This document shows positions 1-64,000 of a stretch of 64,000 nt of DNA, piece after piece (position 1 is the first letter of the stretch; each line of letters starts with the position of its first letter). Source of the DNA: a virus; the IMG/VR virus record IMGVR_UViG_3300032032_000003, positions 7,553 to 71,552 of that record; one strand, 5' to 3'. The notes under the pieces are model-generated. The model was given only the letters and a program-made list of their open reading frames with translations. It did no database searches and was not told the DNA's origin. Made by a program: the position numbers and the translations under genes.

Positions 1-2
1 AT

Positions 3-215
3 GTTTTCCCGTGTAAACATGTAGCATTAAACGTTGCAACAGCACACGACTCTCCCGAACATAAAACAGATTTATTATATGATTGGGACAAGAATAATAT
101 TAGTAATAATAATTTAGAAACTATATTTACTAATGATTTTTATAAGGGGTACTTTAATAATTTATTAAAATTGAACCCACAAGTATTACATAATGAACAG
201 GAAGGAATATGTTAA
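3..215 (+). CDS. Partial CDS (3' end), possibly the C-terminus of a SPASM/twitch-like radical SAM protein
   Basis: Frame 3 is open from the window edge (VFPCKHVALN...NLETIFTNDFY...EGIC*). The V-x-PC and 'L.TIF...FY' pattern resembles SPASM/twitch tails. It overlaps the next ATG. Confidence 0.45.
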   Translation, partial: VFPCKHVALNVATAHDSPEHKTDLLYDWDKNNISNNNLETIFTNDFYKGYFNNLLKLNPQVLHNEQEGIC

Positions 216-430
216 AAATAAAAAATGGAATTATAATACAAGGTAGATTTGATAATGCAGAAAATGGATTAGTCAAGTTAGTAAGAGAAGCTGCTTTTTC
301 TACTATCATAATACACACAAGCATAAACAGTTACGAAGAAAAATGTCAGGCTATTGTTGATCAACTCGCAGGTGAAGGATTACAATACGCCAAAAAATAT
401 GTTATAGCAAGGTTATCCTATGAGAGTTAA
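209..430 (+). CDS. Hypothetical protein (73 aa)
   Basis: ORF overlapping both neighbours in a coupled operon. Confidence 0.6.
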   Translation: MLKIKNGIIIQGRFDNAENGLVKLVREAAFSTIIIHTSINSYEEKCQAIVDQLAGEGLQYAKKYVIARLSYES

Positions 431-1232
431 TATTGTATGTTCAAAATGGGGTAGTAAATACGGTCCTCATTTTGTAAATAGATTAAAAAATATGGCCAGA
501 AGGCACACAGATCCTAAACACGATTTCCATTTCTACTGTTATACAGATGATGCCAAGGGTTTCGATGATGATATAAAAGTAATTCCTTTTCCAGACATAC
601 CAAACATACACCCTAAGTATTGGTTTCAAAAAGACGACTTTAAATATGGTATGGCTAGATGTTGGGACAGGCCTAAGACAATGGTATTTAATACTCACAA
701 TTTTGCTGAGGATAAACCAACAGGCAGATTTATATTCTTCGATTTAGATGTTATCATACAAAATGACATAGAGCCTTTGATTACTTACAATATGGAAAGG
801 CCAACCAAGCTTAGATCTTGGTGGCAAGATCCTCGCCCAATGAAAACAAGACGATTTAAGTTATCACATGGAGCATACACAAATGGTAGCTGCCAAGTAT
901 GGAGTGACGATCAAGCAGAATGTATATGGCACGATGTATTAGAACATCAGGATAAAATTTGGTTTACATTTACAGACGGAACAGATAACTATCACTCATG
1001 GCGATGGGGTGATTGGGGTAAAAAATTATGGGATCATTTTCCTTCAGACTATGCGTACTCGTATAACCGAGGCCGTAGTTGGGATGATGACGATTTGGAA
1101 ACAAAAATTTATAGGGAAACACCTATCCTTTGTGTCTTTAATATAGATCTACTACCACAACCTACACCTGATAGAGGGAAAGTTAAACAGAATGAGTTAG
1201 TTGATCCAAACTTACTGAAGCATTGGCAATAA
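420..1232 (+). CDS. GT-A fold glycosyltransferase-like protein (phage 'KWG.KY' family)
   Basis: N-terminal CSKWGSKY, FYCYTDD, DxD motif FFDLDVII, NGS motif, YSYN. Confidence 0.75.
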   Translation: MRVNIVCSKWGSKYGPHFVNRLKNMARRHTDPKHDFHFYCYTDDAKGFDDDIKVIPFPDIPNIHPKYWFQKDDFKYGMARCWDRPKTMVFNTHNFAEDKPTGRFIFFDLDVIIQNDIEPLITYNMERPTKLRSWWQDPRPMKTRRFKLSHGAYTNGSCQVWSDDQAECIWHDVLEHQDKIWFTFTDGTDNYHSWRWGDWGKKLWDHFPSDYAYSYNRGRSWDDDDLETKIYRETPILCVFNIDLLPQPTPDRGKVKQNELVDPNLLKHWQ

Positions 1233-1236
1233 ATAT

Positions 1237-1926
1237 ATGCACATAGAACATTTAAATATCTATACTGTTAAATGGGGAACGAAATATTCTTCACACCACG
1301 TTAATAAAATATTAGAGTCGTGTAAAGAACATTTAAGTTTTGACTTTACCTTCCATTGTTTAACAGAAAATCCTAAAGGACTGGATAAAGAAGTCAATGT
1401 TATACCACTACCAAAAGATAACAAAATGGAAAAGTGGTGGAACAAGATGTACTTGTTTGATGATAATGTTGTAAGGAAGAAAGGAGATAATTTATTCTTT
1501 GATTTAGATATAATTATCCAAAAGAATATAGATGATATTGTAAACTTTGATCCTGAAGATTGTTTGTGCTTTGGCCAAACACATTGGCACGATTTAGAAA
1601 CAATGAAGGAAGAAACAGAACACGTTCCACATAGATTTACAGAGCTTAATTCTAGTATATTAAGATGGAACGATAACTTAGATAAAGAGAACATAACTCT
1701 TTATTTTAAAACACACTTAGATAAAATCTTATGGTACTACAGGGGAATAGATAATTTCTTTAGCCACAAAGGCGTGGCGAGAATTAAATACTTTCCTATA
1801 GGATGGTTTTACAGTTACAATCATGGGTACATATTTCCTCATGATGTAGAAACACAAGTCTACAGACAAATACCATACGTCTGTTTATTTGACTCAATGG
1901 GAAGAAAAGAAGATGTTAAATTTTAA
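1237..1926 (+). CDS. GT-A fold glycosyltransferase-like protein, paralog of 420..1232
   Basis: VKWGTKY, FHCLTEN, WWNKMYLF, FFDLDIII, NSSILRW, YSYN. Confidence 0.75.
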   Translation: MHIEHLNIYTVKWGTKYSSHHVNKILESCKEHLSFDFTFHCLTENPKGLDKEVNVIPLPKDNKMEKWWNKMYLFDDNVVRKKGDNLFFDLDIIIQKNIDDIVNFDPEDCLCFGQTHWHDLETMKEETEHVPHRFTELNSSILRWNDNLDKENITLYFKTHLDKILWYYRGIDNFFSHKGVARIKYFPIGWFYSYNHGYIFPHDVETQVYRQIPYVCLFDSMGRKEDVKF

Positions 1927-2581
1927 TTTTTTAAACAGCATGCAATATTGGGGAGAGGGTTTAGCCAAAGTCGAGCACGAGATGAAACACAAGCACGACG
2001 ACTTTAGGCAAGCTCTTAATCCTAACACTATGGAAGGAGCTATTTGGTTAGTTGAAGAACTAAAGAACAGTTTGGATAACTACTTAAAAGACGAGCAATT
2101 TAATATTCTTGTATTAAACAGCTGGTTAGGCGTCCCTTTAGTGCCGCTACTATGTGAGAACTTGTCCGTGGGAGAATTGCACCTAGTTGACATAGATAAC
2201 GAAGCTTTAGAGCTCTCTAAGGTGTTTAATAAGCATTATATTACAGAAGAATACATCAAAATAAATCACTGGAACTTAGACATTCCGTTCGCTTTTGATG
2301 AGTTAAATCAACTGAAAGTAGATATAGTAATTACTATGGGTGCCGAACAGATGTATCCATTAAACGATCTAAGGACTGCAAACAAACATGCAATATTTGC
2401 TTGTCAATCTTCTAACGTTATAGAAGAGATGTATGGAATTAATTGTGTGGATAGTGAGAAAAAATTGATTGAAAATGTAGGCCTAAAAGATACGACCTAC
2501 ACGGGTAAAGTCAAACAATTTTATTATGATTGGAATGGAAAGGTTTATTTCGATAGGTTTATGGCTATAGGTACTAAGTAA
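1913..2581 (+). CDS. Class I SAM-dependent methyltransferase-like protein
   Basis: Rossmann-like ILVLNSWLG...HLVDID, then DIVITMGAEQM. It shares the C-terminal RFM.IG.K with 58198..58782. Start moved to ATG 1913 (MLNFNF). Confidence 0.6.
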   Translation: MLNFNFLNSMQYWGEGLAKVEHEMKHKHDDFRQALNPNTMEGAIWLVEELKNSLDNYLKDEQFNILVLNSWLGVPLVPLLCENLSVGELHLVDIDNEALELSKVFNKHYITEEYIKINHWNLDIPFAFDELNQLKVDIVITMGAEQMYPLNDLRTANKHAIFACQSSNVIEEMYGINCVDSEKKLIENVGLKDTTYTGKVKQFYYDWNGKVYFDRFMAIGTK

Positions 2582-2972
2582 GGTGCCTTTGTTTATAATC
2601 ACCTTCCTGTTGACCTTTGTACTTATGACAAAGTACGCATAGCTCTTGTACATTCTCTAAAACGTTATTCTTATGATCACCATCTTTGTGATCTATTTCT
2701 GTGCTCCCTTTCATATCAGCTGGCATTAGATCCCAATTAGTAAAACAATCCCAGCCTAAGTGTCCATCTATATTCTTACATTTACCGGTAATAAAAGGAG
2801 TTACTCCTTCAGCAAGTTTTCCTCCTCCATAGCTAGCTGTTTGGCAAGTGCCACATACAGCTCTCCATCTCGGATTTTTATCTGTTACCTTTCCAGTTGA
2901 TGGTATCACTGGCTTATCACAACCGTGATTAATACAGATAGGTCTACCCTTAACTGCTATTGTTTTACACAT
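2574..2972 (-). CDS. HNH endonuclease with N-terminal Cys-rich (Zn) region
   Basis: EIDHKDGDHKNNVLENVQELCVLCH is a canonical HNH motif; N-terminal CxxxxC and CxxC. Confidence 0.85.
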   Translation of the reverse strand: MCKTIAVKGRPICINHGCDKPVIPSTGKVTDKNPRWRAVCGTCQTASYGGGKLAEGVTPFITGKCKNIDGHLGWDCFTNWDLMPADMKGSTEIDHKDGDHKNNVLENVQELCVLCHKYKGQQEGDYKQRHLT

Positions 2973-2974
2973 AA

Positions 2975-3211
2975 CTATGGACTCACGTGTTGATGTATTA
3001 CATCAACGTAATCAATCATTTCTCTAGCTTTGTCAGCCACATCATAATGATCTAGATAACTAGGAGTTACCTCACTAGCTTTATCCATCACCATTTGATC
3101 AATGATTATATCATTAAATTCGTCACCATCAGATAAATTATTATTAAATCTAATGTCCTCATTAATTTCCTCAGCAATTTCTTGTGCTAAGCCTTCATAG
3201 GTTTTTCTCAT
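2975..3211 (-). CDS. Hypothetical acidic protein
   Basis: 78-aa ORF in a compact minus-strand cassette. Confidence 0.6.
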   Translation of the reverse strand: MRKTYEGLAQEIAEEINEDIRFNNNLSDGDEFNDIIIDQMVMDKASEVTPSYLDHYDVADKAREMIDYVDVIHQHVSP

Positions 3212-3212
3212 A

Positions 3213-3707
3213 TTAAAAGTCTCCTTCTGCTACTTGTAATGTTTTTAATCCTAAAGCTCTCCATGCCTCTACAGTTTGATCTCTGTCATCTAAAACAAAT
3301 TCAACGTCCCATTTGCCTTCAATTTCATTTTGAAATATTTCTGTTTTAACTATTGAATCCTTTCTGTTATCTTTATTTGCTCTCATAAACAAAGCATCAA
3401 ATTCAAAATTGTTATCAACCATGAACTGTATTGTTCCTTCTCTTGCTTCTTCTGTCCTAGCTGAAACTACAATAACATCGTAGCCTTCCCTTCCATAAGT
3501 TTGAGCAATACCTCCAATGATTGGATCGTATTCATCTTCTATTACTCTAGTCATATCGTAAGGATCTCTAGGTGTAACACCGGCTCTCCAACCAGGTTCC
3601 CTGTGTGCAATCGTTCCGTCTACATCAACGATGATTGCTTTTCTAAGGAAAAGTTCTTGTTGCATTAAGTCTTCTACTAATTTGTTTGCTAATTCTCTAA
3701 CTGGCAT
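3213..3707 (-). CDS. HAD-family phosphatase (stand-alone 3'-phosphatase domain of T4 PseT/polynucleotide kinase)
   Basis: IIVDVDGTIA motif I, VVSAR motif II, MRANKDNRKDSIVK, VLDDRDQTV...QVAEGDF terminus. Start placed at MPVREL, overlapping the upstream gene. Confidence 0.85.
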   Translation of the reverse strand: MPVRELANKLVEDLMQQELFLRKAIIVDVDGTIAHREPGWRAGVTPRDPYDMTRVIEDEYDPIIGGIAQTYGREGYDVIVVSARTEEAREGTIQFMVDNNFEFDALFMRANKDNRKDSIVKTEIFQNEIEGKWDVEFVLDDRDQTVEAWRALGLKTLQVAEGDF

Positions 3708-4020
3708 GATATCTACCTTCTTCTCTGTTATAAACAAGATTTAACTTGTCTGCTTCTTTGTGTGTAATCCAACCAAAGCCTTTTACATTTTTTAGGTCTT
3801 CGACTGAAACTTTATATCTGTTACCACTTACATCTTCAACAAAAATTGTCTTTGTTAGTGGTCCTACAGCGTAATTTGATTCTGAATAACTAACCTTACT
3901 CACTTCTTTAATTAAAGGATTGATTGGTGTTTGAAAGAAGTGGTGGTCAAGCATTGGCTTTTTAATCAAGCCTTTGAATAGTTGTTCTATTTCTCTTATT
4001 ATATAATCGTTAAACTTCAT
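3697..4020 (-). CDS. Hypothetical protein
   Basis: 107-aa ORF abutting the upstream stop. Confidence 0.65.
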   Translation of the reverse strand: MKFNDYIIREIEQLFKGLIKKPMLDHHFFQTPINPLIKEVSKVSYSESNYAVGPLTKTIFVEDVSGNRYKVSVEDLKNVKGFGWITHKEADKLNLVYNREEGRYHAS

Positions 4021-4437
4021 TTATGCTACCTTTGCTATCTTTGCTAATCTTTCTGCCCTGTGATCTAAGGCACCTTCACCTAAGTAAATGTTACCGTCGT
4101 CTGCTCTGTAAAGAGTTTTAAGACTTGCGCTTGAGTCTTTTTGTTTTTGTATTGCTGAGAATTCAGCTTGTTCAAAAGTAATGGCACCAATCTGTACAAA
4201 GTCTAAAAGCATATCTGAGAATGGAACCGCTCCGTTTGATTTCCAAACTGTAAGTCCGTCTACTTGTGCTGTATTAGCAAAGTTTTCTTCAACACTTCTA
4301 CTAGCATTAGGAGTTTTCTCGCTAGTGTAAAGCACATAGCCTGTAAAAGTCTTGTTCACATCGTGTACCGATGCCATTCCGAAACGTTCTTTTCTTACTG
4401 TTTCGCCTGCTATTTCTACTGTATCTTGTGATATCAT
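4021..4437 (-). CDS. Hypothetical early protein
   Basis: First ORF behind the sigma70-like promoter; GAGGA RBS upstream. Confidence 0.7.
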   Translation of the reverse strand: MISQDTVEIAGETVRKERFGMASVHDVNKTFTGYVLYTSEKTPNASRSVEENFANTAQVDGLTVWKSNGAVPFSDMLLDFVQIGAITFEQAEFSAIQKQKDSSASLKTLYRADDGNIYLGEGALDHRAERLAKIAKVA

Positions 4438-4443
4438 ATTAAA

Positions 4444-4532
4444 GTCCTCACTTTTTTATTTAATATACATACTATTATGCACTATCACGGACCATAAGTC
4501 AAGCGATTTTTCAAAAGAGTGATCACTCTTTT
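4444..4532 (-). promoter_or_regulatory. Sigma70-like early promoter cassette, copy 1, with upstream palindrome
   Basis: TTGACT-17 nt-CATAAT, then an AT-rich leader and GTGAGGAC RBS. Perfect 20-bp palindrome AAAAGAGTGATCACTCTTTT at 4513-4532. Near-identical copy at 45447-45534. Confidence 0.85.
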
Positions 4533-4548
4533 TGCTAAAATCAAGGAC

Positions 4549-5202
4549 TTAGGAGAGGTGATCGGCGGATTCGCCAGATATATCGGAAACCATGTCCTGC
4601 CAGAGGCCCAAATGGGGTATAACATACCCTAATGTGAGTCTAGGTTCACTGGTTCCTGCGCAATGATAGTAAACTTTATCGGGTTCTCTACCTCTGCCAT
4701 AGTATCCTACCTTACAAGACCAGCCAGCTGGGTCTTGGAGGCGGATAATTTCATGGGTTTTTGGATCTCTGTACTTAAAAAACCCTCTGCCATTTGGAGA
4801 ATAAGATAATAATATGTTGTAACCATGTGCGTTCCAATTATTGTGCCAACCCATGTAACCCTGCTTAGGATAAAATACATGTACTGCCTGGTTTCTAGCA
4901 CCCAAAAAATTACACAGCTCTGTAGAGAATGGTTTATATATAATATCAATATCTTCTGGATGATCACCTGCTTGTAAATCATAACTATAAGAAATTTCTG
5001 GATAGCCTTCATGCTCTCCATCTTTAGCTACAACCTTATCTAAATACTCACTAGATGTGCCCCAGCCCATTTGACTAATGGGATCGTTTTTTGGATTCTT
5101 TTTTGCCAAGTCTTCTAAGATTGATAAGTCTTGTTGGAAAAACCACTCTGAATATGGCTCCAATATTTCTAATAGCTCTTCTGATATGTTTATAAATCTC
5201 AT
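4549..5202 (-). CDS. Putative double-stranded beta-helix (2OG-Fe(II)/cupin-like) oxygenase
   Basis: GYMGWHNN...YHC...RLTLGY spacing of His/His/Arg resembles DSBH oxygenases. Confidence 0.5.
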   Translation of the reverse strand: MRFINISEELLEILEPYSEWFFQQDLSILEDLAKKNPKNDPISQMGWGTSSEYLDKVVAKDGEHEGYPEISYSYDLQAGDHPEDIDIIYKPFSTELCNFLGARNQAVHVFYPKQGYMGWHNNWNAHGYNILLSYSPNGRGFFKYRDPKTHEIIRLQDPAGWSCKVGYYGRGREPDKVYYHCAGTSEPRLTLGYVIPHLGLWQDMVSDISGESADHLS

Positions 5203-6386
5203 TTGTATTTTAAATATATCTCATGTTCTGGAATGGTGTAGTGATATAAAACTATCTCCTCATCTTCTAATTCATCTGGATTGTGTCCGTTTACAAAATT
5301 CCATTTGACGTGTAAGTCTTCTTCCCACTTTACACCGTGATCACTATACGTTAATAAATTCCACATAGTAAAAGTGTCCCACTTCCTAGCGTCCCTAGGA
5401 TAATCTCCTATGTCGTTATTTTCATCTTGTTGCCACAAGTAATGTCCATACCAAGAGTCCATTAGTTGAAGTGTTTGAGGATTGTTTCTGTATATAAACA
5501 TTCCACAATGGGCTGTCATTTCTTCTGTGTTAGATAGCTTAGTTAATTTTGCGTTGTATGGTCTTATTTTTGTGAACAACAAATCTAAATCATCTGGTAG
5601 TTGATCAAATACATTTTCTATATCTTCATGCTGACATATCATATCACAATCTAAATAACATGTCTTTCCTCTATATGGTGTACAAGATAAAGCCCAAAGT
5701 TTAGCTCTAATATGATTAGGTACTCCCCAAGACTCTATCCAATCTGCATGTTCATAATGTTCTTCTTTTATCCATTCTTTATGTGATACGAAAATAGTTA
5801 TATGTGCCTCTGGCCAGAAGAGTTTAATAGACTCTGCAAGATCTATACCTGCTTGATAAAATCTTTCATGGCATGATGCAACAATAACAAATCCATTATC
5901 TGGAAAATTGTCTGTGCCAACAATCTTCATAGCTGGACGGAGCCATAAATTCTTAAGTTCGTCTACCACGTAAACCTTTTTAACATCAGGTCTACCTTCA
6001 AACTCTAATGGTAAAGAGAATAAATGATTATTATATAAGAATAAGTCGCCTACTTTTAATTCGCTTGCATACTCCAAATTAGAATCTGTCATGTTTCTAT
6101 CTTCATATAACAAGACATCTTCTACAATTAACTTTGTATTTTCTAAATCAAATTCTGTGCCTTCGTCCTGATCTTTTAATAATATATAAACTTTATTATC
6201 TATCCAAACGTGTTGGCCTTTTAAATGTGATAAGTTGTCGTACCATATATCAACATGGACTCCTTCGAATTCTTGTACAGGTGTACCGGGTGTGGTGTGT
6301 AAAGAGTCTAATCTTGCCTTAAACTCTTTATCTTTAAATGTTTGCTCTTGGCCAAACTGGCCAAATACTGCTTTATCCTTCGTCAT
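5199..6386 (-). CDS. GT-A (GT8-like) glycosyltransferase with an extra N-terminal duplicated domain
   Basis: GFVIVAS, RAKLWAL..TPY, YLDCDM (DxD), HCGMFIY, WDTFT, WNF, HYT. Residues ~38-125 duplicate the C-terminus of 6373..7275. Confidence 0.75.
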   Translation of the reverse strand: MTKDKAVFGQFGQEQTFKDKEFKARLDSLHTTPGTPVQEFEGVHVDIWYDNLSHLKGQHVWIDNKVYILLKDQDEGTEFDLENTKLIVEDVLLYEDRNMTDSNLEYASELKVGDLFLYNNHLFSLPLEFEGRPDVKKVYVVDELKNLWLRPAMKIVGTDNFPDNGFVIVASCHERFYQAGIDLAESIKLFWPEAHITIFVSHKEWIKEEHYEHADWIESWGVPNHIRAKLWALSCTPYRGKTCYLDCDMICQHEDIENVFDQLPDDLDLLFTKIRPYNAKLTKLSNTEEMTAHCGMFIYRNNPQTLQLMDSWYGHYLWQQDENNDIGDYPRDARKWDTFTMWNLLTYSDHGVKWEEDLHVKWNFVNGHNPDELEDEEIVLYHYTIPEHEIYLKYK

Positions 6387-7275
6387 CGTCTTCGTGTAAA
6401 GACAATATCTGATTATCGTAAAGGAATAAGTCGCCGACTTTTAATTCTTTTGCGTATTTTAAATTGGCGTCTGTCATATTTTTATCTCTATATAATAGTA
6501 CATTTTCAACGATAGCTTTCACATTTGACTTTTTAAATTCTGTGTTTTTCTTTTGGTCTTTTTTAACTTTATAAACTGTGTCATCCTTCCAAACATGTTG
6601 TCCTGCTAGATGTTCTAAATCATCATACCATATGTCAACATGTACTCCTTCGAATTCTTGGTATAAAGATCTTAGTTTTTGTTTTGCTCTTAAACCTTCA
6701 AAGAGTTCTTCAATACTTTTATCTAATAACATTTCATCTAGATCAGTAGGTTTATAAATTGGTAGTTGTCCGGAGCGCACTAATTCTTCTTTTAATAGTA
6801 TAGATGTTAATGTATGTACCTCTAACGGAGACTTAGCTTTCCGAATCAACTTTTTCATTATGTTGTTTTTAGAGTCTTTAATTAAAGGAATTTCATAAGC
6901 TTCAAGCTTGGCTCCAAATAACATCTCTTGTTTACGTCTAACCGCTTCAGACTCTTTACGTTGTAAACGTCTTTTTATATGATCGTCTCTTCTTTGTACT
7001 CCTGCTGCTGTATTTTCATCAATAGCTTCTTCACCAAACTCTTCCATTACGGCTTTATAGTCTGGATTGTTTCCATCATTATCCATAATGGATGCTGTTG
7101 CTTTTTTACCGTTAGGATATACTAAGGTAACGATTAGATGTTTGGCCTCTTTGTGAGACCAATAAGGATCTTCGAATTTGTATTGTCGTTCTTGTTTTGG
7201 TTCTTTGTCAGCCGGTAAAACTTTAAACTTAGATTTGATGTTGCGTTTTACCTTCTTAGGCTTAGGCTTTGCCAT
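6373..7275 (-). CDS. Hypothetical late protein; C-terminal 88-aa domain duplicated in the next gene
   Basis: 300-aa ORF with GGAG RBS; late promoter at 7301-7308. Confidence 0.75.
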   Translation of the reverse strand: MAKPKPKKVKRNIKSKFKVLPADKEPKQERQYKFEDPYWSHKEAKHLIVTLVYPNGKKATASIMDNDGNNPDYKAVMEEFGEEAIDENTAAGVQRRDDHIKRRLQRKESEAVRRKQEMLFGAKLEAYEIPLIKDSKNNIMKKLIRKAKSPLEVHTLTSILLKEELVRSGQLPIYKPTDLDEMLLDKSIEELFEGLRAKQKLRSLYQEFEGVHVDIWYDDLEHLAGQHVWKDDTVYKVKKDQKKNTEFKKSNVKAIVENVLLYRDKNMTDANLKYAKELKVGDLFLYDNQILSLHEDDDEG

Positions 7276-7300
7276 AATAATATCTCCATAATATAAAAGT

Positions 7301-7308
7301 TATTTATA
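7301..7308 (-). promoter_or_regulatory. T4-type late promoter
   Basis: TATAAATA on the minus strand. Confidence 0.7.
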
Positions 7309-8538
7309 CTAAGCTGTTCTCAACCATAACTTATATGTTGCTACGTTTTCTTCTGTTGCTTTTATTGTATCACCTGCATAATACCCTGTGTATGTTCCAG
7401 AATATGTTCCTGCGTATGCTGAGGTTCCTGTATAATAACCTGTGTAAGATCCTGAATAGGCTCCTGAGTATGTTCCGGAGTAGTCTTTAGCTCCTGTGTA
7501 ATAGCCTGTGTAGGATCCTGTGTAATAACCTGTGTATGTTGTACCAGCATAACCTGAGTAGTCTGCTGTGTAGTTGCCTGTATAAGCTCCTGAGTAAGCG
7601 CCTGCGTATGCTGAGGTTCCTGTGTATGTTCCTGTGTAGTTGCCTGTATAACTACCTGAATAGGCTCCTGAGTAAGCTTTGGCTCCTGTGTAGTTGCCTG
7701 CATAATTACCTGAGTAGGCTCCTGTATAGCTTGTTGATTCTAAAACGTGTCTTGTATCTGTAAATGTTTCACCTTGTGCGGCCCATGTTCCTGTTTCACT
7801 TGGGGCGCCTGATTGTATTTTGTATGTACCAACACCTTGTGTTGTTCCAAAGTTTTCAACAATTCTATTTCTAAAATTGGGTACTATTTGTTCCATCTCA
7901 GCTACTGACATTTCTTTAATGCTCGTGCCGTCTACCTTACAAGGTTTGTAATTGTCTACCGCTGCTGTTGTAGCTGTGGTTTTTTGCCAAATATATTTAG
8001 TAGCTTCTGTTTCATCTACTTGAGTATCTGTTATTGTATATCTGGATGTCCAAGTTCCACCAGCCGGTGCTGATGCTGATAAACTATAATGTCCTGTAAC
8101 ATAATTGCCTTGTGCAACCATGTCTGCTATAACTTTATCTAATATATCTGAATCTAATTCTGAATCTGTAAATTCATTTATACCAACGTTACCACTTGTT
8201 TCATATCCTACCGGCCTGTTAGAAATACTTTCTGACGCTGCTCCTGTAACCTGTTTGCCTGTGTAAGTAACTGTGGTTAATGCTCCTGTTGCTGGATGTG
8301 TTCCTATTGCCTCTTGTCGTTTTTGATCTGAGATTGTTCCAATAGTTGTTCCTGCTCCTGATGCGTCTGTTGTAATGTTTAATTCTGCTGTTCCGGTGCC
8401 ATCAGTATTATCTGAGAAATCTTTTGTTATTATTGCTGAATAATATTGTTCTATCTCAGTATCAGTCATTTCTTGTAACCCTTGGAAGTTACTTGAACTA
8501 ACTGGATATGCTGATGCTTTAATTTTTAGTGGTCTCAT
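7309..8538 (-). CDS. Putative virion (tail/fibre-associated) protein with a Tyr-Ser/Thr/Ala-Gly repeat tract
   Basis: Last gene of the structural run. Three related internal modules (RP...QE(M/F)TD.E) plus about 27 Y-[STA]-G units at 7372-7728. Confidence 0.7.
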   Translation of the reverse strand: MRPLKIKASAYPVSSSNFQGLQEMTDTEIEQYYSAIITKDFSDNTDGTGTAELNITTDASGAGTTIGTISDQKRQEAIGTHPATGALTTVTYTGKQVTGAASESISNRPVGYETSGNVGINEFTDSELDSDILDKVIADMVAQGNYVTGHYSLSASAPAGGTWTSRYTITDTQVDETEATKYIWQKTTATTAAVDNYKPCKVDGTSIKEMSVAEMEQIVPNFRNRIVENFGTTQGVGTYKIQSGAPSETGTWAAQGETFTDTRHVLESTSYTGAYSGNYAGNYTGAKAYSGAYSGSYTGNYTGTYTGTSAYAGAYSGAYTGNYTADYSGYAGTTYTGYYTGSYTGYYTGAKDYSGTYSGAYSGSYTGYYTGTSAYAGTYSGTYTGYYAGDTIKATEENVATYKLWLRTA

Positions 8539-8539
8539 C

Positions 8540-9055
8540 TTAGTTTACCCTAGTTCCTGATGAATTATATATAATTACAGGACTCATCCTGTTCCACTTG
8601 GTTGCTGATACTCCTACCAAAGTTAAGCTATGTCCTGCACCCAGACTAACAGCTGCATTAGCTGATTCTGCGTCTATACTTTCGCCTGATGTTGGGTAGA
8701 TCTTAATATTGACTGCTGTGTCATTCAGTATGAATGTCTCCAATCCTACTGCAGTGTCAGGAAGTTTAATTCCTTGGTCTGCTGTCGCGGTTCCTACTAC
8801 GTTGTATGTCTTTGTTAGGGCTGTTGCTGCACCCTGTGTTGAGCCTGCTGCTGTAATACTAGCAGATGTGCTTAGTATTGACCCACCACCTACGGTTAAA
8901 GTTGAGCTAGCTGCAATAGTAGAACCCGAGATTGTACCGGCGGTAATGTTATCGCCTGATTGATACTTGTCAGTATTAAGATTCGTAAAGTTAGCGTCTA
9001 CTTCTGTATTAGTAAGTGGACTACCTTTAACTGATCTTAATGTTATTGTACTCAT
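8540..9055 (-). CDS. Putative tail fibre/virion structural protein
   Basis: N-terminal ITLRSVKGSPLTNTEVDANFTNLN, a common fibre-anchor motif; Thr/Ala/Ser-rich. Confidence 0.65.
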   Translation of the reverse strand: MSTITLRSVKGSPLTNTEVDANFTNLNTDKYQSGDNITAGTISGSTIAASSTLTVGGGSILSTSASITAAGSTQGAATALTKTYNVVGTATADQGIKLPDTAVGLETFILNDTAVNIKIYPTSGESIDAESANAAVSLGAGHSLTLVGVSATKWNRMSPVIIYNSSGTRVN

Positions 9056-9065
9056 TTATCCCTGC

Positions 9066-9296
9066 CTATTTAATTTTATTGACTATTACTTCTAAAGTCG
9101 CCCTTATTTCCGTAATCTCTGACTTTAAAGTATTTATATCGTTTTCATATTCTAGAATACTATTCATATGATTCTTTTTAATTTTATACGCTTTAAGCCC
9201 TTCGTAATTACGACTAAGTAATGCCTTAGAATTTTTATCACGAACGAGATCTCTCTCGCCATCTATTTTTATTATATCTTTTTTAAATTCTGCCAT
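9066..9296 (-). CDS. Small coiled-coil protein typically found downstream of VrlC
   Basis: LVRD..SKA(L)L motif plus a C-terminal heptad helix; synteny. Confidence 0.65.
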   Translation of the reverse strand: MAEFKKDIIKIDGERDLVRDKNSKALLSRNYEGLKAYKIKKNHMNSILEYENDINTLKSEITEIRATLEVIVNKIK

Positions 9297-9297
9297 T

Positions 9298-12200
9298 TTA
9301 AACTTGTAATGCTATGGCTCTTAAATCCTTAAACTTAGGAACCTTAGTAGTATCTGTTGAAAGAGGCACAACCTTGACTGCAAAAGTCTTATATCCTGTA
9401 TGTGTTACGTTTCCTATTGTAGATGTAACTGCTGCTGAGCTGCCGTCTCCTGTTATAGTAACCGTAGGAGCTGATGTATATCCTCTTCCTGGGTTAGTAA
9501 TTATAACAGAGCCAATTGTTCCGCTGCTAATCTCACATTTTGCTGTTGCTCCAAAACCACCACCGCCAGATATTGTAGCTGTAGCTGTTGAATATCCACT
9601 TCCTGCTGTACCAACTGTTGCTGATATAACAGAACTTAATACATATTCAAACACATCACTTGATGCGTTTAGTCCTGCTGCGTTTGATCCACGTGCAGGG
9701 ATTGAATAACTATATTCTGCGAACCCTTCTGTTTGTTCTGATGGTGCTTTGTTAGCTGTTAGTAATGTCCAATTTAAATCTTCTTGGAAGTTTCCAGGAT
9801 CTGCTGCGTTTTGGAATTTACCATAAACACTAATGCTTCCTGTATTTGGAATCGCTGCTTCTAAATAAACTTGTAAGTCTTCTGCGTCCATACCTTCTTC
9901 TAATACAACACGTCTAGAAATATATCTAGATGCTGCTGAACCTCCTACTCTACCATCTTCTCCTGTAATTGTATTGTTGATTTCGTTTTTAATACACAAC
10001 AAGTCTGCTTGATCTATTTCAATAATTGGTGAAATGTTATCATTGAATGTTGAGAATGTTATCTTGGCTCTTGCTGTGTTTGTAGAAGAATAGCTAGTTA
10101 CCTCATTCGTTCTACTGTAAATTGTTTTCTCTGTTGCTAATGTATGTGTTGTTCCAAAGTCTACTTCTTGATAGACTGTTGAGTTAGCTGTTCCTGAGCC
10201 GGTGTCTGTTAATGCTAATTCACATTTAGCTGATGTTCCCTCTCCTGGTTGTAATATACCTAAGTTAGGTGCAATATCATTAACCACTTTGTTGGTAAAG
10301 CTACTTATTGTTGCATACCCATCAGCATTTCCTACAATATCTCCTACTGAAAATTGTCCGCTTTTAATAACTGCGTGTGCATAGTTATATAAGTTGTCCC
10401 AAAAGTCTACTCTGCCTTTATTAAGAACCAATGTTGCTGTTGCTTGTGTTGTTCCTGTAGCTATTGTTATTGTCGGTGCAATATTATAACCCGATCCTGG
10501 GTTTGTAACTGTTAATCCTGTTACTGCTCCACCTGAAATCACTGCTGTTAATGCCAGGCCTGTTCCACCTGTGCCTGTATTTGTAACTGTAACAGCAGGT
10601 GCTGAGGAATAACCTGTTCCGCCTGCTGTAATAGTAGGTGTAAATCCAACTAGATTTTTACCTGGACTAAATTTCTTAGCTGCAAAAGACCAACTTGTAT
10701 CTGTAAAGTTTAACCAATCAATAGGCTCAGGTATTAAGTGTCCTGAATATGCTTGATCCTTTTTAAACCTACATCTTCTTATTTTAAACATTAAGTCTTT
10801 ATTCTGATGTGGACTCCAGGATCTATCGTTAGCTGAGCTAAACATCATACCTGCAGCAGGTTGTTTTGAAATTCTTGTTGTTGTTCCGTATTGGTTTTCG
10901 CCTAATTGTGCTATCCAACACTCATATCCTGTGTCGTCGTTCTCTGGTTTTGGAACAAAGCAATATTCTGTATTGTTTTTTAAGTAAACAGGATCTGGGA
11001 AACTAAATACCGTTGGAGTAAATGTTGTTGTTCCTCCTGAGGTTGATGAAACATTAATTGATGCTGCTGGTAAGTATCTTATTCCATTTGGAATAGTTCT
11101 AGGTCCAGGTATTCCATTAATAACTTCTCTAAGTTCCATTGTAACACCATTGGTGCCTTTTGTTTTAAAGTAAATTTCTATGTCTGAAACAAATATACCG
11201 CCAGGTACTCCACCAACTGTAAATGTTTGTGCTAGTGGATCGATACCTCCATTCCACAATTCAAATTCAAATTCACCGAAGAACTCTAGTTCTCCATCTG
11301 TTAATCCTCCATTCCAAGTGGGGCCTACGGGCTCATTTGTAAGTGCTAGACAAGTGAAGTCTGGCATAACTTCAACGGGTACAAATACCGGTACCGGTGT
11401 GCCTGGAAGGAGCTGAGTAACTACAGTTTCTACTACCTGAGTAGCTCCTGGAGGGCCGGCTGTTCCATCTGTTCCTGCTACTCCAGGCAACCCTGTGTCT
11501 CCTGCAGGTCCAACTGGTCCTGGTGGACCAGGAGGCCAGTTAGCAACATCTTCTATAAGTTGTTCAACAGATGATAATCCGGCTGCTACGGCTGCTTCTG
11601 TCTGGTTCACCCAATCTGTTAAGTCTGGTGCTTCTGCTGGTGTTCCAGCAGTACCTGCTGGTCCTGGTGGGCCTACCGGTCCTGTTTGTCCTACTGCTCC
11701 AGGTTGTCCTGTTGGTCCTGGTGCGCCTACGACGTTTGTAATTTCGTGTATAATAACAGGTGCTGGTGGAGGGGGCAACGGTGTGCCTGCTCCTATTGAA
11801 ATATCAACACTTGTATCTGTTGTTACTCTGTCACCTGTTTGATATGTAGGTGTTACGTTTGCTGTTTTAAGAGCTAGTATTGTGTCTTGTGTTTTTTGTC
11901 TTAAGCCTGAGGATTCGTAATTAGTTGTTGAAGATGTTCTTGATAATGAATCATTGTTATTAGCATCGTCTGTTAATTTGAATACCTTAACCCCTGTTCT
12001 AAATTGTCCTGAAGGAATTAAAAATTGTCCAAAGCATGTGCCATTTGAATCTGTTGTTATTGTTCCACCCAACGTTCCTGCTGAGTTTGTAACATGTGCT
12101 GATACATCTTCTCCATCAAAGAATGGATAGACTACTGTATTTGGTTTTAGTCTTATACAATTGAATACAATATTTGCTTCTCTCATAAATGGTGCAAAGG

Positions 12201-15200
12201 ACACGTCTACCACACTTTCACCTAAACTCTGTGTCTGAGTTGAAGCGCTTATATCTATACCTACACCCTGTCTTGTCTGTGCTTGTGATGTTGTTGTGGT
12301 TGTAAATAGTGAATTATTACTTGTTCCTTGTCCACTACTATTTGATCCAAACGTACTTAATTCTTGTGTTACCGTTGATACAACATTGGCTGCTCCACTA
12401 TTTTCCCAATCGCCCCACTGCGTTCCCCATGCGTTTGCCATGTTTTCCCAAGCATCATAGTTACCGTCAAAGTTTTTAGTAACCGCTGGTTGAACATCTG
12501 TTGCCACAAAGTTATCTACATTTGGTGTTAATGTCATATCTCCTGAATAGTGGAATGTTAGTTCTTTTGCTAGGTTCTCTGTTTGAGAAGCCTCTCCTTG
12601 TGATCTAAATTCTACAATGTCATATGGTAATGAAATTGTTCTACCTGTTTGTGCTAATGTAGTGGTTGAATTAGCCGCTCCTATATCAGTAAATGTTCTT
12701 AATGATATATTCTCCATTGCGAAAAACGGCCTTGCATGTTTCTTAACCGGATCAACTGATATTTTATAGTCCGGATCTAATACTGCTCCTACATTGTGTC
12801 CTGTAAATGGATCTACTAAGATGCCATTTTTAAATCTGTCTGTACCTGCTGCATTTGTAATTGTTTGATCTTTTGCGTATGTTTCTAATAAGTTTAGTGA
12901 AGCGTAATACTCTAAGTTTTTAATACGAGTTTCTAACGTACTAATATCTTTCATTGTAAAACGTTTATATGCTACTTGATTTACTGTTGCGCCTAAGTCT
13001 GATCGTCCTGCTAACTTGGCTGCTACTGTACCTAAGCAAGGATAAGGTGGTAAGTTAATTGTAGCCAACGTCATACATTTCTCAGGCTCTATCGGTAGTA
13101 TAGGATCGTCTGAATAAGCTCCCTCTACTTGTCTAATTTTACCATCGAAGTCACATACTACTCTTAATTTTTTACCTTGCCAATATGAGAAGTCTGTTGT
13201 AAATGTTTTAACAGGTACCGGGAATGTAACTCCGCCTCCTGGTCTATCAATTTCTTCTAACGCGTCTGGATTTACAGGAGCTGATCCTAATGTAGCATTT
13301 GGTGTTGCTGTGTCTGCCATCCTAGGACGGAAGTCAATAGTATTTCTTAAATCATAATCTCCTATTACGCTTGATCTGTAAATTGGAATGTCTTCTGTTC
13401 TTATTGTATTGGCTGCTGGTGTGGTAGTATCGTCTACTGGATAACTATCTAAAATATTAAATGTTCCGCCTCCAGATGCTACTGTGTGTGTAAAGTATGA
13501 AAGTTTAACAACCACATATCTATTCGTTGCTAGATTTACTGTTGCCTGCGATGTTTTAAAAATCTTAGCATGGCCGTAGTAGTTATCTCTTTGTCCGTTA
13601 TCAAATCTAAATTGGTTTGTAACTTCGTCTGCTGCCGCTACCGAGTAAGCAGATGAGTTTGCCCAAACTCCTTCAAGTTTATAACCATCTGAAACTCCTA
13701 AATTCATTTCACCTGTTGAGCCATTAGCATTTGAGTTTGTATCTACTTTGACATAGACACTTTGTACTAATGCTTTTGCTATAGGTGTTGTATCTGTTTT
13801 CAATACATTCACATAAACTCTAACTTTATCACTCTGTCCACCTGCTGTTGTTACTGTTGTTCCTAAATCAATCCTCATTGCTGTGGATGAAGAACACTTA
13901 ACTGATGCGTTAGAGTTACTAGAGGTTAGGTCAATGTACTGTCCTGCTGTTCTATTATTTCCTGTTGTTAAATCAAAACCATCTTCTGCTATTGCTATAA
14001 TATTGGCTGATTTAATTGTGTCTGTTAATTCTGTGTTTGATGTATCGTAAGGGAATGTTTCATCACCTGTTAATGTTAGGTCAACATAAGCCCCTGCTGC
14101 GTTTAACTGAACATCAAATTCTTTTGTGTATTGGTATGTGGTGTCGTATGTTCCGCCTGCTGCAGCCTTTAATGTTTTAATATGATTGTAAGGCATGGCA
14201 AACAACATTTTATTTGCTGATGCTTCTTTAATTGTTGCCTTTGAATCTGTTAATACTGTATTTGCTATACCATCTGCCGATGAGTTTTCATATCTTATAC
14301 CTTTAACTGATCCAAATTCACCACTAATTAAATGTATATCATACAAATATAGTTTATATGCTGCTGCTGTTGCTCCTGCTGTTCCACTTGAATGAACAAC
14401 GTGTCGAGCCTTTGCCGATCCTATTTTTGTTCCTGCTGCTGATGCTGCTCCATTTTGTACGGTGTCATATAAATCTATTGATCCACCACCGTCTATATCC
14501 CAAAATCCAGATACATATGATATGTCAGTATAGTTACCAAAAGAAGTTGATATTGGCATACCATCTTTAGTTACTACCCCTTCAGGTTTTCTTATAACTA
14601 CACGTTTGGTTGATCCTAATGTTCGTTTGAAACCGCCAATGTAAGATTTACCTGGTGCAATACCTAATACAAGTCCATCTCTATTTCCGCTTTTAGCTGC
14701 TGTATAAACACCACCATTAGTGTTAGCTGCGTTTTGTAAATGTTCTCTGACATCTACTGTCATTCCTGCTACTGTATAATTGCCTGATTCGTCGTAAGTT
14801 CTGTTTGCTAAAATTTCTCCAACACCTGAAAGTGGATTATCTTTAAGTTTATTTCTAATAACTCCACCATCTTGAATTCTTAAATACAGATACCAATCAT
14901 CAGGTTTTGGTATGGATGGGTGGAAAGATCTTAAAGTAACCATCATAAGCATTCTATCCGCTCCAGGAGCGTTATAGTTATAAGACCCTTGTGCAGGATC
15001 TAGTAAACTTGTATCTGATGCCGATGTTTGGGATGCTTCATATAATTGAAAGCCAACTAATTTTTCATTATACTTAGACCATCTATCCATTAAGTTATGA
15101 ATTCTTGTTGTTCTAATAAAGTGGCCTCTTGCATATATAATGCCAGGCTCTAAAATTATTTCATGTGTTTTACCATGGTATTTGGATTGTTCGTTTGTTG

Positions 15201-15702
15201 TTGTTCCTGTATGAACTAGAAAGGTATCTCCATTTCTTGAGGAATCTGTTGATGTTACTGTTAAGGTTTCACCTGTCGTAAAATGAGCGTAAGTAGTAGA
15301 TGATGTATTATAATTAAAATATAATTGTTTTGTTACCGGTGCACCTGCTTCTGTTCCTTGTTCTGTATGCGCTATAACTGCTGTTAAACCAGAAGTGCCA
15401 CCGGTTAGTGTGTCCCCTACATAGTTTGCTAATGTAGAATTATCAACAGCAACCGAGGAGGCGTCTGTGTCTTTAATTTTAACCCAATGTCTTTCTAGTA
15501 TTTGTTCGGCACACCCGGTAACTACTGCGCCTTCTTGAATCATAAAACCAAAACCTTTGTCTAACTGGTCTTGTAAAATTGATTGTAGCTGTGTAAGCTC
15601 TCTTGCTTGTACTGCAACACCAGGCTTAAACAGAACTCTATGAAAATTCTTATGATCGTTAAAGTCGTCGTAATATGGTGATGCGTTTAAATTTAATGCC
15701 AT
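9298..15702 (-). CDS. VrlC/DUF4815-type large baseplate/virion protein (2134 aa) with a collagen-like insert
   Basis: N-terminal [10 protein letters not shown]...[22 protein letters not shown]; RTYDESGNY; [10 protein letters not shown]; DPLAQTF; C-terminal [11 protein letters not shown]. Confidence 0.9.
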
Positions 15703-15707
15703 TTTTG

Positions 15708-17300
15708 TTAAAACCTAATCAATGCTTTTATTTGTTCTACTTGGTCTTCCGATCTTGTGATGGGTGACCTGTTATCTAAGTATATAATTTCGCCGGTAGC
15801 ATTATCTACTTCCGGACTTGTTACACTATTTATACTCAAGCCCGTCAAACTACGAGTAGTATTTTCCAATGTTGACGAATTTGTAATAGTAGGAATCGTT
15901 GCTGCCAACCAAACCTTATTATTAGTTGAATCTAATTGAACAACCGTAAACTCTCCCCCATCATCTGTTACAATTTTGTTATCTATTTCATAATTAGCTA
16001 GTGCTGTTGCATCTGCTACTGTAATAATATAACTAGCTGTGCCTGTGTTTGTTGTATATATGGCTGCTGCGGGAGATAATACGTTTTTTATTAGTGCAAT
16101 CTGTCTAAAGTCGTTGCCTAATATTAAATCTTTATTAGTATTATCTGCAAATGATACTGTAAGTCCAAGATTATTTGCAAATAATTCTCGAGTTGCGTTA
16201 GAACCATGTCCACCCTGTGGTGAAATAATAGCTCTAGCTGTTGCTCCTGTTCCAGGAGCTGTTGTGTTTGTTATTACTATTGAAGCATATGAATAACCTG
16301 ATCCAGGATTTGTAACTCGTAATTTGGTTAATGCTCCTGTTGTTTCATTAACGTACGCTGCTGCTTCAGCTCCTGTGCCATCACCGGTTACTGAAACTAC
16401 AACATCACCTGTTGCATAGTCTTGTCCACCTGTTGTAAGCACTACTCTATCTAGTGTGCCTGCTACTGCGGCGCCTTCTACAGCACTTTGTAATGCTGGT
16501 AAACTATCTACGTCACCCAAGTTTACAGTTCCTGCTGCGTTAGATCCGCCTCCTCCTGTGAAAGCAACAAAGGCAAAACTATAACCACTACCAGAAGCTG
16601 TGATTGTTACCCCTGTAACTGCTCCACCTGATATTGTAGCTGTGCCTGTTGCTCCTGTACCATCACCAACAATAGCAGCAGTTGGTACAGAAGTATATCC
16701 CGATCCTCCTGCTGTCATTGTAATGCTATCAATCTCTCCATTGACATCATGTGTTGGGTTTCCTGTTAATTTTCTAACAGGAACATAATCTGCATCTAAA
16801 AATTTATTTTGATCGGAAGCTGATATTTGAAACATGAACTTCCAATTATAAGCATCTGCTAATTCAAACACAGAAGTTCCTGTGCTTGTTGGCTTTTCCG
16901 TTGAAGCGCCATTAGAGTTATTAGATATACACTTATAAACTTTAAACTCGTCGGTAACTACAAAGAAGTTAGCCTCTGCTAAACTTTGTGCTCCCGAGTT
17001 CGATTGATTTACTGAGGAATATGTATCATCATATTCATCGTAAACTGTGCCGGATACCCAATCAGTTCTATCTGCTAACATGCAAATATCTGCTGAATCT
17101 ATCCGTTGTGTAAACATCATACTACGTCTAAACTCTGATACATAAGCATCAGAATCAACAGGCGTCTCTGGAACAGTATCATCTGTCCAGGGTAGTGTCC
17201 TGCCTACAGCAAAGTGAAAATAGTCATTATTGTTTTTTATATCTCTATAAAAAGATCTTGCTAATTCTACTCTGCCTAGTCTACGTAATACGAGTGCCAT
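15708..17300 (-). CDS. gp8: Baseplate wedge subunit
   Basis: VYKCISN...[50 protein letters not shown]. Confidence 0.85.
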
Positions 17301-17309
17301 TTATTTCCC

Positions 17310-17753
17310 TTAAGAAATTGTTACTGTCCAAGTAATTGTCATTGAATCAGACGCGCCTTTGTTTACAACCGAAAATACAGTTCTACATAAAAGAGTACCA
17401 CCGGAAGCTGCATTTAATATGCCTGCTTCTGTAATAGCTCCTGTGCCTGTGCCTGCTGCAAATGAGCAAACATAAGCTACTGCATTACTTGTAACTGTTG
17501 TAGATGTAAGGGCAACACGAGCTGCTTCTGTACCTAAAGCGGTATTTCCTGAAGCTGCTGCTGTTGTTCCTGTGCCAATACCCATATGTGACATGGCTGT
17601 GGCTGTAGCATCTTTCATTCTAGATGCTATAAAGGCTAGGCCAGTGTCTACTACTAGGTTCTCTAATTCCCTAGTTTCCTTGACATTGCCCTTTTTGTCT
17701 TTGATTTCAACTGTAAGCTTACCTGTAGCTTTAGTTTTATCTGTTTTAAACAT
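17310..17753 (-). CDS. Small virion structural protein (tail-fibre N-terminal-like)
   Basis: NLVVDTG...MGIGTG...AL..E..R...ITEAGI.NA..GGTLLCRTVF.VVNK; lies within the baseplate operon. Confidence 0.7.
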   Translation of the reverse strand: MFKTDKTKATGKLTVEIKDKKGNVKETRELENLVVDTGLAFIASRMKDATATAMSHMGIGTGTTAAASGNTALGTEAARVALTSTTVTSNAVAYVCSFAAGTGTGAITEAGILNAASGGTLLCRTVFSVVNKGASDSMTITWTVTIS

Positions 17754-17789
17754 TTTAGTCTCCTAATCTATCTTTTGTTTATGTTATCT

Positions 17790-20369
17790 TTATGTTAACG
17801 ACCAACCCGTTCCTACATAATCCTCACTATGATATAAGTGATCTACATAGTCTTGGTTAAAACCAACTCCTGTGTCCCCTGCACTCAAACTTTCTGTGTT
17901 TGGTTTGCTTAGGGCACTAACGATTGATTCTACTACCGAAGAGGTTTCCGCTATTCCTTTGTTAGTATTTATACTGTTTACGCTATCAGAATTGGAAGTT
18001 GTTTCAGATTTATTTAATCCAATTGTCCAAACCGTGCTGTCTGATACCGTTTGTGATTCCGTTAATGCTTTACTAACTAATATTGCTGGTGCATCTGCTG
18101 CTGTACTTGTGTCTGTGAACTCTAGAATATGTCCAACTGTCAAGCTATCTGTAACTGACGTTGATTCTGAGAACGCTCTGTTGTACGCTGCTACTATCGA
18201 TTGGGCATCTGTAACAGTAACAGAATGTCCTAAAGGTTTAGCCATTGCCCAAGAGAACCTGTGTTCTCCAATATTATAGTTGTCTGCATCGTCTCCATCA
18301 CTAGAATCATTCCAATAGGCTGAGTTCGGTGACCCACCATCTCCTTGAACAACGTATGGGTTACCTACATCTTGATCATCAGCTGTTGCTGTGTTAGTAA
18401 ATGTCCCAGGTGTAAACGCTATTGCGTGTGCATCTGTTGCTGTGCTTGTATCTGTCTTAATTATTTCGACGAATTTAGCTACTGTTTCAGATGTGCTTAC
18501 TGTATCTGTTGTTAAGAATTTATAGAAATTATATCCTGTTGAGGAAACTGAGAATGCAACATTGTAATCAACCACACTTCTTACAATAAGATCTCCAAAC
18601 ACTTGCATTCCTGCAGGGTGTACGGTATCTCTTATTGCTCTGTCCCATGTTGTCTGCTCTACAGCTGACTTAATAACATAAGCATATGGTTGATATCTTT
18701 TGTTGTCTTGTAATACGTTGACATCGGATAATTTTCCTCTGTCATCTTTCCACTTACCTTCATATTCAAATAAATATCCTGTGGATATGGTTATTGTAGT
18801 CGCTTCTCCTGTTGGTGAAGTAATTACAATGTCTGCAGAGTCTGCTAAAAAGCCTGATCCTGCATTAATAATTTGAAACGTTGCAGGGAGTCCTGCGGAA
18901 GTAATAGACGTAACTCTTATATAGGCATTGTTTTGTCCGCCTACGAAGGTATAGTTGTCTGTATCACTTTGATGTACACGGAAATATCCTCCACCGGAGC
19001 CATTAGTGCCGTCTCCTGCTGCTGCATATCCTTTACCATCATCTCCCGTTTCATTGATCTTATAAACTTGTCCTACTTTAAATCCTGCATTACTTGCTGA
19101 ACCACTATAACTCTTAAACGTAACTCCGGTTAATTGCCTAACCAAATATCCATAGATATCTGAAGCCGAGTTTCCTGCACCATCATCAACGATATAAGAT
19201 CTAATATCTGTGGGTGCAGTTTCTGTGATTATATTAATGCCTGCTGTGGTATATCCTGTACCTGCTGCAGTTACTGCCACTGCTGTTATTTTTCCGTCTG
19301 CTATTGTAGCTGTTGCTGTGGCTCCTGTACCGTCTCCAAATATTTGTATGCCTGGTATTGCTCTATAATCAGCTCCACCGTCATTAACAGTTACACTTGC
19401 TATACCGCCAGAAGATATTATAGGTGTTGCTACACCGCCTGCTCCTGGGCCATATACGGCTGTTGTTACTTCATCAAATTTAAGTATGATATCAAATCGT
19501 TGTAATGTTATACCATTCGTTTGATATGTATTCTTTTCTACCCTAGTTACTGTTGCATTCTGTGTATTTAATGCAGTAACAGATCCCGTTGATTGATGAT
19601 ACCTAATATCAATTTTTTTACCTTGTAACTCTAACGGTTCTAATACTCCTCCATGCTCTGCTTCTTGTAGTTTAACTGCTTGTTCAACACTATAAAAAGC
19701 ATCAGAGGGTTTTAAAATATATCTACTAGGGTATTGTACTTCAACGTTCTCTCCATACATTAACCTAAAAAATGTTTCTATTGATTCCCTAGTACCTTTA
19801 GCTTCATAAAAGTCTTTAGCTCTTTTATAAAAGAAACGTTTATCTACTGTTACACTTTTAGGGAAATCATTTACAAGCGCTCCTCTCCATTTATCTAAAA
19901 AGGCTTCCTGTGCATAGTCAATATCATTACTGTAATTTACTATTTCATCGCTTTGTTTAGAATCTTGATCCATAAAAGCATAATACTTTTTAAGGAAAGT
20001 AACGAATGTTGGATACTCATCTCTGATATATTCTGGGAATTGATCTTCGATTAGAAAGGAAGTGTTTCTTGTTTCTGTTTTTATATTGCCTTGTGCAGCA
20101 TCTAATACTACTGATGCTGTTGCACCGGTTGCTGATGTGTCAGATGCATGTGGTGTTATAGTAACTGTTGGCGTAGATGTATAACCTGTTCCAATGTTTG
20201 TAACTGTAATTGTTGTGATCGCTCCACTTGATACTGTAGCGATCGCTGTGGCTCCTGTTCCGCCTCCGCCTTCAATAGTTATCGTAGGCACATTATTATA
20301 TCCCGTGCCACCTGCCGTGATGGTTATAGACGAAACGTATCTATAAAATGATGGGATATAGTCTGTCAT
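17790..20369 (-). CDS. gp7: Baseplate wedge initiator (gp7-like)
   Basis: [53 protein letters not shown]; lies between gp6 and gp8. Confidence 0.75.
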
Positions 20370-22558
20370 TAGATCTCTTCTACTTCAGGTGATGCTGTTA
20401 TTACTGTTCCCGCTCTTGAATTTATTTGTGAGTTCACTACACTATCGTCTAGTGTTAATACTGTATTTCTTGAGGGTTTAGCAACGACAGGAGCAGTAGA
20501 AGTATCTGAGGTTCTAATTAATGCTTGTGTTGTTATGTCCTTTACAGAATCATGAGGGGTGACTTGTATTCTTAATGTTGCTTCTGTTCCATATAGGGTG
20601 TTAATTATTGTTGACGGAACAGATACTGTACCTGCATCATAGTCTATTGAACCTATGTCTGCTATAATAGTTCCTGTAGGTGTAACTGCTTGAACAATTC
20701 CTGATCCGCTATACAATGGTGCCACCACTCCTGAATTAGGAACGTCTTGTAATAAGACCTTTGTTGTTACACTTGCTATTGTCAAATCAAAATATGTGCT
20801 TGTAAGTTCTCTAGGTTGTAATTTCTGATTAAACTTAACTGTATAATTTTTAGCTACAGCTAAATCAGGTTTAATTCTCTTTTGGAATCTGGTTTGAATA
20901 TTTACAGATATTATTGCATCTGAAAATTCTTTAATACTGTCGTGTAATCTTGTGTAATAAAAACTCTTGTTTAGCTTATTCAAACTATTATTAAAATAAG
21001 AGTTTACATTGCCTAATACGCCTGCTTCTATTTGTCCTTTTGCTAATGTTGTTAATTTAGGATTATATACTACTCCTACATCCAAAGAAACGTATGTGTA
21101 CTCTGGATCTACAAACTCAGGAATAATTGATACCGGAGTTTTAGGTTCTATAACTGCTGTTTTAATATTATCTTTATCAGATTCTGTTATAAATGATCCG
21201 AGTACAGGATTAAGTGATATAAACACTTTACCATATATAGGTGGATCGTTTTTCTCTCCACCCCAAACAGAACATGATTGTATATTAGGATTGGCTGCTA
21301 ATATAAGTGTTTCGTAGTCTTGTTCTGTAACTGCTCTGTCTCTTGTTGCGTTAAATCGAGGAGCATTAAATCTAATTTCGTCTATGCTTTCTTGAATACT
21401 TCCACTACTAGCTGCCAAATGTGTGGTGTTGGTAACTGACTCTCCTGCTGTTGCAAGTGTTGTAGTTGCTGCAAAGGTTTTAGCTGTGTTTGCTTGTGCT
21501 CCATTAGAGTTTATATAGTCAATTATAACAATGTTACCATTAGATAATTTTTTACCTATTACATCGTCTCCGAATCTAATTTGAAATAAACCATCAGCTC
21601 CTTCTTCTACAAAATACGCTTTGGTATCTGATTTAACATTTAAAAATGTTGAATTTAAATTATAAACCGTTGTTGTTAAATCTGTTGAAGAATTTTGTAC
21701 TCTAACTCTTAATGTTGTTGTGTCTGCTCTATCATTTGGCAACACATAAGGGCCTGCTTCAGCTCCTGTTGAAACAACAAATTGATTTGCTACTCTTACA
21801 CCTTCTTTAATATCTAATCCCGGAAAAACAAATTGTGTTTGGGATGCTGCTGTTGCTGATTGTCCGGTGTACATTCCATAAGTTAAGCCTGAAGATACCG
21901 TTGTATTTTCACCTGTAGAAATCTGAGTGCCTAAATTTGTTTGTGCTTCTTTTTTACTACTGTTAGGAGCATAAAAACTTACTCCACTATATTCTGCAAA
22001 TGTATAAGTTGTTGCTCCGGTACCACCTGTGTCTGCTGCTTCTGCTGCTGCTTCTGTTAAATACAAAGGAAAATAATATCCTTTGCCTAGTGTTGAGTGT
22101 GTTCCTTCTAACCAATAAGGACCGGCTCCACCTACGCTTACCGCTTGTGTTGTAGTTGTGCCTGTTGGATAAAATTTAAATGTTGTTCCATTAACAGCAG
22201 TTGTAAATGTAGATTCCCTTGACAATACTAATGTTGTTGCTGTGTAACTAGCAGGAACCGCTATTGCTAAATTAATTTTCGCTGTTGAACAACGTCTAGA
22301 TCTTGGTGTGTAACCAAGAGCTTTTGCTATTGATACTACAGATTCCCTCTTAATAGCAGTATCTATGAAGTTTTCATTAGCTAACATGTGTGCTAATATG
22401 CCATTGTAATGCGTATTATACGCTAATAAGTCTATTAAAACTGCAAGGCCTGAACCTTCAAAGTTATAATCTGTAAATTCTGTTTGACTATTTAAAAAGG
22501 TCTTAAGGTTTGCCTTTATGTTATCAAAGTCTAATTCTGATACGTTTAATTGTGCCAT
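20369..22558 (-). CDS. gp6: Baseplate wedge subunit
   Basis: [67 protein letters not shown]. Confidence 0.95.
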
Positions 22559-22562
22559 TTGT

Positions 22563-22970
22563 CTACCTCAGCCTCGTAAGACTTACTGATAAGTCTTGTG
22601 GTTCGTTTAACCCTTTTATTAAAAATCTTATCTGAACATTGTAAGCATTCTGATCGTAATCAGGTTCAGTTGATATGCTCATTATATCTACCCTTGGCTC
22701 ATAATTTCTTATTTGTTGTTCTACCGCAGTAGATATGTTTGTCCCCAATTGAGGGTCCATGTTTTCAAATAAGAACTGATAAAGAGCCGAGCCCAACTCC
22801 GGATGAAATGGTCTTTCGTAAGGCTTTGTTAGAAGCAATGTTTTTATTGATTGTTTCACAGCGTTTACGTCTAATTTTTTGTTTATATCTCCCGAAAGAG
22901 CGTTTTTCGTAAACAACATATCAAAGTCTTTATATAACCTTGCTATTTTTAGTTTTTGTGGTGTTGCCAT
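22563..22970 (-). CDS. gp25: Baseplate wedge subunit
   Basis: AVKQSIK.LLLT...ERPF.P..GS....LFEN, I.NYEPRV, C-terminal L.RLR. Confidence 0.95.
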   Translation of the reverse strand: MATPQKLKIARLYKDFDMLFTKNALSGDINKKLDVNAVKQSIKTLLLTKPYERPFHPELGSALYQFLFENMDPQLGTNISTAVEQQIRNYEPRVDIMSISTEPDYDQNAYNVQIRFLIKGLNEPQDLSVSLTRLR

Positions 22971-22975
22971 AATAG

Positions 22976-22983
22976 TATTTATA
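22976..22983 (-). promoter_or_regulatory. T4-type late promoter 5 nt upstream of the gp25 ATG
   Basis: TATAAATA-CTATT-ATG. Confidence 0.8.
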
Positions 22984-23592
22984 CTACCAGTCGAAATCTG
23001 GTAACTCTAAATTAAAAAATTCTTTGGCTTGATCCTTCACTCTTGTTTTTACATCTATATTAATTTTTGGTTTTTTATAAACCGGGATAGAGCCGCCCTT
23101 TAATATTGCTGCAGGGTCTATATCTGGGAAAGAAGTAGGTGTCGCTTTAACTACAACCTCAACCCCCTCTTTCTCAACATTTGGAATCTGTTTACAAAGC
23201 TGTTCTAAAGTTACTGCCCCTGTTCTTAATGCGGATTCTAAATCATCGAAATTTTTAACATCACCTAAGTCTATATCGCCCCACTTGTCTTTTAAGTATT
23301 CAAGATTAGTTTCGATTACATCTTTATTAACTCCTACTAATAGGACAAGTTTTAAAAAGTCTGCAACATCTTCATGTAAATTCTTATCTGCTGCATCCAT
23401 AACCTTATTTAAAATACTAGGGATCATGTTTTCCATGGAGCCTATTACAGAATTAATATCTTCTAAGGCATCGTTCTTTATTTCATTTAACTTTCCTAAA
23501 GGCGATGCGTCAATAGCTGCGTCGAATTTATCCTCGGCTGCTGCTACTTTGTCTGCAAGTTCTTTTAATTTTTCGCTAGGTCCGCAACTCAT
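22984..23592 (-). CDS. Hypothetical protein between gp5 and gp25
   Basis: 202-aa helical ORF in the baseplate operon. Confidence 0.7.
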   Translation of the reverse strand: MSCGPSEKLKELADKVAAAEDKFDAAIDASPLGKLNEIKNDALEDINSVIGSMENMIPSILNKVMDAADKNLHEDVADFLKLVLLVGVNKDVIETNLEYLKDKWGDIDLGDVKNFDDLESALRTGAVTLEQLCKQIPNVEKEGVEVVVKATPTSFPDIDPAAILKGGSIPVYKKPKINIDVKTRVKDQAKEFFNLELPDFDW

Positions 23593-23595
23593 ATC

Positions 23596-25173
23596 TTATC
23601 CATTTGGTGTTGAAGTTTCTTGTGATCCAGGAGTTGGTGAGCTTGCTCCGCCAGTTCCAGGTACCTCTGTATGCGTATGCTGTGTATGTGTAATTCCTGC
23701 TACTGTAATCTCGCCTCCACTATAAGTAATATCTGCTGTTGGAGATGTTAGTTTATGTGTTCCACCTATTGTTTCTGTGAGGGTACTGCCTATTGTATCT
23801 GATTTAGTTGTAGCCACATCTAATATTTGATCTGCTAATGTTTTAATTGTCATTGTAGAACCTGATCCTACTTCCATTAAACCACTTGCAGCTAGATAAA
23901 CATTGCCTCCTGCTAATGCTCTATATGTTCCGCCTGCTGAGATAACTACATTTTCTTTAACACTTTTTAAATCTTTGTTATATGTTTTATTAACTGTTTC
24001 AGCAACAGAATCTATTCTGTTTTTTGCTACACTAATTGTTTGATTTCCTATTATTGTTTCGGTGTCGTCTTTTGCTACACGGGCTGTTCTATTTCCTTTA
24101 ATTGATTGTGTTACATCTGTTCCAACGACTTTAATATCGTTGCCATTTATCTTTGTAACTCTTGATCCAAGAATAGATAAGAAATAATCTCCTTCTACTT
24201 CTTCGTATTTGTCTCCTGTTACAAGCAATTTAGCGTCGCCTTCTATTGTAACGTTACATGATCCTCTTATAAGAACATTATTATCCTTAGCAATAATTTC
24301 ATACTTATCGCCTACAATGTTTGTAACCTTTGTTCCATCATTTTGAATTTCATGGTTTGTACCTGATGGGTGGTATTCGTGAATTCTTCTATTTGTCTCT
24401 GTATTGTCTATTTCAAATACATGTCCGGCTCTTGTTTCTTTAACTGTATTAAATGGATATAAAGAAGTCCAGTCTTTATCTTCTGGCTCTGGACTACTAC
24501 CCTCTCTTAATTTTTGAGCTGCGTCAAAGTATTCGGCTTCGTCTTTTGATTTTCCTCTTGGGTGTGGTTCATCCCAAGTTTTTCCTTCGTAATCTTTTCC
24601 TGTTATATCATCTAATATAGAGTCGCCGGTTTCTTCTGATACTGACGGCGCTCTTGCTGTGCGTATTTCTGTGTCTCTTTGCTCTCTTCTATTGATTAGA
24701 GAGTGATGAGTTTCTGCTGCTTCATTTCTAGCAAGCCTGGAAACATCAGGTTCTCCTACTCCTGCAAATCCTTCATCAGGATCGTCTGGAAGTCTAGGGA
24801 ACCTTCCTGTTGGGTCCATAAATCCTGAGATATCATTGAGCTCTGGTTTGGATGCTGGCTTGCCTGCTATAGTCCCCAGGATCATAGGGATTTGTCCTTC
24901 TTCGCCGTCTGCAAAGAAACCTATAACTGTTGAGCCTTGTAATAATGAATGGTTTTCCATTATTCCATTTACACCCGCACTTGTAACAGAATGTAATGGA
25001 ATAGCATATGGTAATTGTTTTACAGGTAATGTTTGTTTGTTTCCTGTGTGATATCCTGTTATTCTAACTTTAACTCTACCGGCACACGTAGGATCATTGT
25101 TGTCTTCAACAACACCTAACCACCAAATAAAATCTGGTATATTTAATTTACCGTAATTTTTTAAATTTGACAT
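23596..25173 (-). CDS. gp5: Baseplate hub/central spike without a lysozyme domain
   Basis: OB-fold WWLGVVED.NDP...GRVKVRI.G.H, GFF.DG...Q.PMILGT; YPFN.V.ET..GH..E.D.T....RI..YH.SGT; beta-helix repeats; C-terminal HTH motif. Confidence 0.9.
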   Translation of the reverse strand: MSNLKNYGKLNIPDFIWWLGVVEDNNDPTCAGRVKVRITGYHTGNKQTLPVKQLPYAIPLHSVTSAGVNGIMENHSLLQGSTVIGFFADGEEGQIPMILGTIAGKPASKPELNDISGFMDPTGRFPRLPDDPDEGFAGVGEPDVSRLARNEAAETHHSLINRREQRDTEIRTARAPSVSEETGDSILDDITGKDYEGKTWDEPHPRGKSKDEAEYFDAAQKLREGSSPEPEDKDWTSLYPFNTVKETRAGHVFEIDNTETNRRIHEYHPSGTNHEIQNDGTKVTNIVGDKYEIIAKDNNVLIRGSCNVTIEGDAKLLVTGDKYEEVEGDYFLSILGSRVTKINGNDIKVVGTDVTQSIKGNRTARVAKDDTETIIGNQTISVAKNRIDSVAETVNKTYNKDLKSVKENVVISAGGTYRALAGGNVYLAASGLMEVGSGSTMTIKTLADQILDVATTKSDTIGSTLTETIGGTHKLTSPTADITYSGGEITVAGITHTQHTHTEVPGTGGASSPTPGSQETSTPNG

Positions 25174-26612
25174 TATAAATTTGCTCCTACTACACTATCA
25201 TTTATTTCACCTAACGATTTTGCTAAACCATTTTTAACTATTTCTACTTTCATTGTATGTCTTGATCTATCAAACTTATGCCTAATAGCAGTTATTAAAT
25301 AATTGCCTGTTAATATAGGATCGACTAAATCATCATACGTTGCGTCTGCAGGTTTGTCCCCCGCGTTTGGATAAACCATTTTAATAAGTTTGCCTACTTC
25401 TATGTCTGTTCTTCCTGGCAAATCTATTTCAAAAGTATAGTCGTTAAATGAATTAAAATAAACTTGTCTAAATAAGTTGTTAGCCAATACTGCTGGGTTA
25501 GCTGCGGCACCATACTTACCTTCTACTAAACCACCTTGCATACCCGTAAACATAACTTGATTTAAATATTTAATATTTACAAATGAATATGGATTACGTT
25601 GTATGCCTCCAGGTATTGGAATTCCTATGTCTGTATGAACGAAATTGCTAAATTGATCTCTACCATCTAATGTAACTTCTGTCTGTTCTTTTGTAAACAA
25701 ATCGTAAGCTATTGTGGATGCTGAATAATAACCACTATCTTGTCCATCTAATATATCAATTGTTCTAGGCACTTGTATTGATTCTATTTTACTAAAAGAA
25801 TCTGGAAGTTGTTGGGCTAAAAAAGTCTCGCCTCCTCCACGCACAGGAACCTTTAAGTTGGGTGGAGCATAAACAAACTCTTCAAATAGCCCTACGTCTA
25901 ATTGAGCTTGTATTAAGTTTTGTATTGATGTTAAATAAAATGCTTTATTAGATTCATAAAATACATAGTCTGAACCCACATGCTTATTTCCCTGGCACTT
26001 CTTGCTTATGAACTGCATATTTTGCATGGGTGTCCAAAAGTTAGAAGTGTATTGTATTTTAGAAGTGTGAGGGGTATCCCCTATAATAAAATCTGTTTGA
26101 GTTTTTGGATTATCAATTCTTCTATATTCTTGTATGTGATCAAGATATATTTTTTCAGCTATCTGATCAGTTGTTCTTTCTGTGCCTGGAGCACCATACG
26201 ATTGTGTAATACTTCTCGATTGATCGTTGATTGCTTCAATAGAACAAAAATTTAATGTGTATGTTTGCTCTCTGTCATTATTCAGTTTTCTGTTTTCAAT
26301 AGAATAAATTTGGAATGATTTTTCTATTATATTATCTGCTCTATCTTCTAATGTTGCTGTTCTATATTTCATAACAAGAACTTCGCCGCCCCTAATAGGC
26401 CACTTGGATATTGCATTAACAGCATCTGTAACTTGTATGGACCCACTTAAAGTAGGGGACCAAATATCTTCACGTAGGATCACCTCAAAAACAAACTTTC
26501 CGGCCTCGTGCATGAGGTCATATTTTGTCATGTCTTGTGTGAGTATGAAAAGCTCATCACATTTGACTTCTCCAGGTTTGGAAATATTTTCTACTGTTGT
26601 CTTGTCATTCAT
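25173..26612 (-). CDS. Baseplate hub protein (gp27-like)
   Basis: EDI.SP.LSG.I...DA, FYES...FY..SI..L, I..PG...I.VG..I, G.YLITAIRH; lies between gp53 and gp5. Confidence 0.75.
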   Translation of the reverse strand: MNDKTTVENISKPGEVKCDELFILTQDMTKYDLMHEAGKFVFEVILREDIWSPTLSGSIQVTDAVNAISKWPIRGGEVLVMKYRTATLEDRADNIIEKSFQIYSIENRKLNNDREQTYTLNFCSIEAINDQSRSITQSYGAPGTERTTDQIAEKIYLDHIQEYRRIDNPKTQTDFIIGDTPHTSKIQYTSNFWTPMQNMQFISKKCQGNKHVGSDYVFYESNKAFYLTSIQNLIQAQLDVGLFEEFVYAPPNLKVPVRGGGETFLAQQLPDSFSKIESIQVPRTIDILDGQDSGYYSASTIAYDLFTKEQTEVTLDGRDQFSNFVHTDIGIPIPGGIQRNPYSFVNIKYLNQVMFTGMQGGLVEGKYGAAANPAVLANNLFRQVYFNSFNDYTFEIDLPGRTDIEVGKLIKMVYPNAGDKPADATYDDLVDPILTGNYLITAIRHKFDRSRHTMKVEIVKNGLAKSLGEINDSVVGANL

Positions 26613-26619
26613 CTCATCA

Positions 26620-27123
26620 CTATTTAACTAATCTAATGTATTGTTGAGTTATATCTTTTAAAAATATTTTGTTTAAAAGATTAATTTGACTCTTTTTAAT
26701 GTTTAGATCAGTTTCATACTCTAAATTTGTAACAGCTAGATAGGTTCCATTTGCTACTAGGACAGAATCCCAATCTACTATAACATCATGATCTTCTGAT
26801 AGCATATAATGGTGGACATCTGTACTATTGCCTACGCCATATTTGTCTTCTACATAAGCATTTAAATTTCTTGTGCTTAGTGGCCAGTCTCTGTGTATGT
26901 CTACTATATTATTAGCAACAAGAACTAACCAATGGTATTTTGTAGAACCATAATATTGTTCAGCAATTATTTCAGGTGTTTCTCCGTCGCCAATATAATG
27001 GCTAATTAAATTAAGTTTGTTCTGGAAATATTTATCTAAATGTACTCTACGAAATATATCTGGAACGATTGTTTTTGTTCCTGCATAAGGATAATACATT
27101 TTTGGAAGTGCTTTAAAATACAT
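26620..27123 (-). CDS. gp53: Baseplate wedge subunit
   Basis: MYF...P...Y, DGETPE.IA..YYG....HWLVL..N.I......WPLS, HHY, EYE...N..K..I.LL. Confidence 0.92.
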   Translation of the reverse strand: MYFKALPKMYYPYAGTKTIVPDIFRRVHLDKYFQNKLNLISHYIGDGETPEIIAEQYYGSTKYHWLVLVANNIVDIHRDWPLSTRNLNAYVEDKYGVGNSTDVHHYMLSEDHDVIVDWDSVLVANGTYLAVTNLEYETDLNIKKSQINLLNKIFLKDITQQYIRLVK

Positions 27124-27124
27124 A

Positions 27125-28390
27125 TTAATAACCTTGTGCTATTCTTACCGCTGTTAATGTTTCTAGTTCTGTAAATGCAAGTTCCATAGTCATTTCTGTT
27201 GGATAACCTTCGGTGCCTTTAAACGTATTAAACATACCATCTGGACCGTAAGTTACTTTACAGCTTGTTAATGCGCAAGATGATATTTTAGGTAAGTTTT
27301 TGTTTCTAAGGCCTTGTTCTCCATGGGTGAATTCTATTGAAAATTCCGCGGGATAAATTAAAAACATATCTCCGGGTGAAGACTCTGGATGCATATGATA
27401 TTTAAAAGTTTCAATTATATCAGCAACCATTTGTGCCTCATTAGAGTTTCTAGGAGCAAAGGTATAATTAAAAGAAAATTTTCTGAAACCCATACTCTTA
27501 AATAACTGCTCTTTATATGGATTGGAAACCTTTTTAGATGTTGCCTCTAATGTTGCTCCAAAATCTGCATCTGCACCTATTGCTTTAGGTACATTGGCAG
27601 CAGCTGCTATTGCGCCCCTGCCTGCGAACTCCGGTGCTTCTGCTAAGTCTGCGAAATCCATTCTACCCGAACCTATCATTCCTGCGATTCCTAAATCTTG
27701 TTCATTCCAATTGGCTGAGTATGCTGCTATTATTGATTGAGGTACATACAAAGAAATGGTTTTTAATAACCTTAATGTAGAAGTATTGTCCGCTACAAGC
27801 GCGGCCACACCAGCTCCAACTAATGCTGTTCCTGCTGTTAATAATGTCTTTCCAAGGTTTGAGCTATCTTTTATAATATTTCCGTTTGCAATACCTGCTG
27901 CTGTACCTAAGGCTGCTGCTAGGGCACCTGTTGCTGCTGCCGCTGTTTCATAAGATTCTGCTTTTGCTCTATTCTCTTTTGTATATTCTTTTGCGTATTC
28001 TTGATTTGCTTCTATTAGTTCTTGCTGCATGCTTGTATTACCCTCAACGGCCATGGCTTGTGTTTCTGCTGCAACAGAGGTTTGTCTAGCATTTATATAA
28101 AATTTAACACCGTTTGGTAATAAAAGTTCGTCTGAATCGGGGTTTTGTTTTTGTAATTCTTGAGGATATCTTAAGGCGTTCGTTCCTGCCCTATTACCAA
28201 TCCCTTCTCCGTTCTTAAAGTCCCAGGTTCTGTTTTTTTCTTTTTGCTGAGCATCTATCATCTCATGATGACTGTCAGCATTTATAGCCAGCTCCTGATT
28301 TTTATCAATCGAAGTTCTATTTGCGATCTGTTGGTCTCGTGCCGCTATCGTTTCGTCGGATCTAAAAAGGTCTCCTGGCCTCCAAGACAT
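27125..28390 (-). CDS. gp48: Baseplate tail-tube cap
   Basis: I.LYVP, NPY.EQLF....FR.F.F.Y.F.PRN..EA..V..II..FK.HM.P, C.L....V.Y, L.F.E.E.LT. Confidence 0.85.
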   Translation of the reverse strand: MSWRPGDLFRSDETIAARDQQIANRTSIDKNQELAINADSHHEMIDAQQKEKNRTWDFKNGEGIGNRAGTNALRYPQELQKQNPDSDELLLPNGVKFYINARQTSVAAETQAMAVEGNTSMQQELIEANQEYAKEYTKENRAKAESYETAAAATGALAAALGTAAGIANGNIIKDSSNLGKTLLTAGTALVGAGVAALVADNTSTLRLLKTISLYVPQSIIAAYSANWNEQDLGIAGMIGSGRMDFADLAEAPEFAGRGAIAAAANVPKAIGADADFGATLEATSKKVSNPYKEQLFKSMGFRKFSFNYTFAPRNSNEAQMVADIIETFKYHMHPESSPGDMFLIYPAEFSIEFTHGEQGLRNKNLPKISSCALTSCKVTYGPDGMFNTFKGTEGYPTEMTMELAFTELETLTAVRIAQGY

Positions 28391-28426
28391 ATAAATACTC
28401 CTAGTTATGTTATATACTTATTTATA
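28390..28426. promoter_or_regulatory. Two crossing late promoters, for gp4 (+, 28390-28397) and gp48 (-, 28419-28426)
   Basis: TATAAATA on each strand within the 35-bp intergenic gap. Confidence 0.75.
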
Positions 28427-28860
28427 TGGTTTACGCCAAAGAAATATATAAAGGCAAGTTTATTCCTCGAAATCCAATAAAGTATCTCGGGGAGTTAAAA
28501 TCTATTGTCTATAGGTCCAGTTATGAATTAAAATTTATGAATTGGTGTGATCTGAACGAGTCTGTTAAAGGTTGGGCATCAGAAGAAGTAGCTATCCCAT
28601 ATCGTAACCCACTAGACAACAAAGTTCACAAATATATGGTTGACTTTTATATAGAAGTAGACAAGAAAAAGTATCTTGTTGAAGTAAAACCCGAAAGATT
28701 CACAAAGCCTCCTGATACACAGAAGAGAAAAACCAAAAGATACCTACAAGAAGTAGCACAATACGGTGTCAATGAGGCCAAATGGAAAAGTGCTAAAGAC
28801 TTTTGTAAAAAACAAAATATGGAATTTATGATTATTACTGAAAAAGATTTGGGTATTTAA
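28426..28860 (+). CDS. gp4: Head completion nuclease
   Basis: YKG.F.P.NP.KY.G....IVYRSS.E..FM.WCD, WASEE..IPY, Y.VDF, EVKP, N.AKW..A, TEK.L. Confidence 0.95.
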   Translation: MVYAKEIYKGKFIPRNPIKYLGELKSIVYRSSYELKFMNWCDLNESVKGWASEEVAIPYRNPLDNKVHKYMVDFYIEVDKKKYLVEVKPERFTKPPDTQKRKTKRYLQEVAQYGVNEAKWKSAKDFCKKQNMEFMIITEKDLGI

Positions 28861-28861
28861 T

Positions 28862-28869
28862 TATAAATA
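28862..28869 (+). promoter_or_regulatory. T4-type late promoter 5 nt upstream of the gp2 ATG
   Basis: TATAAATA-CTATT-ATG. Confidence 0.8.
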
Positions 28870-28874
28870 CTATT

Positions 28875-29465
28875 ATGGCAACACCATTCACAGACATTAG
28901 AATAGAGGCAGGAGACAAAGAACGCTCTGCCGCTTGGTATATGAAAACTGTTCGTAATGTAGCGAGCGGATTAAATCAACCGAATGAGGTGTTTGGTTCA
29001 GACTTAGGTGAATATGCGCAAACATTAGAAATAGGTCAAATGTATGCGTTTAAATATGATCCAAAACATAAGGAAACACTACCATATTATGATACGTTTC
29101 CTTTAGTTATAATATCTGATCCTTTGCCAACAGGTTTTAGTGGAATTAATTTACATTATATTGCTCCTTTAGTAAGGGCTAGATTACTAGGTAAACTTAT
29201 GGATGCCTCAGATTTAGACATAGATGTAAAAAGTAAATTAAATGCACAATGGGGGTTTATAAGAAACTTCAGTAGGTACCCAGAAGTAAGAGGGTCTATT
29301 AAAAAATATTTAACAAATCAGATTTCAGGCAGAATGTATAAAGTAAATCCAGTACATTGGAAGTCAGCAATATTTCTAGACACGCATCAATTTGTTGGTG
29401 CTAGAGCATTTGAAGTATATCAACAGTCTGCTAAAAAACCTGAACGTAAAAGGAGACAAGTATAA
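28875..29465 (+). CDS. gp2: DNA end protector protein
   Basis: G.MY.F.YDPKHK.TLPYYD.FPLV, GINLHY..P..R..LL, KKYL. Confidence 0.93.
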   Translation: MATPFTDIRIEAGDKERSAAWYMKTVRNVASGLNQPNEVFGSDLGEYAQTLEIGQMYAFKYDPKHKETLPYYDTFPLVIISDPLPTGFSGINLHYIAPLVRARLLGKLMDASDLDIDVKSKLNAQWGFIRNFSRYPEVRGSIKKYLTNQISGRMYKVNPVHWKSAIFLDTHQFVGARAFEVYQQSAKKPERKRRQV

Positions 29466-30112
29466 TGGCTCGAGGGGATAAAGCCAAAACCAATTTCCAA
29501 AATTTTTGGGAAAGGATAAAGGTAAGGCCTTTAGCTAGGACTGAACGTTTTGAGTGTGAGTTTCATTTTCCAGACACGATGAGAGATGAAATCACCAAAC
29601 TTAGAGAAAGCATTCCAAGTGGAGATGAGGGTCCTGTTGAATGGCAGTCACCAGCAGACGAAGCAACAATAATGTGTGAAGAAGTACAAATCCCTGGTAT
29701 GGTATTACAAAATAAAGAAATTCCTATAGGTACATGGAACTTTATGAGAAATTCAAACGTCAACTTTTTAGGAAACGAAATTAATATTACGTTTTTAACA
29801 GATCATGATTGGTATTTAAGACATGTATTTGAGCTTTGGATAGATCATTGTGTTGGTAGCACTTCAAAAGAAGTTGCATTTCCAGATGATCAATTTGGAG
29901 AAGTAACAATTAAAATGTTAGATCTCAATGGCGTGGAAAGAACACGATGGAAACTTTATGAAGTCACACCAAAGGTATTAAACTTAGTACCATTGGCGCA
30001 CGGGGGTGTTAGTCTAGCAAGAACTACACTAATTATATCCTCAACATACTGGACGTCTAAAGCAATTAATGTAAGTATGGCTGCTGATAAACATGAGCAG
30101 TCAACAGGATAA
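29465..30112 (+). CDS. Baseplate tail-tube initiator (gp54/gp19-like fold)
   Basis: LAR..RF, MCE.V.IPG, I.ITF..D.D...R..FE.W; lies between gp2 and gp26. Confidence 0.7.
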   Translation: MARGDKAKTNFQNFWERIKVRPLARTERFECEFHFPDTMRDEITKLRESIPSGDEGPVEWQSPADEATIMCEEVQIPGMVLQNKEIPIGTWNFMRNSNVNFLGNEINITFLTDHDWYLRHVFELWIDHCVGSTSKEVAFPDDQFGEVTIKMLDLNGVERTRWKLYEVTPKVLNLVPLAHGGVSLARTTLIISSTYWTSKAINVSMAADKHEQSTG

Positions 30113-30133
30113 ATAATATAATGGAGAAAATAT

Positions 30134-30826
30134 ATGACATTACCTAGGGTGGAAACACCAATATTTGAGGGAACATTAGCCTCGACAAGAGAGACTATTA
30201 AGTTTAGGCCTTTCTTGGTTAAAGAAGAAAAAATTCTTATGTTGGCAAGTGAGTCTGAAGAGTTTAAAGACATGGTTAGTGCGTGTTGTCAAATCGTAAC
30301 AAATTGTTGCGGTGGAAAAATTGATGGATACGACCTTTCAATGTTTGACTTACAAGATTTGTTTGTTCAAATAAGAGCTAAGTCTGTAGGTGAAACAGCA
30401 GACTTTACACTTACCTGTGGTGAGTGTGAAAAGAGAACACCTTATACCTTAGCACTAGAAGAAATGAAAGTACAAGGTTTAGATAACTTGCCCGATGCTT
30501 TTATTAAAGTAAGTGATGAAGTGGGCGTAAATCTAAAATGGCCTAATGCAGGTATTGCAGCACAGGCAGAAGAACTAACCGATGATGAATTGGTTGCTAA
30601 ATGTATTGATTATGTTGTTGATGGGGAAGAAACATTTAGTATAAAAGAATATCCTATAGAAGAAGTTACTTCTTTTATTGAAGATCTTCCGATAGATGCT
30701 ATGGAGAAAATGAGAGAGTTTTTTCAAAGAATGCCTAGATTAGAGCATATTGTGGAATATAAATGTCCACATTGTGAATCTGATAATAAAATTAATATTA
30801 ACGGATACGAACATTTTTTCGGTTAA
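30134..30826 (+). CDS. gp26: Baseplate hub assembly chaperone
   Basis: LP....P.F...L.S....IKFRPFLVKEEKIL, DL..LF.QIRAKSVGE, two CxxC, ends ..G.EHFFG. Confidence 0.92.
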   Translation: MTLPRVETPIFEGTLASTRETIKFRPFLVKEEKILMLASESEEFKDMVSACCQIVTNCCGGKIDGYDLSMFDLQDLFVQIRAKSVGETADFTLTCGECEKRTPYTLALEEMKVQGLDNLPDAFIKVSDEVGVNLKWPNAGIAAQAEELTDDELVAKCIDYVVDGEETFSIKEYPIEEVTSFIEDLPIDAMEKMREFFQRMPRLEHIVEYKCPHCESDNKININGYEHFFG

Positions 30827-31017
30827 CTCTTTCTCAGGAGAGTCTTGGAAATTTTTACAAGACTAATTTCTTGCTTATGCAGGAACATCAGTATAGTTTA
30901 ACGGAGCTAGAAAACATGATGCCGTGGGAGAGAGAAGTTTACGTTTCAATGTTAGTGCAGCATTTAAAGAAGAAAGCGGATAAAAAGAAACAGAGTCAAG
31001 ACTCAGCTAAATGGTAA
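30814..31017 (+). CDS. gp51: Baseplate hub assembly catalyst (gp51-like), not in the ORF track; probably reached by -1 frameshift from gp26
   Basis: The -1 frame reads FFRLTLSQESLGNFYKTNFLLMQEHQYSLTELENMMPWEREVYVSMLVQHLKKK...KW*, the gp51-like signature. The first in-frame ATG (30877) lies inside the conserved region. Confidence 0.85.
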   Translation, partial: FFRLTLSQESLGNFYKTNFLLMQEHQYSLTELENMMPWEREVYVSMLVQHLKKKADKKKQSQDSAKW

Positions 31018-31022
31018 AATAA

Positions 31023-34000
31023 ATGGCAGACGATAGAATTATAGAAAAAAGATTAGATTCAATAATGGACTCTTTGGAGGAGAAAAACCCACGACAAATG
31101 GGTGGTACGTTTGGCAATCAGGCCAACGATCTATCTGATGCAAAAGAATTTAAACAGCTTAAGAAAATTGTTGATGAGCAAGATGAGTTCCTTCGTGAAC
31201 AACACGATGCCTTAGGAAAAGATACCGGCACACTAAGGAAAGATGCCGAGACAAATAAACTAGCAAACAAGGTACAAATTGCTAAAGAACTCTTAACCTG
31301 GCACAGGGATAAGTCGTTTCACACACAACAAAGAAAGCATAATAAAAGAGCAGCCCAGTCTCGAAGGTATATGGAGAAACAGAACGATGAGATCAAAGCC
31401 TCCAATGAAGACCTTCTAAAGAAAATTAAAGAGCTACGCGGTGGTGGCGGTGGTACTGGCGGTGGCACAGGTGGTGGCACAGGTGGTGGTACTGGCGGTG
31501 GCACCGGTGGTGGCACCGGTGGTGGTACTGGTGGTGGACAAACTCCACTAGATCAGGAAGCCATTGAACAAGGATTTTCCAATGCTGAAGATAGACTAAA
31601 TCAAACAGGCTGGAAATCTGATGCAGACAAAGATGCATACGATAAGAAAAATAAAGAATTAAGGGAAAGACAAACAGCAGTTTTAGGCGAGGGTGTTAGT
31701 CCTGGTACGCCTGGATGGGATGGTCCAACAGGAGGCCGTGCTCCAGAAAGAATGGAGATCGAAACAAAACGTGGTCCAGGTAAAAAAGTATCTAAAGCAT
31801 CAGAATCCAATAGCCAAGATGGAAAATATCGAGAAGCATCAGCTTTTGGTACAGAGTTTGAAGAAGGCTCGTTTAATGATAAGTTCTTCGCACCTAAAAC
31901 ATCAGCAAGAACTTTAGATTCAAAACAACAAGTTCAAGACAAAGAGGATGTCTTTGGTGATACTGGCTTAGGCGAAAACGACAAGAACATGAGGAAACTC
32001 AGAATAGCCGGCAGGAACCTTACAAGAGCAGAACAAGACAAAAAAGGCGGAGTTAAATTTAGGAATGAACAAAGTGGTGCATATGCTAATGCTTATCAAT
32101 TTACAGAAAGTGAAGGGAGAGTTGCAGGACTAGCAGATGATATTAGAGCGGGTATGGGATATGCGGGTGGCACAACAAATAGAGAAGCCTCCATGTCATC
32201 CAAAGGCTCAGCAACATTAAGTAAAAACCTAGGAAAAAACGCAGCAGATGTCCAGCATCAAATGGACGCACTAGAAAAAGTAGATGCAGAGGGAGCCAAG
32301 AAGGCTCAAGCAGAGTTAGCTCAACTTTCAAAAATGATGGCAATACAAGCTCAAGGTGGAAAAGACGAAAAGGGCAATAAGGTTTCAGGAGATGATGTAA
32401 GAATACAAGCAGCTCGTGTACAGCAAACTTTTGATAAGACAGAACAAGGCCAAGATATCAATAAAATGCTTGATATGGAAGGTGTAAGAAACGACCTTAG
32501 TAGTGAAAGAGGAGTTACAACAGCATTTAAAAACTTTGCTGCAGTAGATTCGGATGCAGGGTTTGGCGAAGGGATGAAACAAGCCTTTACGGCAGAGAGA
32601 CTATTTGGAAAAGATAGTATGCTGGCCAGCGTATTTGGTGGTGGTGGACAGGCAGTAGAGAATCGTGTAGCAGAAGGAAAGGCTAAACAAGAGCTTGCTG
32701 TTGAAGCTCAAGCTGAAGGAATTAAAGACGCATTAGGTGAAGAAGGACTTGGCCTAATGAAAGGTGAGGACGATTACGGCAAAGCTGAAAGAGATGCGAA
32801 GAAGGCAAAAGAAGAAGAAGAATTAGGAGAGGATGCCGCTGGTAAGATTTCACCTAGAGAGACTCGAGACAAAGGCGAGGCATTATTAGAAAAAGAAGAA
32901 GACGCAAGAGGCATAGAAAAAACAGCTGCACAAGATGGCAGAGACTTTACTAAAAAAGCCAAAGAAGAATACATAAAAGAAAAAACCGAAGAGGCTAAAG
33001 AACAGACTGAAGAACAAACTAAAGAACAGACTGATAAAGCAGAAGAAAAAAGTGATGCCAAAGAAGAAGAACAAACCAAAAAGGCAGAAGGAACAGCAGA
33101 AAGAGAAAAGGAACCAGCAAAGAAAAAAGATGAAAGAACAGGTATCGATAAAGAAAGCATACAAGAAAAACAATTAGAAACCTTAGAAGAGATTAGAGAT
33201 ATATTAGAATCAGGTGCCGCAGGTGGTGGTGGTGGAGGTGAAGAAGAAGGCGGATCGGGTGGAATGATGGGCCGTCGCCGTCGAGGTAAAAAAGGCAAGG
33301 ATGGCAAGGGTAAAGATGGCAAGAAAGGTAAAGGCGGTAAAAGAGGTAAAACAGGAAAGGTAGGCAAGGTAAGCAAACTAAGCAGACTAGGCAACATGTT
33401 CAGAGGCGGTGGTGGAGGTGCAGCAGTCAGAGGCGGTGGTGCAGCAGCTACTACCTTAGCCAGTAGCGCTAGCGGAGGCGGTGGCGGATTACTGAAAGGC
33501 GCATTAAGAGGAGCATCTAGATTTGGTGGAGCCATTGCTGGTGTTGGCATGGGAGCTTATACAGCAATTAGTGGTTCCCGAGAGGCAGAAGCCGCAGCAG
33601 ATGCCGGAGAGTTAAACGCAGAAGAAGAACAAAAAGCAAAAGCAGAAGCAGTCGGAGAAGGAGCCGGTGGAGCAGGCGGTGCCATAGCAGGAGCAGCAGC
33701 AGGCGCAGCAATTGGCTCTGTTATTCCTATTGTAGGCACAGCTATTGGTGGACTCATTGGTGGAGCCATTGGTTACTTTGGTGGTAGTTGGTTAGGTAAA
33801 AAGGCCGGTGGAGCAGTAGCAGATGCTATTGATGTATCACCAGGAGAATTGGCAGAATCTAATGCACAAGCCGAAATGGCATTAGAACAAATTGAAGAAA
33901 AAGATTCTGCTTTGGCAGGTAAAATAAAACAAGAAGCAAATGAAATAGAAGCAGAACTATTAGAACAAGCAGGCGAAGACGTATCAGACCACGATAAAGC

Positions 34001-34529
34001 TGCTATTAAAAATGCTGCTATAGTTAAAGCTCTAATGAACAATGATGAAGCAACTAAAGCAATAGGTGTTGATAGAAAAACAATTGGCAAGATCCAACAA
34101 ACACAATCGGAAGTTGGTATGGCTAGAGCAGAAGCAAGCGGTTTGTATGATTCGGATTGGATGGGCAACTCTGAATTGGATGCAAGTAAACTAGAAGGAG
34201 CTTCCATACAATCATTACAAGCAATAGTTCAAGATGATGATTTGTCTGAGGAAGACATGGGCCTTGTTAAGGCAGAACTAGAGAAAAAGAAATCAGAATC
34301 TGCTTCAGTAATTGAATCAGCCACAACGCCCACAGCACAAGCTATTGAAAATAGGACTGATGAAGCAGGCGGAGGACCTACAACAGATACCGCTCCTATT
34401 GTTATAGCAAACAATGCACCACCCGCACCACCCGCACCTAGTGAGGAACCTCACATTGCAATCATGCCTGCTAGGATTAGAACAGCAAACAGTTCAATTC
34501 AAAGATTTCAAGACAAGCGGTTCGCTTAA
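31023..34529 (+). CDS. Tape-measure-like protein (gp29 position, 1168 aa)
   Basis: Follows gp26/gp51. Long helical, Ala/Gly/charged protein with a glycine-zipper hydrophobic segment (GGAIAGAAAGAAIGSVIPIVGTAIGGLIGG) and a Pro-rich C-terminus. Confidence 0.7.
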   Translation: MADDRIIEKRLDSIMDSLEEKNPRQMGGTFGNQANDLSDAKEFKQLKKIVDEQDEFLREQHDALGKDTGTLRKDAETNKLANKVQIAKELLTWHRDKSFHTQQRKHNKRAAQSRRYMEKQNDEIKASNEDLLKKIKELRGGGGGTGGGTGGGTGGGTGGGTGGGTGGGTGGGQTPLDQEAIEQGFSNAEDRLNQTGWKSDADKDAYDKKNKELRERQTAVLGEGVSPGTPGWDGPTGGRAPERMEIETKRGPGKKVSKASESNSQDGKYREASAFGTEFEEGSFNDKFFAPKTSARTLDSKQQVQDKEDVFGDTGLGENDKNMRKLRIAGRNLTRAEQDKKGGVKFRNEQSGAYANAYQFTESEGRVAGLADDIRAGMGYAGGTTNREASMSSKGSATLSKNLGKNAADVQHQMDALEKVDAEGAKKAQAELAQLSKMMAIQAQGGKDEKGNKVSGDDVRIQAARVQQTFDKTEQGQDINKMLDMEGVRNDLSSERGVTTAFKNFAAVDSDAGFGEGMKQAFTAERLFGKDSMLASVFGGGGQAVENRVAEGKAKQELAVEAQAEGIKDALGEEGLGLMKGEDDYGKAERDAKKAKEEEELGEDAAGKISPRETRDKGEALLEKEEDARGIEKTAAQDGRDFTKKAKEEYIKEKTEEAKEQTEEQTKEQTDKAEEKSDAKEEEQTKKAEGTAEREKEPAKKKDERTGIDKESIQEKQLETLEEIRDILESGAAGGGGGGEEEGGSGGMMGRRRRGKKGKDGKGKDGKKGKGGKRGKTGKVGKVSKLSRLGNMFRGGGGGAAVRGGGAAATTLASSASGGGGGLLKGALRGASRFGGAIAGVGMGAYTAISGSREAEAAADAGELNAEEEQKAKAEAVGEGAGGAGGAIAGAAAGAAIGSVIPIVGTAIGGLIGGAIGYFGGSWLGKKAGGAVADAIDVSPGELAESNAQAEMALEQIEEKDSALAGKIKQEANEIEAELLEQAGEDVSDHDKAAIKNAAIVKALMNNDEATKAIGVDRKTIGKIQQTQSEVGMARAEASGLYDSDWMGNSELDASKLEGASIQSLQAIVQDDDLSEEDMGLVKAELEKKKSESASVIESATTPTAQAIENRTDEAGGGPTTDTAPIVIANNAPPAPPAPSEEPHIAIMPARIRTANSSIQRFQDKRFA
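31441..31538 (+). repeat. Coding tandem repeat (GGGT)n in the tape-measure-like gene
   Basis: About eight 12-nt units GGY-GGY-GGY-ACH with varied third positions. Confidence 0.85.
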
Positions 34530-34672
34530 TGAAGATTCCAGACGAAGAGATATGGGAGTATGCCCATAGATTGAGACGCAATATTAAAAAGCCACAAGAG
34601 CTAAATGCGTTTGCTATAATTTTAATTTGTTGTTTTGTTGTTTATATAGCTTTCGATATGTTTGTTGATTAA
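34529..34672 (+). CDS. Possible 47-aa single-TM protein (not in the ORF track)
   Basis: TAATG coupling to the tape-measure stop; MKIPDEEIWEYAHRLRRNIKKPQELNAFAIILICCFVVYIAFDMFVD*; overlaps the convergent gene by about 50 nt. Confidence 0.4.
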   Translation: MKIPDEEIWEYAHRLRRNIKKPQELNAFAIILICCFVVYIAFDMFVD

Positions 34673-36112
34673 CTCATATCTATCAGGACCCATTTCAGTA
34701 TAATTCATTCTTGCAATATCTTTCCAAGTAACATTAGGATCAACGAAATAGTGATCAACAACAAACGGGTCTATATATTCTGTATGTAAAAATTCCTCTG
34801 ACAACCATTTAAGAGCATCATACGTTGTCATGTTCCCACTATCCCAAGAAAGATATGCTCCACTTTTTATTAAGTCATAAAGTGATTGATACCATGGATA
34901 ATTTCCTGTGTATATGCCTTTGTTCTCAGGATCAAATGGAACCTTTTTGTAACCATATTCGTCCCAAGCTTTATCCATTTTTGAATAGTGACTAAGTTCT
35001 GTAGGGAAAACATTTAAATCTTTTATCATAAGCACAGACATTTGATAAGGATTACCTTTCCAATAAGTATCAACCCATCGTTTAGTTTCCCGCAGCGTGT
35101 CTAATGTTTCGTGTGGTAAACCAGCAATCAACGATAAATGTCCTTTGTAATAACCAGCATGCTTATTAAAATATTCTTTTACCTCTATCAAGCCATCTTG
35201 TAAACGCCCTGTATTCATACCTTTGCCAATAGCTTTAGCTGAGGCATTATTAAAAGATTCTACACCATAGAAGTGAGAACAAAATCCCATTGATATTAAA
35301 TTGTCCCAATCCTTTTTTCTACTTGCTATTAAATCTGCTCTAATATAACCTGTGAGTTTAGGTTCGAATGGCAATTTTTTCATTACATTAGCAAACTTCT
35401 CAATCTTCTTACTTGTATCATTAAATGTTTCGTCTAATACGATATATGTTTCTGTCCCCCACTTATCATAATTCTCTGATAACTCATCATATAAATTTTG
35501 TGCTGCTCTTGTATGATCTTCTGTTACTCCCAGGACAGGAAAAGAACAAAAGCCACATCTAAATTTACAACCACGAGCAAACTCTAATAACAATACTTCT
35601 CTATCTGTTATCCCATCACGTTCTTCATATCTAACAGTTAAGTCTGCCTTTGGATACGCTTGGTAATTATGATATGCATCTATAGTTTTGTCTGTATTAA
35701 CGGGTTCTGGTCCGCCCTGAAAGTGTCTTAATAATTCTAGTATAGCATATTCACCATAACCAAAAATCTGCCAATCACAATTTAATGGCTTCATAGACAT
35801 GTTTTGGCTTCCTGCTACTGTTGGTATATCAGGATACTGTGTTTTTATGTATTCAATAAGTTTTAAAAGTGCAGGGGTTGCAATAGAGAAGGTAGAACTA
35901 AATCCTAAAAAGAGAGTGTCCTTTGTAATCCTATCATCAACTAAAATTTTAAGCTGTTCAAAAGTCCAAGCATGAATGTAATCTATGACTTCAATATCAT
36001 ATTCATGTTCTCTTAAAAACGAAGCTATTTTATGTGCGCCAGAAGATCTTCTCATACTAGGATCTGTACCCTGGTACGTTGTCAAAAGGCCGCCGAAAAT
36101 TAAGCCGTGCAC
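34622..36112 (-). CDS. Cobalamin-binding radical SAM enzyme (class B methyltransferase-like)
   Basis: N-terminal Rossmann-like B12 domain (GFSSTF, GYGE), EFARGCKFRCGFC (CxxxCxxC), DETFND, RADL, GVESF, I.GLP.ET; GTG start. Confidence 0.85.
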   Translation of the reverse strand: MHGLIFGGLLTTYQGTDPSMRRSSGAHKIASFLREHEYDIEVIDYIHAWTFEQLKILVDDRITKDTLFLGFSSTFSIATPALLKLIEYIKTQYPDIPTVAGSQNMSMKPLNCDWQIFGYGEYAILELLRHFQGGPEPVNTDKTIDAYHNYQAYPKADLTVRYEERDGITDREVLLLEFARGCKFRCGFCSFPVLGVTEDHTRAAQNLYDELSENYDKWGTETYIVLDETFNDTSKKIEKFANVMKKLPFEPKLTGYIRADLIASRKKDWDNLISMGFCSHFYGVESFNNASAKAIGKGMNTGRLQDGLIEVKEYFNKHAGYYKGHLSLIAGLPHETLDTLRETKRWVDTYWKGNPYQMSVLMIKDLNVFPTELSHYSKMDKAWDEYGYKKVPFDPENKGIYTGNYPWYQSLYDLIKSGAYLSWDSGNMTTYDALKWLSEEFLHTEYIDPFVVDHYFVDPNVTWKDIARMNYTEMGPDRYELINKHIESYINNKTTN

Positions 36113-36120
36113 CTTACTAC

Positions 36121-36573
36121 CTATAGTTTTGACACTCTGTCTGACAGTCGGGTTGCTCTATTTCCTACTTGTCTAGCCCACTTACTGTCTAACATTTCTT
36201 CAGAAGCAAGCTTCCAATGATGGTTCTCTAAATGGCCTATAAACTTTTTGAATTTACCAAGTCTATTTCTTCCTAAGTTAAACATCATATTAACAAGAAC
36301 TTCTTGTAGTTCTGCTGGAAAGTTATTCCAACGAGCTTCAAATAGTATTGCACATTCGCCGATGGCTGTATCTAAATCCTTTTGAAAGACTTCATAAATT
36401 CTTTCTTCAGTTACTTCATAACCTTCTGGCAAGTTCCATTCATCATCATCTTTTAAAATTAAATGTCCTACTCCAAAGGTTAAATATCCTAAGTGATCTT
36501 TATATACTCCATATACTACTCCCTCATCAATTTTTAATTGTTCATAAACATTGTCTCTATTTTCTTTTTTCAT
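36121..36573 (-). CDS. T4-type lysozyme (GH24 endolysin)
   Basis: LKIDEG....VYKDHLGYLTFGVGHL (catalytic E, D, T); LVNMMFNLG; EMLDSKWARQVGNRA.RL. Confidence 0.93.
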   Translation of the reverse strand: MKKENRDNVYEQLKIDEGVVYGVYKDHLGYLTFGVGHLILKDDDEWNLPEGYEVTEERIYEVFQKDLDTAIGECAILFEARWNNFPAELQEVLVNMMFNLGRNRLGKFKKFIGHLENHHWKLASEEMLDSKWARQVGNRATRLSDRVSKL

Positions 36574-37325
36574 TTCATATATCCTAACATTATATCGGGT
36601 TTAAGAAAACATACTGTAATACTGATCCGTAGTTTTCCATATTCTTCATTATCTGGATCTCGATAAAATTTATTAAGTCCTTGTATGTCATTCTTCTTAA
36701 ATAAGTAAGAATCTTTACCAGGCACTTCGTGTTCTAACCAGGGTGGCCAAATAAATAAGTCTCCTGTTTTAGGAAATATTGTTTCCTCTAACTTAACTTT
36801 AGGTGTTCCGGGTATTGTATTACCAACTAAAGCATTTATAGGAGATCTAAAAGATATTGGTGCGTGTCCAGGTTCGTGCTGTACATAATACGTTCCAAGC
36901 ATACAATACTGTGAATGATGGTGCCAAGGGTAATCATCTTTTTCATTCATGACACTCCACCATGCTTGTACTGGCCAATAATGTTCTAATTGGGCTATAT
37001 GAGGATAATCAGTTATCTCTTTGAAATACTCTATTGCGTGTTTATGTATTATTTTTCTTAAGTCTTTCCAACCATCAACACCGTTCATAGACACTTCGCC
37101 GGGTGGATTTTTTAGCCAGCTAGTTCCTGTTTTTTTATCAGAAATATGATTCCCTTCACTATCATATAAACCTAAGCGTCTCCAGACTCTTCCTTTTATA
37201 GGATTATCATCTTCATAATATGCTCTTTCATCATATATTTTTGTAATAGAAGTAGCCAACCTTTCTTGTAATTCTGGGGCCACATCATTTTCCAAATACA
37301 TTTTAGTTGGAAATAAATCAATCAT
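36570..37325 (-). CDS. 2OG-Fe(II) oxygenase (TIGR02466-like)
   Basis: HHH...MLGTYYV, GDLFIWPPWLEHEV, RISI. Confidence 0.8.
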   Translation of the reverse strand: MIDLFPTKMYLENDVAPELQERLATSITKIYDERAYYEDDNPIKGRVWRRLGLYDSEGNHISDKKTGTSWLKNPPGEVSMNGVDGWKDLRKIIHKHAIEYFKEITDYPHIAQLEHYWPVQAWWSVMNEKDDYPWHHHSQYCMLGTYYVQHEPGHAPISFRSPINALVGNTIPGTPKVKLEETIFPKTGDLFIWPPWLEHEVPGKDSYLFKKNDIQGLNKFYRDPDNEEYGKLRISITVCFLKPDIMLGYMK

Positions 37326-37330
37326 GTCAA

Positions 37331-37338
37331 TATTTATA
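37331..37338 (-). promoter_or_regulatory. T4-type late promoter 5 nt upstream of ATG 37325
   Basis: TATAAATA-TTGAC-ATG. Confidence 0.75.
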
Positions 37339-37340
37339 TG

Positions 37341-37366
37341 AAAAAAGAAGCCCTCCTAAGAGGGCT
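37341..37366 (-). terminator. Rho-independent terminator after gene 32
   Basis: AGCCCTC-TTAG-GAGGGCT hairpin followed by TCTTTTTT on the minus strand. Confidence 0.85.
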
Positions 37367-37382
37367 CCAAAACTTTGAAAGT

Positions 37383-38294
37383 TTAGTCTTCAGCCAGGGA
37401 TTTAAAGTACGACAAAGTTTCATCTTCATCTTCATTATTGGTTGAAGGTTCTGGTGCTGCTTGAACGGACTTTACTTTTTCCATAAAGTGATCGTCTGCT
37501 GCATCGTTTGTAGTTTGAGAGATCTGCTCAGCCGTTGCGACCTTAGGACCACCCGAAAGAACTAAAGTTAATTTAGCTTTAAGTTCTTCATAAGTTTTGA
37601 ATTCAGTTGGACCAACCTTCTCTTGTAAAGAATGTTGTTTAGCCCAAATCTCTTCAATTTTCTCATCACTACCATCAATAGGTGTGGCTTTATCAAATTC
37701 ACTTTTATCATAATTACGATAGCCTTCTACCTGTCGAATCTTTAATTTGAAGTTTGCTCCTTCCCAAAAGTCAAAAGGATTGACTGGGTTTTCGTCTTCA
37801 AATTGTGGTTGCATAACATCTTTAATCTTGTCAAAGATTTTCTTACCAAACTTGTAGTAATATACATTACCTACTGAATCTGGATTAGATGAGTCTTCAA
37901 CGACTAAAATGTTAGCATAATAACTTAGGCGCCTCTTTTGCTTACGCGCAATATCCTTATTTGCTTCAACACCAGAGTTCCAAAGTTCGGAATTTAATTC
38001 TGAGACTGGATCTTGCTTGTTTAAAGTTGTAAGTGAATTTTCGATATACCATTTCCCGGTTGGTCCTTGGAATCCATGATTCCACATTCTAACCCAGGGC
38101 ATATCTTCGCCTTGAGGTGCAGGCAAGAACCTAATAACGGCGTAACCGTTACCTGCCTTGTCTACTGTTGGTTTCCATTCCCGCTCATCACCTTTTTTAA
38201 ATGATTGGGGATTTGAGATTTTCTCGACTTCTTTCATTAAGTTGTCGAAGTTGCCTCTTTGTTTTCTGAGGTCTGAAAGTGTATTAAACGACAT
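37383..38294 (-). CDS. gp32: Single-stranded DNA-binding protein
   Basis: WKP.VDKAGNGYAVIRFLP, HGFQGPTGKWYIENSLTT, FGKKIFDKI, NPFDFWEGANFKLKI, acidic tail SYF..LAED. Confidence 0.97.
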   Translation of the reverse strand: MSFNTLSDLRKQRGNFDNLMKEVEKISNPQSFKKGDEREWKPTVDKAGNGYAVIRFLPAPQGEDMPWVRMWNHGFQGPTGKWYIENSLTTLNKQDPVSELNSELWNSGVEANKDIARKQKRRLSYYANILVVEDSSNPDSVGNVYYYKFGKKIFDKIKDVMQPQFEDENPVNPFDFWEGANFKLKIRQVEGYRNYDKSEFDKATPIDGSDEKIEEIWAKQHSLQEKVGPTEFKTYEELKAKLTLVLSGGPKVATAEQISQTTNDAADDHFMEKVKSVQAAPEPSTNNEDEDETLSYFKSLAED

Positions 38295-38304
38295 ATTATT
38301 CTCC

Positions 38305-38351
38305 TGTATTGCGTTGTATTACGTTGTATTGCATTGTATTTGCGTTGTATT
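38305..38351 (-). repeat. About five tandem 10-nt repeats (AATACAACGC consensus) directly upstream of the gp32 RBS
   Basis: Plus strand reads TGTATT GCGTTGTATT ACGTTGTATT GCATTGTATT TGCGTTGTATT, abutting CTCCT (AGGAG). Confidence 0.85.
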
Positions 38352-38969
38352 AGAACTATTTCTAGTCCTAGCAATCTTATTTATAAGACCTTTATGTTTG
38401 TCAGCAAGTAATTTGGTATTACTCATTACGAATGGTTCATACCTTTTAACTAATAAACATGTATCTCCTATTATAAGATCTTCTATATAATCATCCACAA
38501 AAGGCAGTATTTGATCTAATATAACAACGCTTTCTATTGCTATATGTTTACCTAATAACAACCGTATTTCTACTGGATGATCTTTATTAGATCCCATAAG
38601 TTTTCTATCTGAATTTATTATGGTTTCTAAATCTTGGCCAAACGTGTAACTAATTTTATCCCTTCTAGCTTCCCATGCCTTAAACGTTTGATTGCTTTCT
38701 ATACCAAATGGCATTCCACATTTAGTATCTCCTGCTGCTGCATTAGCAACAGATAAAGCTATGAATTCTTCTTTTTTATATTTGTCAGATATCATTTTAA
38801 ACATTCCTACCATGCCATGTTTTGATTCAAAAACACGGTTTGGAATGTTAAGGGCTCTACCATACTTGTATCTATTCTTAAACATGTTAGGGTATTTCTT
38901 TTGATTATACTTACCCCAAAAATGATTTTTAACAGCTACATGAATTTTGTATGCCTCTAATGGTGTCAT
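38319..38969 (-). CDS. gp59: Helicase loader
   Basis: EAYK...AVKNHF...Y...KY; W..R...SY.F..DL; HP.....LL...I.IES.VILD; K.Y.PF; lies between gp33 and gp32. Confidence 0.8.
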   Translation of the reverse strand: MTPLEAYKIHVAVKNHFWGKYNQKKYPNMFKNRYKYGRALNIPNRVFESKHGMVGMFKMISDKYKKEEFIALSVANAAAGDTKCGMPFGIESNQTFKAWEARRDKISYTFGQDLETIINSDRKLMGSNKDHPVEIRLLLGKHIAIESVVILDQILPFVDDYIEDLIIGDTCLLVKRYEPFVMSNTKLLADKHKGLINKIARTRNSSNTTQIQCNTT

Positions 38970-39265
38970 ATGGGTAAGCTAGACTTTCTCTTTTCTTTAA
39001 GTAAGTTAAGATCTAACGCTTCTTCTTTTATCTTTGCTTTGATAGAAGCTGTTAAGAACTTACTAATACTCTCGATTTCAATTGTCCTCTTTTCACAGTA
39101 ATCCACAACAATATCCATACATGGTGAGTTCGTATTGAACGCCATCTTTTCGATAAATTGTGAAAATTCTGTAGAGGTATGAAACTCCTTTGTAACGAGA
39201 AAGACATCACTAACTTTTTCTTCAGTCATTTTTATTGTGTTGTCTACTACTACTTTTGGCATCAT
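38966..39265 (-). CDS. gp33: Late promoter transcription coactivator
   Basis: FS..IE......MD.VV.YCE...IE.ES..K.L...IK.KI..EA..LN.L.......LPI. Confidence 0.88.
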   Translation of the reverse strand: MMPKVVVDNTIKMTEEKVSDVFLVTKEFHTSTEFSQFIEKMAFNTNSPCMDIVVDYCEKRTIEIESISKFLTASIKAKIKEEALDLNLLKEKRKSSLPI

Positions 39266-40121
39266 TTTTCTTGTTCTCCTTCACCCATTTTTTAATATAA
39301 TCGTGGACATCATTATGGCATTCTATATAAGGTTGAGTGCAACAGGTGCGCTTTGCCTCTCCCTTTCTATCAAATGTATGTACCACAGGATGATCAAACG
39401 CTTCTGCAATAGAAGATATTGTTTTAGGATCACCCTTTCCAAAGTGTGCTGCAGGAGGTAAGTTAGGATCAGCCATGATCTGTAACATTCCTTGTACAAC
39501 ATCGTGAACATGGGTAAAGTCTCTTTCCTTTTTCCCTGTTCCATAAATTGTTAATGCTTCGCCTTTTAAATAGTCTTGTTTAAATTTCCTAACGATTGTA
39601 CTATATTCTCCATAGTCAGCCTCGCCAGGTCCATATACATTATAAAAATACATCAAAACATAATCTAAAGAATATAATTTCCTATACAAATATAGTAACT
39701 GCTCACACATTACCTTGCTAAATGTATAGGGATTTTCTTGTGCTTCTTGATATTGTGTACTCGAAGAAGTAGCAAAAAACAATTTACAATTAAATACTCT
39801 TGCCCAATCTGCTACGGCTGTGGTTGTAGCAATATTATTGGTTATTGTTTCTGATGGATATTCTAAAGAACGCCTTACTCGTGGACTATTTGCTAAATGA
39901 AATATACAAGCAGGTGGTTCTATTGTTGCATGATGTGGATTAAAGGTTGATACTTCTTGTTTATGATACTCAACGTTGGCGTGTTTAAAATAAACTTTTC
40001 CTGTTCTATTATCATCAACCACAGTAACAAAAAATCCTTGTTCAAGTAAGTTTGCTACAAAGTGTGATCCAATGAATCCGCAACCACCGGTAACTATAAT
40101 ATTAGGCATATCCGTTAACAT
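39222..40121 (-). CDS. NAD-dependent nucleotide-sugar epimerase/dehydratase (extended SDR)
   Basis: IVTGGCGFIGSH, YxxxK (PYTFSK), FYNVYGP, GTGKKERDFTHV.DV. Confidence 0.9.
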   Translation of the reverse strand: MLTDMPNIIVTGGCGFIGSHFVANLLEQGFFVTVVDDNRTGKVYFKHANVEYHKQEVSTFNPHHATIEPPACIFHLANSPRVRRSLEYPSETITNNIATTTAVADWARVFNCKLFFATSSSTQYQEAQENPYTFSKVMCEQLLYLYRKLYSLDYVLMYFYNVYGPGEADYGEYSTIVRKFKQDYLKGEALTIYGTGKKERDFTHVHDVVQGMLQIMADPNLPPAAHFGKGDPKTISSIAEAFDHPVVHTFDRKGEAKRTCCTQPYIECHNDVHDYIKKWVKENKKNDAKSSSRQHNKND

Positions 40122-40127
40122 AGTGTT

Positions 40128-40156
40128 ATTATAGTTTCTTTAGAAGTATTAATCAA
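40128..40156 (-). promoter_or_regulatory. Sigma70-like promoter 6 nt upstream of the epimerase ATG
   Basis: TTGATT-17 nt-TATAAT-AACACT-ATG. Confidence 0.6.
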
Positions 40157-40640
40157 GAGGTTTATAGAAGATATGGTTGTCTATACTAACCGTTTGAACA
40201 TAATGACTAGCCCAATCAGGGTTAACCTTTTTACTGTGATACCATAAAGCGCCTTGTGTAAAGTCTTTTGATTCCCAACCTAACATTACAGATGCTAGTA
40301 ATACAATATCGTCCCAGCATTTTTCTGTTGGTGCATCTGATTTACCATCACAATACCAACTGAACTGACACGAATGAAGATCTATTCTACCGCTGGGATA
40401 GTATTTAGTCTGTTTAACAACACCACAAACCGTGTCAGGAAAGTTAGGGTGTTCTACTCTGTTTAGTGTTACTAGAGCTACTGCAATTCTTCCAGCAGTT
40501 GATTCGCTTCTAGCTTCAAAATATATATTCTCTGCCAAACATTGGATGTCTTCATGTTGTTCTGCCTTAACAGGCCCCGTGAAAAATCCTAGTAACATTC
40601 CGAAAAATAATATTGGTAACAATGGCCATTTTCTATTCAT
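40149..40640 (-). CDS. SleB/CwlJ-like cell wall hydrolase (Hydrolase_2) with N-terminal signal/TM
   Basis: CLAENIYFEARSES..G..AVA.V.LNRV....FP.TVC.VV.Q, CQFSW.CDG, T.GAL.YH...V.P.W, I.NHIFY. Confidence 0.92.
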   Translation of the reverse strand: MNRKWPLLPILFFGMLLGFFTGPVKAEQHEDIQCLAENIYFEARSESTAGRIAVALVTLNRVEHPNFPDTVCGVVKQTKYYPSGRIDLHSCQFSWYCDGKSDAPTEKCWDDIVLLASVMLGWESKDFTQGALWYHSKKVNPDWASHYVQTVSIDNHIFYKPLD

Positions 40641-40665
40641 AGTCTTTGCCTCCTTTATTGTTTGT

Positions 40666-40743
40666 TATTTATAGTGTATATTATAGACTAATCTGAGGTA
40701 AGAATCAAGCCCAAAAGTACCAAAACTTCTGTGTGTATAAATA
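40666..40743. promoter_or_regulatory. Divergent promoter region: minus-strand late TATAAATA (40666-40673), minus-strand sigma70-like TTGATT-17-TATAAT (40680-40708), plus-strand late TATAAATA (40736-40743)
   Basis: Consensus matches read directly from the sequence. Confidence 0.7.
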
Positions 40744-40790
40744 CATTGGTGTTATAATACACTAAAACAGGAAACTATAGGAGGTTTTTC

Positions 40791-40979
40791 ATGACCACGG
40801 CAGCATTGGGTACAGTTGCGAAGCGCATGAAAGCCAAAATTGACAGACTAAGTGAAGATCCTAGATACCCCGAAAGAGGATATCGGAAAATCAGCGATGC
40901 GGTTCAGCTAGTAACTTACATGATAGCTCCGATACTGTTACCATTTATATTAATGTATCTCCAGATGATAGGAGATTAA
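40791..40979 (+). CDS. Small membrane protein
   Basis: AGGAGG RBS; C-terminal hydrophobic helix. Confidence 0.7.
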   Translation: MTTAALGTVAKRMKAKIDRLSEDPRYPERGYRKISDAVQLVTYMIAPILLPFILMYLQMIGD

Positions 40980-40983
40980 AAAA

Positions 40984-41100
40984 ATGTTCATACAACAAAT
41001 ATGGGAATTTTGTAAACAATATCCAGGATGGGCGGCCACCTTTTTCTTTTGTGGCTACCTTTTAGGTTTAGTAATAAAGAATTCTATGAGCTTAAATTAA
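40984..41100 (+). CDS. Small membrane protein (38 aa, not in the ORF track)
   Basis: AGGAG RBS; MFIQQIWEFCKQYPGWAATFFFCGYLLGLVIKNSMSLN*; followed by a terminator. Confidence 0.6.
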   Translation: MFIQQIWEFCKQYPGWAATFFFCGYLLGLVIKNSMSLN

Positions 41101-41106
41101 GCTCCA

Positions 41107-41140
41107 GGGAGGGTAGCTTTTGGGCTACCCTTTTCCTTTG
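41107..41140 (+). terminator. Rho-independent terminator
   Basis: AGGGTAGC-TTTTGG-GCTACCCT followed by TTTCCTTT. Confidence 0.75.
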
Positions 41141-41172
41141 TCTCAGTTTTGAGACAGACATAAATAATAACT

Positions 41173-41367
41173 ATGAAACACATGATAAAGTGGCTTAAAA
41201 TCTGTGCCTTTTTACTTACTATAATGCTTATTGTCCATTCTTTAGAGATTGCCTATGATATTATGTATCATAAGCACAATGGATCTCTGTTCAACGATAG
41301 TGAAACCCCCCAAGGCCTCCCCAACAAATCCAAGAAAAAACTGTTATCCAACATCACTTCCTTATAA
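41173..41367 (+). CDS. Small membrane-anchored hypothetical protein
   Basis: N-terminal hydrophobic helix; near-consensus late promoter CATAAATA 6 nt upstream. Confidence 0.55.
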   Translation: MKHMIKWLKICAFLLTIMLIVHSLEIAYDIMYHKHNGSLFNDSETPQGLPNKSKKKLLSNITSL

Positions 41368-41410
41368 ATATATTAAGTGGCAGATAGTTTATTGCCACAG
41401 GGAGTAAAAA

Positions 41411-41719
41411 ATGAAAAGAATAATAACAGCTGTTTTTCTTTTTCTTGGAATAACCGTTAGTGGTTGTGCTTCAGTAGGAGCAGCCATAGATACAGTAAGG
41501 GACGTTGCAGCAACTGCAGTAGACACCACTGTTCAAGGAGCGGCCAACATCGCAACAGCAGTAGCTGAGGATGTTGTAGATACAACCAGTTTTGTAATCG
41601 AACAAGGCGCAGGAATCGTAGAAGATGCTGCTGCTAAAGTTGACGAGGAAACTGATGAATTGTCCACGAAGAATGAAGTTGAAAAACCAGACTTTCCAAC
41701 AGGAGAGCTGAAGGAATAA
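41411..41719 (+). CDS. Lipoprotein with amphipathic helical repeats
   Basis: Signal peptide ending in lipobox VSG-C; GGAG RBS; TATAAATA at 41363-41370. Confidence 0.8.
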   Translation: MKRIITAVFLFLGITVSGCASVGAAIDTVRDVAATAVDTTVQGAANIATAVAEDVVDTTSFVIEQGAGIVEDAAAKVDEETDELSTKNEVEKPDFPTGELKE

Positions 41720-41738
41720 TAGCTACATAACTAAACTG

Positions 41739-41774
41739 AGCCTGGGTATATTCTCGAGTGTATTCAGGCTTTTT
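41739..41774 (+). terminator. Rho-independent terminator at a convergence point
   Basis: AGCCTGGGTATATT...AGTGTATTCAGGCT stem (with G-U pairs) followed by TTTT. Confidence 0.65.
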
Positions 41775-43716
41775 CTTGGAAGTATGATATCACATCTGTC
41801 AACATGTTCGAACATGTTATATCTTGAAAGGCCAGATCTGGTATGTCTTTTTGTTGTTTAACTAACTTTAAAGCATGCTCTCTATTGTATGCTCTCTTTT
41901 CTTTAGTTTTTATATAAAGCTGTTTAGGGTCTTCATGTTCTGCCAGAGTCTTTAATTGGTTTGTAACGAATTCTACACGTAGATCCATGTCTGCCATATT
42001 ATCAAATCTATAATCAAGTATCTCATCATATAATTCAAACCCCCAATCTTTTAATTGTTGGTGCGCTCCAGGGGCTGTAATAAGTATAGGAATTCTTTCA
42101 CCTAAAATAGGCTTCCAAGTTTTTTCTGTAAAGAAAAGAGCATGGGGCATTGTTTCACACACAACGTCGATTAATACGTCTTTGTAAAAAGGTGGAAAGG
42201 TGTGTGAGCTTACTGTTTCCTCCCCAGTCATATTTAAACTGTTATGTTCAGTTTCAGGAGTAATATCAATTGTAACTCCTCTGGTTAAATAAGAACAATA
42301 CTTGTTTAATAAATTCTTATGGACAAGTTGCCTCCAGAGTTCATCTCTGTGGCTTCTCGTGTTGCCATTCATTGAACAAAATAATACTGTAGGGTTTTGA
42401 TCAGGCATTCTTATTGTGTTTACGCGTTGGCCTATATTAAATGTATGGAATAGCCAAAATAGAGACCACTGTATAACTTCATGGCCCGGTTTTAGATTGG
42501 CATATCTTGTTTGGCAAGCACCCGAATTTAACTCTGTATATGTTTTTGCTATTATTTTGTCGTAATCTAAGGCTTGAAAGATCTCGTATTCAAATGGATT
42601 GAATATTGTAATGTCATGTTCTTCCCACTCCCCTGACACCAATCGCTTACTCAGATCTGCAGGGTCATTAAAAAATACGAAATGATCGTCATCGCCTCCT
42701 ACTCTAGTATTAGCAAGTTGGGGGACTCCTCGGGAGCCCAATACTTGTTCTGGCGCTTCTTTGCGTCCGGCCTTCAGCTCTATATATAAATTTTTAGGTG
42801 TGACATCAGAGTCTATCTGATAAAGATCTTTTCCTAGGTTTTCATCTATATCTGAAGGTGGCCTCTTCCAATCGGCGGGTTTAACTCTTCGTGTTATATC
42901 TATACGAGAGCCAGGCCAAGGAGAGCTAGTCGGACTACTCATATGGTTGATGTTCCTAGTATAGGCCCCTGTTTTTTTTTCAAACTCGTTTCTAGCTTCC
43001 ATTAATTTAGGAACATAATTATCTCTCTTTTCAACAAAAACCACAGGTCCTTCATCTTCTTGAGCCATTAAAATTACAATTTGATCTACAGGTATTCCTG
43101 TTCTTTCTTCAAACATAATAGCATACGCAGAACATTGTATGAACATATTTTCACACATCCACTTTTCTTTCTTTTTCTTAGAAGTTTTAAAATCTATTAC
43201 AGATAATCTACCTCTATATTCTGCGATACAATCTACTTGGCCTGCAAGTCTTAAATGATCTGAATATAGGGTTGATTCAATAGCTCTTATATTATCTATT
43301 TCGTTTAACAAAGGACGAAAGTCTGAATACATTTCTTGATCTAAAATACTAAGCTTTGATACATCTTCAGGCTCATTACGTAGAGCATTCTCACAGAGCT
43401 TATGAATTGCTGTTCCACGAGTTGTTGCGATTCGTGTTACTTTGTTTGCTTCTTCTTCTCCTACACGCTTACGCCAAGCATCAATGCCTGGTTTTGATTT
43501 ATAAGATAAGATTGTCGTGATTGAAGGATACAACAAACCACTAGGTGTGGTATATCTCCTTCCTTGACTTGTATTAATTCTTTCTAGTTCGTCTATATCG
43601 ACGGGCATATGATTAAAATTCATGCATCTCCCACATTTTGTACCCACCAACTTTTCAAGTTCTGGGTTTTTTTCTAAATCACTAACTGTTATTGCATTAC
43701 AAATGCAAACATACAT
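41764..43716 (-). CDS. Apparent three-part ORF: BFD-like [2Fe-2S] peptide + PD-(D/E)XK exonuclease + GT10-like 'TEKT.KP' domain
   Basis: MYVCICNAIT...GTKCGRC; YPSITTIL...RGTAIH...E, AGQVDCIA...IDFKTS; C-terminal FCSMNG..R.HR, VVCET, FTEKTWKPI. The second junction runs through an A9 tract at 42972-42980. Confidence 0.75.
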   Translation of the reverse strand: MYVCICNAITVSDLEKNPELEKLVGTKCGRCMNFNHMPVDIDELERINTSQGRRYTTPSGLLYPSITTILSYKSKPGIDAWRKRVGEEEANKVTRIATTRGTAIHKLCENALRNEPEDVSKLSILDQEMYSDFRPLLNEIDNIRAIESTLYSDHLRLAGQVDCIAEYRGRLSVIDFKTSKKKKEKWMCENMFIQCSAYAIMFEERTGIPVDQIVILMAQEDEGPVVFVEKRDNYVPKLMEARNEFEKKTGAYTRNINHMSSPTSSPWPGSRIDITRRVKPADWKRPPSDIDENLGKDLYQIDSDVTPKNLYIELKAGRKEAPEQVLGSRGVPQLANTRVGGDDDHFVFFNDPADLSKRLVSGEWEEHDITIFNPFEYEIFQALDYDKIIAKTYTELNSGACQTRYANLKPGHEVIQWSLFWLFHTFNIGQRVNTIRMPDQNPTVLFCSMNGNTRSHRDELWRQLVHKNLLNKYCSYLTRGVTIDITPETEHNSLNMTGEETVSSHTFPPFYKDVLIDVVCETMPHALFFTEKTWKPILGERIPILITAPGAHQQLKDWGFELYDEILDYRFDNMADMDLRVEFVTNQLKTLAEHEDPKQLYIKTKEKRAYNREHALKLVKQQKDIPDLAFQDITCSNMLTDVISYFQEKA

Positions 43717-43929
43717 TTAGCGTATCCAACACTTATATCCTGTGCAATCGTCTAGCTCGCTGCCACAATGGTAACAATAGCCTGCTGCTTTGGCATTCTG
43801 TTCTTCTTGCTCTTGTACAGCTGCGTCTGCTATTAAACCCATTTCAAGGTCACGCACTTCTTCAGGCGTATATTTGCCTCCAGAAGTTTCTGCTAGGATT
43901 GAATGACGGTCTTCTACTTTATTAGTCAT
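43717..43929 (-). CDS. Small Cys-rich hypothetical protein
   Basis: C-terminal CYHCG.....C.GYKCW. Confidence 0.65.
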   Translation of the reverse strand: MTNKVEDRHSILAETSGGKYTPEEVRDLEMGLIADAAVQEQEEQNAKAAGYCYHCGSELDDCTGYKCWIR

Positions 43930-45025
43930 TTCTCACTCCTACACCCCAGTCAATAACAACAGGAAATCTAGGAACTCCGTCTGGGGATAATTCAAAGTAT
44001 CTACATGTCACCCACGTAGGTTTTACTTCCTGTTCTAATAAATCTTTTAACAATGCTTGGTTGCCACGAACTCCACTTCTAAATGTTCTACCATCTCCAA
44101 GTTTTAGTTCAAAGTGTTTGGCGTAACCAGACCAGTTGCCTGATCCTTCTAACACTTCAACAACATCAAATTCTTCAGTTATAAACTCTTTCCTTTTTAA
44201 CAAATTCTTACTTCTTTTGTTATCGTAAGGCTCGTTGTTTCTAACCATTTGTCCTTCAAAACCATCTTCAGTATATTCTGAGTATAACTTATCTAAAGCT
44301 TCCTGATCATCACATACTTCAGTTGGAACATAAACTACTTTTGGATTATGTACTCTCGATAGACCATTAAATCTGTCTAAGAATCGTTTGCTTGTATCAT
44401 CTTTATCAAAACAATCATAAACATGGTACTCAACTAAGTCCATACACTCTTCTAATTCTTCTTCGCTTGGTTTCACTTTACGAACAAGACTTGTAATTTT
44501 ATTAAAATTAGCTTTCAGTTTGTGGTTGTAAAGTTCTCCATCTAAAACTATATTTGGATAGTGTTCAAAAAAGTCTATTAATGCTGCCTCTATATGAGGG
44601 CATGTAGTGATTTCTTTTCCTGCTCTAGTATATAGTCCATCTACTCTAGCAATACATCTAATACCATCTAGTTTTGGTTGACTAATACCACTTGACTGTG
44701 GCCTTTTAGTATAGTCATGTGCAAGTTGTGGTTTGAATTTATCGTATTTGTCAACGTTTGCTTCGTCTCTGAAATACTCTTTTTCAATTCTTTTATCCCA
44801 CAATGCTTGGGCTTCTTTCTGAGCTTGTTCAAAACTTGTTGTGGCATTTGCTTTGCCAAAGTTTTTATCAAATGTTTCTTTCCATTCAGAAGTTACAAGG
44901 TTACCATCTTTAATTCCTGAAATAGTTCTTATTCCAGGATTAATTGGACCACTGTATTCAACTGTCCATTCACGAATGTTTCCGTTTGTGTCTCTTTTGT
45001 AGAGTGTTTGTAATGGATATATCAT
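43922..45025 (-). CDS. ATP-dependent DNA ligase with N-terminal WGR-like domain
   Basis: QPKLDGIRC (motif I), LDGELY (III), YHVYD (IIIa), EGQMVR (IV), KRS.NLLK.K (V), PRFP (VI). Confidence 0.93.
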   Translation of the reverse strand: MIYPLQTLYKRDTNGNIREWTVEYSGPINPGIRTISGIKDGNLVTSEWKETFDKNFGKANATTSFEQAQKEAQALWDKRIEKEYFRDEANVDKYDKFKPQLAHDYTKRPQSSGISQPKLDGIRCIARVDGLYTRAGKEITTCPHIEAALIDFFEHYPNIVLDGELYNHKLKANFNKITSLVRKVKPSEEELEECMDLVEYHVYDCFDKDDTSKRFLDRFNGLSRVHNPKVVYVPTEVCDDQEALDKLYSEYTEDGFEGQMVRNNEPYDNKRSKNLLKRKEFITEEFDVVEVLEGSGNWSGYAKHFELKLGDGRTFRSGVRGNQALLKDLLEQEVKPTWVTCRYFELSPDGVPRFPVVIDWGVGVRND

Positions 45026-45439
45026 CTATGATCTCACCATTGTAGAACCGCCTCTGTTAAGGCCTTCTGCTCTAGTACCACCTGCTGAGTAACCAGCTAT
45101 ATAATGTGGTCCTGTCCATGCTACGCTGTAGTCTTCAAAAACATTTCCTCTAGGTCTATTAAGAGCTGGAGCATTGTAACCTGCTGCTTTAAGGATATCA
45201 CCTTCACGGAATCTTTCATGTGTTAAATTTACAAATCCCCAAACACTTCTTTCTGAGAGAATTTTAATAAATTTACGGCCAACTTTTACTTCAAGTGCGT
45301 CCCTGAATTCTTTGATTTTGGCTTCTCCACGATCCATGTCGTACCCATTAGCTTTAAAGCTTTTAATGGTCCATCTTTCGTAATCCTTGGCAATGGCATC
45401 TAGTAGTATGTCTAGTTTTGCTTTTAGTTCTTCATTCAT
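45026..45439 (-). CDS. Conserved phage early hypothetical protein
   Basis: GRKFIKI....SVWGFV...GDILKAA...APA.N..RGNV......WTGP.Y. Start moved to MNEELK because the ORF-track extension is promoter DNA. Confidence 0.75.
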   Translation of the reverse strand: MNEELKAKLDILLDAIAKDYERWTIKSFKANGYDMDRGEAKIKEFRDALEVKVGRKFIKILSERSVWGFVNLTHERFREGDILKAAGYNAPALNRPRGNVFEDYSVAWTGPHYIAGYSAGGTRAEGLNRGGSTMVRS

Positions 45440-45446
45440 ATTAATT

Positions 45447-45534
45447 GTCCTCACTTTTTTATTTAATATACATACATTATGCACTATCCCGGACCATAAG
45501 TCAAGCATTTTTTTGATTATTTGATCACTCTTTT
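45447..45534 (-). promoter_or_regulatory. Sigma70-like early promoter cassette, copy 2
   Basis: 60 nt matching 4444-4504 (one indel, one substitution); TGATCACTCTTTT box at the same distance from the -35 element. Confidence 0.85.
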
Positions 45535-45612
45535 GATGTTTTTTATAGGCACGCTCCTAAGTTATTGATCTTTGAACATCGTATATGTGCTCTAGGCAAG
45601 GATCACCCCCTT

Positions 45613-45927
45613 TTAATCGTTGTATATGGGTCCTAACTTCTTTTTAACTCTTTTCAATGAGTCTCGGATGGCAGTAGACTTCTTGTCTTTTCGCCCGTAA
45701 TCGTCTGCTAAAGCCGAAGTGGGATTAGCATCTGCTACCCTAGATAAAACCTGTTTAAAACCATCGGGCGGTCTTGTACGGTCTCCTGTTCCTCCTATTA
45801 TGTTCGGAGCTCCAATTATTTGTCTTAGGTGTGGGTTGTCTGATATCAATGCCTCCATTGCTGAAATCGATAATAACTGATCTTCAACCTCTCCGGTGAT
45901 GGTATTCTCGATTGTATATATTGGCAT
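45613..45927 (-). CDS. FmdB-like small regulatory protein
   Basis: MPIY...N..TGEV......ISAME.....NPHL.Q....P, GFK.VL..V...NP. Confidence 0.7.
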   Translation of the reverse strand: MPIYTIENTITGEVEDQLLSISAMEALISDNPHLRQIIGAPNIIGGTGDRTRPPDGFKQVLSRVADANPTSALADDYGRKDKKSTAIRDSLKRVKKKLGPIYND

Positions 45928-45937
45928 TATCTTATCC

Positions 45938-46240
45938 TTATTGAACCGCGATCGCGATTTCTTCTACACTATCTATAATTTTAAAGATAGTCTTTTTACT
46001 TTGCGTTGAAAAGAGCTCAGAATTATAACCTTGTATTAGGCATTCCTTGATATATAGTGGATCAAGTCTTTTTAAAACAGGTCGTGAATATCTTAACTCC
46101 TTAAATCCCCAAGTATTCAAACACAGTAAAGCAAGATCTATTTCTTCTTCAGTATAAAAAGCCATCCGATAACCTTTAATTACTTTGGCTTTCGGTTCTT
46201 TTTTCTTAAATGGAATTACCTTTGCCTTCTGTGTGTCCAT
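45938..46240 (-). CDS. Hypothetical late protein
   Basis: TATAAATA (46246-46253) lies 5 nt upstream of the ATG. Confidence 0.7.
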   Translation of the reverse strand: MDTQKAKVIPFKKKEPKAKVIKGYRMAFYTEEEIDLALLCLNTWGFKELRYSRPVLKRLDPLYIKECLIQGYNSELFSTQSKKTIFKIIDSVEEIAIAVQ

Positions 46241-46255
46241 ACTTCTATTTATAGG

Positions 46256-47677
46256 TCAAAACACTTTGATATCGTATTTTTGAGCAAACATTTTACCGTC
46301 TTGAACTGTATTTACAATTGGTTTACCTTTTATATTAAGGCTCGTATTTAGTAACATAGGGCAACTTGTTTGATCTTTCCATGCTACTAATAATTGATAT
46401 AGGCCTGGATGTTGTTTTCTATTAACTGTTTGAACTCTTGAAGTACCATCAACATGAACTATTGCAGGGTATTTCTCAGGCTCTTTGCATTTGACTGTAT
46501 ATTGCATATATGGAATTTCTTTAGTTGGCATTTCAAAATATTTGTGTGCTTCTTCTTCTAATATAACAGGAGCAAAAGGTCTAAATTTCTGTCTCCTTTT
46601 TATTTTATTTACTCTGTCCTTTATGTCTGTGCCTCGAGGGTCTGCTAATAATGAACGGTTGCCTAATGCCCTTGGGCCAAACTCTGCTCTGCCGTTAGCT
46701 ACTCCTACTATATTTCCTTTAAGTAATTCCTCTATTAATTCTTGTGCAGGATATGGACCTGGTATATTGTATCCTAAATAAGGTGTAAACTCTACGTGCT
46801 GGTGTGTATGTGCTAGAACAGCTCCTAATGATGATCCGGCATCTCCTGGGTTAGGCATTATCCATACATTATCATAATACTCTAATGCAATAGCATTTGC
46901 TACACAATTTAATGCACAGCCTCCTTGCAATACTAAATTATTTGAGATGTCCCACTTTTTAGATATCTCTAATATTTTTCTAAATTCTTCTTCGTATATT
47001 TTTTGTGCTGCTGCTGCAAAATCAAAATACATTGTATTATGTGGATCGTCTTGATCCCACGCAAAATTTCTGCAACCTTTTTGTAGGTTTAATTGTAATA
47101 GTTTTTTCATGGGTTCATAATACTTGTCTGGATCTCCATACGCAGCCATACCCATTAAAATATATTCGTCTTCGTTTGCTTTTAATTCACACCTGTCTGT
47201 AATGGCAGAATAAAACATTCCTAAAGAAGTGGGATAACGTGTGCTCCATCGCTTACCTAGTGCACCACTCCATATACTTGAAGTCGTCCACTCTCCAATG
47301 GCATCTATTACTATAATATTAGAATTAATAAAAGGACTTGTAAACATACCCGCTGCTGCATGTGACTGATGGTGTGTGTTGTATTTTACTGTCCAATAAT
47401 CTAAACCATAAGATCTAAGTAATGCTTTAACATTATTCTTTTGCCATTTTTGTCCACTATATACACGTCTTGTATTTTTCCAAAAAGGACTTTCGTGCCA
47501 ATATAATGCCTCGGGCTCACCATATTGTAATGCATCGTTTACTAATGCCCGGTTTAAATTCTTATCATTTTTAATACCACTATACCGTTCGGCATGTCCT
47601 GCAAACAATATTTGATCTTCTTCAATCACAGAAATTGCCGCGTCATGGTGGCCTGCTGATAATCCCCATCTAATCAT
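46256..47677 (-). CDS. Carbamoyltransferase (NodU/CmcH/TobZ family)
   Basis: HDAA, ERYSGIKND, HH.SHAA, DAIGE, MGMAAYG, GGCALN, PGDAGSSLGA, EFGPRALGNRS, FRPFAP, HVDGTSRVQTV, LNTSLN. Start moved to MIRWG. Confidence 0.95.
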   Translation of the reverse strand: MIRWGLSAGHHDAAISVIEEDQILFAGHAERYSGIKNDKNLNRALVNDALQYGEPEALYWHESPFWKNTRRVYSGQKWQKNNVKALLRSYGLDYWTVKYNTHHQSHAAAGMFTSPFINSNIIVIDAIGEWTTSSIWSGALGKRWSTRYPTSLGMFYSAITDRCELKANEDEYILMGMAAYGDPDKYYEPMKKLLQLNLQKGCRNFAWDQDDPHNTMYFDFAAAAQKIYEEEFRKILEISKKWDISNNLVLQGGCALNCVANAIALEYYDNVWIMPNPGDAGSSLGAVLAHTHQHVEFTPYLGYNIPGPYPAQELIEELLKGNIVGVANGRAEFGPRALGNRSLLADPRGTDIKDRVNKIKRRQKFRPFAPVILEEEAHKYFEMPTKEIPYMQYTVKCKEPEKYPAIVHVDGTSRVQTVNRKQHPGLYQLLVAWKDQTSCPMLLNTSLNIKGKPIVNTVQDGKMFAQKYDIKVF

Positions 47678-50393
47678 TTTTATAAGGATGCAAAGATAAC
47701 AAGATATCTCTTTTTCTGTCTTTAAGTTGTTGGTGTTTGTTTTGGTGTAGGAAGTGAAACCTGTTAAATGCAAGTTTATGTCTTATTGAATTATACTTTT
47801 CATTTTTATCATCTGTTGATATTCCTTTCCAATTCTCTAGTTGATCTATTATGCACTGGAGTCTTTGTTTTGGATCTTTAAAGGCATCATAAAATTCATC
47901 AAACATTTCTGGGAAAGTTTGATACCCTTGTTGTCTTAAATATCGAAGTGTGTATGGAAGGCCTACAATAATAAATGGGTGATAGTTCATTAAAGGTTTA
48001 TATGTTTTTTCTGTAATAAACAGGTTCATTAATTGATTGGAATCGTTTTCATAAAAAATTGTTTCGTTGACTAGGGAAAAATATGATGATTCATATAATG
48101 TTTTGTCAAAATACCTATCATCTTGTTGTAGTTTTTCTGATGAAATATCTAATTTTAACTGGCGGGGCTCTCTAAAATATTCATTTAAATGATCTCTCTG
48201 TGTTTTAGTATTAAATAAATCATTATTAATTTGATCTAAAGTCGACTTCCAATGCCTTTTGTATTGTGCTGCTCCTCCATCTTCTCCATAGAATCGTAAT
48301 AAGAAGCTGATATAAGAGTTAGTTTTATCATAACCTAATCGATCTAATTCTGATACAATCGCTAGTCTATGTTGTCTAGGTAAACCATTAAAACATAATA
48401 AGTCGCGGGTTTTATCTTCCGCTGTTGGAACACTATGTATTGTTTCACGTTCATAGATAGAGTCTGGTTGAATAAACTCTCTTGCGTTGTCTATAGTAAA
48501 CAATCCTCTTTCCAATGGATCTGTTCTTAATACATATTGTTGTCTATATAAAAATTGAAAATAATCATAACCAATTGTTTTGGTAAATTCACTTTGTTGT
48601 CCGGCCGGATTATTGGCAATCCAATGATCATAATTCTTAGTAAAGTTTATATCGCCATATATAAAATAAGAATATATTCCATTTAACTTTTCGGCTGTCA
48701 TGGCCCCATTTAATTTTTCCATCCACCAATGTGAATCTAAATGGAATCCTTCGTGAGGGAATACAAAAACTATTTGCATCATTCTCTTTCTAGCTAGATC
48801 TTTTACTTTTTCCGGTATGTCTGCTATAAGGTTAGAAATGCCTTCTAAATAAGCAATTTCGATAAAATAATAATTATGTAAAGGATGGTTTTTACCGTGT
48901 ACATTTTCATTAAATTTGTTTATGTCCATCAACTTATGATTTAAATCTGCGTATTCATACCACCATTGCATGTTTGATCTTTGAGAAGCAGTAACATTTA
49001 AACCATCTCTAAAACAGTTTCCAGGAACATATGGCTGATCTTGTGCAATAGGCCTACCTGATACAGGTCCTTGCTTGAGCTTGTCAAACCACAAGTAAAA
49101 AATATCAGTAGGATTGTGAAAAGATCTATCAACTATAAAAGGAGGAACAATTTCCCCGAAACGATCTGGACTTGCAACCGCGTTGGACGGCATACCTATT
49201 TCCCATTGTCCTGATTTCCAATGAGGACGTCTAGGTTGTGGAGGATAATCTTTAGCAAACTCTTCCATTGTGAAGTAATGCTCCCATGGCACTTGTATAG
49301 AATTTTGTTCTTTTGATTTAAATACCTCATCTATATTGTCTACTCTTTCCCAATTTTCTTTTATGACTTCACCTAAACGTTTTCTATTAGCCCATAGTCG
49401 TGGTGAGAGCTCATTATATTTGTCCTCTAACTCCTCATGGCTAAGTGCTGTTATTCTCTCCAATTGATTTGTTATATAGTCTATTCGTCTTTCATAGTCA
49501 GGGTGTGACATGGCTTGTAAAATATCTGGAAACATGTCTTCAAAAATATCAAAGCCCATTTCTTTTAATTTTTTATAGAGATTTTGATCTCCTAATATTA
49601 AGAAAGGCCTTAAACCTATTATAGGTTTAAAAGTTTTTTCACTTAAGAATATATCTGAATGAATACACGATTCTGTAACTACTGTAAGAAAATGTCTGCT
49701 CCAATTTTCAACATCACCTAACGTAGCAATATCATTACAGCTTTGTCCTACCCACTCTGACATTAATGGTTGGTCTTCTATTTCATGTTCTTCATCTAAT
49801 ATAATTGGATTTTTAAATTTGTAATCATTGTGTGGTTCCATGGCTGAGATAATTCCAAAATTTTCTAAGCCTTGATCATGTATCTTATTTAAAAGTGTGA
49901 CTCTATGATCATGTGGTTTTCTGTTGTAGCACAAAAAATGTTTACCATTTTGTCCAACTGTTCCATCTGGTTTACGGGCTAACTTAGGAGGGTTTATCCA
50001 TTTCGCCCTTGCATAACTTGCCCAATGATTGTCTATATACTTTAACCAATAACTAAAATAATATCCTTTGTTTGTATTGCCTACATGATAAACTTTATCG
50101 AAATTATCTTGTATCAATTGGTGTGCGTCTTTTCTTTTATTAATGCAATTTGTATTTTCCCAGTCTGGTCCTGAGTACACCGCTGCTTCAGTACATGTAG
50201 TTTCTGAAATAAACTTTTTTAATCCTTTTAAATCATCACCCAACCAGGTTGAGTTTATCAAACAAATGTTCCCCGGCAATCTATCTAAAAGATTTTGAAC
50301 GATGCCTGTTTCCATTTTGCTTATAGATGTTGAAGCCTCTGGCCAGCCGGCTTGTGTTGGGTCGTCAAAACCAATTGTATAATATCTATTCAT
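47670..50393 (-). CDS. 907-aa protein with two GT10-like (GT-B) 'TEKT.KP' domains
   Basis: Two copies of (F/L)LC(Y/F)N..P..HR ... V.E(S/T) ... (S/T)EKT(F/Y)KP....PF...G.....L...G(F/Y)..F. Confidence 0.65.
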   Translation of the reverse strand: MNRYYTIGFDDPTQAGWPEASTSISKMETGIVQNLLDRLPGNICLINSTWLGDDLKGLKKFISETTCTEAAVYSGPDWENTNCINKRKDAHQLIQDNFDKVYHVGNTNKGYYFSYWLKYIDNHWASYARAKWINPPKLARKPDGTVGQNGKHFLCYNRKPHDHRVTLLNKIHDQGLENFGIISAMEPHNDYKFKNPIILDEEHEIEDQPLMSEWVGQSCNDIATLGDVENWSRHFLTVVTESCIHSDIFLSEKTFKPIIGLRPFLILGDQNLYKKLKEMGFDIFEDMFPDILQAMSHPDYERRIDYITNQLERITALSHEELEDKYNELSPRLWANRKRLGEVIKENWERVDNIDEVFKSKEQNSIQVPWEHYFTMEEFAKDYPPQPRRPHWKSGQWEIGMPSNAVASPDRFGEIVPPFIVDRSFHNPTDIFYLWFDKLKQGPVSGRPIAQDQPYVPGNCFRDGLNVTASQRSNMQWWYEYADLNHKLMDINKFNENVHGKNHPLHNYYFIEIAYLEGISNLIADIPEKVKDLARKRMMQIVFVFPHEGFHLDSHWWMEKLNGAMTAEKLNGIYSYFIYGDINFTKNYDHWIANNPAGQQSEFTKTIGYDYFQFLYRQQYVLRTDPLERGLFTIDNAREFIQPDSIYERETIHSVPTAEDKTRDLLCFNGLPRQHRLAIVSELDRLGYDKTNSYISFLLRFYGEDGGAAQYKRHWKSTLDQINNDLFNTKTQRDHLNEYFREPRQLKLDISSEKLQQDDRYFDKTLYESSYFSLVNETIFYENDSNQLMNLFITEKTYKPLMNYHPFIIVGLPYTLRYLRQQGYQTFPEMFDEFYDAFKDPKQRLQCIIDQLENWKGISTDDKNEKYNSIRHKLAFNRFHFLHQNKHQQLKDRKRDILLSLHPYKND

Positions 50394-51648
50394 ATATAAA
50401 TGGGTCCTGTTTTCTAATACGTTTTAAGTTCCAATCAGGGTCTATGCTTGCTATCTCTGGTAATTCTTCCTGCCAAGTTTGATCTCTTACTGCATCAATT
50501 CTTTCCATTTCTAAAATAAACCGTTCAACCATTTTAGGATTTTCTTTTTGTGAATTCATAAAATCTATAAAACCATTAATGTGTTGTATCAAAGTCTGTA
50601 TTTTCCATGGTTGTTCGTATGTTTCTTTTAATTCTTTTTCCCACTCTCTCCATACAATTTCTATTTCTTTCTTTTTTCTCTCAGGTAAAATTCCAACGTT
50701 TAACCAAAAAGGAAAGTGAACTAGATTTATATTAAAATTAAATGGTTCATCTATTAATCCTTGTCTTAACAATTCACGATGGAAGTCTGGTATGTGCATA
50801 GCGTTTTGTATGCTAACTGTAGCATTAATACCAAACTCTACTTTAGGTGTTTTTTCTTTCATTTCTAATCTGTTATTGACCCACTTCTCCCAATCTAAAC
50901 CTGTACGAACAAACTCTCCTCGAGGGCCGTAGCCATCTAAACTTGCTGACATTGTTACCCTTTTAAACTTACCCCATGAATCTAATATGTTTTGACTTTT
51001 ATAAAAGAACTGACTTAAATTTGAATTATAAACTAAATGTACACTTGTTCTTCCCATTTCTATAAGTCTATTAATAATCCTATAATGTTCTTCCATCATT
51101 AAAGGTTCCCCACCAGCAAAATATATTTTTTCTACTATAGGAAAATAAGGCTCTATTTCCTCCCACAATTCAAAAACTCTTCCAGGTTCCGGAAGGTCAG
51201 GTGGTAAACTACCCCATATCTTTTTAGTATCTTTATACCAACCAGAGCTTAGTTGTGGGCCACAGCTACGACATGAGAAGTTACATATATTAGAAAAACG
51301 AAAGTCCCAATATGCTAAATCCATATCATCTAATGTTCCGTCTTCTTTTACATTGTCCCATTTTTTTAAATGAGGAGCAAAGTCTCTTGCTGAGGTATTT
51401 CTAAAAGATTCATTACCTGTGTCTTCTTCTTTAAAACAATTAACACATTCAGGAGGTCTTTCCCCTGCTAACATCTGCCTTCTGATTCTACGCATAGGAT
51501 CATCATTCCAAATCTCTTTCAAAGTATTGTTTTTTAGTGAACCTACTTGATGATCTATATTTCCAAGACAACAAGCATACACATCTTTATTAGGCCATGT
51601 ATGTAAATGTATTACAGGTAATACGCACTTAGTATCTTTATCTGTCAT
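50386..51648 (-). CDS. Radical SAM enzyme with N-terminal twitch/SPASM domain
   Basis: CVLP..H....P....ACC ... C..CF..E; CNFSCRSC; FAGGEP; SLDG. Confidence 0.9.
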   Translation of the reverse strand: MTDKDTKCVLPVIHLHTWPNKDVYACCLGNIDHQVGSLKNNTLKEIWNDDPMRRIRRQMLAGERPPECVNCFKEEDTGNESFRNTSARDFAPHLKKWDNVKEDGTLDDMDLAYWDFRFSNICNFSCRSCGPQLSSGWYKDTKKIWGSLPPDLPEPGRVFELWEEIEPYFPIVEKIYFAGGEPLMMEEHYRIINRLIEMGRTSVHLVYNSNLSQFFYKSQNILDSWGKFKRVTMSASLDGYGPRGEFVRTGLDWEKWVNNRLEMKEKTPKVEFGINATVSIQNAMHIPDFHRELLRQGLIDEPFNFNINLVHFPFWLNVGILPERKKKEIEIVWREWEKELKETYEQPWKIQTLIQHINGFIDFMNSQKENPKMVERFILEMERIDAVRDQTWQEELPEIASIDPDWNLKRIRKQDPFIYE

Positions 51649-52855
51649 AATCTTTTATCAAGTCATAAAATTCTGGGAAAACATCTTTATACTTTTCTTT
51701 TCGTATAATGTCTTGCCTGTTAGTAATGTCAAAGAATCTAAATAAAAGATTCTCATCACGTTCAATTGTTAAGTAGTTTTTTACATTATCATAAAAAATT
51801 TCACCTTCAGCTTTTTCAAGTATCTTTTCCTTTATATTTATAGGAAGGATAGCAGGATCATAGTAGTCAGGTTCCGTAACATAGTTAGGCGAAACGTAAG
51901 GAACAATCTCTTTAAAATATTCATGAAACTCTTTTAAATAAAATATGTTTAATATAGAAATTGTTTGTAGTATAGAACAAAAGATATTATCATGTCGTTC
52001 TTCTAATTCTTTAAACCATTTAATTGTTTCTAAAGTTTTGTCCCATTTAGCAGGGAACCTCATATATTCGTTTCGTCTTTCTATGTCGTCTATAGACCAC
52101 ATTAATTGTACTTCTTTAAATTCCTTCCAAGCATCTTCGTAGTCTTTGCCTGATACTGTTGTGTTTGTAGAATAAACTAAGGTAACATTTTTTGCTACAT
52201 CTTTTTTAACAAGCTCTTCTAAAAACCCTAGGTGTTTGTCTATAAGTAACGGCTCTCCACCGTTTACATAAACATACCTTAATTCGTCTATGTGTGGTAA
52301 TAATTTATCCCAAAAGTTTTGATCTTTTGGCCAGTTCATATTAGTTTGTGGAACCTCTAAATAGCTCTTCTCTAAATCTAAAAGTTTCCATTCCTTTTTC
52401 CAACGTGAACTTGAAATAGGATTACATGTTCTGCATGCTAAGTTACAATGGTTTCCTAGACGTAGTTCTATAAATTCATAATTAACTTCTTTTAGTGTAC
52501 CGTCTATGTTTGTTATTTTTATAGCATCTTCTTCTTTAAAATTTAACCTTTGAGATTCAACTGTTCTTTTACTAGGGTTACCGGCTGCTTCAGAGTTCCA
52601 ACATTTTTTACATTGATCTGGATACTCTCCATTAAGCATTTTTAATCTAACATCATTAAAACTTTCACTGTTAGTTATTTTGTTGAAGTCATATTTAGTG
52701 GCCAATAGCGTATTAAAGACTCTGGTTTGTGAGATTGTAAAGTGTGCATTTGAAACACCATCTAGTGTTTCTGCCTCACAACACAAACTAACCTGTCCGT
52801 CAGGGTGTGTTGCTAAGTGATTCCACGGTAATGGACAAAATGATTTAGATGCCAT
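51638..52855 (-). CDS. Radical SAM enzyme with N-terminal twitch/SPASM domain
   Basis: FCPLPWNH...PDG.V.LCC; C..CW..E; CNLACRTC; NGGEP; SIDD. Start moved to MASKSF. Confidence 0.9.
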   Translation of the reverse strand: MASKSFCPLPWNHLATHPDGQVSLCCEAETLDGVSNAHFTISQTRVFNTLLATKYDFNKITNSESFNDVRLKMLNGEYPDQCKKCWNSEAAGNPSKRTVESQRLNFKEEDAIKITNIDGTLKEVNYEFIELRLGNHCNLACRTCNPISSSRWKKEWKLLDLEKSYLEVPQTNMNWPKDQNFWDKLLPHIDELRYVYVNGGEPLLIDKHLGFLEELVKKDVAKNVTLVYSTNTTVSGKDYEDAWKEFKEVQLMWSIDDIERRNEYMRFPAKWDKTLETIKWFKELEERHDNIFCSILQTISILNIFYLKEFHEYFKEIVPYVSPNYVTEPDYYDPAILPINIKEKILEKAEGEIFYDNVKNYLTIERDENLLFRFFDITNRQDIIRKEKYKDVFPEFYDLIKDYDR

Positions 52856-54140
52856 CAAACCACTCCTTACCTGGATCATTTAATATCTCTCTGTATGTCA
52901 ACTCTTGATCTCTTATCTTTTCTAAAAACATTATATTTTTCTTTCCATTGTGTAGACCTTCCCGTAGTTCTTCGCCTTCCCATTGTTGTTCAAAACTTGG
53001 CCTTTTGATTAAGGCTTTAAGTGAATCAATATATACCTGTGTCTTCCATGTTTTTCTTGGTTCCATGTATTCTATAAGTTCATTACAATATGGCTCTACA
53101 ATAGATTTAGGCAACGCGTCTGGTGCCATAATAACATTAGGTGTAAAAGCGTATGTAAATTTAAAATAAGATTTTACATCTAGTTCTGTTACAACATCAA
53201 ACAAATCTTTTAATCCAAATAGTCCTGGTGTTGTAAGTGTAACATCAAACACCATGCCGTCATCTCCATATTCTTCATTTATCCACAGTCCTTTTTTAAA
53301 ATTAACAAGCCATTCGTCCCACTTTATTCCTGTTCTTATATACTCACCTATTGCTCCTGCACCATCAATGCTTGCACATATATTCATGCTTTTAAATCCG
53401 TTTAACATATTATATAAGTTATAATGTTTATAATCAATTCTACTGAGATTTGTGTTGTAACGTATAGTAATCTCTTTTTTCCTTTTGGAGTCTTTAAGTT
53501 GATCCATTATTGTCCAATGTCTTTCCCACATTAAAGGCTCTCCACCCACCCAATAAATTTCTTCTATTACATCTTGATCAACTGCCGCTTGTAGTTCTTC
53601 TTCTAAAACTTCTTTTTGGAAGTTTGTTATTTTCCTTCTGTTGTTAGGTTGTAGCCACGGATCTTCTTGCATACGATCATTTATTTTATTCTCTGCCTCC
53701 CAAGATGAAGATAGTTGATCACCACACATTCTACATTTGAAGTTACATAGATTAGATAAACGATAATCATATGACACCGGCACCATTGTTGTATGGCCTG
53801 TTTCGTCTGTCGTGTCTAATATGTCTTGTATTTTATGTGGGAATAGTGTGTCTACAAAATAGGATCTATATGTATGTAGGTTTAAAACATTCTCATTACA
53901 TACGACGCATTGAGGAATTGCCTCGCCTGCTAACATACGCTTTCTTATGTCTTTCATATATTCACTATTCCAATGATGTTTTAATGATAAAGGATCAAAC
54001 GTTACGTCTGGATTTTGTTCTCCTGTGTCAATATATTGTTTCTGAAAGTCTGAATCTTCTCTACTAGCACAACACAAGCGTCGTTCACCTTGCGGGCTAA
54101 CGTAAGTATGTGTCCATGGTGCTGTGCAAAGATACTTCAT
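52845..54140 (-). CDS. Radical SAM enzyme with N-terminal twitch/SPASM domain
   Basis: CTAPWTH...PQG..RLCC; CNFKCRMC; VGGEP; SIDG. Start moved to MKYLC. Confidence 0.9.
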   Translation of the reverse strand: MKYLCTAPWTHTYVSPQGERRLCCASREDSDFQKQYIDTGEQNPDVTFDPLSLKHHWNSEYMKDIRKRMLAGEAIPQCVVCNENVLNLHTYRSYFVDTLFPHKIQDILDTTDETGHTTMVPVSYDYRLSNLCNFKCRMCGDQLSSSWEAENKINDRMQEDPWLQPNNRRKITNFQKEVLEEELQAAVDQDVIEEIYWVGGEPLMWERHWTIMDQLKDSKRKKEITIRYNTNLSRIDYKHYNLYNMLNGFKSMNICASIDGAGAIGEYIRTGIKWDEWLVNFKKGLWINEEYGDDGMVFDVTLTTPGLFGLKDLFDVVTELDVKSYFKFTYAFTPNVIMAPDALPKSIVEPYCNELIEYMEPRKTWKTQVYIDSLKALIKRPSFEQQWEGEELREGLHNGKKNIMFLEKIRDQELTYREILNDPGKEWFDGI

Positions 54141-55321
54141 TCGTATTTCCATCCATGGTCTGTTAAGACTTTATAAAACTCTGGGAAGAATTCTCTAAAG
54201 TCTTCTTTTCTATATTGATCACTTTGTATTACATTAGGTGCAAACAATTCCCATTCTGAAGGTATGCTTTCTTTGCCATTCATAAAATTTATTATTTCAA
54301 CTACTCTAGGGTCTTCTTTTCCTAAATGCTCTTCTACCACAGGTTTTACATCTTCCGGAATGTTTGTTATACAAAAATGCCATGGACCGTGTACTAAATT
54401 TAAATATATATTTTCGCCTTCAAAGTATTCTAAAAATTCAGGTATATACCAAACGTTTAGAGTGCTTACTGTATGAGCAATACATATATGATACTTATCA
54501 CTATGTTTAGATATATACTTTAACCTTTTAAAATTTTCTATAACATGATCCCATTTTGCTGGGTGCCTCATAAATTCATATCTATTTTTTATTCCATCTA
54601 AACTAAAATCCAATTGAACCTTTTTAAATTGGTTTAATATTTTAAGTTTCTCATCGTCCCATATTGTTCCGTTTGTATTATAATGTAAAGATATATCTTT
54701 TGAATAACCTAGTTCAATGGCCTGTTCTAATAGCTTCCATTGTTTCTTCATTAACATAGGTTCACCACCGTACATGTCGATATATTTTATCTTAGGTAAA
54801 TGACTGTGCATATCATTCCAAATAGCACTATCATCTTCAAACGATTTATTAAACTCTCTAAAATATTCTTTAAACTCTAATGCACCTGAGGCTTTATCTC
54901 CATAACCATCATGTAAAGCTAAGAACTCTTTGTTCCAAAAAGAACTATTGTCTGGACCACAAGTTCTACATTTTATATTACAAGTTGTTCCCATATTAAG
55001 ATCTAATATTTGAACCTGTGTACTTCTGTCAAACTCTGCTCTGCCTTCATTGTCTGTAATTCTTTTACTTTTTCTACCAACGTTCTCTTGGCTCCAACAA
55101 GAGTTACAATGTGGGTCTTGTATTCCTTTATCTAAATTGTGTCTAATTTGATTTGCTGTATGACTATTAATAGCCTCGTCTAAACTATTTTTACGAATGT
55201 TTAACACATTACCCAACTCATCTTGATAAGGAATTGTTTGTAAACAGCAGCTCGTACATGTACCTTTGTTGTCTACACGAACTCCTTTGTCTAAATTAAC
55301 ACAGTAGAAGTCACTCATCAT
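54137..55321 (-). CDS. Radical SAM enzyme with N-terminal twitch/SPASM domain
   Basis: YC.......G...SCC; C.SCW..E; CNIKCRTC; YGGEP; NTNG; SLDG. Confidence 0.9.
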   Translation of the reverse strand: MMSDFYCVNLDKGVRVDNKGTCTSCCLQTIPYQDELGNVLNIRKNSLDEAINSHTANQIRHNLDKGIQDPHCNSCWSQENVGRKSKRITDNEGRAEFDRSTQVQILDLNMGTTCNIKCRTCGPDNSSFWNKEFLALHDGYGDKASGALEFKEYFREFNKSFEDDSAIWNDMHSHLPKIKYIDMYGGEPMLMKKQWKLLEQAIELGYSKDISLHYNTNGTIWDDEKLKILNQFKKVQLDFSLDGIKNRYEFMRHPAKWDHVIENFKRLKYISKHSDKYHICIAHTVSTLNVWYIPEFLEYFEGENIYLNLVHGPWHFCITNIPEDVKPVVEEHLGKEDPRVVEIINFMNGKESIPSEWELFAPNVIQSDQYRKEDFREFFPEFYKVLTDHGWKYE

Positions 55322-56825
55322 AATCGCCTAACGGCTCGTCTATGTTTTTATTATCAGGATCTAATATCCAACCTTCTTCTTTTGCTATTCTGTTTAGATC
55401 TTCCTCTCCAACGTTGTCTCTTGTACTATCGCCAGATGTTAATGTTGCAATATTTAATATTGTTGGTGGCAAAGCATCTAGCCAATCTGTTAATATTTCA
55501 GGAAACACACGAATATCCTTTCCTCTCCTTATATCGTATTGTTCATAAAATGATTTAAAGTCTCTCCACAATGAGGTTTTAGAACTTGTGCGCCTATGTG
55601 GTGCGTCAACATGATCTAAATAATCTATTAAACGTTCTATATTTCCTCTTTCTATTCCTGTCCACAAACCTTTGTCGTCTTGTGTGGCATACCAGTCCAT
55701 AAGTTTCTTTCTAACATAAATTTTAATGTGATCGGGTAATGCTAGTGGACTTTGAAAACTAGGGAAACGTAATAGATTCAAAGTAACTGTTGGTGACTTT
55801 GTATTTTTAATTAGTTTTAATTTATAAACATGATCTAAAAATTCTGTAATTGAAAACAAGCATAAACTATTAATAGTCATCATTATATGAAGGCCTTCAT
55901 AGTTTCCTTCTGCAATAAAACGTCGCATGTTCTTGTCCCATGTTTTCCATATAAAATTGTCTCTTACATACTCTTGATGTTCTCCGTAACATTCTGCGCT
56001 TGTGTAAATGTGAAACTTTTTAATGTCTTGGCTTTTCTTAATTAAATTATCTAAAATTTTCTTTTTACATATTAAGTTACTATTAATTGCCAAACGCATT
56101 TCAGGACGTGCTTTCATTTTCTTAAACAGTTTCCATGTCTCTCCTGACATTAACGGTTCACCACCTGTAACTCTCAGCTCTTCTAATTCATCTGCTAGGC
56201 CTCCATCCCACCAATCCCAGAATGCTTTTATATAAGGATTTGTTTCAGGTGTTACTGCATCTCTTCCAAAAGGCTCTGTCCATTTACCATCTTGTTGAAA
56301 CGCTGCTGCACCATCACTAACTAAATTCTGATAAGGTCCATCCTTCTTAATATCTTTAGCCCATGTAGTAGAGAAACTTGCATTACAATAACTACACGCT
56401 AAGTTACATACTCTATCAAATGCTATTTCAAATGTTTTTAAATTTGTATTATCATTGAAGTCTGCGTTGTATGCTATGTCTAATTGTTCAGGTGTATATA
56501 TGTTGGATTTAAATATCCTGTCTGAAGGGTTCTTATCTCCTGGTATGTCTTCCATTTTCCAACAATACTCACACTCGCGAGGACGATCACCTTCTTGCAT
56601 CATCTTACGCATTGCTTTTTTGTGTTTTGTGTTGTGTATGGCTGAAGGGTTTCCTTCTAGTTCTACTAATGGAATTTTATGTGCCGGAGGGTGATGACAG
56701 CTAGCAGTTGTCCCACTACCTAACCATGTAGTAGCGTTATACCATTTGGCACCACAGAAACTTGCAGACTTAGTATCTAAGTTTTCTTTTCGCCACTTAA
56801 TTAACTTTTCTACTTCTTTAGACAT
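55311..56825 (-). CDS. Radical SAM enzyme with N-terminal twitch-like domain ('SCHHP' subtype)
   Basis: SFCGAKW...SCHHP..HKIP; ECEYCWK.ED; CNLACSYC; TGGEP. Confidence 0.9.
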   Translation of the reverse strand: MSKEVEKLIKWRKENLDTKSASFCGAKWYNATTWLGSGTTASCHHPPAHKIPLVELEGNPSAIHNTKHKKAMRKMMQEGDRPRECEYCWKMEDIPGDKNPSDRIFKSNIYTPEQLDIAYNADFNDNTNLKTFEIAFDRVCNLACSYCNASFSTTWAKDIKKDGPYQNLVSDGAAAFQQDGKWTEPFGRDAVTPETNPYIKAFWDWWDGGLADELEELRVTGGEPLMSGETWKLFKKMKARPEMRLAINSNLICKKKILDNLIKKSQDIKKFHIYTSAECYGEHQEYVRDNFIWKTWDKNMRRFIAEGNYEGLHIMMTINSLCLFSITEFLDHVYKLKLIKNTKSPTVTLNLLRFPSFQSPLALPDHIKIYVRKKLMDWYATQDDKGLWTGIERGNIERLIDYLDHVDAPHRRTSSKTSLWRDFKSFYEQYDIRRGKDIRVFPEILTDWLDALPPTILNIATLTSGDSTRDNVGEEDLNRIAKEEGWILDPDNKNIDEPLGDYDE

Positions 56826-58197
56826 TCCATTCCTCCAGTAGATGTGCCATTCCAGGATATACCTTTGTAAAGTCCTTTCCCCTTCTCATATCATAAGCCT
56901 TAATAAAATTAACAAAATCCTTTCTAAATTTTAGTTGTGTTGGTTCTTGTAATAAGTAATGACACCAACGTTGAAGTTGATCATACTCTTCTAAGTATAG
57001 CCTTGCCCACTTATCAGGCGAGTTGTATTTTAACCAACGTTTACCTTGCTTTAAAAATATACCTACAAAATATTTTCTAGTGTCTACATCTAATAACGTT
57101 GATTGTAAGTGAGGAGGCCATCTTAAATAATTTAAACTAATAGGAACCCTATTATTCTCTAAACATTTATTAAATTCTATTCTTAGTTTCATTACATCTT
57201 CTATAAAATTATAAAATCCATGTAAACACAATATATTCAATGTTGTCATTATAGCAACAAGCGAATTTGTTTCTGTTAATATTCGTCTACAGTTTTCATA
57301 CCAGTAGTCGTAATCAATTCCGTCCCTGGCATACTCTGCATATTCCCCTGAACTTTCAACACTTGTATAAACATCTATTCTATCTACTTTATCTTCTAAC
57401 CGGTTTATATACTTAATTAATTTATCAATAAGTTTTTTATCTGTTCCTAAATTAGTATTAATTGCTATTTGTAACTGTGGTTGTGGATTGTCTATTATAT
57501 ATTCAAGTGTTCTCCACACATCTTTTGACATTGTAGGCTCTCCACCAGTAACTCTAAAGACCTTTAAGTGTGGCAATACTTCTGGCATATATTTAAACCA
57601 AGCTTCCATATAAGGGTTGTCTTCACTACGCTTATATGGAAACTTACCTACCTGTTTTAGATATTCTAAATCATGGTTGCCATTTTCTACAGGATAGTTG
57701 CCATGTTCTTCTACATCTTTCATCCATGTAGATGATATGTCCGGACTACAATAAGCGCAGGCAAAATTACATGAATTGGCAAACGATACTTCTAGGTATG
57801 AAGGATAAACATCATCAGCCGGTGAGCTGTTAGCAATTTCTTTAAACCTATCCCATGCCCACCAATCAGATGTTTTGTAATGTCTATCTGAGAAATAATT
57901 TTTATCTAAGTCCTCTATTTTCCAGCAGTAGTCACATTCCTTTGGACGGACGCCGTTAAGCATCTTAGCTCTTTGTTCTTTTTTATAGTGTGAGTTGTGT
58001 AGTGCTGCTGGATTAGCTTTTACTTCTTCTACAGGGATCTTATGTGCTGATGGATGGTGACAGCTATGGTTGAATCCATTTTGAAGGTACAGAGTTGTTT
58101 GTAGCCACTTGGCGCTACAAAATGAAGGACTAACTGTATTAATCTCATCACGTTTTAATTCTAAAACCTTTATTCTTTCTTCATTAGTATTGATCAT
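56818..58197 (-). CDS. Radical SAM enzyme with N-terminal twitch-like domain ('SCHHP' subtype)
   Basis: SFCSAKW...SCHHP..HKIP; ECDYCWK.ED; CNFACAYC; TGGEP. Confidence 0.9.
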   Translation of the reverse strand: MINTNEERIKVLELKRDEINTVSPSFCSAKWLQTTLYLQNGFNHSCHHPSAHKIPVEEVKANPAALHNSHYKKEQRAKMLNGVRPKECDYCWKIEDLDKNYFSDRHYKTSDWWAWDRFKEIANSSPADDVYPSYLEVSFANSCNFACAYCSPDISSTWMKDVEEHGNYPVENGNHDLEYLKQVGKFPYKRSEDNPYMEAWFKYMPEVLPHLKVFRVTGGEPTMSKDVWRTLEYIIDNPQPQLQIAINTNLGTDKKLIDKLIKYINRLEDKVDRIDVYTSVESSGEYAEYARDGIDYDYWYENCRRILTETNSLVAIMTTLNILCLHGFYNFIEDVMKLRIEFNKCLENNRVPISLNYLRWPPHLQSTLLDVDTRKYFVGIFLKQGKRWLKYNSPDKWARLYLEEYDQLQRWCHYLLQEPTQLKFRKDFVNFIKAYDMRRGKDFTKVYPGMAHLLEEWNV

Positions 58198-58782
58198 TCA
58201 CTTCTTACCAATTCCCATAAATCTCTTCAATGGATTAGATTTACCATTTACAAAATCCCAAGGGCCTTCATAAGGTAACTCGTCTAACATAATATAATCG
58301 GTAAGGTTATTTTTAAGTGCAAACAAATCTATATCTTCGTATGCTCTAACATGATCTTTTTCACTAAAATCATTATTACCTTGTATTATATAATGTGTAC
58401 CCTCGGGTATATTATCAAACCACGTATCATATACTTTCTGACTAACGTGTTCTGTACTTGTATTTATTACTAAATCAGGTGTGTAATCGTAGGAATACTT
58501 AGACATACACCCACCCCAAGTAGTGTATTTTTGTGCACACCACTCTAAATAAAATTCTTGTTTATCAACACAGGTTATATCCTCAATGGTTAACATGTCT
58601 GCCAACACACCATACCAGGATCCAAAAATAATACATGACTGAACCCGTGGAAAGCGCTGGTTTACCTCGTCTACTAACCAAGCTTTTGCGTTTATTTGAC
58701 TTGGCCAAAAAGCATCAAGTCCATCTGGGTGGGTTCTAATTAGTTCCATCCAACGTTCTAGTTGTGTGTGATTAAAGTTCAT
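58198..58782 (-). CDS. Class I SAM-dependent methyltransferase-like protein
   Basis: IFGSWYG, CVD, DLVINTSTEH, IQGNN, RFMGIGKK; paralogous to 1913..2581. Confidence 0.7.
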   Translation of the reverse strand: MNFNHTQLERWMELIRTHPDGLDAFWPSQINAKAWLVDEVNQRFPRVQSCIIFGSWYGVLADMLTIEDITCVDKQEFYLEWCAQKYTTWGGCMSKYSYDYTPDLVINTSTEHVSQKVYDTWFDNIPEGTHYIIQGNNDFSEKDHVRAYEDIDLFALKNNLTDYIMLDELPYEGPWDFVNGKSNPLKRFMGIGKK

Positions 58783-59482
58783 TTTCTATTTTCCTTGCAA
58801 GACTTTGTATTGATTCCGGGCCAGGGTGTCCTCCATCTTCTGTATAGTCTATTTGTTGAAGTTTCATCTTTTTAAATTTCTTTTCCCAGTACATAAGATG
58901 TTTTGTTTCGTTCAAATCAAACCATGTCCATTCAATTAGTTTTGTATTCCCTTTACACATCATTTCAACAGAGTCCATTACTAATTTAGAATATTCAATT
59001 AAGTTTAATTCGTTTCTTTGTATAAAATCACTATATGGCTTGTTTAACCATGGGCCTATTTTGTCAATATAATCTGGCTGTCTAAAATCTCCTATTCTAA
59101 AAAATGTTGTCCAACCCATCACAACCATATATGGCCAGCCATTTTCTTTAACTTGATCTATAAGTTTCATCCAGAAATGAAAATTAGATTCTGCTGGATA
59201 ACCAAAATTGATTACCTGCCTTTGTGTTTTAAGAACATTATGTAATTTTTCTTTATCTTGTAATTGATATCCTGCTGTAGTGGAACATCCAAACAATAGA
59301 ACAGATTCTTTCCATTTAGTATAGTCAGGCAGTTGACGATCTCTATTAGTTTGCAATCCATTAAGATCATTACCTTTTGCTGTTGCTATAGGTTTGTAAT
59401 ATCTACTTCTCATGGCATAAGGAGTATCTCCATCTAGGTTCCCTAATGGTGTGTCATAGATTTTCATTTTATTCCTTTCCAT
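58772..59482 (-). CDS. SGNH/GDSL-like hydrolase or acyltransferase
   Basis: LFGCSTTAG (block I), INFG...ESN, D.GHPG (DxxH). Confidence 0.65.
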   Translation of the reverse strand: MERNKMKIYDTPLGNLDGDTPYAMRSRYYKPIATAKGNDLNGLQTNRDRQLPDYTKWKESVLLFGCSTTAGYQLQDKEKLHNVLKTQRQVINFGYPAESNFHFWMKLIDQVKENGWPYMVVMGWTTFFRIGDFRQPDYIDKIGPWLNKPYSDFIQRNELNLIEYSKLVMDSVEMMCKGNTKLIEWTWFDLNETKHLMYWEKKFKKMKLQQIDYTEDGGHPGPESIQSLARKIENEL

Positions 59483-60054
59483 ATTACATTGTTTTTAGGC
59501 ATCCATTTATACCCTTCTTCAACATCTATATAATAAACGTTTTGTAAAAACTCTGAACCCGGGTCAACATCAAACCAAAATCTAGATTCTAATTTTATAT
59601 TTTTAAATGAATCTAATTTGTATGGCTCTCTACTGTGGCCTGGAACATGTCTTTTATGTTGATACAAGGCATTCATTCCTTTTGCATCAACATCATGTGT
59701 CATGTATATTATTTTAAAACCTTCTTCTTTTGCTTTCTTTACACAATAGTCCCACAAATAAAATCCTAATTGATTGTGTCTAAATTCTTTTAATATGTGA
59801 TAACGACAAACTCTAACTGCAACATCAGGTGTTCCCACATAAGTATCTGGCTCATAAGAACAAAACCCTGCAATCTTATCAAACTTATCGTAACGACTAT
59901 TGCATGTTATTAGTAAAGGTGTTCCGGGTGTTGTCTCTACATTATATTTGTCGGGAGTAATAGATGTATTACCCTCTTCTAATGCTTGTTCTTGAATTAA
60001 CCTTACTGCTGACTCAAGTTCAGTGCCTTTTATGTCGTCAATAATCTTATGCAT
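59464..60054 (-). CDS. GNAT-family acyltransferase
   Basis: RYHILKEFRHNQLG..L.......AK..G...I.M motif A; ALY motif B. Confidence 0.65.
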   Translation of the reverse strand: MHKIIDDIKGTELESAVRLIQEQALEEGNTSITPDKYNVETTPGTPLLITCNSRYDKFDKIAGFCSYEPDTYVGTPDVAVRVCRYHILKEFRHNQLGFYLWDYCVKKAKEEGFKIIYMTHDVDAKGMNALYQHKRHVPGHSREPYKLDSFKNIKLESRFWFDVDPGSEFLQNVYYIDVEEGYKWMPKNNVIWKGIK

Positions 60055-60704
60055 TCAAAGTCCTTCTGTCCATCAATTGATGCTATTAAATAATGCCTTA
60101 AATCATTTCCCTTATGATAAACTGCATGCTTATATCCTATGTTTAAAAAGTAACATCTTTTTGTCTTCATTTCAACTACTTTGTGTTCTCCGTTTACCCA
60201 AAAATGATTTTCAACTCCTTCGTTGCCACTTAAAGGAATGATTACCCTCATGGCATAAGTTGTATTATAATCTATGTGTGGTGGTACCTGTCCTCCAGGA
60301 CGCATGCGAGAGAAACGAACCCGTATCAATTTATCGTGGAAAGCTCCATTGAGATGATGTTGTAGTGTGGAGTCCTTGTAAAAATCAACGGGTTCGTCCC
60401 AATTATGTTCGTCCATAGAGAACGGAATCTTGCGTGAAATTTTTTGTTTGGTTGTGTATGTTGAGGCGTCTTCTAATTCTTCTTGTTTACGACATTCTGT
60501 TAAATGGAATGTTTCTACGTCTTTGTAAGTATCAGATGCAATTGAATTACTAGCTACTGCTAGGCCTCTGTGTGATGTGAAATTATCTTGCCACTTGTCA
60601 TAATGTTCCCACAGAAAATCTTCTATGAGATTGTAATCTAATTCTATTGGTAGTTCGGCAATATGTGGATAGTGCCTCTTGTTATATTTTAACATCTCGA
60701 TCAA
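60030..60704 (-). CDS. Aspartyl/asparaginyl beta-hydroxylase-like 2OG-Fe(II) oxygenase
   Basis: RVRFSRMRPGGQVPPHID (HxD), RV.IPL, YFLN.G.KHAV...G...R..LI. Confidence 0.8.
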   Translation of the reverse strand: MIEMLKYNKRHYPHIAELPIELDYNLIEDFLWEHYDKWQDNFTSHRGLAVASNSIASDTYKDVETFHLTECRKQEELEDASTYTTKQKISRKIPFSMDEHNWDEPVDFYKDSTLQHHLNGAFHDKLIRVRFSRMRPGGQVPPHIDYNTTYAMRVIIPLSGNEGVENHFWVNGEHKVVEMKTKRCYFLNIGYKHAVYHKGNDLRHYLIASIDGQKDFECIRLLTT

Positions 60705-61422
60705 TCATCCTAATAAGTTGTCCACCTAGATCTAAAGGATGCCAAATAACTCTCCTGGCTGTCCTGTGATGTACTTCGTGGAACCCTTCACCTAATGTTA
60801 ATAATCCTACCCACATATCACTATGAGCTTCTCTGCCCCTATGTGAAAATGTGAATACCAACGATCCTATCATTTTAGCAAACCCTGCTGGAATAAGCCA
60901 AGCATATAGTAGTGCATAAGGATCTATAATAGTTAATAGTATTGCCCAAACACCAACGACATGCCAATAATATTTAACTTGTGATCTGTGTAATTTGTCT
61001 TTTAATAAATCCCTAACAAATTTGAAATTTATATCTATAAGAACTTGTCCAAAGTATGCTAACATTACTCCTCTATAATAAGGCGAGTGTGGGTCTTCCT
61101 TTGTGTCAGCATATTTATGATGTTCACGATGATTAGCAGCCCAAGTAAGAGCAGGGCCAATCATCATTATATGAGGCCCGAATAATAATACATATTCAAA
61201 CCATCTAGGGCATTTAAAATTTCTGTGTGAGAAATATCTGTGATATCCCATTGTAACACCCAACATAATATAACAATACATGCCAACTGCAATTGCTATT
61301 GTAGCGGGTGTCCAATTAAATAGGAATAAAGAGAGAACAGCGGTTACTTGAGCAATAAGCTGTCCTGCCAAAAGGGTTACTGGTGCCCATGATTTGTTTT
61401 GTTTAAATACTGCTTTTCTCAT
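60682..61422 (-). CDS. Membrane fatty-acid desaturase (delta-9/DesC-like)
   Basis: His boxes GYHRYFSHR, HREHH..ADT..DPHSP and GEGFHEVHH; TM helices. Confidence 0.92.
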   Translation of the reverse strand: MRKAVFKQNKSWAPVTLLAGQLIAQVTAVLSLFLFNWTPATIAIAVGMYCYIMLGVTMGYHRYFSHRNFKCPRWFEYVLLFGPHIMMIGPALTWAANHREHHKYADTKEDPHSPYYRGVMLAYFGQVLIDINFKFVRDLLKDKLHRSQVKYYWHVVGVWAILLTIIDPYALLYAWLIPAGFAKMIGSLVFTFSHRGREAHSDMWVGLLTLGEGFHEVHHRTARRVIWHPLDLGGQLIRMIDRDVKI

Positions 61423-61730
61423 TGATCCTTTACTCTGGAGCGAAATTTACGAACTGTTCCATCATAAAATAACATACGAATCCAAGGAGTACCTCTCCTC
61501 ATTCTAGGGACTGTATATTCCCAACCTTGATCTTCATTGTCTACCCATATGACGTGATAGCCTATCCAGCGGTTGCTCGGATACCACCTGGCACGTCCTC
61601 CCTCCGCAATCAACTTTTCCAATGTCCAAAAATAGCAATTGTTCTTCGAAGTAAAGAGCCTAACAGGCCAAGACCAGAAGAATATCAACATCAGGAAGAA
61701 GGTAAATAATACTCTAAGTTTCAATTTCAT
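61419..61730 (-). CDS. Small membrane-anchored hypothetical protein, first gene of the enzyme operon
   Basis: N-terminal TM helix; TATAAATA at 61742-61749; ATGA overlap with the desaturase. Confidence 0.7.
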   Translation of the reverse strand: MKLKLRVLFTFFLMLIFFWSWPVRLFTSKNNCYFWTLEKLIAEGGRARWYPSNRWIGYHVIWVDNEDQGWEYTVPRMRRGTPWIRMLFYDGTVRKFRSRVKDQ

Positions 61731-61741
61731 TCCTATAAGAG

Positions 61742-61842
61742 TATTTATAGTAGAACTAAAGCAGTTTTATCATCTCTCTCATAGAGATTTATAAGAGTTT
61801 ATTGATTCTTTTAAGTCTTTTGGTGTTGTAGAATTATAAATA
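61742..61842. promoter_or_regulatory. Back-to-back late promoters (minus 61742-61749; plus 61835-61842)
   Basis: TATAAATA on each strand in the divergent intergenic region. Confidence 0.75.
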
Positions 61843-61925
61843 CACTATAACTTATATAATTTCTTTGTCATATACCGTATAGCGGCCTAATGATGTGCTT
61901 AACCAATTTAGGGGACAAGGAAACC

Positions 61926-63503
61926 ATGAAAAAATTACTGTTAATCGTAGCTACAATGGCTATGTTCTCAGCAGGAAACGTGTTTGCTGATCAAACAGGA
62001 AACTGCGTGGCTGGTACTGAATTTTGTGAAAACAATAATCAGACTACCACATCTACCGGAACCAACACGAACACCAACACGAACACCAACACGAACACCA
62101 ACACTAGCACAAATACGAATACCAATACCAACACGAGCACTTCGACGGCCACAAACACGAACAACAATACGAATACCTCGACGAACACCAACACGAATAC
62201 GAATACGAACGTGAACACCAACACGAACACCAACGCTAATACTAACGTGAACACGAATACTTCTACCTCGACGAACACCAACACCAACAACAATACCAAC
62301 GTGAACACGAATACCAACGCTAACACGAACACAAACACGAATACCAATACGAATACCAACGCTAATACCAATACGAACACCAACGCTAATACGAACAACA
62401 CCACGTATAGCGGAACCAACACGAATAACAACACGAACACGAATACCAACGCTAATACGAACACGAACACTAGCACAAGTAACAACACGAATAACAATAT
62501 AAGCTCAGGTGGGCTAACCAACACTAACACCAATACCAACACGAATAATAGCACTAGCACAAGTAATAACACCAATGCTAATACTAACGTGAACACGAAT
62601 AATAACACCAGCAATAACACGAATAACAACACGAATAACAACACGAACACGAATAATTCAACAGTAAACTCCACGGCCAACAACACAAATACAAACGTGA
62701 ATACGTCAACTGTTGATCAAAATGTTAATAGTAATTCAACAAGCAATAATACGAATACTAACAATAATAATAACACCTCTGACAGCACATCTAACAATAC
62801 AAACAATAATAATAACACAAGCACAAGCACATCAGATAGTAATGTAACAACAAATAATAAGAACGAAAATACCAACACAAATAATAATAAAAATGAGAAC
62901 ATTAATAAAACAGATCAAACGATCAAACAAGAAATTACAACAAAGGCTCCACCGGCTAGTGCTATTGCACCTTCCATTGGGTCTTCTTACTCTCAGGATT
63001 TATGTACCACAGGTATTAGTGGTGCTTTCCAAGGGCAAGTATTTGGCCTCTCAGGCGGTAAAAGTATTAGGGATATGAACTGTGAAAGAATTAAATTATC
63101 CAAAACAGTTTACGATATGGGAATGAAAGTTGCAGCAGTTAGTTTAATGTGTCAAGATGATAGAGTATTCCAAGCGATGGAAATGGCTGGAACACCTTGT
63201 CCTTATATGGGCAAGATTGGAGATGAAGCTACACTAGCATGGAATGATAATTCTCAAGAAAGGCCTGATTACAAAGACAACAGAAGGATGCTTCAGGATA
63301 GACAAGATAGAATCGAAGAAGAACAAAAGCAGAAAGAGCGAGAAGAGAAAGAACAAAGGGAACAGGAAGAATACGAAGCAGAAGCACCTAAAAGAGACTT
63401 TATGGAACAATGTAAAGGATCAAGACATACCTCTGGTAAACATGAGGGTTTAAGAAAATCAGGGTCAACGTGTAGAAGAGAATGGAATTCTTTAAACGAA
63501 TAA
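61926..63503 (+). CDS. Secreted protein with a ~285-aa Asn/Thr repeat and a Cys-containing C-terminal domain
   Basis: Signal peptide MKKLLL...VFA-D; (NT)n tract; APPASAIAPS..DLC..G.SGA.Q....G.SGG...D.NCER.KLSK..YDMGMKVAAVSLMCQD.RVF.AM.MAGTPCP, a motif I recall from marine phage proteins. Start moved to 61926. Confidence 0.85.
   Translation: MKKLLLIVATMAMFSAGNVFADQTGNCVAGTEFCENNNQTTTSTGTNTNTNTNTNTNTNTSTNTNTNTNTSTSTATNTNNNTNTSTNTNTNTNTNVNTNTNTNANTNVNTNTSTSTNTNTNNNTNVNTNTNANTNTNTNTNTNTNANTNTNTNANTNNTTYSGTNTNNNTNTNTNANTNTNTSTSNNTNNNISSGGLTNTNTNTNTNNSTSTSNNTNANTNVNTNNNTSNNTNNNTNNNTNTNNSTVNSTANNTNTNVNTSTVDQNVNSNSTSNNTNTNNNNNTSDSTSNNTNNNNNTSTSTSDSNVTTNNKNENTNTNNNKNENINKTDQTIKQEITTKAPPASAIAPSIGSSYSQDLCTTGISGAFQGQVFGLSGGKSIRDMNCERIKLSKTVYDMGMKVAAVSLMCQDDRVFQAMEMAGTPCPYMGKIGDEATLAWNDNSQERPDYKDNRRMLQDRQDRIEEEQKQKEREEKEQREQEEYEAEAPKRDFMEQCKGSRHTSGKHEGLRKSGSTCRREWNSLNE
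62040..62900 (+). repeat. Coding low-complexity (AAY-ACN)n repeat
   Basis: Long run of AAC/AAT and ACN codons. Confidence 0.9.
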
Positions 63504-64000
63504 TATTTGGTCTTTTGTTATGTGTTAGTTATGGAGCTAACGCAGACAATAACACTAATTGCAGTAACAGTCAGGACTGTTATAATAGTGGAGTCTACAT
63601 TTACGAAGGCGGTCAAGACCTTGTAGACCTTTATAATATGTCCGGCACTACTAACCTCAATTCAAGCGATGATAGTTGGTCAAGTCAAGTATCTCTTGGC
63701 ATGGAATGGGATCGTTGGGGACAAACTTTTGGACATGCTAGAATGTCTACCAATGGTTGTGTAAATCTTAGAGGTGGGACGTCAGGTGGTAATAGTAATG
63801 TCTGTACAGACTACACACCACAATCTTTACCTTATAAAAACTTTACCTTATATCCAATGTGGACTGATCACATCAGAGGAACAGCATCAGGTGGACAAAC
63901 TTCTAAGATGTTATTTAAAGACTTTGGTGATTATGTTGTTTTTGGTTGGTATTACATGAGAGAATATAATAGAAGTTCAAGTAATAGTTTTGAAGCAATA
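63482..64000 (+). CDS. Partial secreted protein with a NIDO-like extracellular domain (not in the ORF track)
   Basis: Open to the window end: signal peptide MEFFKRIIFGLLLCVSYGANA, then DDSWS..V.LG..W..WG.TF...MSTNGC...YPMWTD, resembling the NIDO 'DD...LGF.F.FYG....TNG...P.W.D' pattern. Confidence 0.7.
   Translation, partial: MEFFKRIIFGLLLCVSYGANADNNTNCSNSQDCYNSGVYIYEGGQDLVDLYNMSGTTNLNSSDDSWSSQVSLGMEWDRWGQTFGHARMSTNGCVNLRGGTSGGNSNVCTDYTPQSLPYKNFTLYPMWTDHIRGTASGGQTSKMLFKDFGDYVVFGWYYMREYNRSSSNSFEAI

Follow-up and report, generated by a model that had tools for sequence, protein, structure and literature searches.

Nod factors are single glycoconjugates decorated by the methyltransferase NodS, the carbamoyltransferase NodU, the fucosyltransferase NodZ, and NodL and NodA, which transfer acyl groups; to our knowledge, Nod pathways contain no radical SAM (rSAM) enzymes. 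The founding twitch radical SAM enzyme is BtrN, the butirosin 2-deoxy-scyllo-inosamine dehydrogenase, which carries its single auxiliary [4Fe-4S] twitch domain at the C-terminus. In NCBIfam family NF033640 (N_Twi_rSAM), for no member of which was a described reaction found in the literature, the twitch is N-terminal. The O-carbamoyltransferases NodU/NolO, TobZ, NovN and GdmN share a two-domain architecture with a phage enzyme acting on 5-hydroxymethylcytosine (5hmC). In the relevant part of PMC8670742 (Yang et al. 2021), such phage enzymes are reported to make 5-carbamoyloxymethylcytosine and to be paired with ThyA homologues, in keeping with the statement of the initial annotation that some phage carbamoyltransferases act on hydroxymethylcytosine. 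Pelagimyophages are marine T4-like phages with a plastic island, the VrlC-gp14 interval with tail fibres, that holds glycosyltransferases (GTs) and radical SAM cassettes, the latter mentioned without analysis in the pertinent section of PMC7029224.

The window analysed here, a stretch of 64,000 nucleotides, belongs to a 71.5-kb record (43% complete) of an abundant uncultured marine T4-like phage of lytic type, whose closest cultured relatives by baseplate protein are Melnitz and Pelagibacter myophages (~37% amino acid identity). It carries a tailoring block of 14 minus-strand genes, six of them encoding N_Twi_rSAM proteins, that runs from 61730 to 46256. As had been proposed, the genes abut or overlap (by 0-35 nt, with no intergenic gap inside the block), which the ORF listing and junction sequences confirm over 46256-61730. 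Relative to the systems above, the new features are the joint recurrence of six old rSAM subfamilies, variants with an epimerase/dehydratase or a ferredoxin, the status of the block as an accessory island, and its DNA ligase/exonuclease setting. The best explanation, held at roughly even confidence, is an accessory cassette of biosynthetic genes whose enzymes build or modify a sugar-bearing molecule in the cytoplasm of the infected cell. The features are as follows:

61760..61793, minus strand: second conserved upstream element, a TATAAAT box (7/8), then a short hairpin with a covarying stem, then GAT.TTAA
61742..61749, minus strand: TATAAATA late-promoter-like box, 11 nt 5' of the first ATG (61730)
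61419..61730, minus strand: 103-aa protein whose N-terminus is a hydrophobic helix (TM or signal anchor), read from sequence
60682..61422, minus strand: short membrane diiron desaturase-like protein, 246 aa (PF00487, 58 bits; cut-off 29.7)
60030..60704, minus strand: Asp/Asn beta-hydroxylase-family oxygenase-like protein (AspH-like; cupin, 2OG/Fe; PF05118 Asp_Arg_Hydrox, 37.1 bits; cut-off 22.6)
59464..60054, minus strand: GNAT acyltransferase (PF00583, 31.1 bits; cut-off 20.7)
58772..59482, minus strand: 236-aa protein, SGNH-like by motif only (Ser, Asn and D-x-x-H invariant in a 4-sequence alignment)
58198..58782, minus strand: 194-aa protein, class I SAM methyltransferase candidate (ESM Atlas 0.95)
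56818..58197, minus strand: rSAM6, N-terminal-twitch radical SAM (NF033640, 298.5 bits)
55311..56825, minus strand: rSAM5, N-terminal-twitch radical SAM (NF033640, 288.9 bits)
54137..55321, minus strand: rSAM4, N-terminal-twitch radical SAM (NF033640, 285.3 bits)
52845..54152, minus strand: rSAM3, N-terminal-twitch radical SAM (NF033640, 311.6 bits)
51638..52879, minus strand: rSAM2, N-terminal-twitch radical SAM (NF033640, 354.8 bits)
50386..51648, minus strand: rSAM1, N-terminal-twitch radical SAM (NF033640, 376.6 bits)
47670..50393, minus strand: 907-aa protein with two homologous GT-B-fold glycosyltransferase-like modules (hhalign, AF2, Foldseek)
46256..47677, minus strand: O-carbamoyltransferase, NodU/TobZ/NovN type (PF02543 and PF16861)
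41764..43716, minus strand: protein joining a PD-(D/E)XK exonuclease domain to a third GT-like module (~residues 366-624; phrog_298), outside the range of the initial annotation

All six rSAM proteins match NF033640 end to end at 285-377 bits, above the cut-off of 170 bits, and they are the only N_Twi_rSAM genes in the whole record. Each is intact and family-like, with a four-Cys auxiliary-cluster domain preceding the CX3CX2C core and with all cluster-binding Cys and GGEP kept. The paralogues are 21-30% identical to rSAM1, whereas each is 77-94% identical to its own orthologue in L003/L004, which suggests that the six are non-redundant and would favour sugar tailoring. A quick tree of 77 rows, with three over-long rows left out, places them in six subfamilies that also have bacterial members; SH-aLRT values are given for the clades of type 2 (93), type 3 (100), type 4 (96), type 5 (98) and types 5 and 6 jointly (100). 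Judged by sequence, the six paralogues are six old subfamilies that recur jointly elsewhere, both in phages and in arrays on bacterial chromosomes; what sets the locus apart within NF033640 is that the subfamilies come as a fixed set, together with genes for GT-like proteins and a carbamoyltransferase.

The nearest PDB folds to the AF2 model of rSAM1 (pLDDT 89.8) are SPASM/twitch enzymes, mostly peptide maturases (SkfB, anSMEcpe, SuiB and CteB, with EpeE lower), and BlsE, DesII, viperin and a lipid synthase are also neighbours; with TM-scores of 0.29-0.39, the fold gives no pointer to sugars. Since NF033640 has no described reaction, sugar editing is deduced solely from the neighbouring genes. 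The peptide maturases among the neighbours are consistent with a RiPP-like role, cf. proteusin-type pathways, in which the rSAMs, Asp/Asn hydroxylase, GNAT and methyltransferase would act on a ribosomal peptide or phage protein, as are the side-matches of rSAM4 in NCBIfam, mostly to peptide maturases (17-39 bits), and the naming of PF05118 after protein Asp/Asn hydroxylases. Such maturation is nonetheless rather improbable: Pfam and NCBIfam searches reported a PqqD/RRE domain in 0/6 rSAMs, the block has no gap for a precursor gene and no peptidase or exporter, and the Thr/Asn-repeat secreted neighbour has the same length in phages lacking the cassette. In addition, the rSAMs travel with GT-B modules, an O-carbamoyltransferase and, in one variant, a sugar epimerase/dehydratase, and the sole PDB sequence match for the first 80 residues of the rSAM1-type profile, albeit weak (E 0.023), is the twitch domain of the small-molecule enzyme BtrN.

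The 907-aa protein had been described as a double GT10-like protein. Its doubling holds, given that the two modules (~residues 20-355 and 480-900) are homologous by hhalign (probability 99.95%, E 1e-37) and that the C-module model (AF2, pLDDT 88.6) has GT-B transferases as its Foldseek PDB matches, but the GT10 assignment is only a lead from ESM Atlas (0.80 and 0.76), and the protein has no Pfam match. The carbamoyltransferase assignment is upheld, and the protein falls in the NovN/GdmN/TobZ O-carbamoyltransferase family, whose two-domain architecture it shares: Carbam_trans_N (118.9 bits) and Carbam_trans_C (188.8 bits) pass the curated Pfam cut-offs, and PDB matches comprise NovN (7e-48), GdmN and TobZ. 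The NodU equivalog was ruled out (148 bits against a cut-off of 1000). The ORF opens with TTG at 47773, and the likely start is the ATG at 47677, which gives the family-typical MIRWGL and overlaps the upstream stop by 8 nt. The solved relatives of the enzyme act on natural-product hydroxyls, which by analogy would count for sugar tailoring, as would the predicted set of six intact rSAMs, two GT-B modules and an O-carbamoyltransferase.

Comparable enzymes could instead serve DNA hypermodification, yielding a glycosylated and/or carbamoylated phage DNA base with radical SAM steps, like 5hmC carbamoylation and T4 glucosylation. An ATP DNA ligase lies ~1.2 kb from the block, the exonuclease fused to a third GT-like module is nearby, T4 beta-glucosyltransferase appears at rank 17 among the GT-B fold matches, the island is accessory, as is frequent for modification systems, and carbamoyltransferase and DNA ligase domains are associated with modified contigs in the relevant part of PMC8670742. 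In that same part, however, the carbamoyltransferases flanked by glycosyltransferases were those on unmodified contigs, and the block enzyme differs from the 5hmC enzyme in having a GT-like gene as neighbour and no ThyA-type partner. No ThyA-family hydroxymethylase was found in the 71.5-kb record, the 99%-complete relative G001 or two further fragments, and no TGT/DpdA was found; a TET/JBP search gave no match, and neither did its control. The earlier argument from a missing hydroxymethylase is weak from the window alone, because the record is only 43% complete, but is strengthened by the absence of ThyA from the 99%-complete relative. Membrane proteins among the block products and the presence of like rSAM, GT-like and carbamoyltransferase arrays in bacterial chromosomes near housekeeping genes also argue against a modified base, which is quite unlikely.

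In the bacterial arrays, Haliscomenobacter MAG loci L017 and L019 have rSAM types 6, 5, 1, 4 or 2, and 3, among which 3-4 GT-like modules are interspersed, and the last gene encodes a carbamoyltransferase (48-49% identity). Bacteriovoracaceae locus L021 has eight rSAMs in a row. The ORFs beside four arrays include Obg, Ham1, RsfS and FUR, indicating that the arrays are chromosomal. This co-inheritance of the rSAM subfamilies with GT-like modules and carbamoyltransferase beyond the window phage would favour sugar tailoring. Among 123 ORFs near single-copy bacterial homologues, the commonest families are Radical_SAM (9), SPASM (6), PhyH (5), GT2 (4), GT1 (3) and carbamoyltransferase (2), and the neighbourhood signal for sugars (4 GT2 of 123 ORFs) is modest.

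The co-occurrence of the gene set in related phages is upheld. Four phage lineages retain a frame of TM, desaturase, AspH, GNAT, methyltransferase, rSAM6 and rSAM5 genes through to the carbamoyltransferase, at identities of 69-92% down to 36-59%, and L114, L115 and L142 rejoin the methyltransferase-like, desaturase, rSAM, GT-like and SGNH-like genes at a different site and in rearranged order; this conservation supports the reading as a tailoring block of several enzymes, conserved, in a T4-like phage of lytic type. In Ralstonia phage RsoM2USA, which has an rSAM5 orthologue (52% identity), and in Marine virus AG-345-D19, an N_Twi rSAM occurs together with a carbamoyltransferase. In L114, an NAD epimerase/dehydratase (PF01370, 5e-44; GDP_Man_Dehyd, 1.5e-37) immediately precedes the GT-like modules, a putative sugar link, and in L012 a 2x[4Fe-4S] ferredoxin that may supply electrons occupies the position of the SGNH-like gene; both would favour the cassette reading. 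Relative G001 keeps the frame and carbamoyltransferase but lacks the GT-like protein, which counts against sugar tailoring, as does the lack of a nucleotide-sugar synthesis gene in the window; flippase and polymerase genes are likewise absent from the window.

Profile searches place the rSAMs, carbamoyltransferase, desaturase, Asp/Asn hydroxylase-like protein and GNAT in families as first annotated, and leave GT10, SGNH and methyltransferase as leads. The desaturase-like protein has His boxes HRYFSH, HREHH and HEVHH and matches acyl-CoA desaturases 4zyo (E 6e-11) and 4ymk (E 4e-10); the Asp/Asn-hydroxylase-like protein has no PDB sequence match. The 103-aa TM protein has no family assignment but has orthologues in L009, L011-L014 and L117 (70-88% identity). 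The 236-aa protein, which has no Pfam, NCBIfam or PHROG match and no PDB support, is SGNH-like only as a lead. The 194-aa protein, also without a Pfam, NCBIfam or PHROG match, is probably a class I SAM methyltransferase, a lead from an ESM-Atlas cluster with Methyltransf_31 on 21% of members; its L114 homologue weakly matches HcgC (E 0.008), and the gene is kept in all phage variants and adjoins a radical SAM gene in bacterial locus L025.

Some of these genes may be passengers. Desaturase, AspH-like, GNAT and TM genes were found in none of 80 bacterial rSAM loci, and the relevant part of PMC7029224 lists stearoyl-CoA desaturase and Asp/Asn hydroxylase as separate pelagimyophage genes. With the window ~98% coding, overlaps commonplace throughout it, and rSAM number and types and GT-like presence differing between lineages, the block could be unrelated auxiliary genes (desaturase, hydroxylase, acetyltransferase) beside a separate rSAM/GT/carbamoyltransferase module, all packed together where a compact T4-like genome is plastic. 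This is unlikely, as the frame is kept in four lineages (and in L117, though with no carbamoyltransferase match), its members rejoin elsewhere, and one conserved promoter region heads the whole block.

Gene content, folds, motifs, conservation, co-inheritance and the promoter box are shown by computation; which class of substrate is handled, what each enzyme catalyses and when the block is expressed are inferred. In a sugar-tailoring cassette, the two GT-B modules would transfer (deoxy)hexose units from nucleotide sugars, and the six rSAMs, one per old subfamily, would each contribute a distinct radical C-H reaction on these units, with oxidation, epimerisation, deoxygenation and C-C/C-methyl chemistry as candidates, cf. 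BtrN-type twitch enzymes on small molecules. Methyl, acyl and O-carbamoyl groups may come from the methyltransferase-like, GNAT, SGNH-like and NodU/TobZ-type enzymes, and a hydroxyl from the oxygenase. The presence of a membrane desaturase-like enzyme and a small TM protein suggests a membrane location for the acceptor or for one of the steps. The kinds of decoration (methyl, carbamoyl, fucosyl-type, acyl) resemble those of the Nod-factor set in logic only, and the block, unlike that set, has no chitin-synthase-type backbone enzyme. Candidate acceptors are a virion protein, a host envelope glycolipid and a free metabolite. Virion or surface decoration, favoured initially, is not borne out, as no acceptor was identified and the neighbours of the block in the window are genes for a DNA ligase, a possible gp33-like protein and an exonuclease rather than for tail fibres.

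Unlike the pelagimyophage island of PMC7029224, as described in the part concerned, the block lies between the DNA ligase/exonuclease group and the Thr/Asn-repeat secreted protein, and it is found at 5/28 and 3/20 comparable sites. The exonuclease part of the fused protein matches MGME1 in the PDB (E 2e-10), its C-terminal half is matched by the A3 and A4 profiles (E 6e-24 and 5e-25), and in L005 and L008 each part has an ORF of its own.

The late-promoter box reported at the head of the block is present, and a TATAAATA-type box lies 5' of the orthologous first gene in 7/7 relatives. The window contains 17 TATAAATA boxes against 9.4 +/- 2.8 expected (at least 17 in 2/100 shuffles), and for 13 of them an ORF on the same strand starts no more than 80 nt downstream, although only ~2% of the window is non-coding; one copy is internal to rSAM2 (51835-51842). 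The block is probably read from a T4-type late promoter, to judge by its sequence. The second upstream element occurs once per locus, in the window and in 6/6 relatives with upstream sequence, with stem variants CTC/GAG, CAC/GTG and TAC/GTA, and a sigma70-like site (10/12 match) lies further upstream at 61871-61844.

The 71.5-kb IMG/VR record from which the window derives is 43% complete (CheckV) and comes from a T4-like phage that is marine, abundant and uncultured. Among its genes are those for a T4-type baseplate, hub and tail. The closest cultured homologues of its gp6-like baseplate protein, at only ~37% identity, are those of Methylophilales phage Melnitz, Pelagibacter myophages and cyanomyophages. 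Near-identical DNA occurs in 14 or more marine metagenome runs, drawn from 11 or more studies; five of these runs are possibly the source sample. The initial annotation had described a gapless run of 14 minus-strand genes, and the ORF listing and junction sequences bear this out, with overlaps of 0-35 nt and no gaps from 61730 down to 46256; the start of the last gene, the carbamoyltransferase, is most likely the ATG at 47677 rather than the TTG that opens the ORF. The 32 codons ahead of this ATG are plain open frame overlapping the GT gene, and only 15 nt lie between the stop at 46256 and the following start at 46240, so that a 33-residue partner peptide of the carbamoyltransferase would find no room here. 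The block is flanked by a DNA ligase, an exonuclease and a secreted Thr/Asn-repeat protein, the baseplate genes are 18-30 kb distant, and a megablast search with the block found nothing similar among 50,697 phage records. The cassette is real, conserved and accessory, and counts as a candidate novel form of the glycan-type tailoring islands that phages carry. A hypervariable pelagimyophage island with glycosyltransferases, for which radical SAM cassettes are also mentioned, is described in the available part of Zaragoza-Solas et al. 2020 (PMC7029224), where the host recognition cluster lies between VrlC and the neck gene gp14 alongside tail fibres, whereas the present block has other flanks. 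The features surrounding the block, in which TATAAATA denotes the T4-like late-promoter box, are:

41764-43716, minus strand: exonuclease-GT fusion of 650 aa, with a PD-(D/E)XK domain (MGME1/Cas4-like) at residues ~30-250 and a third GT-like module at residues ~366-624
43922-45025, minus strand: ATP-dependent DNA ligase of 367 aa, 42-48% identical to annotated phage ligases
45613-45927, minus strand: 104-aa protein matching phrog_385, 'transcriptional regulator'
45938-46240, minus strand: 100-aa protein outside any family, with a TATAAATA of its own at 46246-46253
61760-61793, minus strand: second upstream element, comprising a TATAAAT box, a 4-5 bp hairpin and then GAT.TTAA
61890-63503, plus strand: divergent gene for the Thr/Asn-repeat protein, with its own TATAAATA at 61835-61842

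Some of the most difficult reactions in biology are the work of radical SAM enzymes, and ~15 kb devoted to six different ones is unusual for a lytic phage. The identification of six such enzymes was upheld by the N_Twi_rSAM profile NF033640, whose curated whole-protein cut-off of 170 bits is exceeded by all six (285.3-376.6 bits) with coverage from end to end (~1-397 of 398 profile positions), and a six-frame search of the whole record found exactly six N_Twi_rSAM proteins. The CX3CX2C motif, the GGEP motif and four N-terminal auxiliary-cluster cysteines are kept in 6/6, the invariant residues being C8, C27, C68, C71, C122, C126, C129 and G179-G180-E181-P182 in rSAM1 numbering. The paralogues exhibit 21-30% identity with rSAM1, and the orthologues of each in IMG/VR relatives exhibit 77-94%. 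The family runs to thousands of proteins, rSAM1 alone matching 4751 at E <= 1e-10, and none has a described reaction in the searched literature. rSAM1 has no sequence match among solved structures; its model (pLDDT 89.8) resembles SPASM/twitch enzymes from peptide as well as small-molecule pathways, and the twitch part matches only BtrN, weakly, so the fold leaves the substrate undecided. Maturation of a peptide or RiPP by the cassette, which such folds would permit, is nevertheless improbable: the block includes no exporter, no RRE/PqqD family is present among the Pfam and NCBIfam matches of the six proteins, and the genes leave no intergenic room for a precursor. The C-terminal tails of rSAM1 (..IYE), rSAM2 (..DYDR) and rSAM5 (..DYDE) coincide with the next ATG within TAT-GAx (junctions, 50386-56825), and because of this coincidence the 'tyrosine tail' may reflect translational coupling rather than function.

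The six types are also present outside this phage. A quick maximum-likelihood tree (77 rows, with three over-long rows dropped and the careful search unfinished) places the six proteins of the window in six subfamilies, each with bacterial members. Among 80 bacterial loci found with the type-1 profile, 56 are single-copy and 24 possess 2-8 copies, and four array-bearing MAGs contain 4-12 copies. Haliscomenobacter loci possess types 6, 5, 1, 4 or 2, and 3 interleaved with GT-like modules and end with a carbamoyltransferase, and a Bacteriovoracaceae locus possesses eight radical SAM genes consecutively. Obg, Ham1, RsfS and FUR are among the flanking ORFs, which indicates that the arrays are chromosomal. 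Taken with the bacterial membership of all six subfamilies, the arrays suggest that the six-type set is old and travels together. A fixed set of this kind, shared by phages and bacterial chromosomes, is a defined, portable cassette for enzymologists to express. Partial sets are present in distant phages: the Ralstonia jumbo phage RsoM2USA possesses a type-5 protein (52% identity), three DUF6071 paralogues and a carbamoyltransferase (48%) together, and a marine single-cell viral contig encodes a carbamoyltransferase followed by an N_Twi radical SAM protein. In RsoM2USA (8002-12010 of the locus) the DUF6071 paralogues flank the type-5 gene and stand ahead of the carbamoyltransferase, a single DUF6071 protein is also present among the ORFs of the bacterial arrays, and the literature searched contains no mention of DUF6071.

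The 907-aa protein of the block had been labelled a double GT10-like protein, of which the architecture stands and the family is a lead. Its two modules are homologous to one another (hhalign 99.95%, E 1e-37), whereas the PF00852 profile is unmatched and the ESM Atlas leads of 0.80 and 0.76 fall under the 0.9 bar of that resource. The protein has no Pfam, NCBIfam or PHROG match, Pfam being silent for the whole protein and for either half up to E 10; 0/60 homologues of the C-module match PF00852 at E <= 0.1; and tblastn with the protein against the 50,697 phage records found no match. An exhaustive search returned 7316 representatives at E <= 0.001, mostly single-module proteins aligning to residues ~20-355 or ~480-900. 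The AF2 model of the C-module (pLDDT 88.6, pTM 0.89) was compared with the PDB by Foldseek, and the matches listed are all GT-B, with probabilities of 0.57-0.99 (0.89-0.99 for the top ten) and low TM-scores of 0.25-0.36. These GT-B-only matches and the lack of a GT10 profile match led to the protein being filed as a predicted GT-B fold of an unnamed family. The core of six N-twitch subfamilies, this unnamed GT-B family and a carbamoyltransferase is without a characterised counterpart.

The carbamoyltransferase itself exceeds the cut-offs of both Carbam_trans_N (118.9 bits) and Carbam_trans_C (188.8 bits), in agreement with its first assignment, and its solved relatives in the PDB are NovN, GdmN and TobZ; assignment to the NodU equivalog NF041651 was rejected, at 148.4 bits against a cut-off of 1000. 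Carbamoyltransferases of 5hmC have been published (PMC8670742), the ligase and exonuclease are neighbours of the block, and the exonuclease is fused to the third GT-like module, all of which would accord with hypermodification of DNA by the cassette. If true, this would be a new hypermodification, but it is thought quite unlikely: the 5hmC system, in the available part of that paper, co-occurs with a ThyA-family dCMP hydroxymethylase, whereas the record of the window contains neither a ThyA-type hydroxymethylase nor a TGT, and the complete relative is likewise without them. The absence of a nucleotide hydroxymethylase had been noted from the window, and PF00303 is unmatched in the 43% complete record of the window, in a 99% complete relative (G001) and in two others (G002 and G003); the search control was positive in 10/14 genomes. 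A search for TET/JBP found no match anywhere, with controls equally silent. Among cultured phage records, 0/998 span beyond the first third of the 650-aa fusion protein, and in two relative loci (L005 and L008) its exonuclease and GT-like parts are separate, overlapping ORFs.

The desaturase, AspH-like and GNAT assignments pass the curated cut-offs of FA_desaturase, Asp_Arg_Hydrox and GNAT, as proposed. The desaturase-like protein is short (246 aa), scores 58 bits with PF00487, possesses three His boxes and matches SCD1 structures, and the AspH-like protein has no sequence match among solved structures. The 194-aa protein matches nothing in Pfam, NCBIfam or PHROG. As a lead it is methyltransferase-like: the ESM Atlas scores it at 0.95, with 202 features in common, to a cluster of which only 21% carries the methyltransferase family. 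The 236-aa protein has no profile or PDB match, and Ser67, Asn100, Asp216 and His219 (D-x-x-H), invariant in an alignment of only four sequences, are a lead to a putative SGNH-like identity. Kinship of this protein with DUF6071 was rejected on an hhalign probability of 3%.

Co-occurrence in related phage contigs, a check raised in the initial annotation, was found as a frame of TM protein, desaturase, AspH-like, GNAT, MT-like, rSAM6, rSAM5 and, at the far end, carbamoyltransferase in four lineages, and in IMG/VR relatives the gene order is conserved as SGNH-like, MT-like, rSAM6-5-4-(insert)-3-2-1, GT and carbamoyltransferase. Copy number of the radical SAM genes varies from 3 to 6 across lineages, one locus (L117) keeps the frame with the carbamoyltransferase match absent, and G001 lacks the GT-like protein. 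A rearranged variant in three loci (L114, L115 and L142) contains the MT-like protein, desaturase, a radical SAM protein, two GT-like modules and an SGNH-like protein on the opposite side of the DNA ligase, and gains an NAD epimerase/dehydratase of the GDP-mannose dehydratase type. That the block is a chance assembly of unrelated neighbour genes is unlikely, the rearranged variant counting against this reading. As an accessory element, the block lies ahead of the ligase group in 3/20 loci with 6 kb of flank or more; L114, also among these 20, has the rearranged variant, as do L115 and L142 with shorter flanks. The block precedes the repeat-protein gene in 5/28 loci with 8 kb of flank or more. 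In one relative locus (L012) a 2x[4Fe-4S] ferredoxin (Fer4 + DUF3470; 11222-11554, plus strand) occupies the SGNH-like slot and is likely to supply electrons to the desaturase or the radical SAM proteins. Among the unknown ORFs of L011, L012, L017 (Haliscomenobacter) and L114, nothing was identified except one SGNH-like homologue in L114. The 100-aa protein follows the cassette in every lineage with this arrangement, is 85-92% conserved among close relatives, and was not seen near the ligase in cassette-less relatives. The adjacent 104-aa protein may be a gp33-like late co-activator, by analogy with cyanophage S-SSM7, in which a related exonuclease adjoins gp33.

The late-promoter box proposed at the head of the block (61742-61749, minus strand) lies 11 nt ahead of the first ATG and precedes the orthologous first gene in 7/7 loci. 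The window is ~98% coding and contains 17 TATAAATA boxes against 9.4 expected; for 13 of the 17, a same-strand start follows within 80 nt. This excess and placement suggest that the motif acts as a genuine promoter element in the phage. With a conserved box directly upstream, the block qualifies on sequence as a predicted T4-type late unit. Four of the 17 boxes lie inside genes; a perfect copy within rSAM2 (51835-51842, minus strand), 187 nt ahead of the rSAM1 start, might serve as an internal late promoter or have arisen by chance. The second upstream element lies ~45 nt upstream of the late box and occurs once per locus in 7/7 loci, with a hairpin stem that covaries between lineages (CTC/GAG, CAC/GTG, TAC/GTA). 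A 10-of-12 sigma70-like site also lies upstream of the block, and in the window scan neither sigma70-like sites (77 against 73 expected) nor terminators (10 against 7.3) are more frequent than chance predicts. RNA-library contigs from four metatranscriptome runs include scattered near-identical pieces of 150-540 nt from the block and its flanks, which are silent on strand, starts and timing, and on transcription versus carried-over DNA.

The company of the radical SAM proteins, namely GT-B modules, an O-carbamoyltransferase, the SDR of the rearranged variant and bacterial GT2, GT1 and PhyH neighbours, points to a sugar-bearing product, for which the chances are judged about even. A fuller and more tentative reading, possible but doubtful as a whole, is that the six N-terminal-twitch subfamilies are an ancient co-inherited set of aquatic phages and bacteria (Bdellovibrionota and Saprospiraceae-type Bacteroidota) that, with the Pfam-unnamed GT-B branch and the carbamoyltransferase, would carry out stepwise radical editing of a glycan, which the phage would deploy late to coat its own particles or the surface of the dying cell. 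Such editing, if true, would be a kind of glycan biosynthesis without a characterised example, and a product that decorates virions or the host surface would bear on phage-host recognition in the ocean.

The neighbouring repeat protein comprises a signal peptide, a (Thr-Asn)n repeat of ~330 aa, a conserved Cys-containing domain and a charged tail. It was considered as the acceptor of the cassette and rejected: among 28 loci compared, the repeat is equally long in 22/23 cassette-less loci (177-370 aa, 51-68% T+N) as in those with the cassette (243-289 aa), and so co-occurrence lends the idea no support. The C-domain of the protein has no sequence match among solved structures. The Cys-containing domain is encoded at at least 569 viral loci and shows 50-60% identity to proteins from six Pelagibacter phages, podophages included, a shared feature hinting that the host may be SAR11. 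Elsewhere in the window, GC content rises to 0.44 (against ~0.36) with strong positive GC and AT skew around a 1168-aa gene (31023-34529, plus strand), which has PHROG matches, all weak, to tape-measure, lysin and endolysin families.
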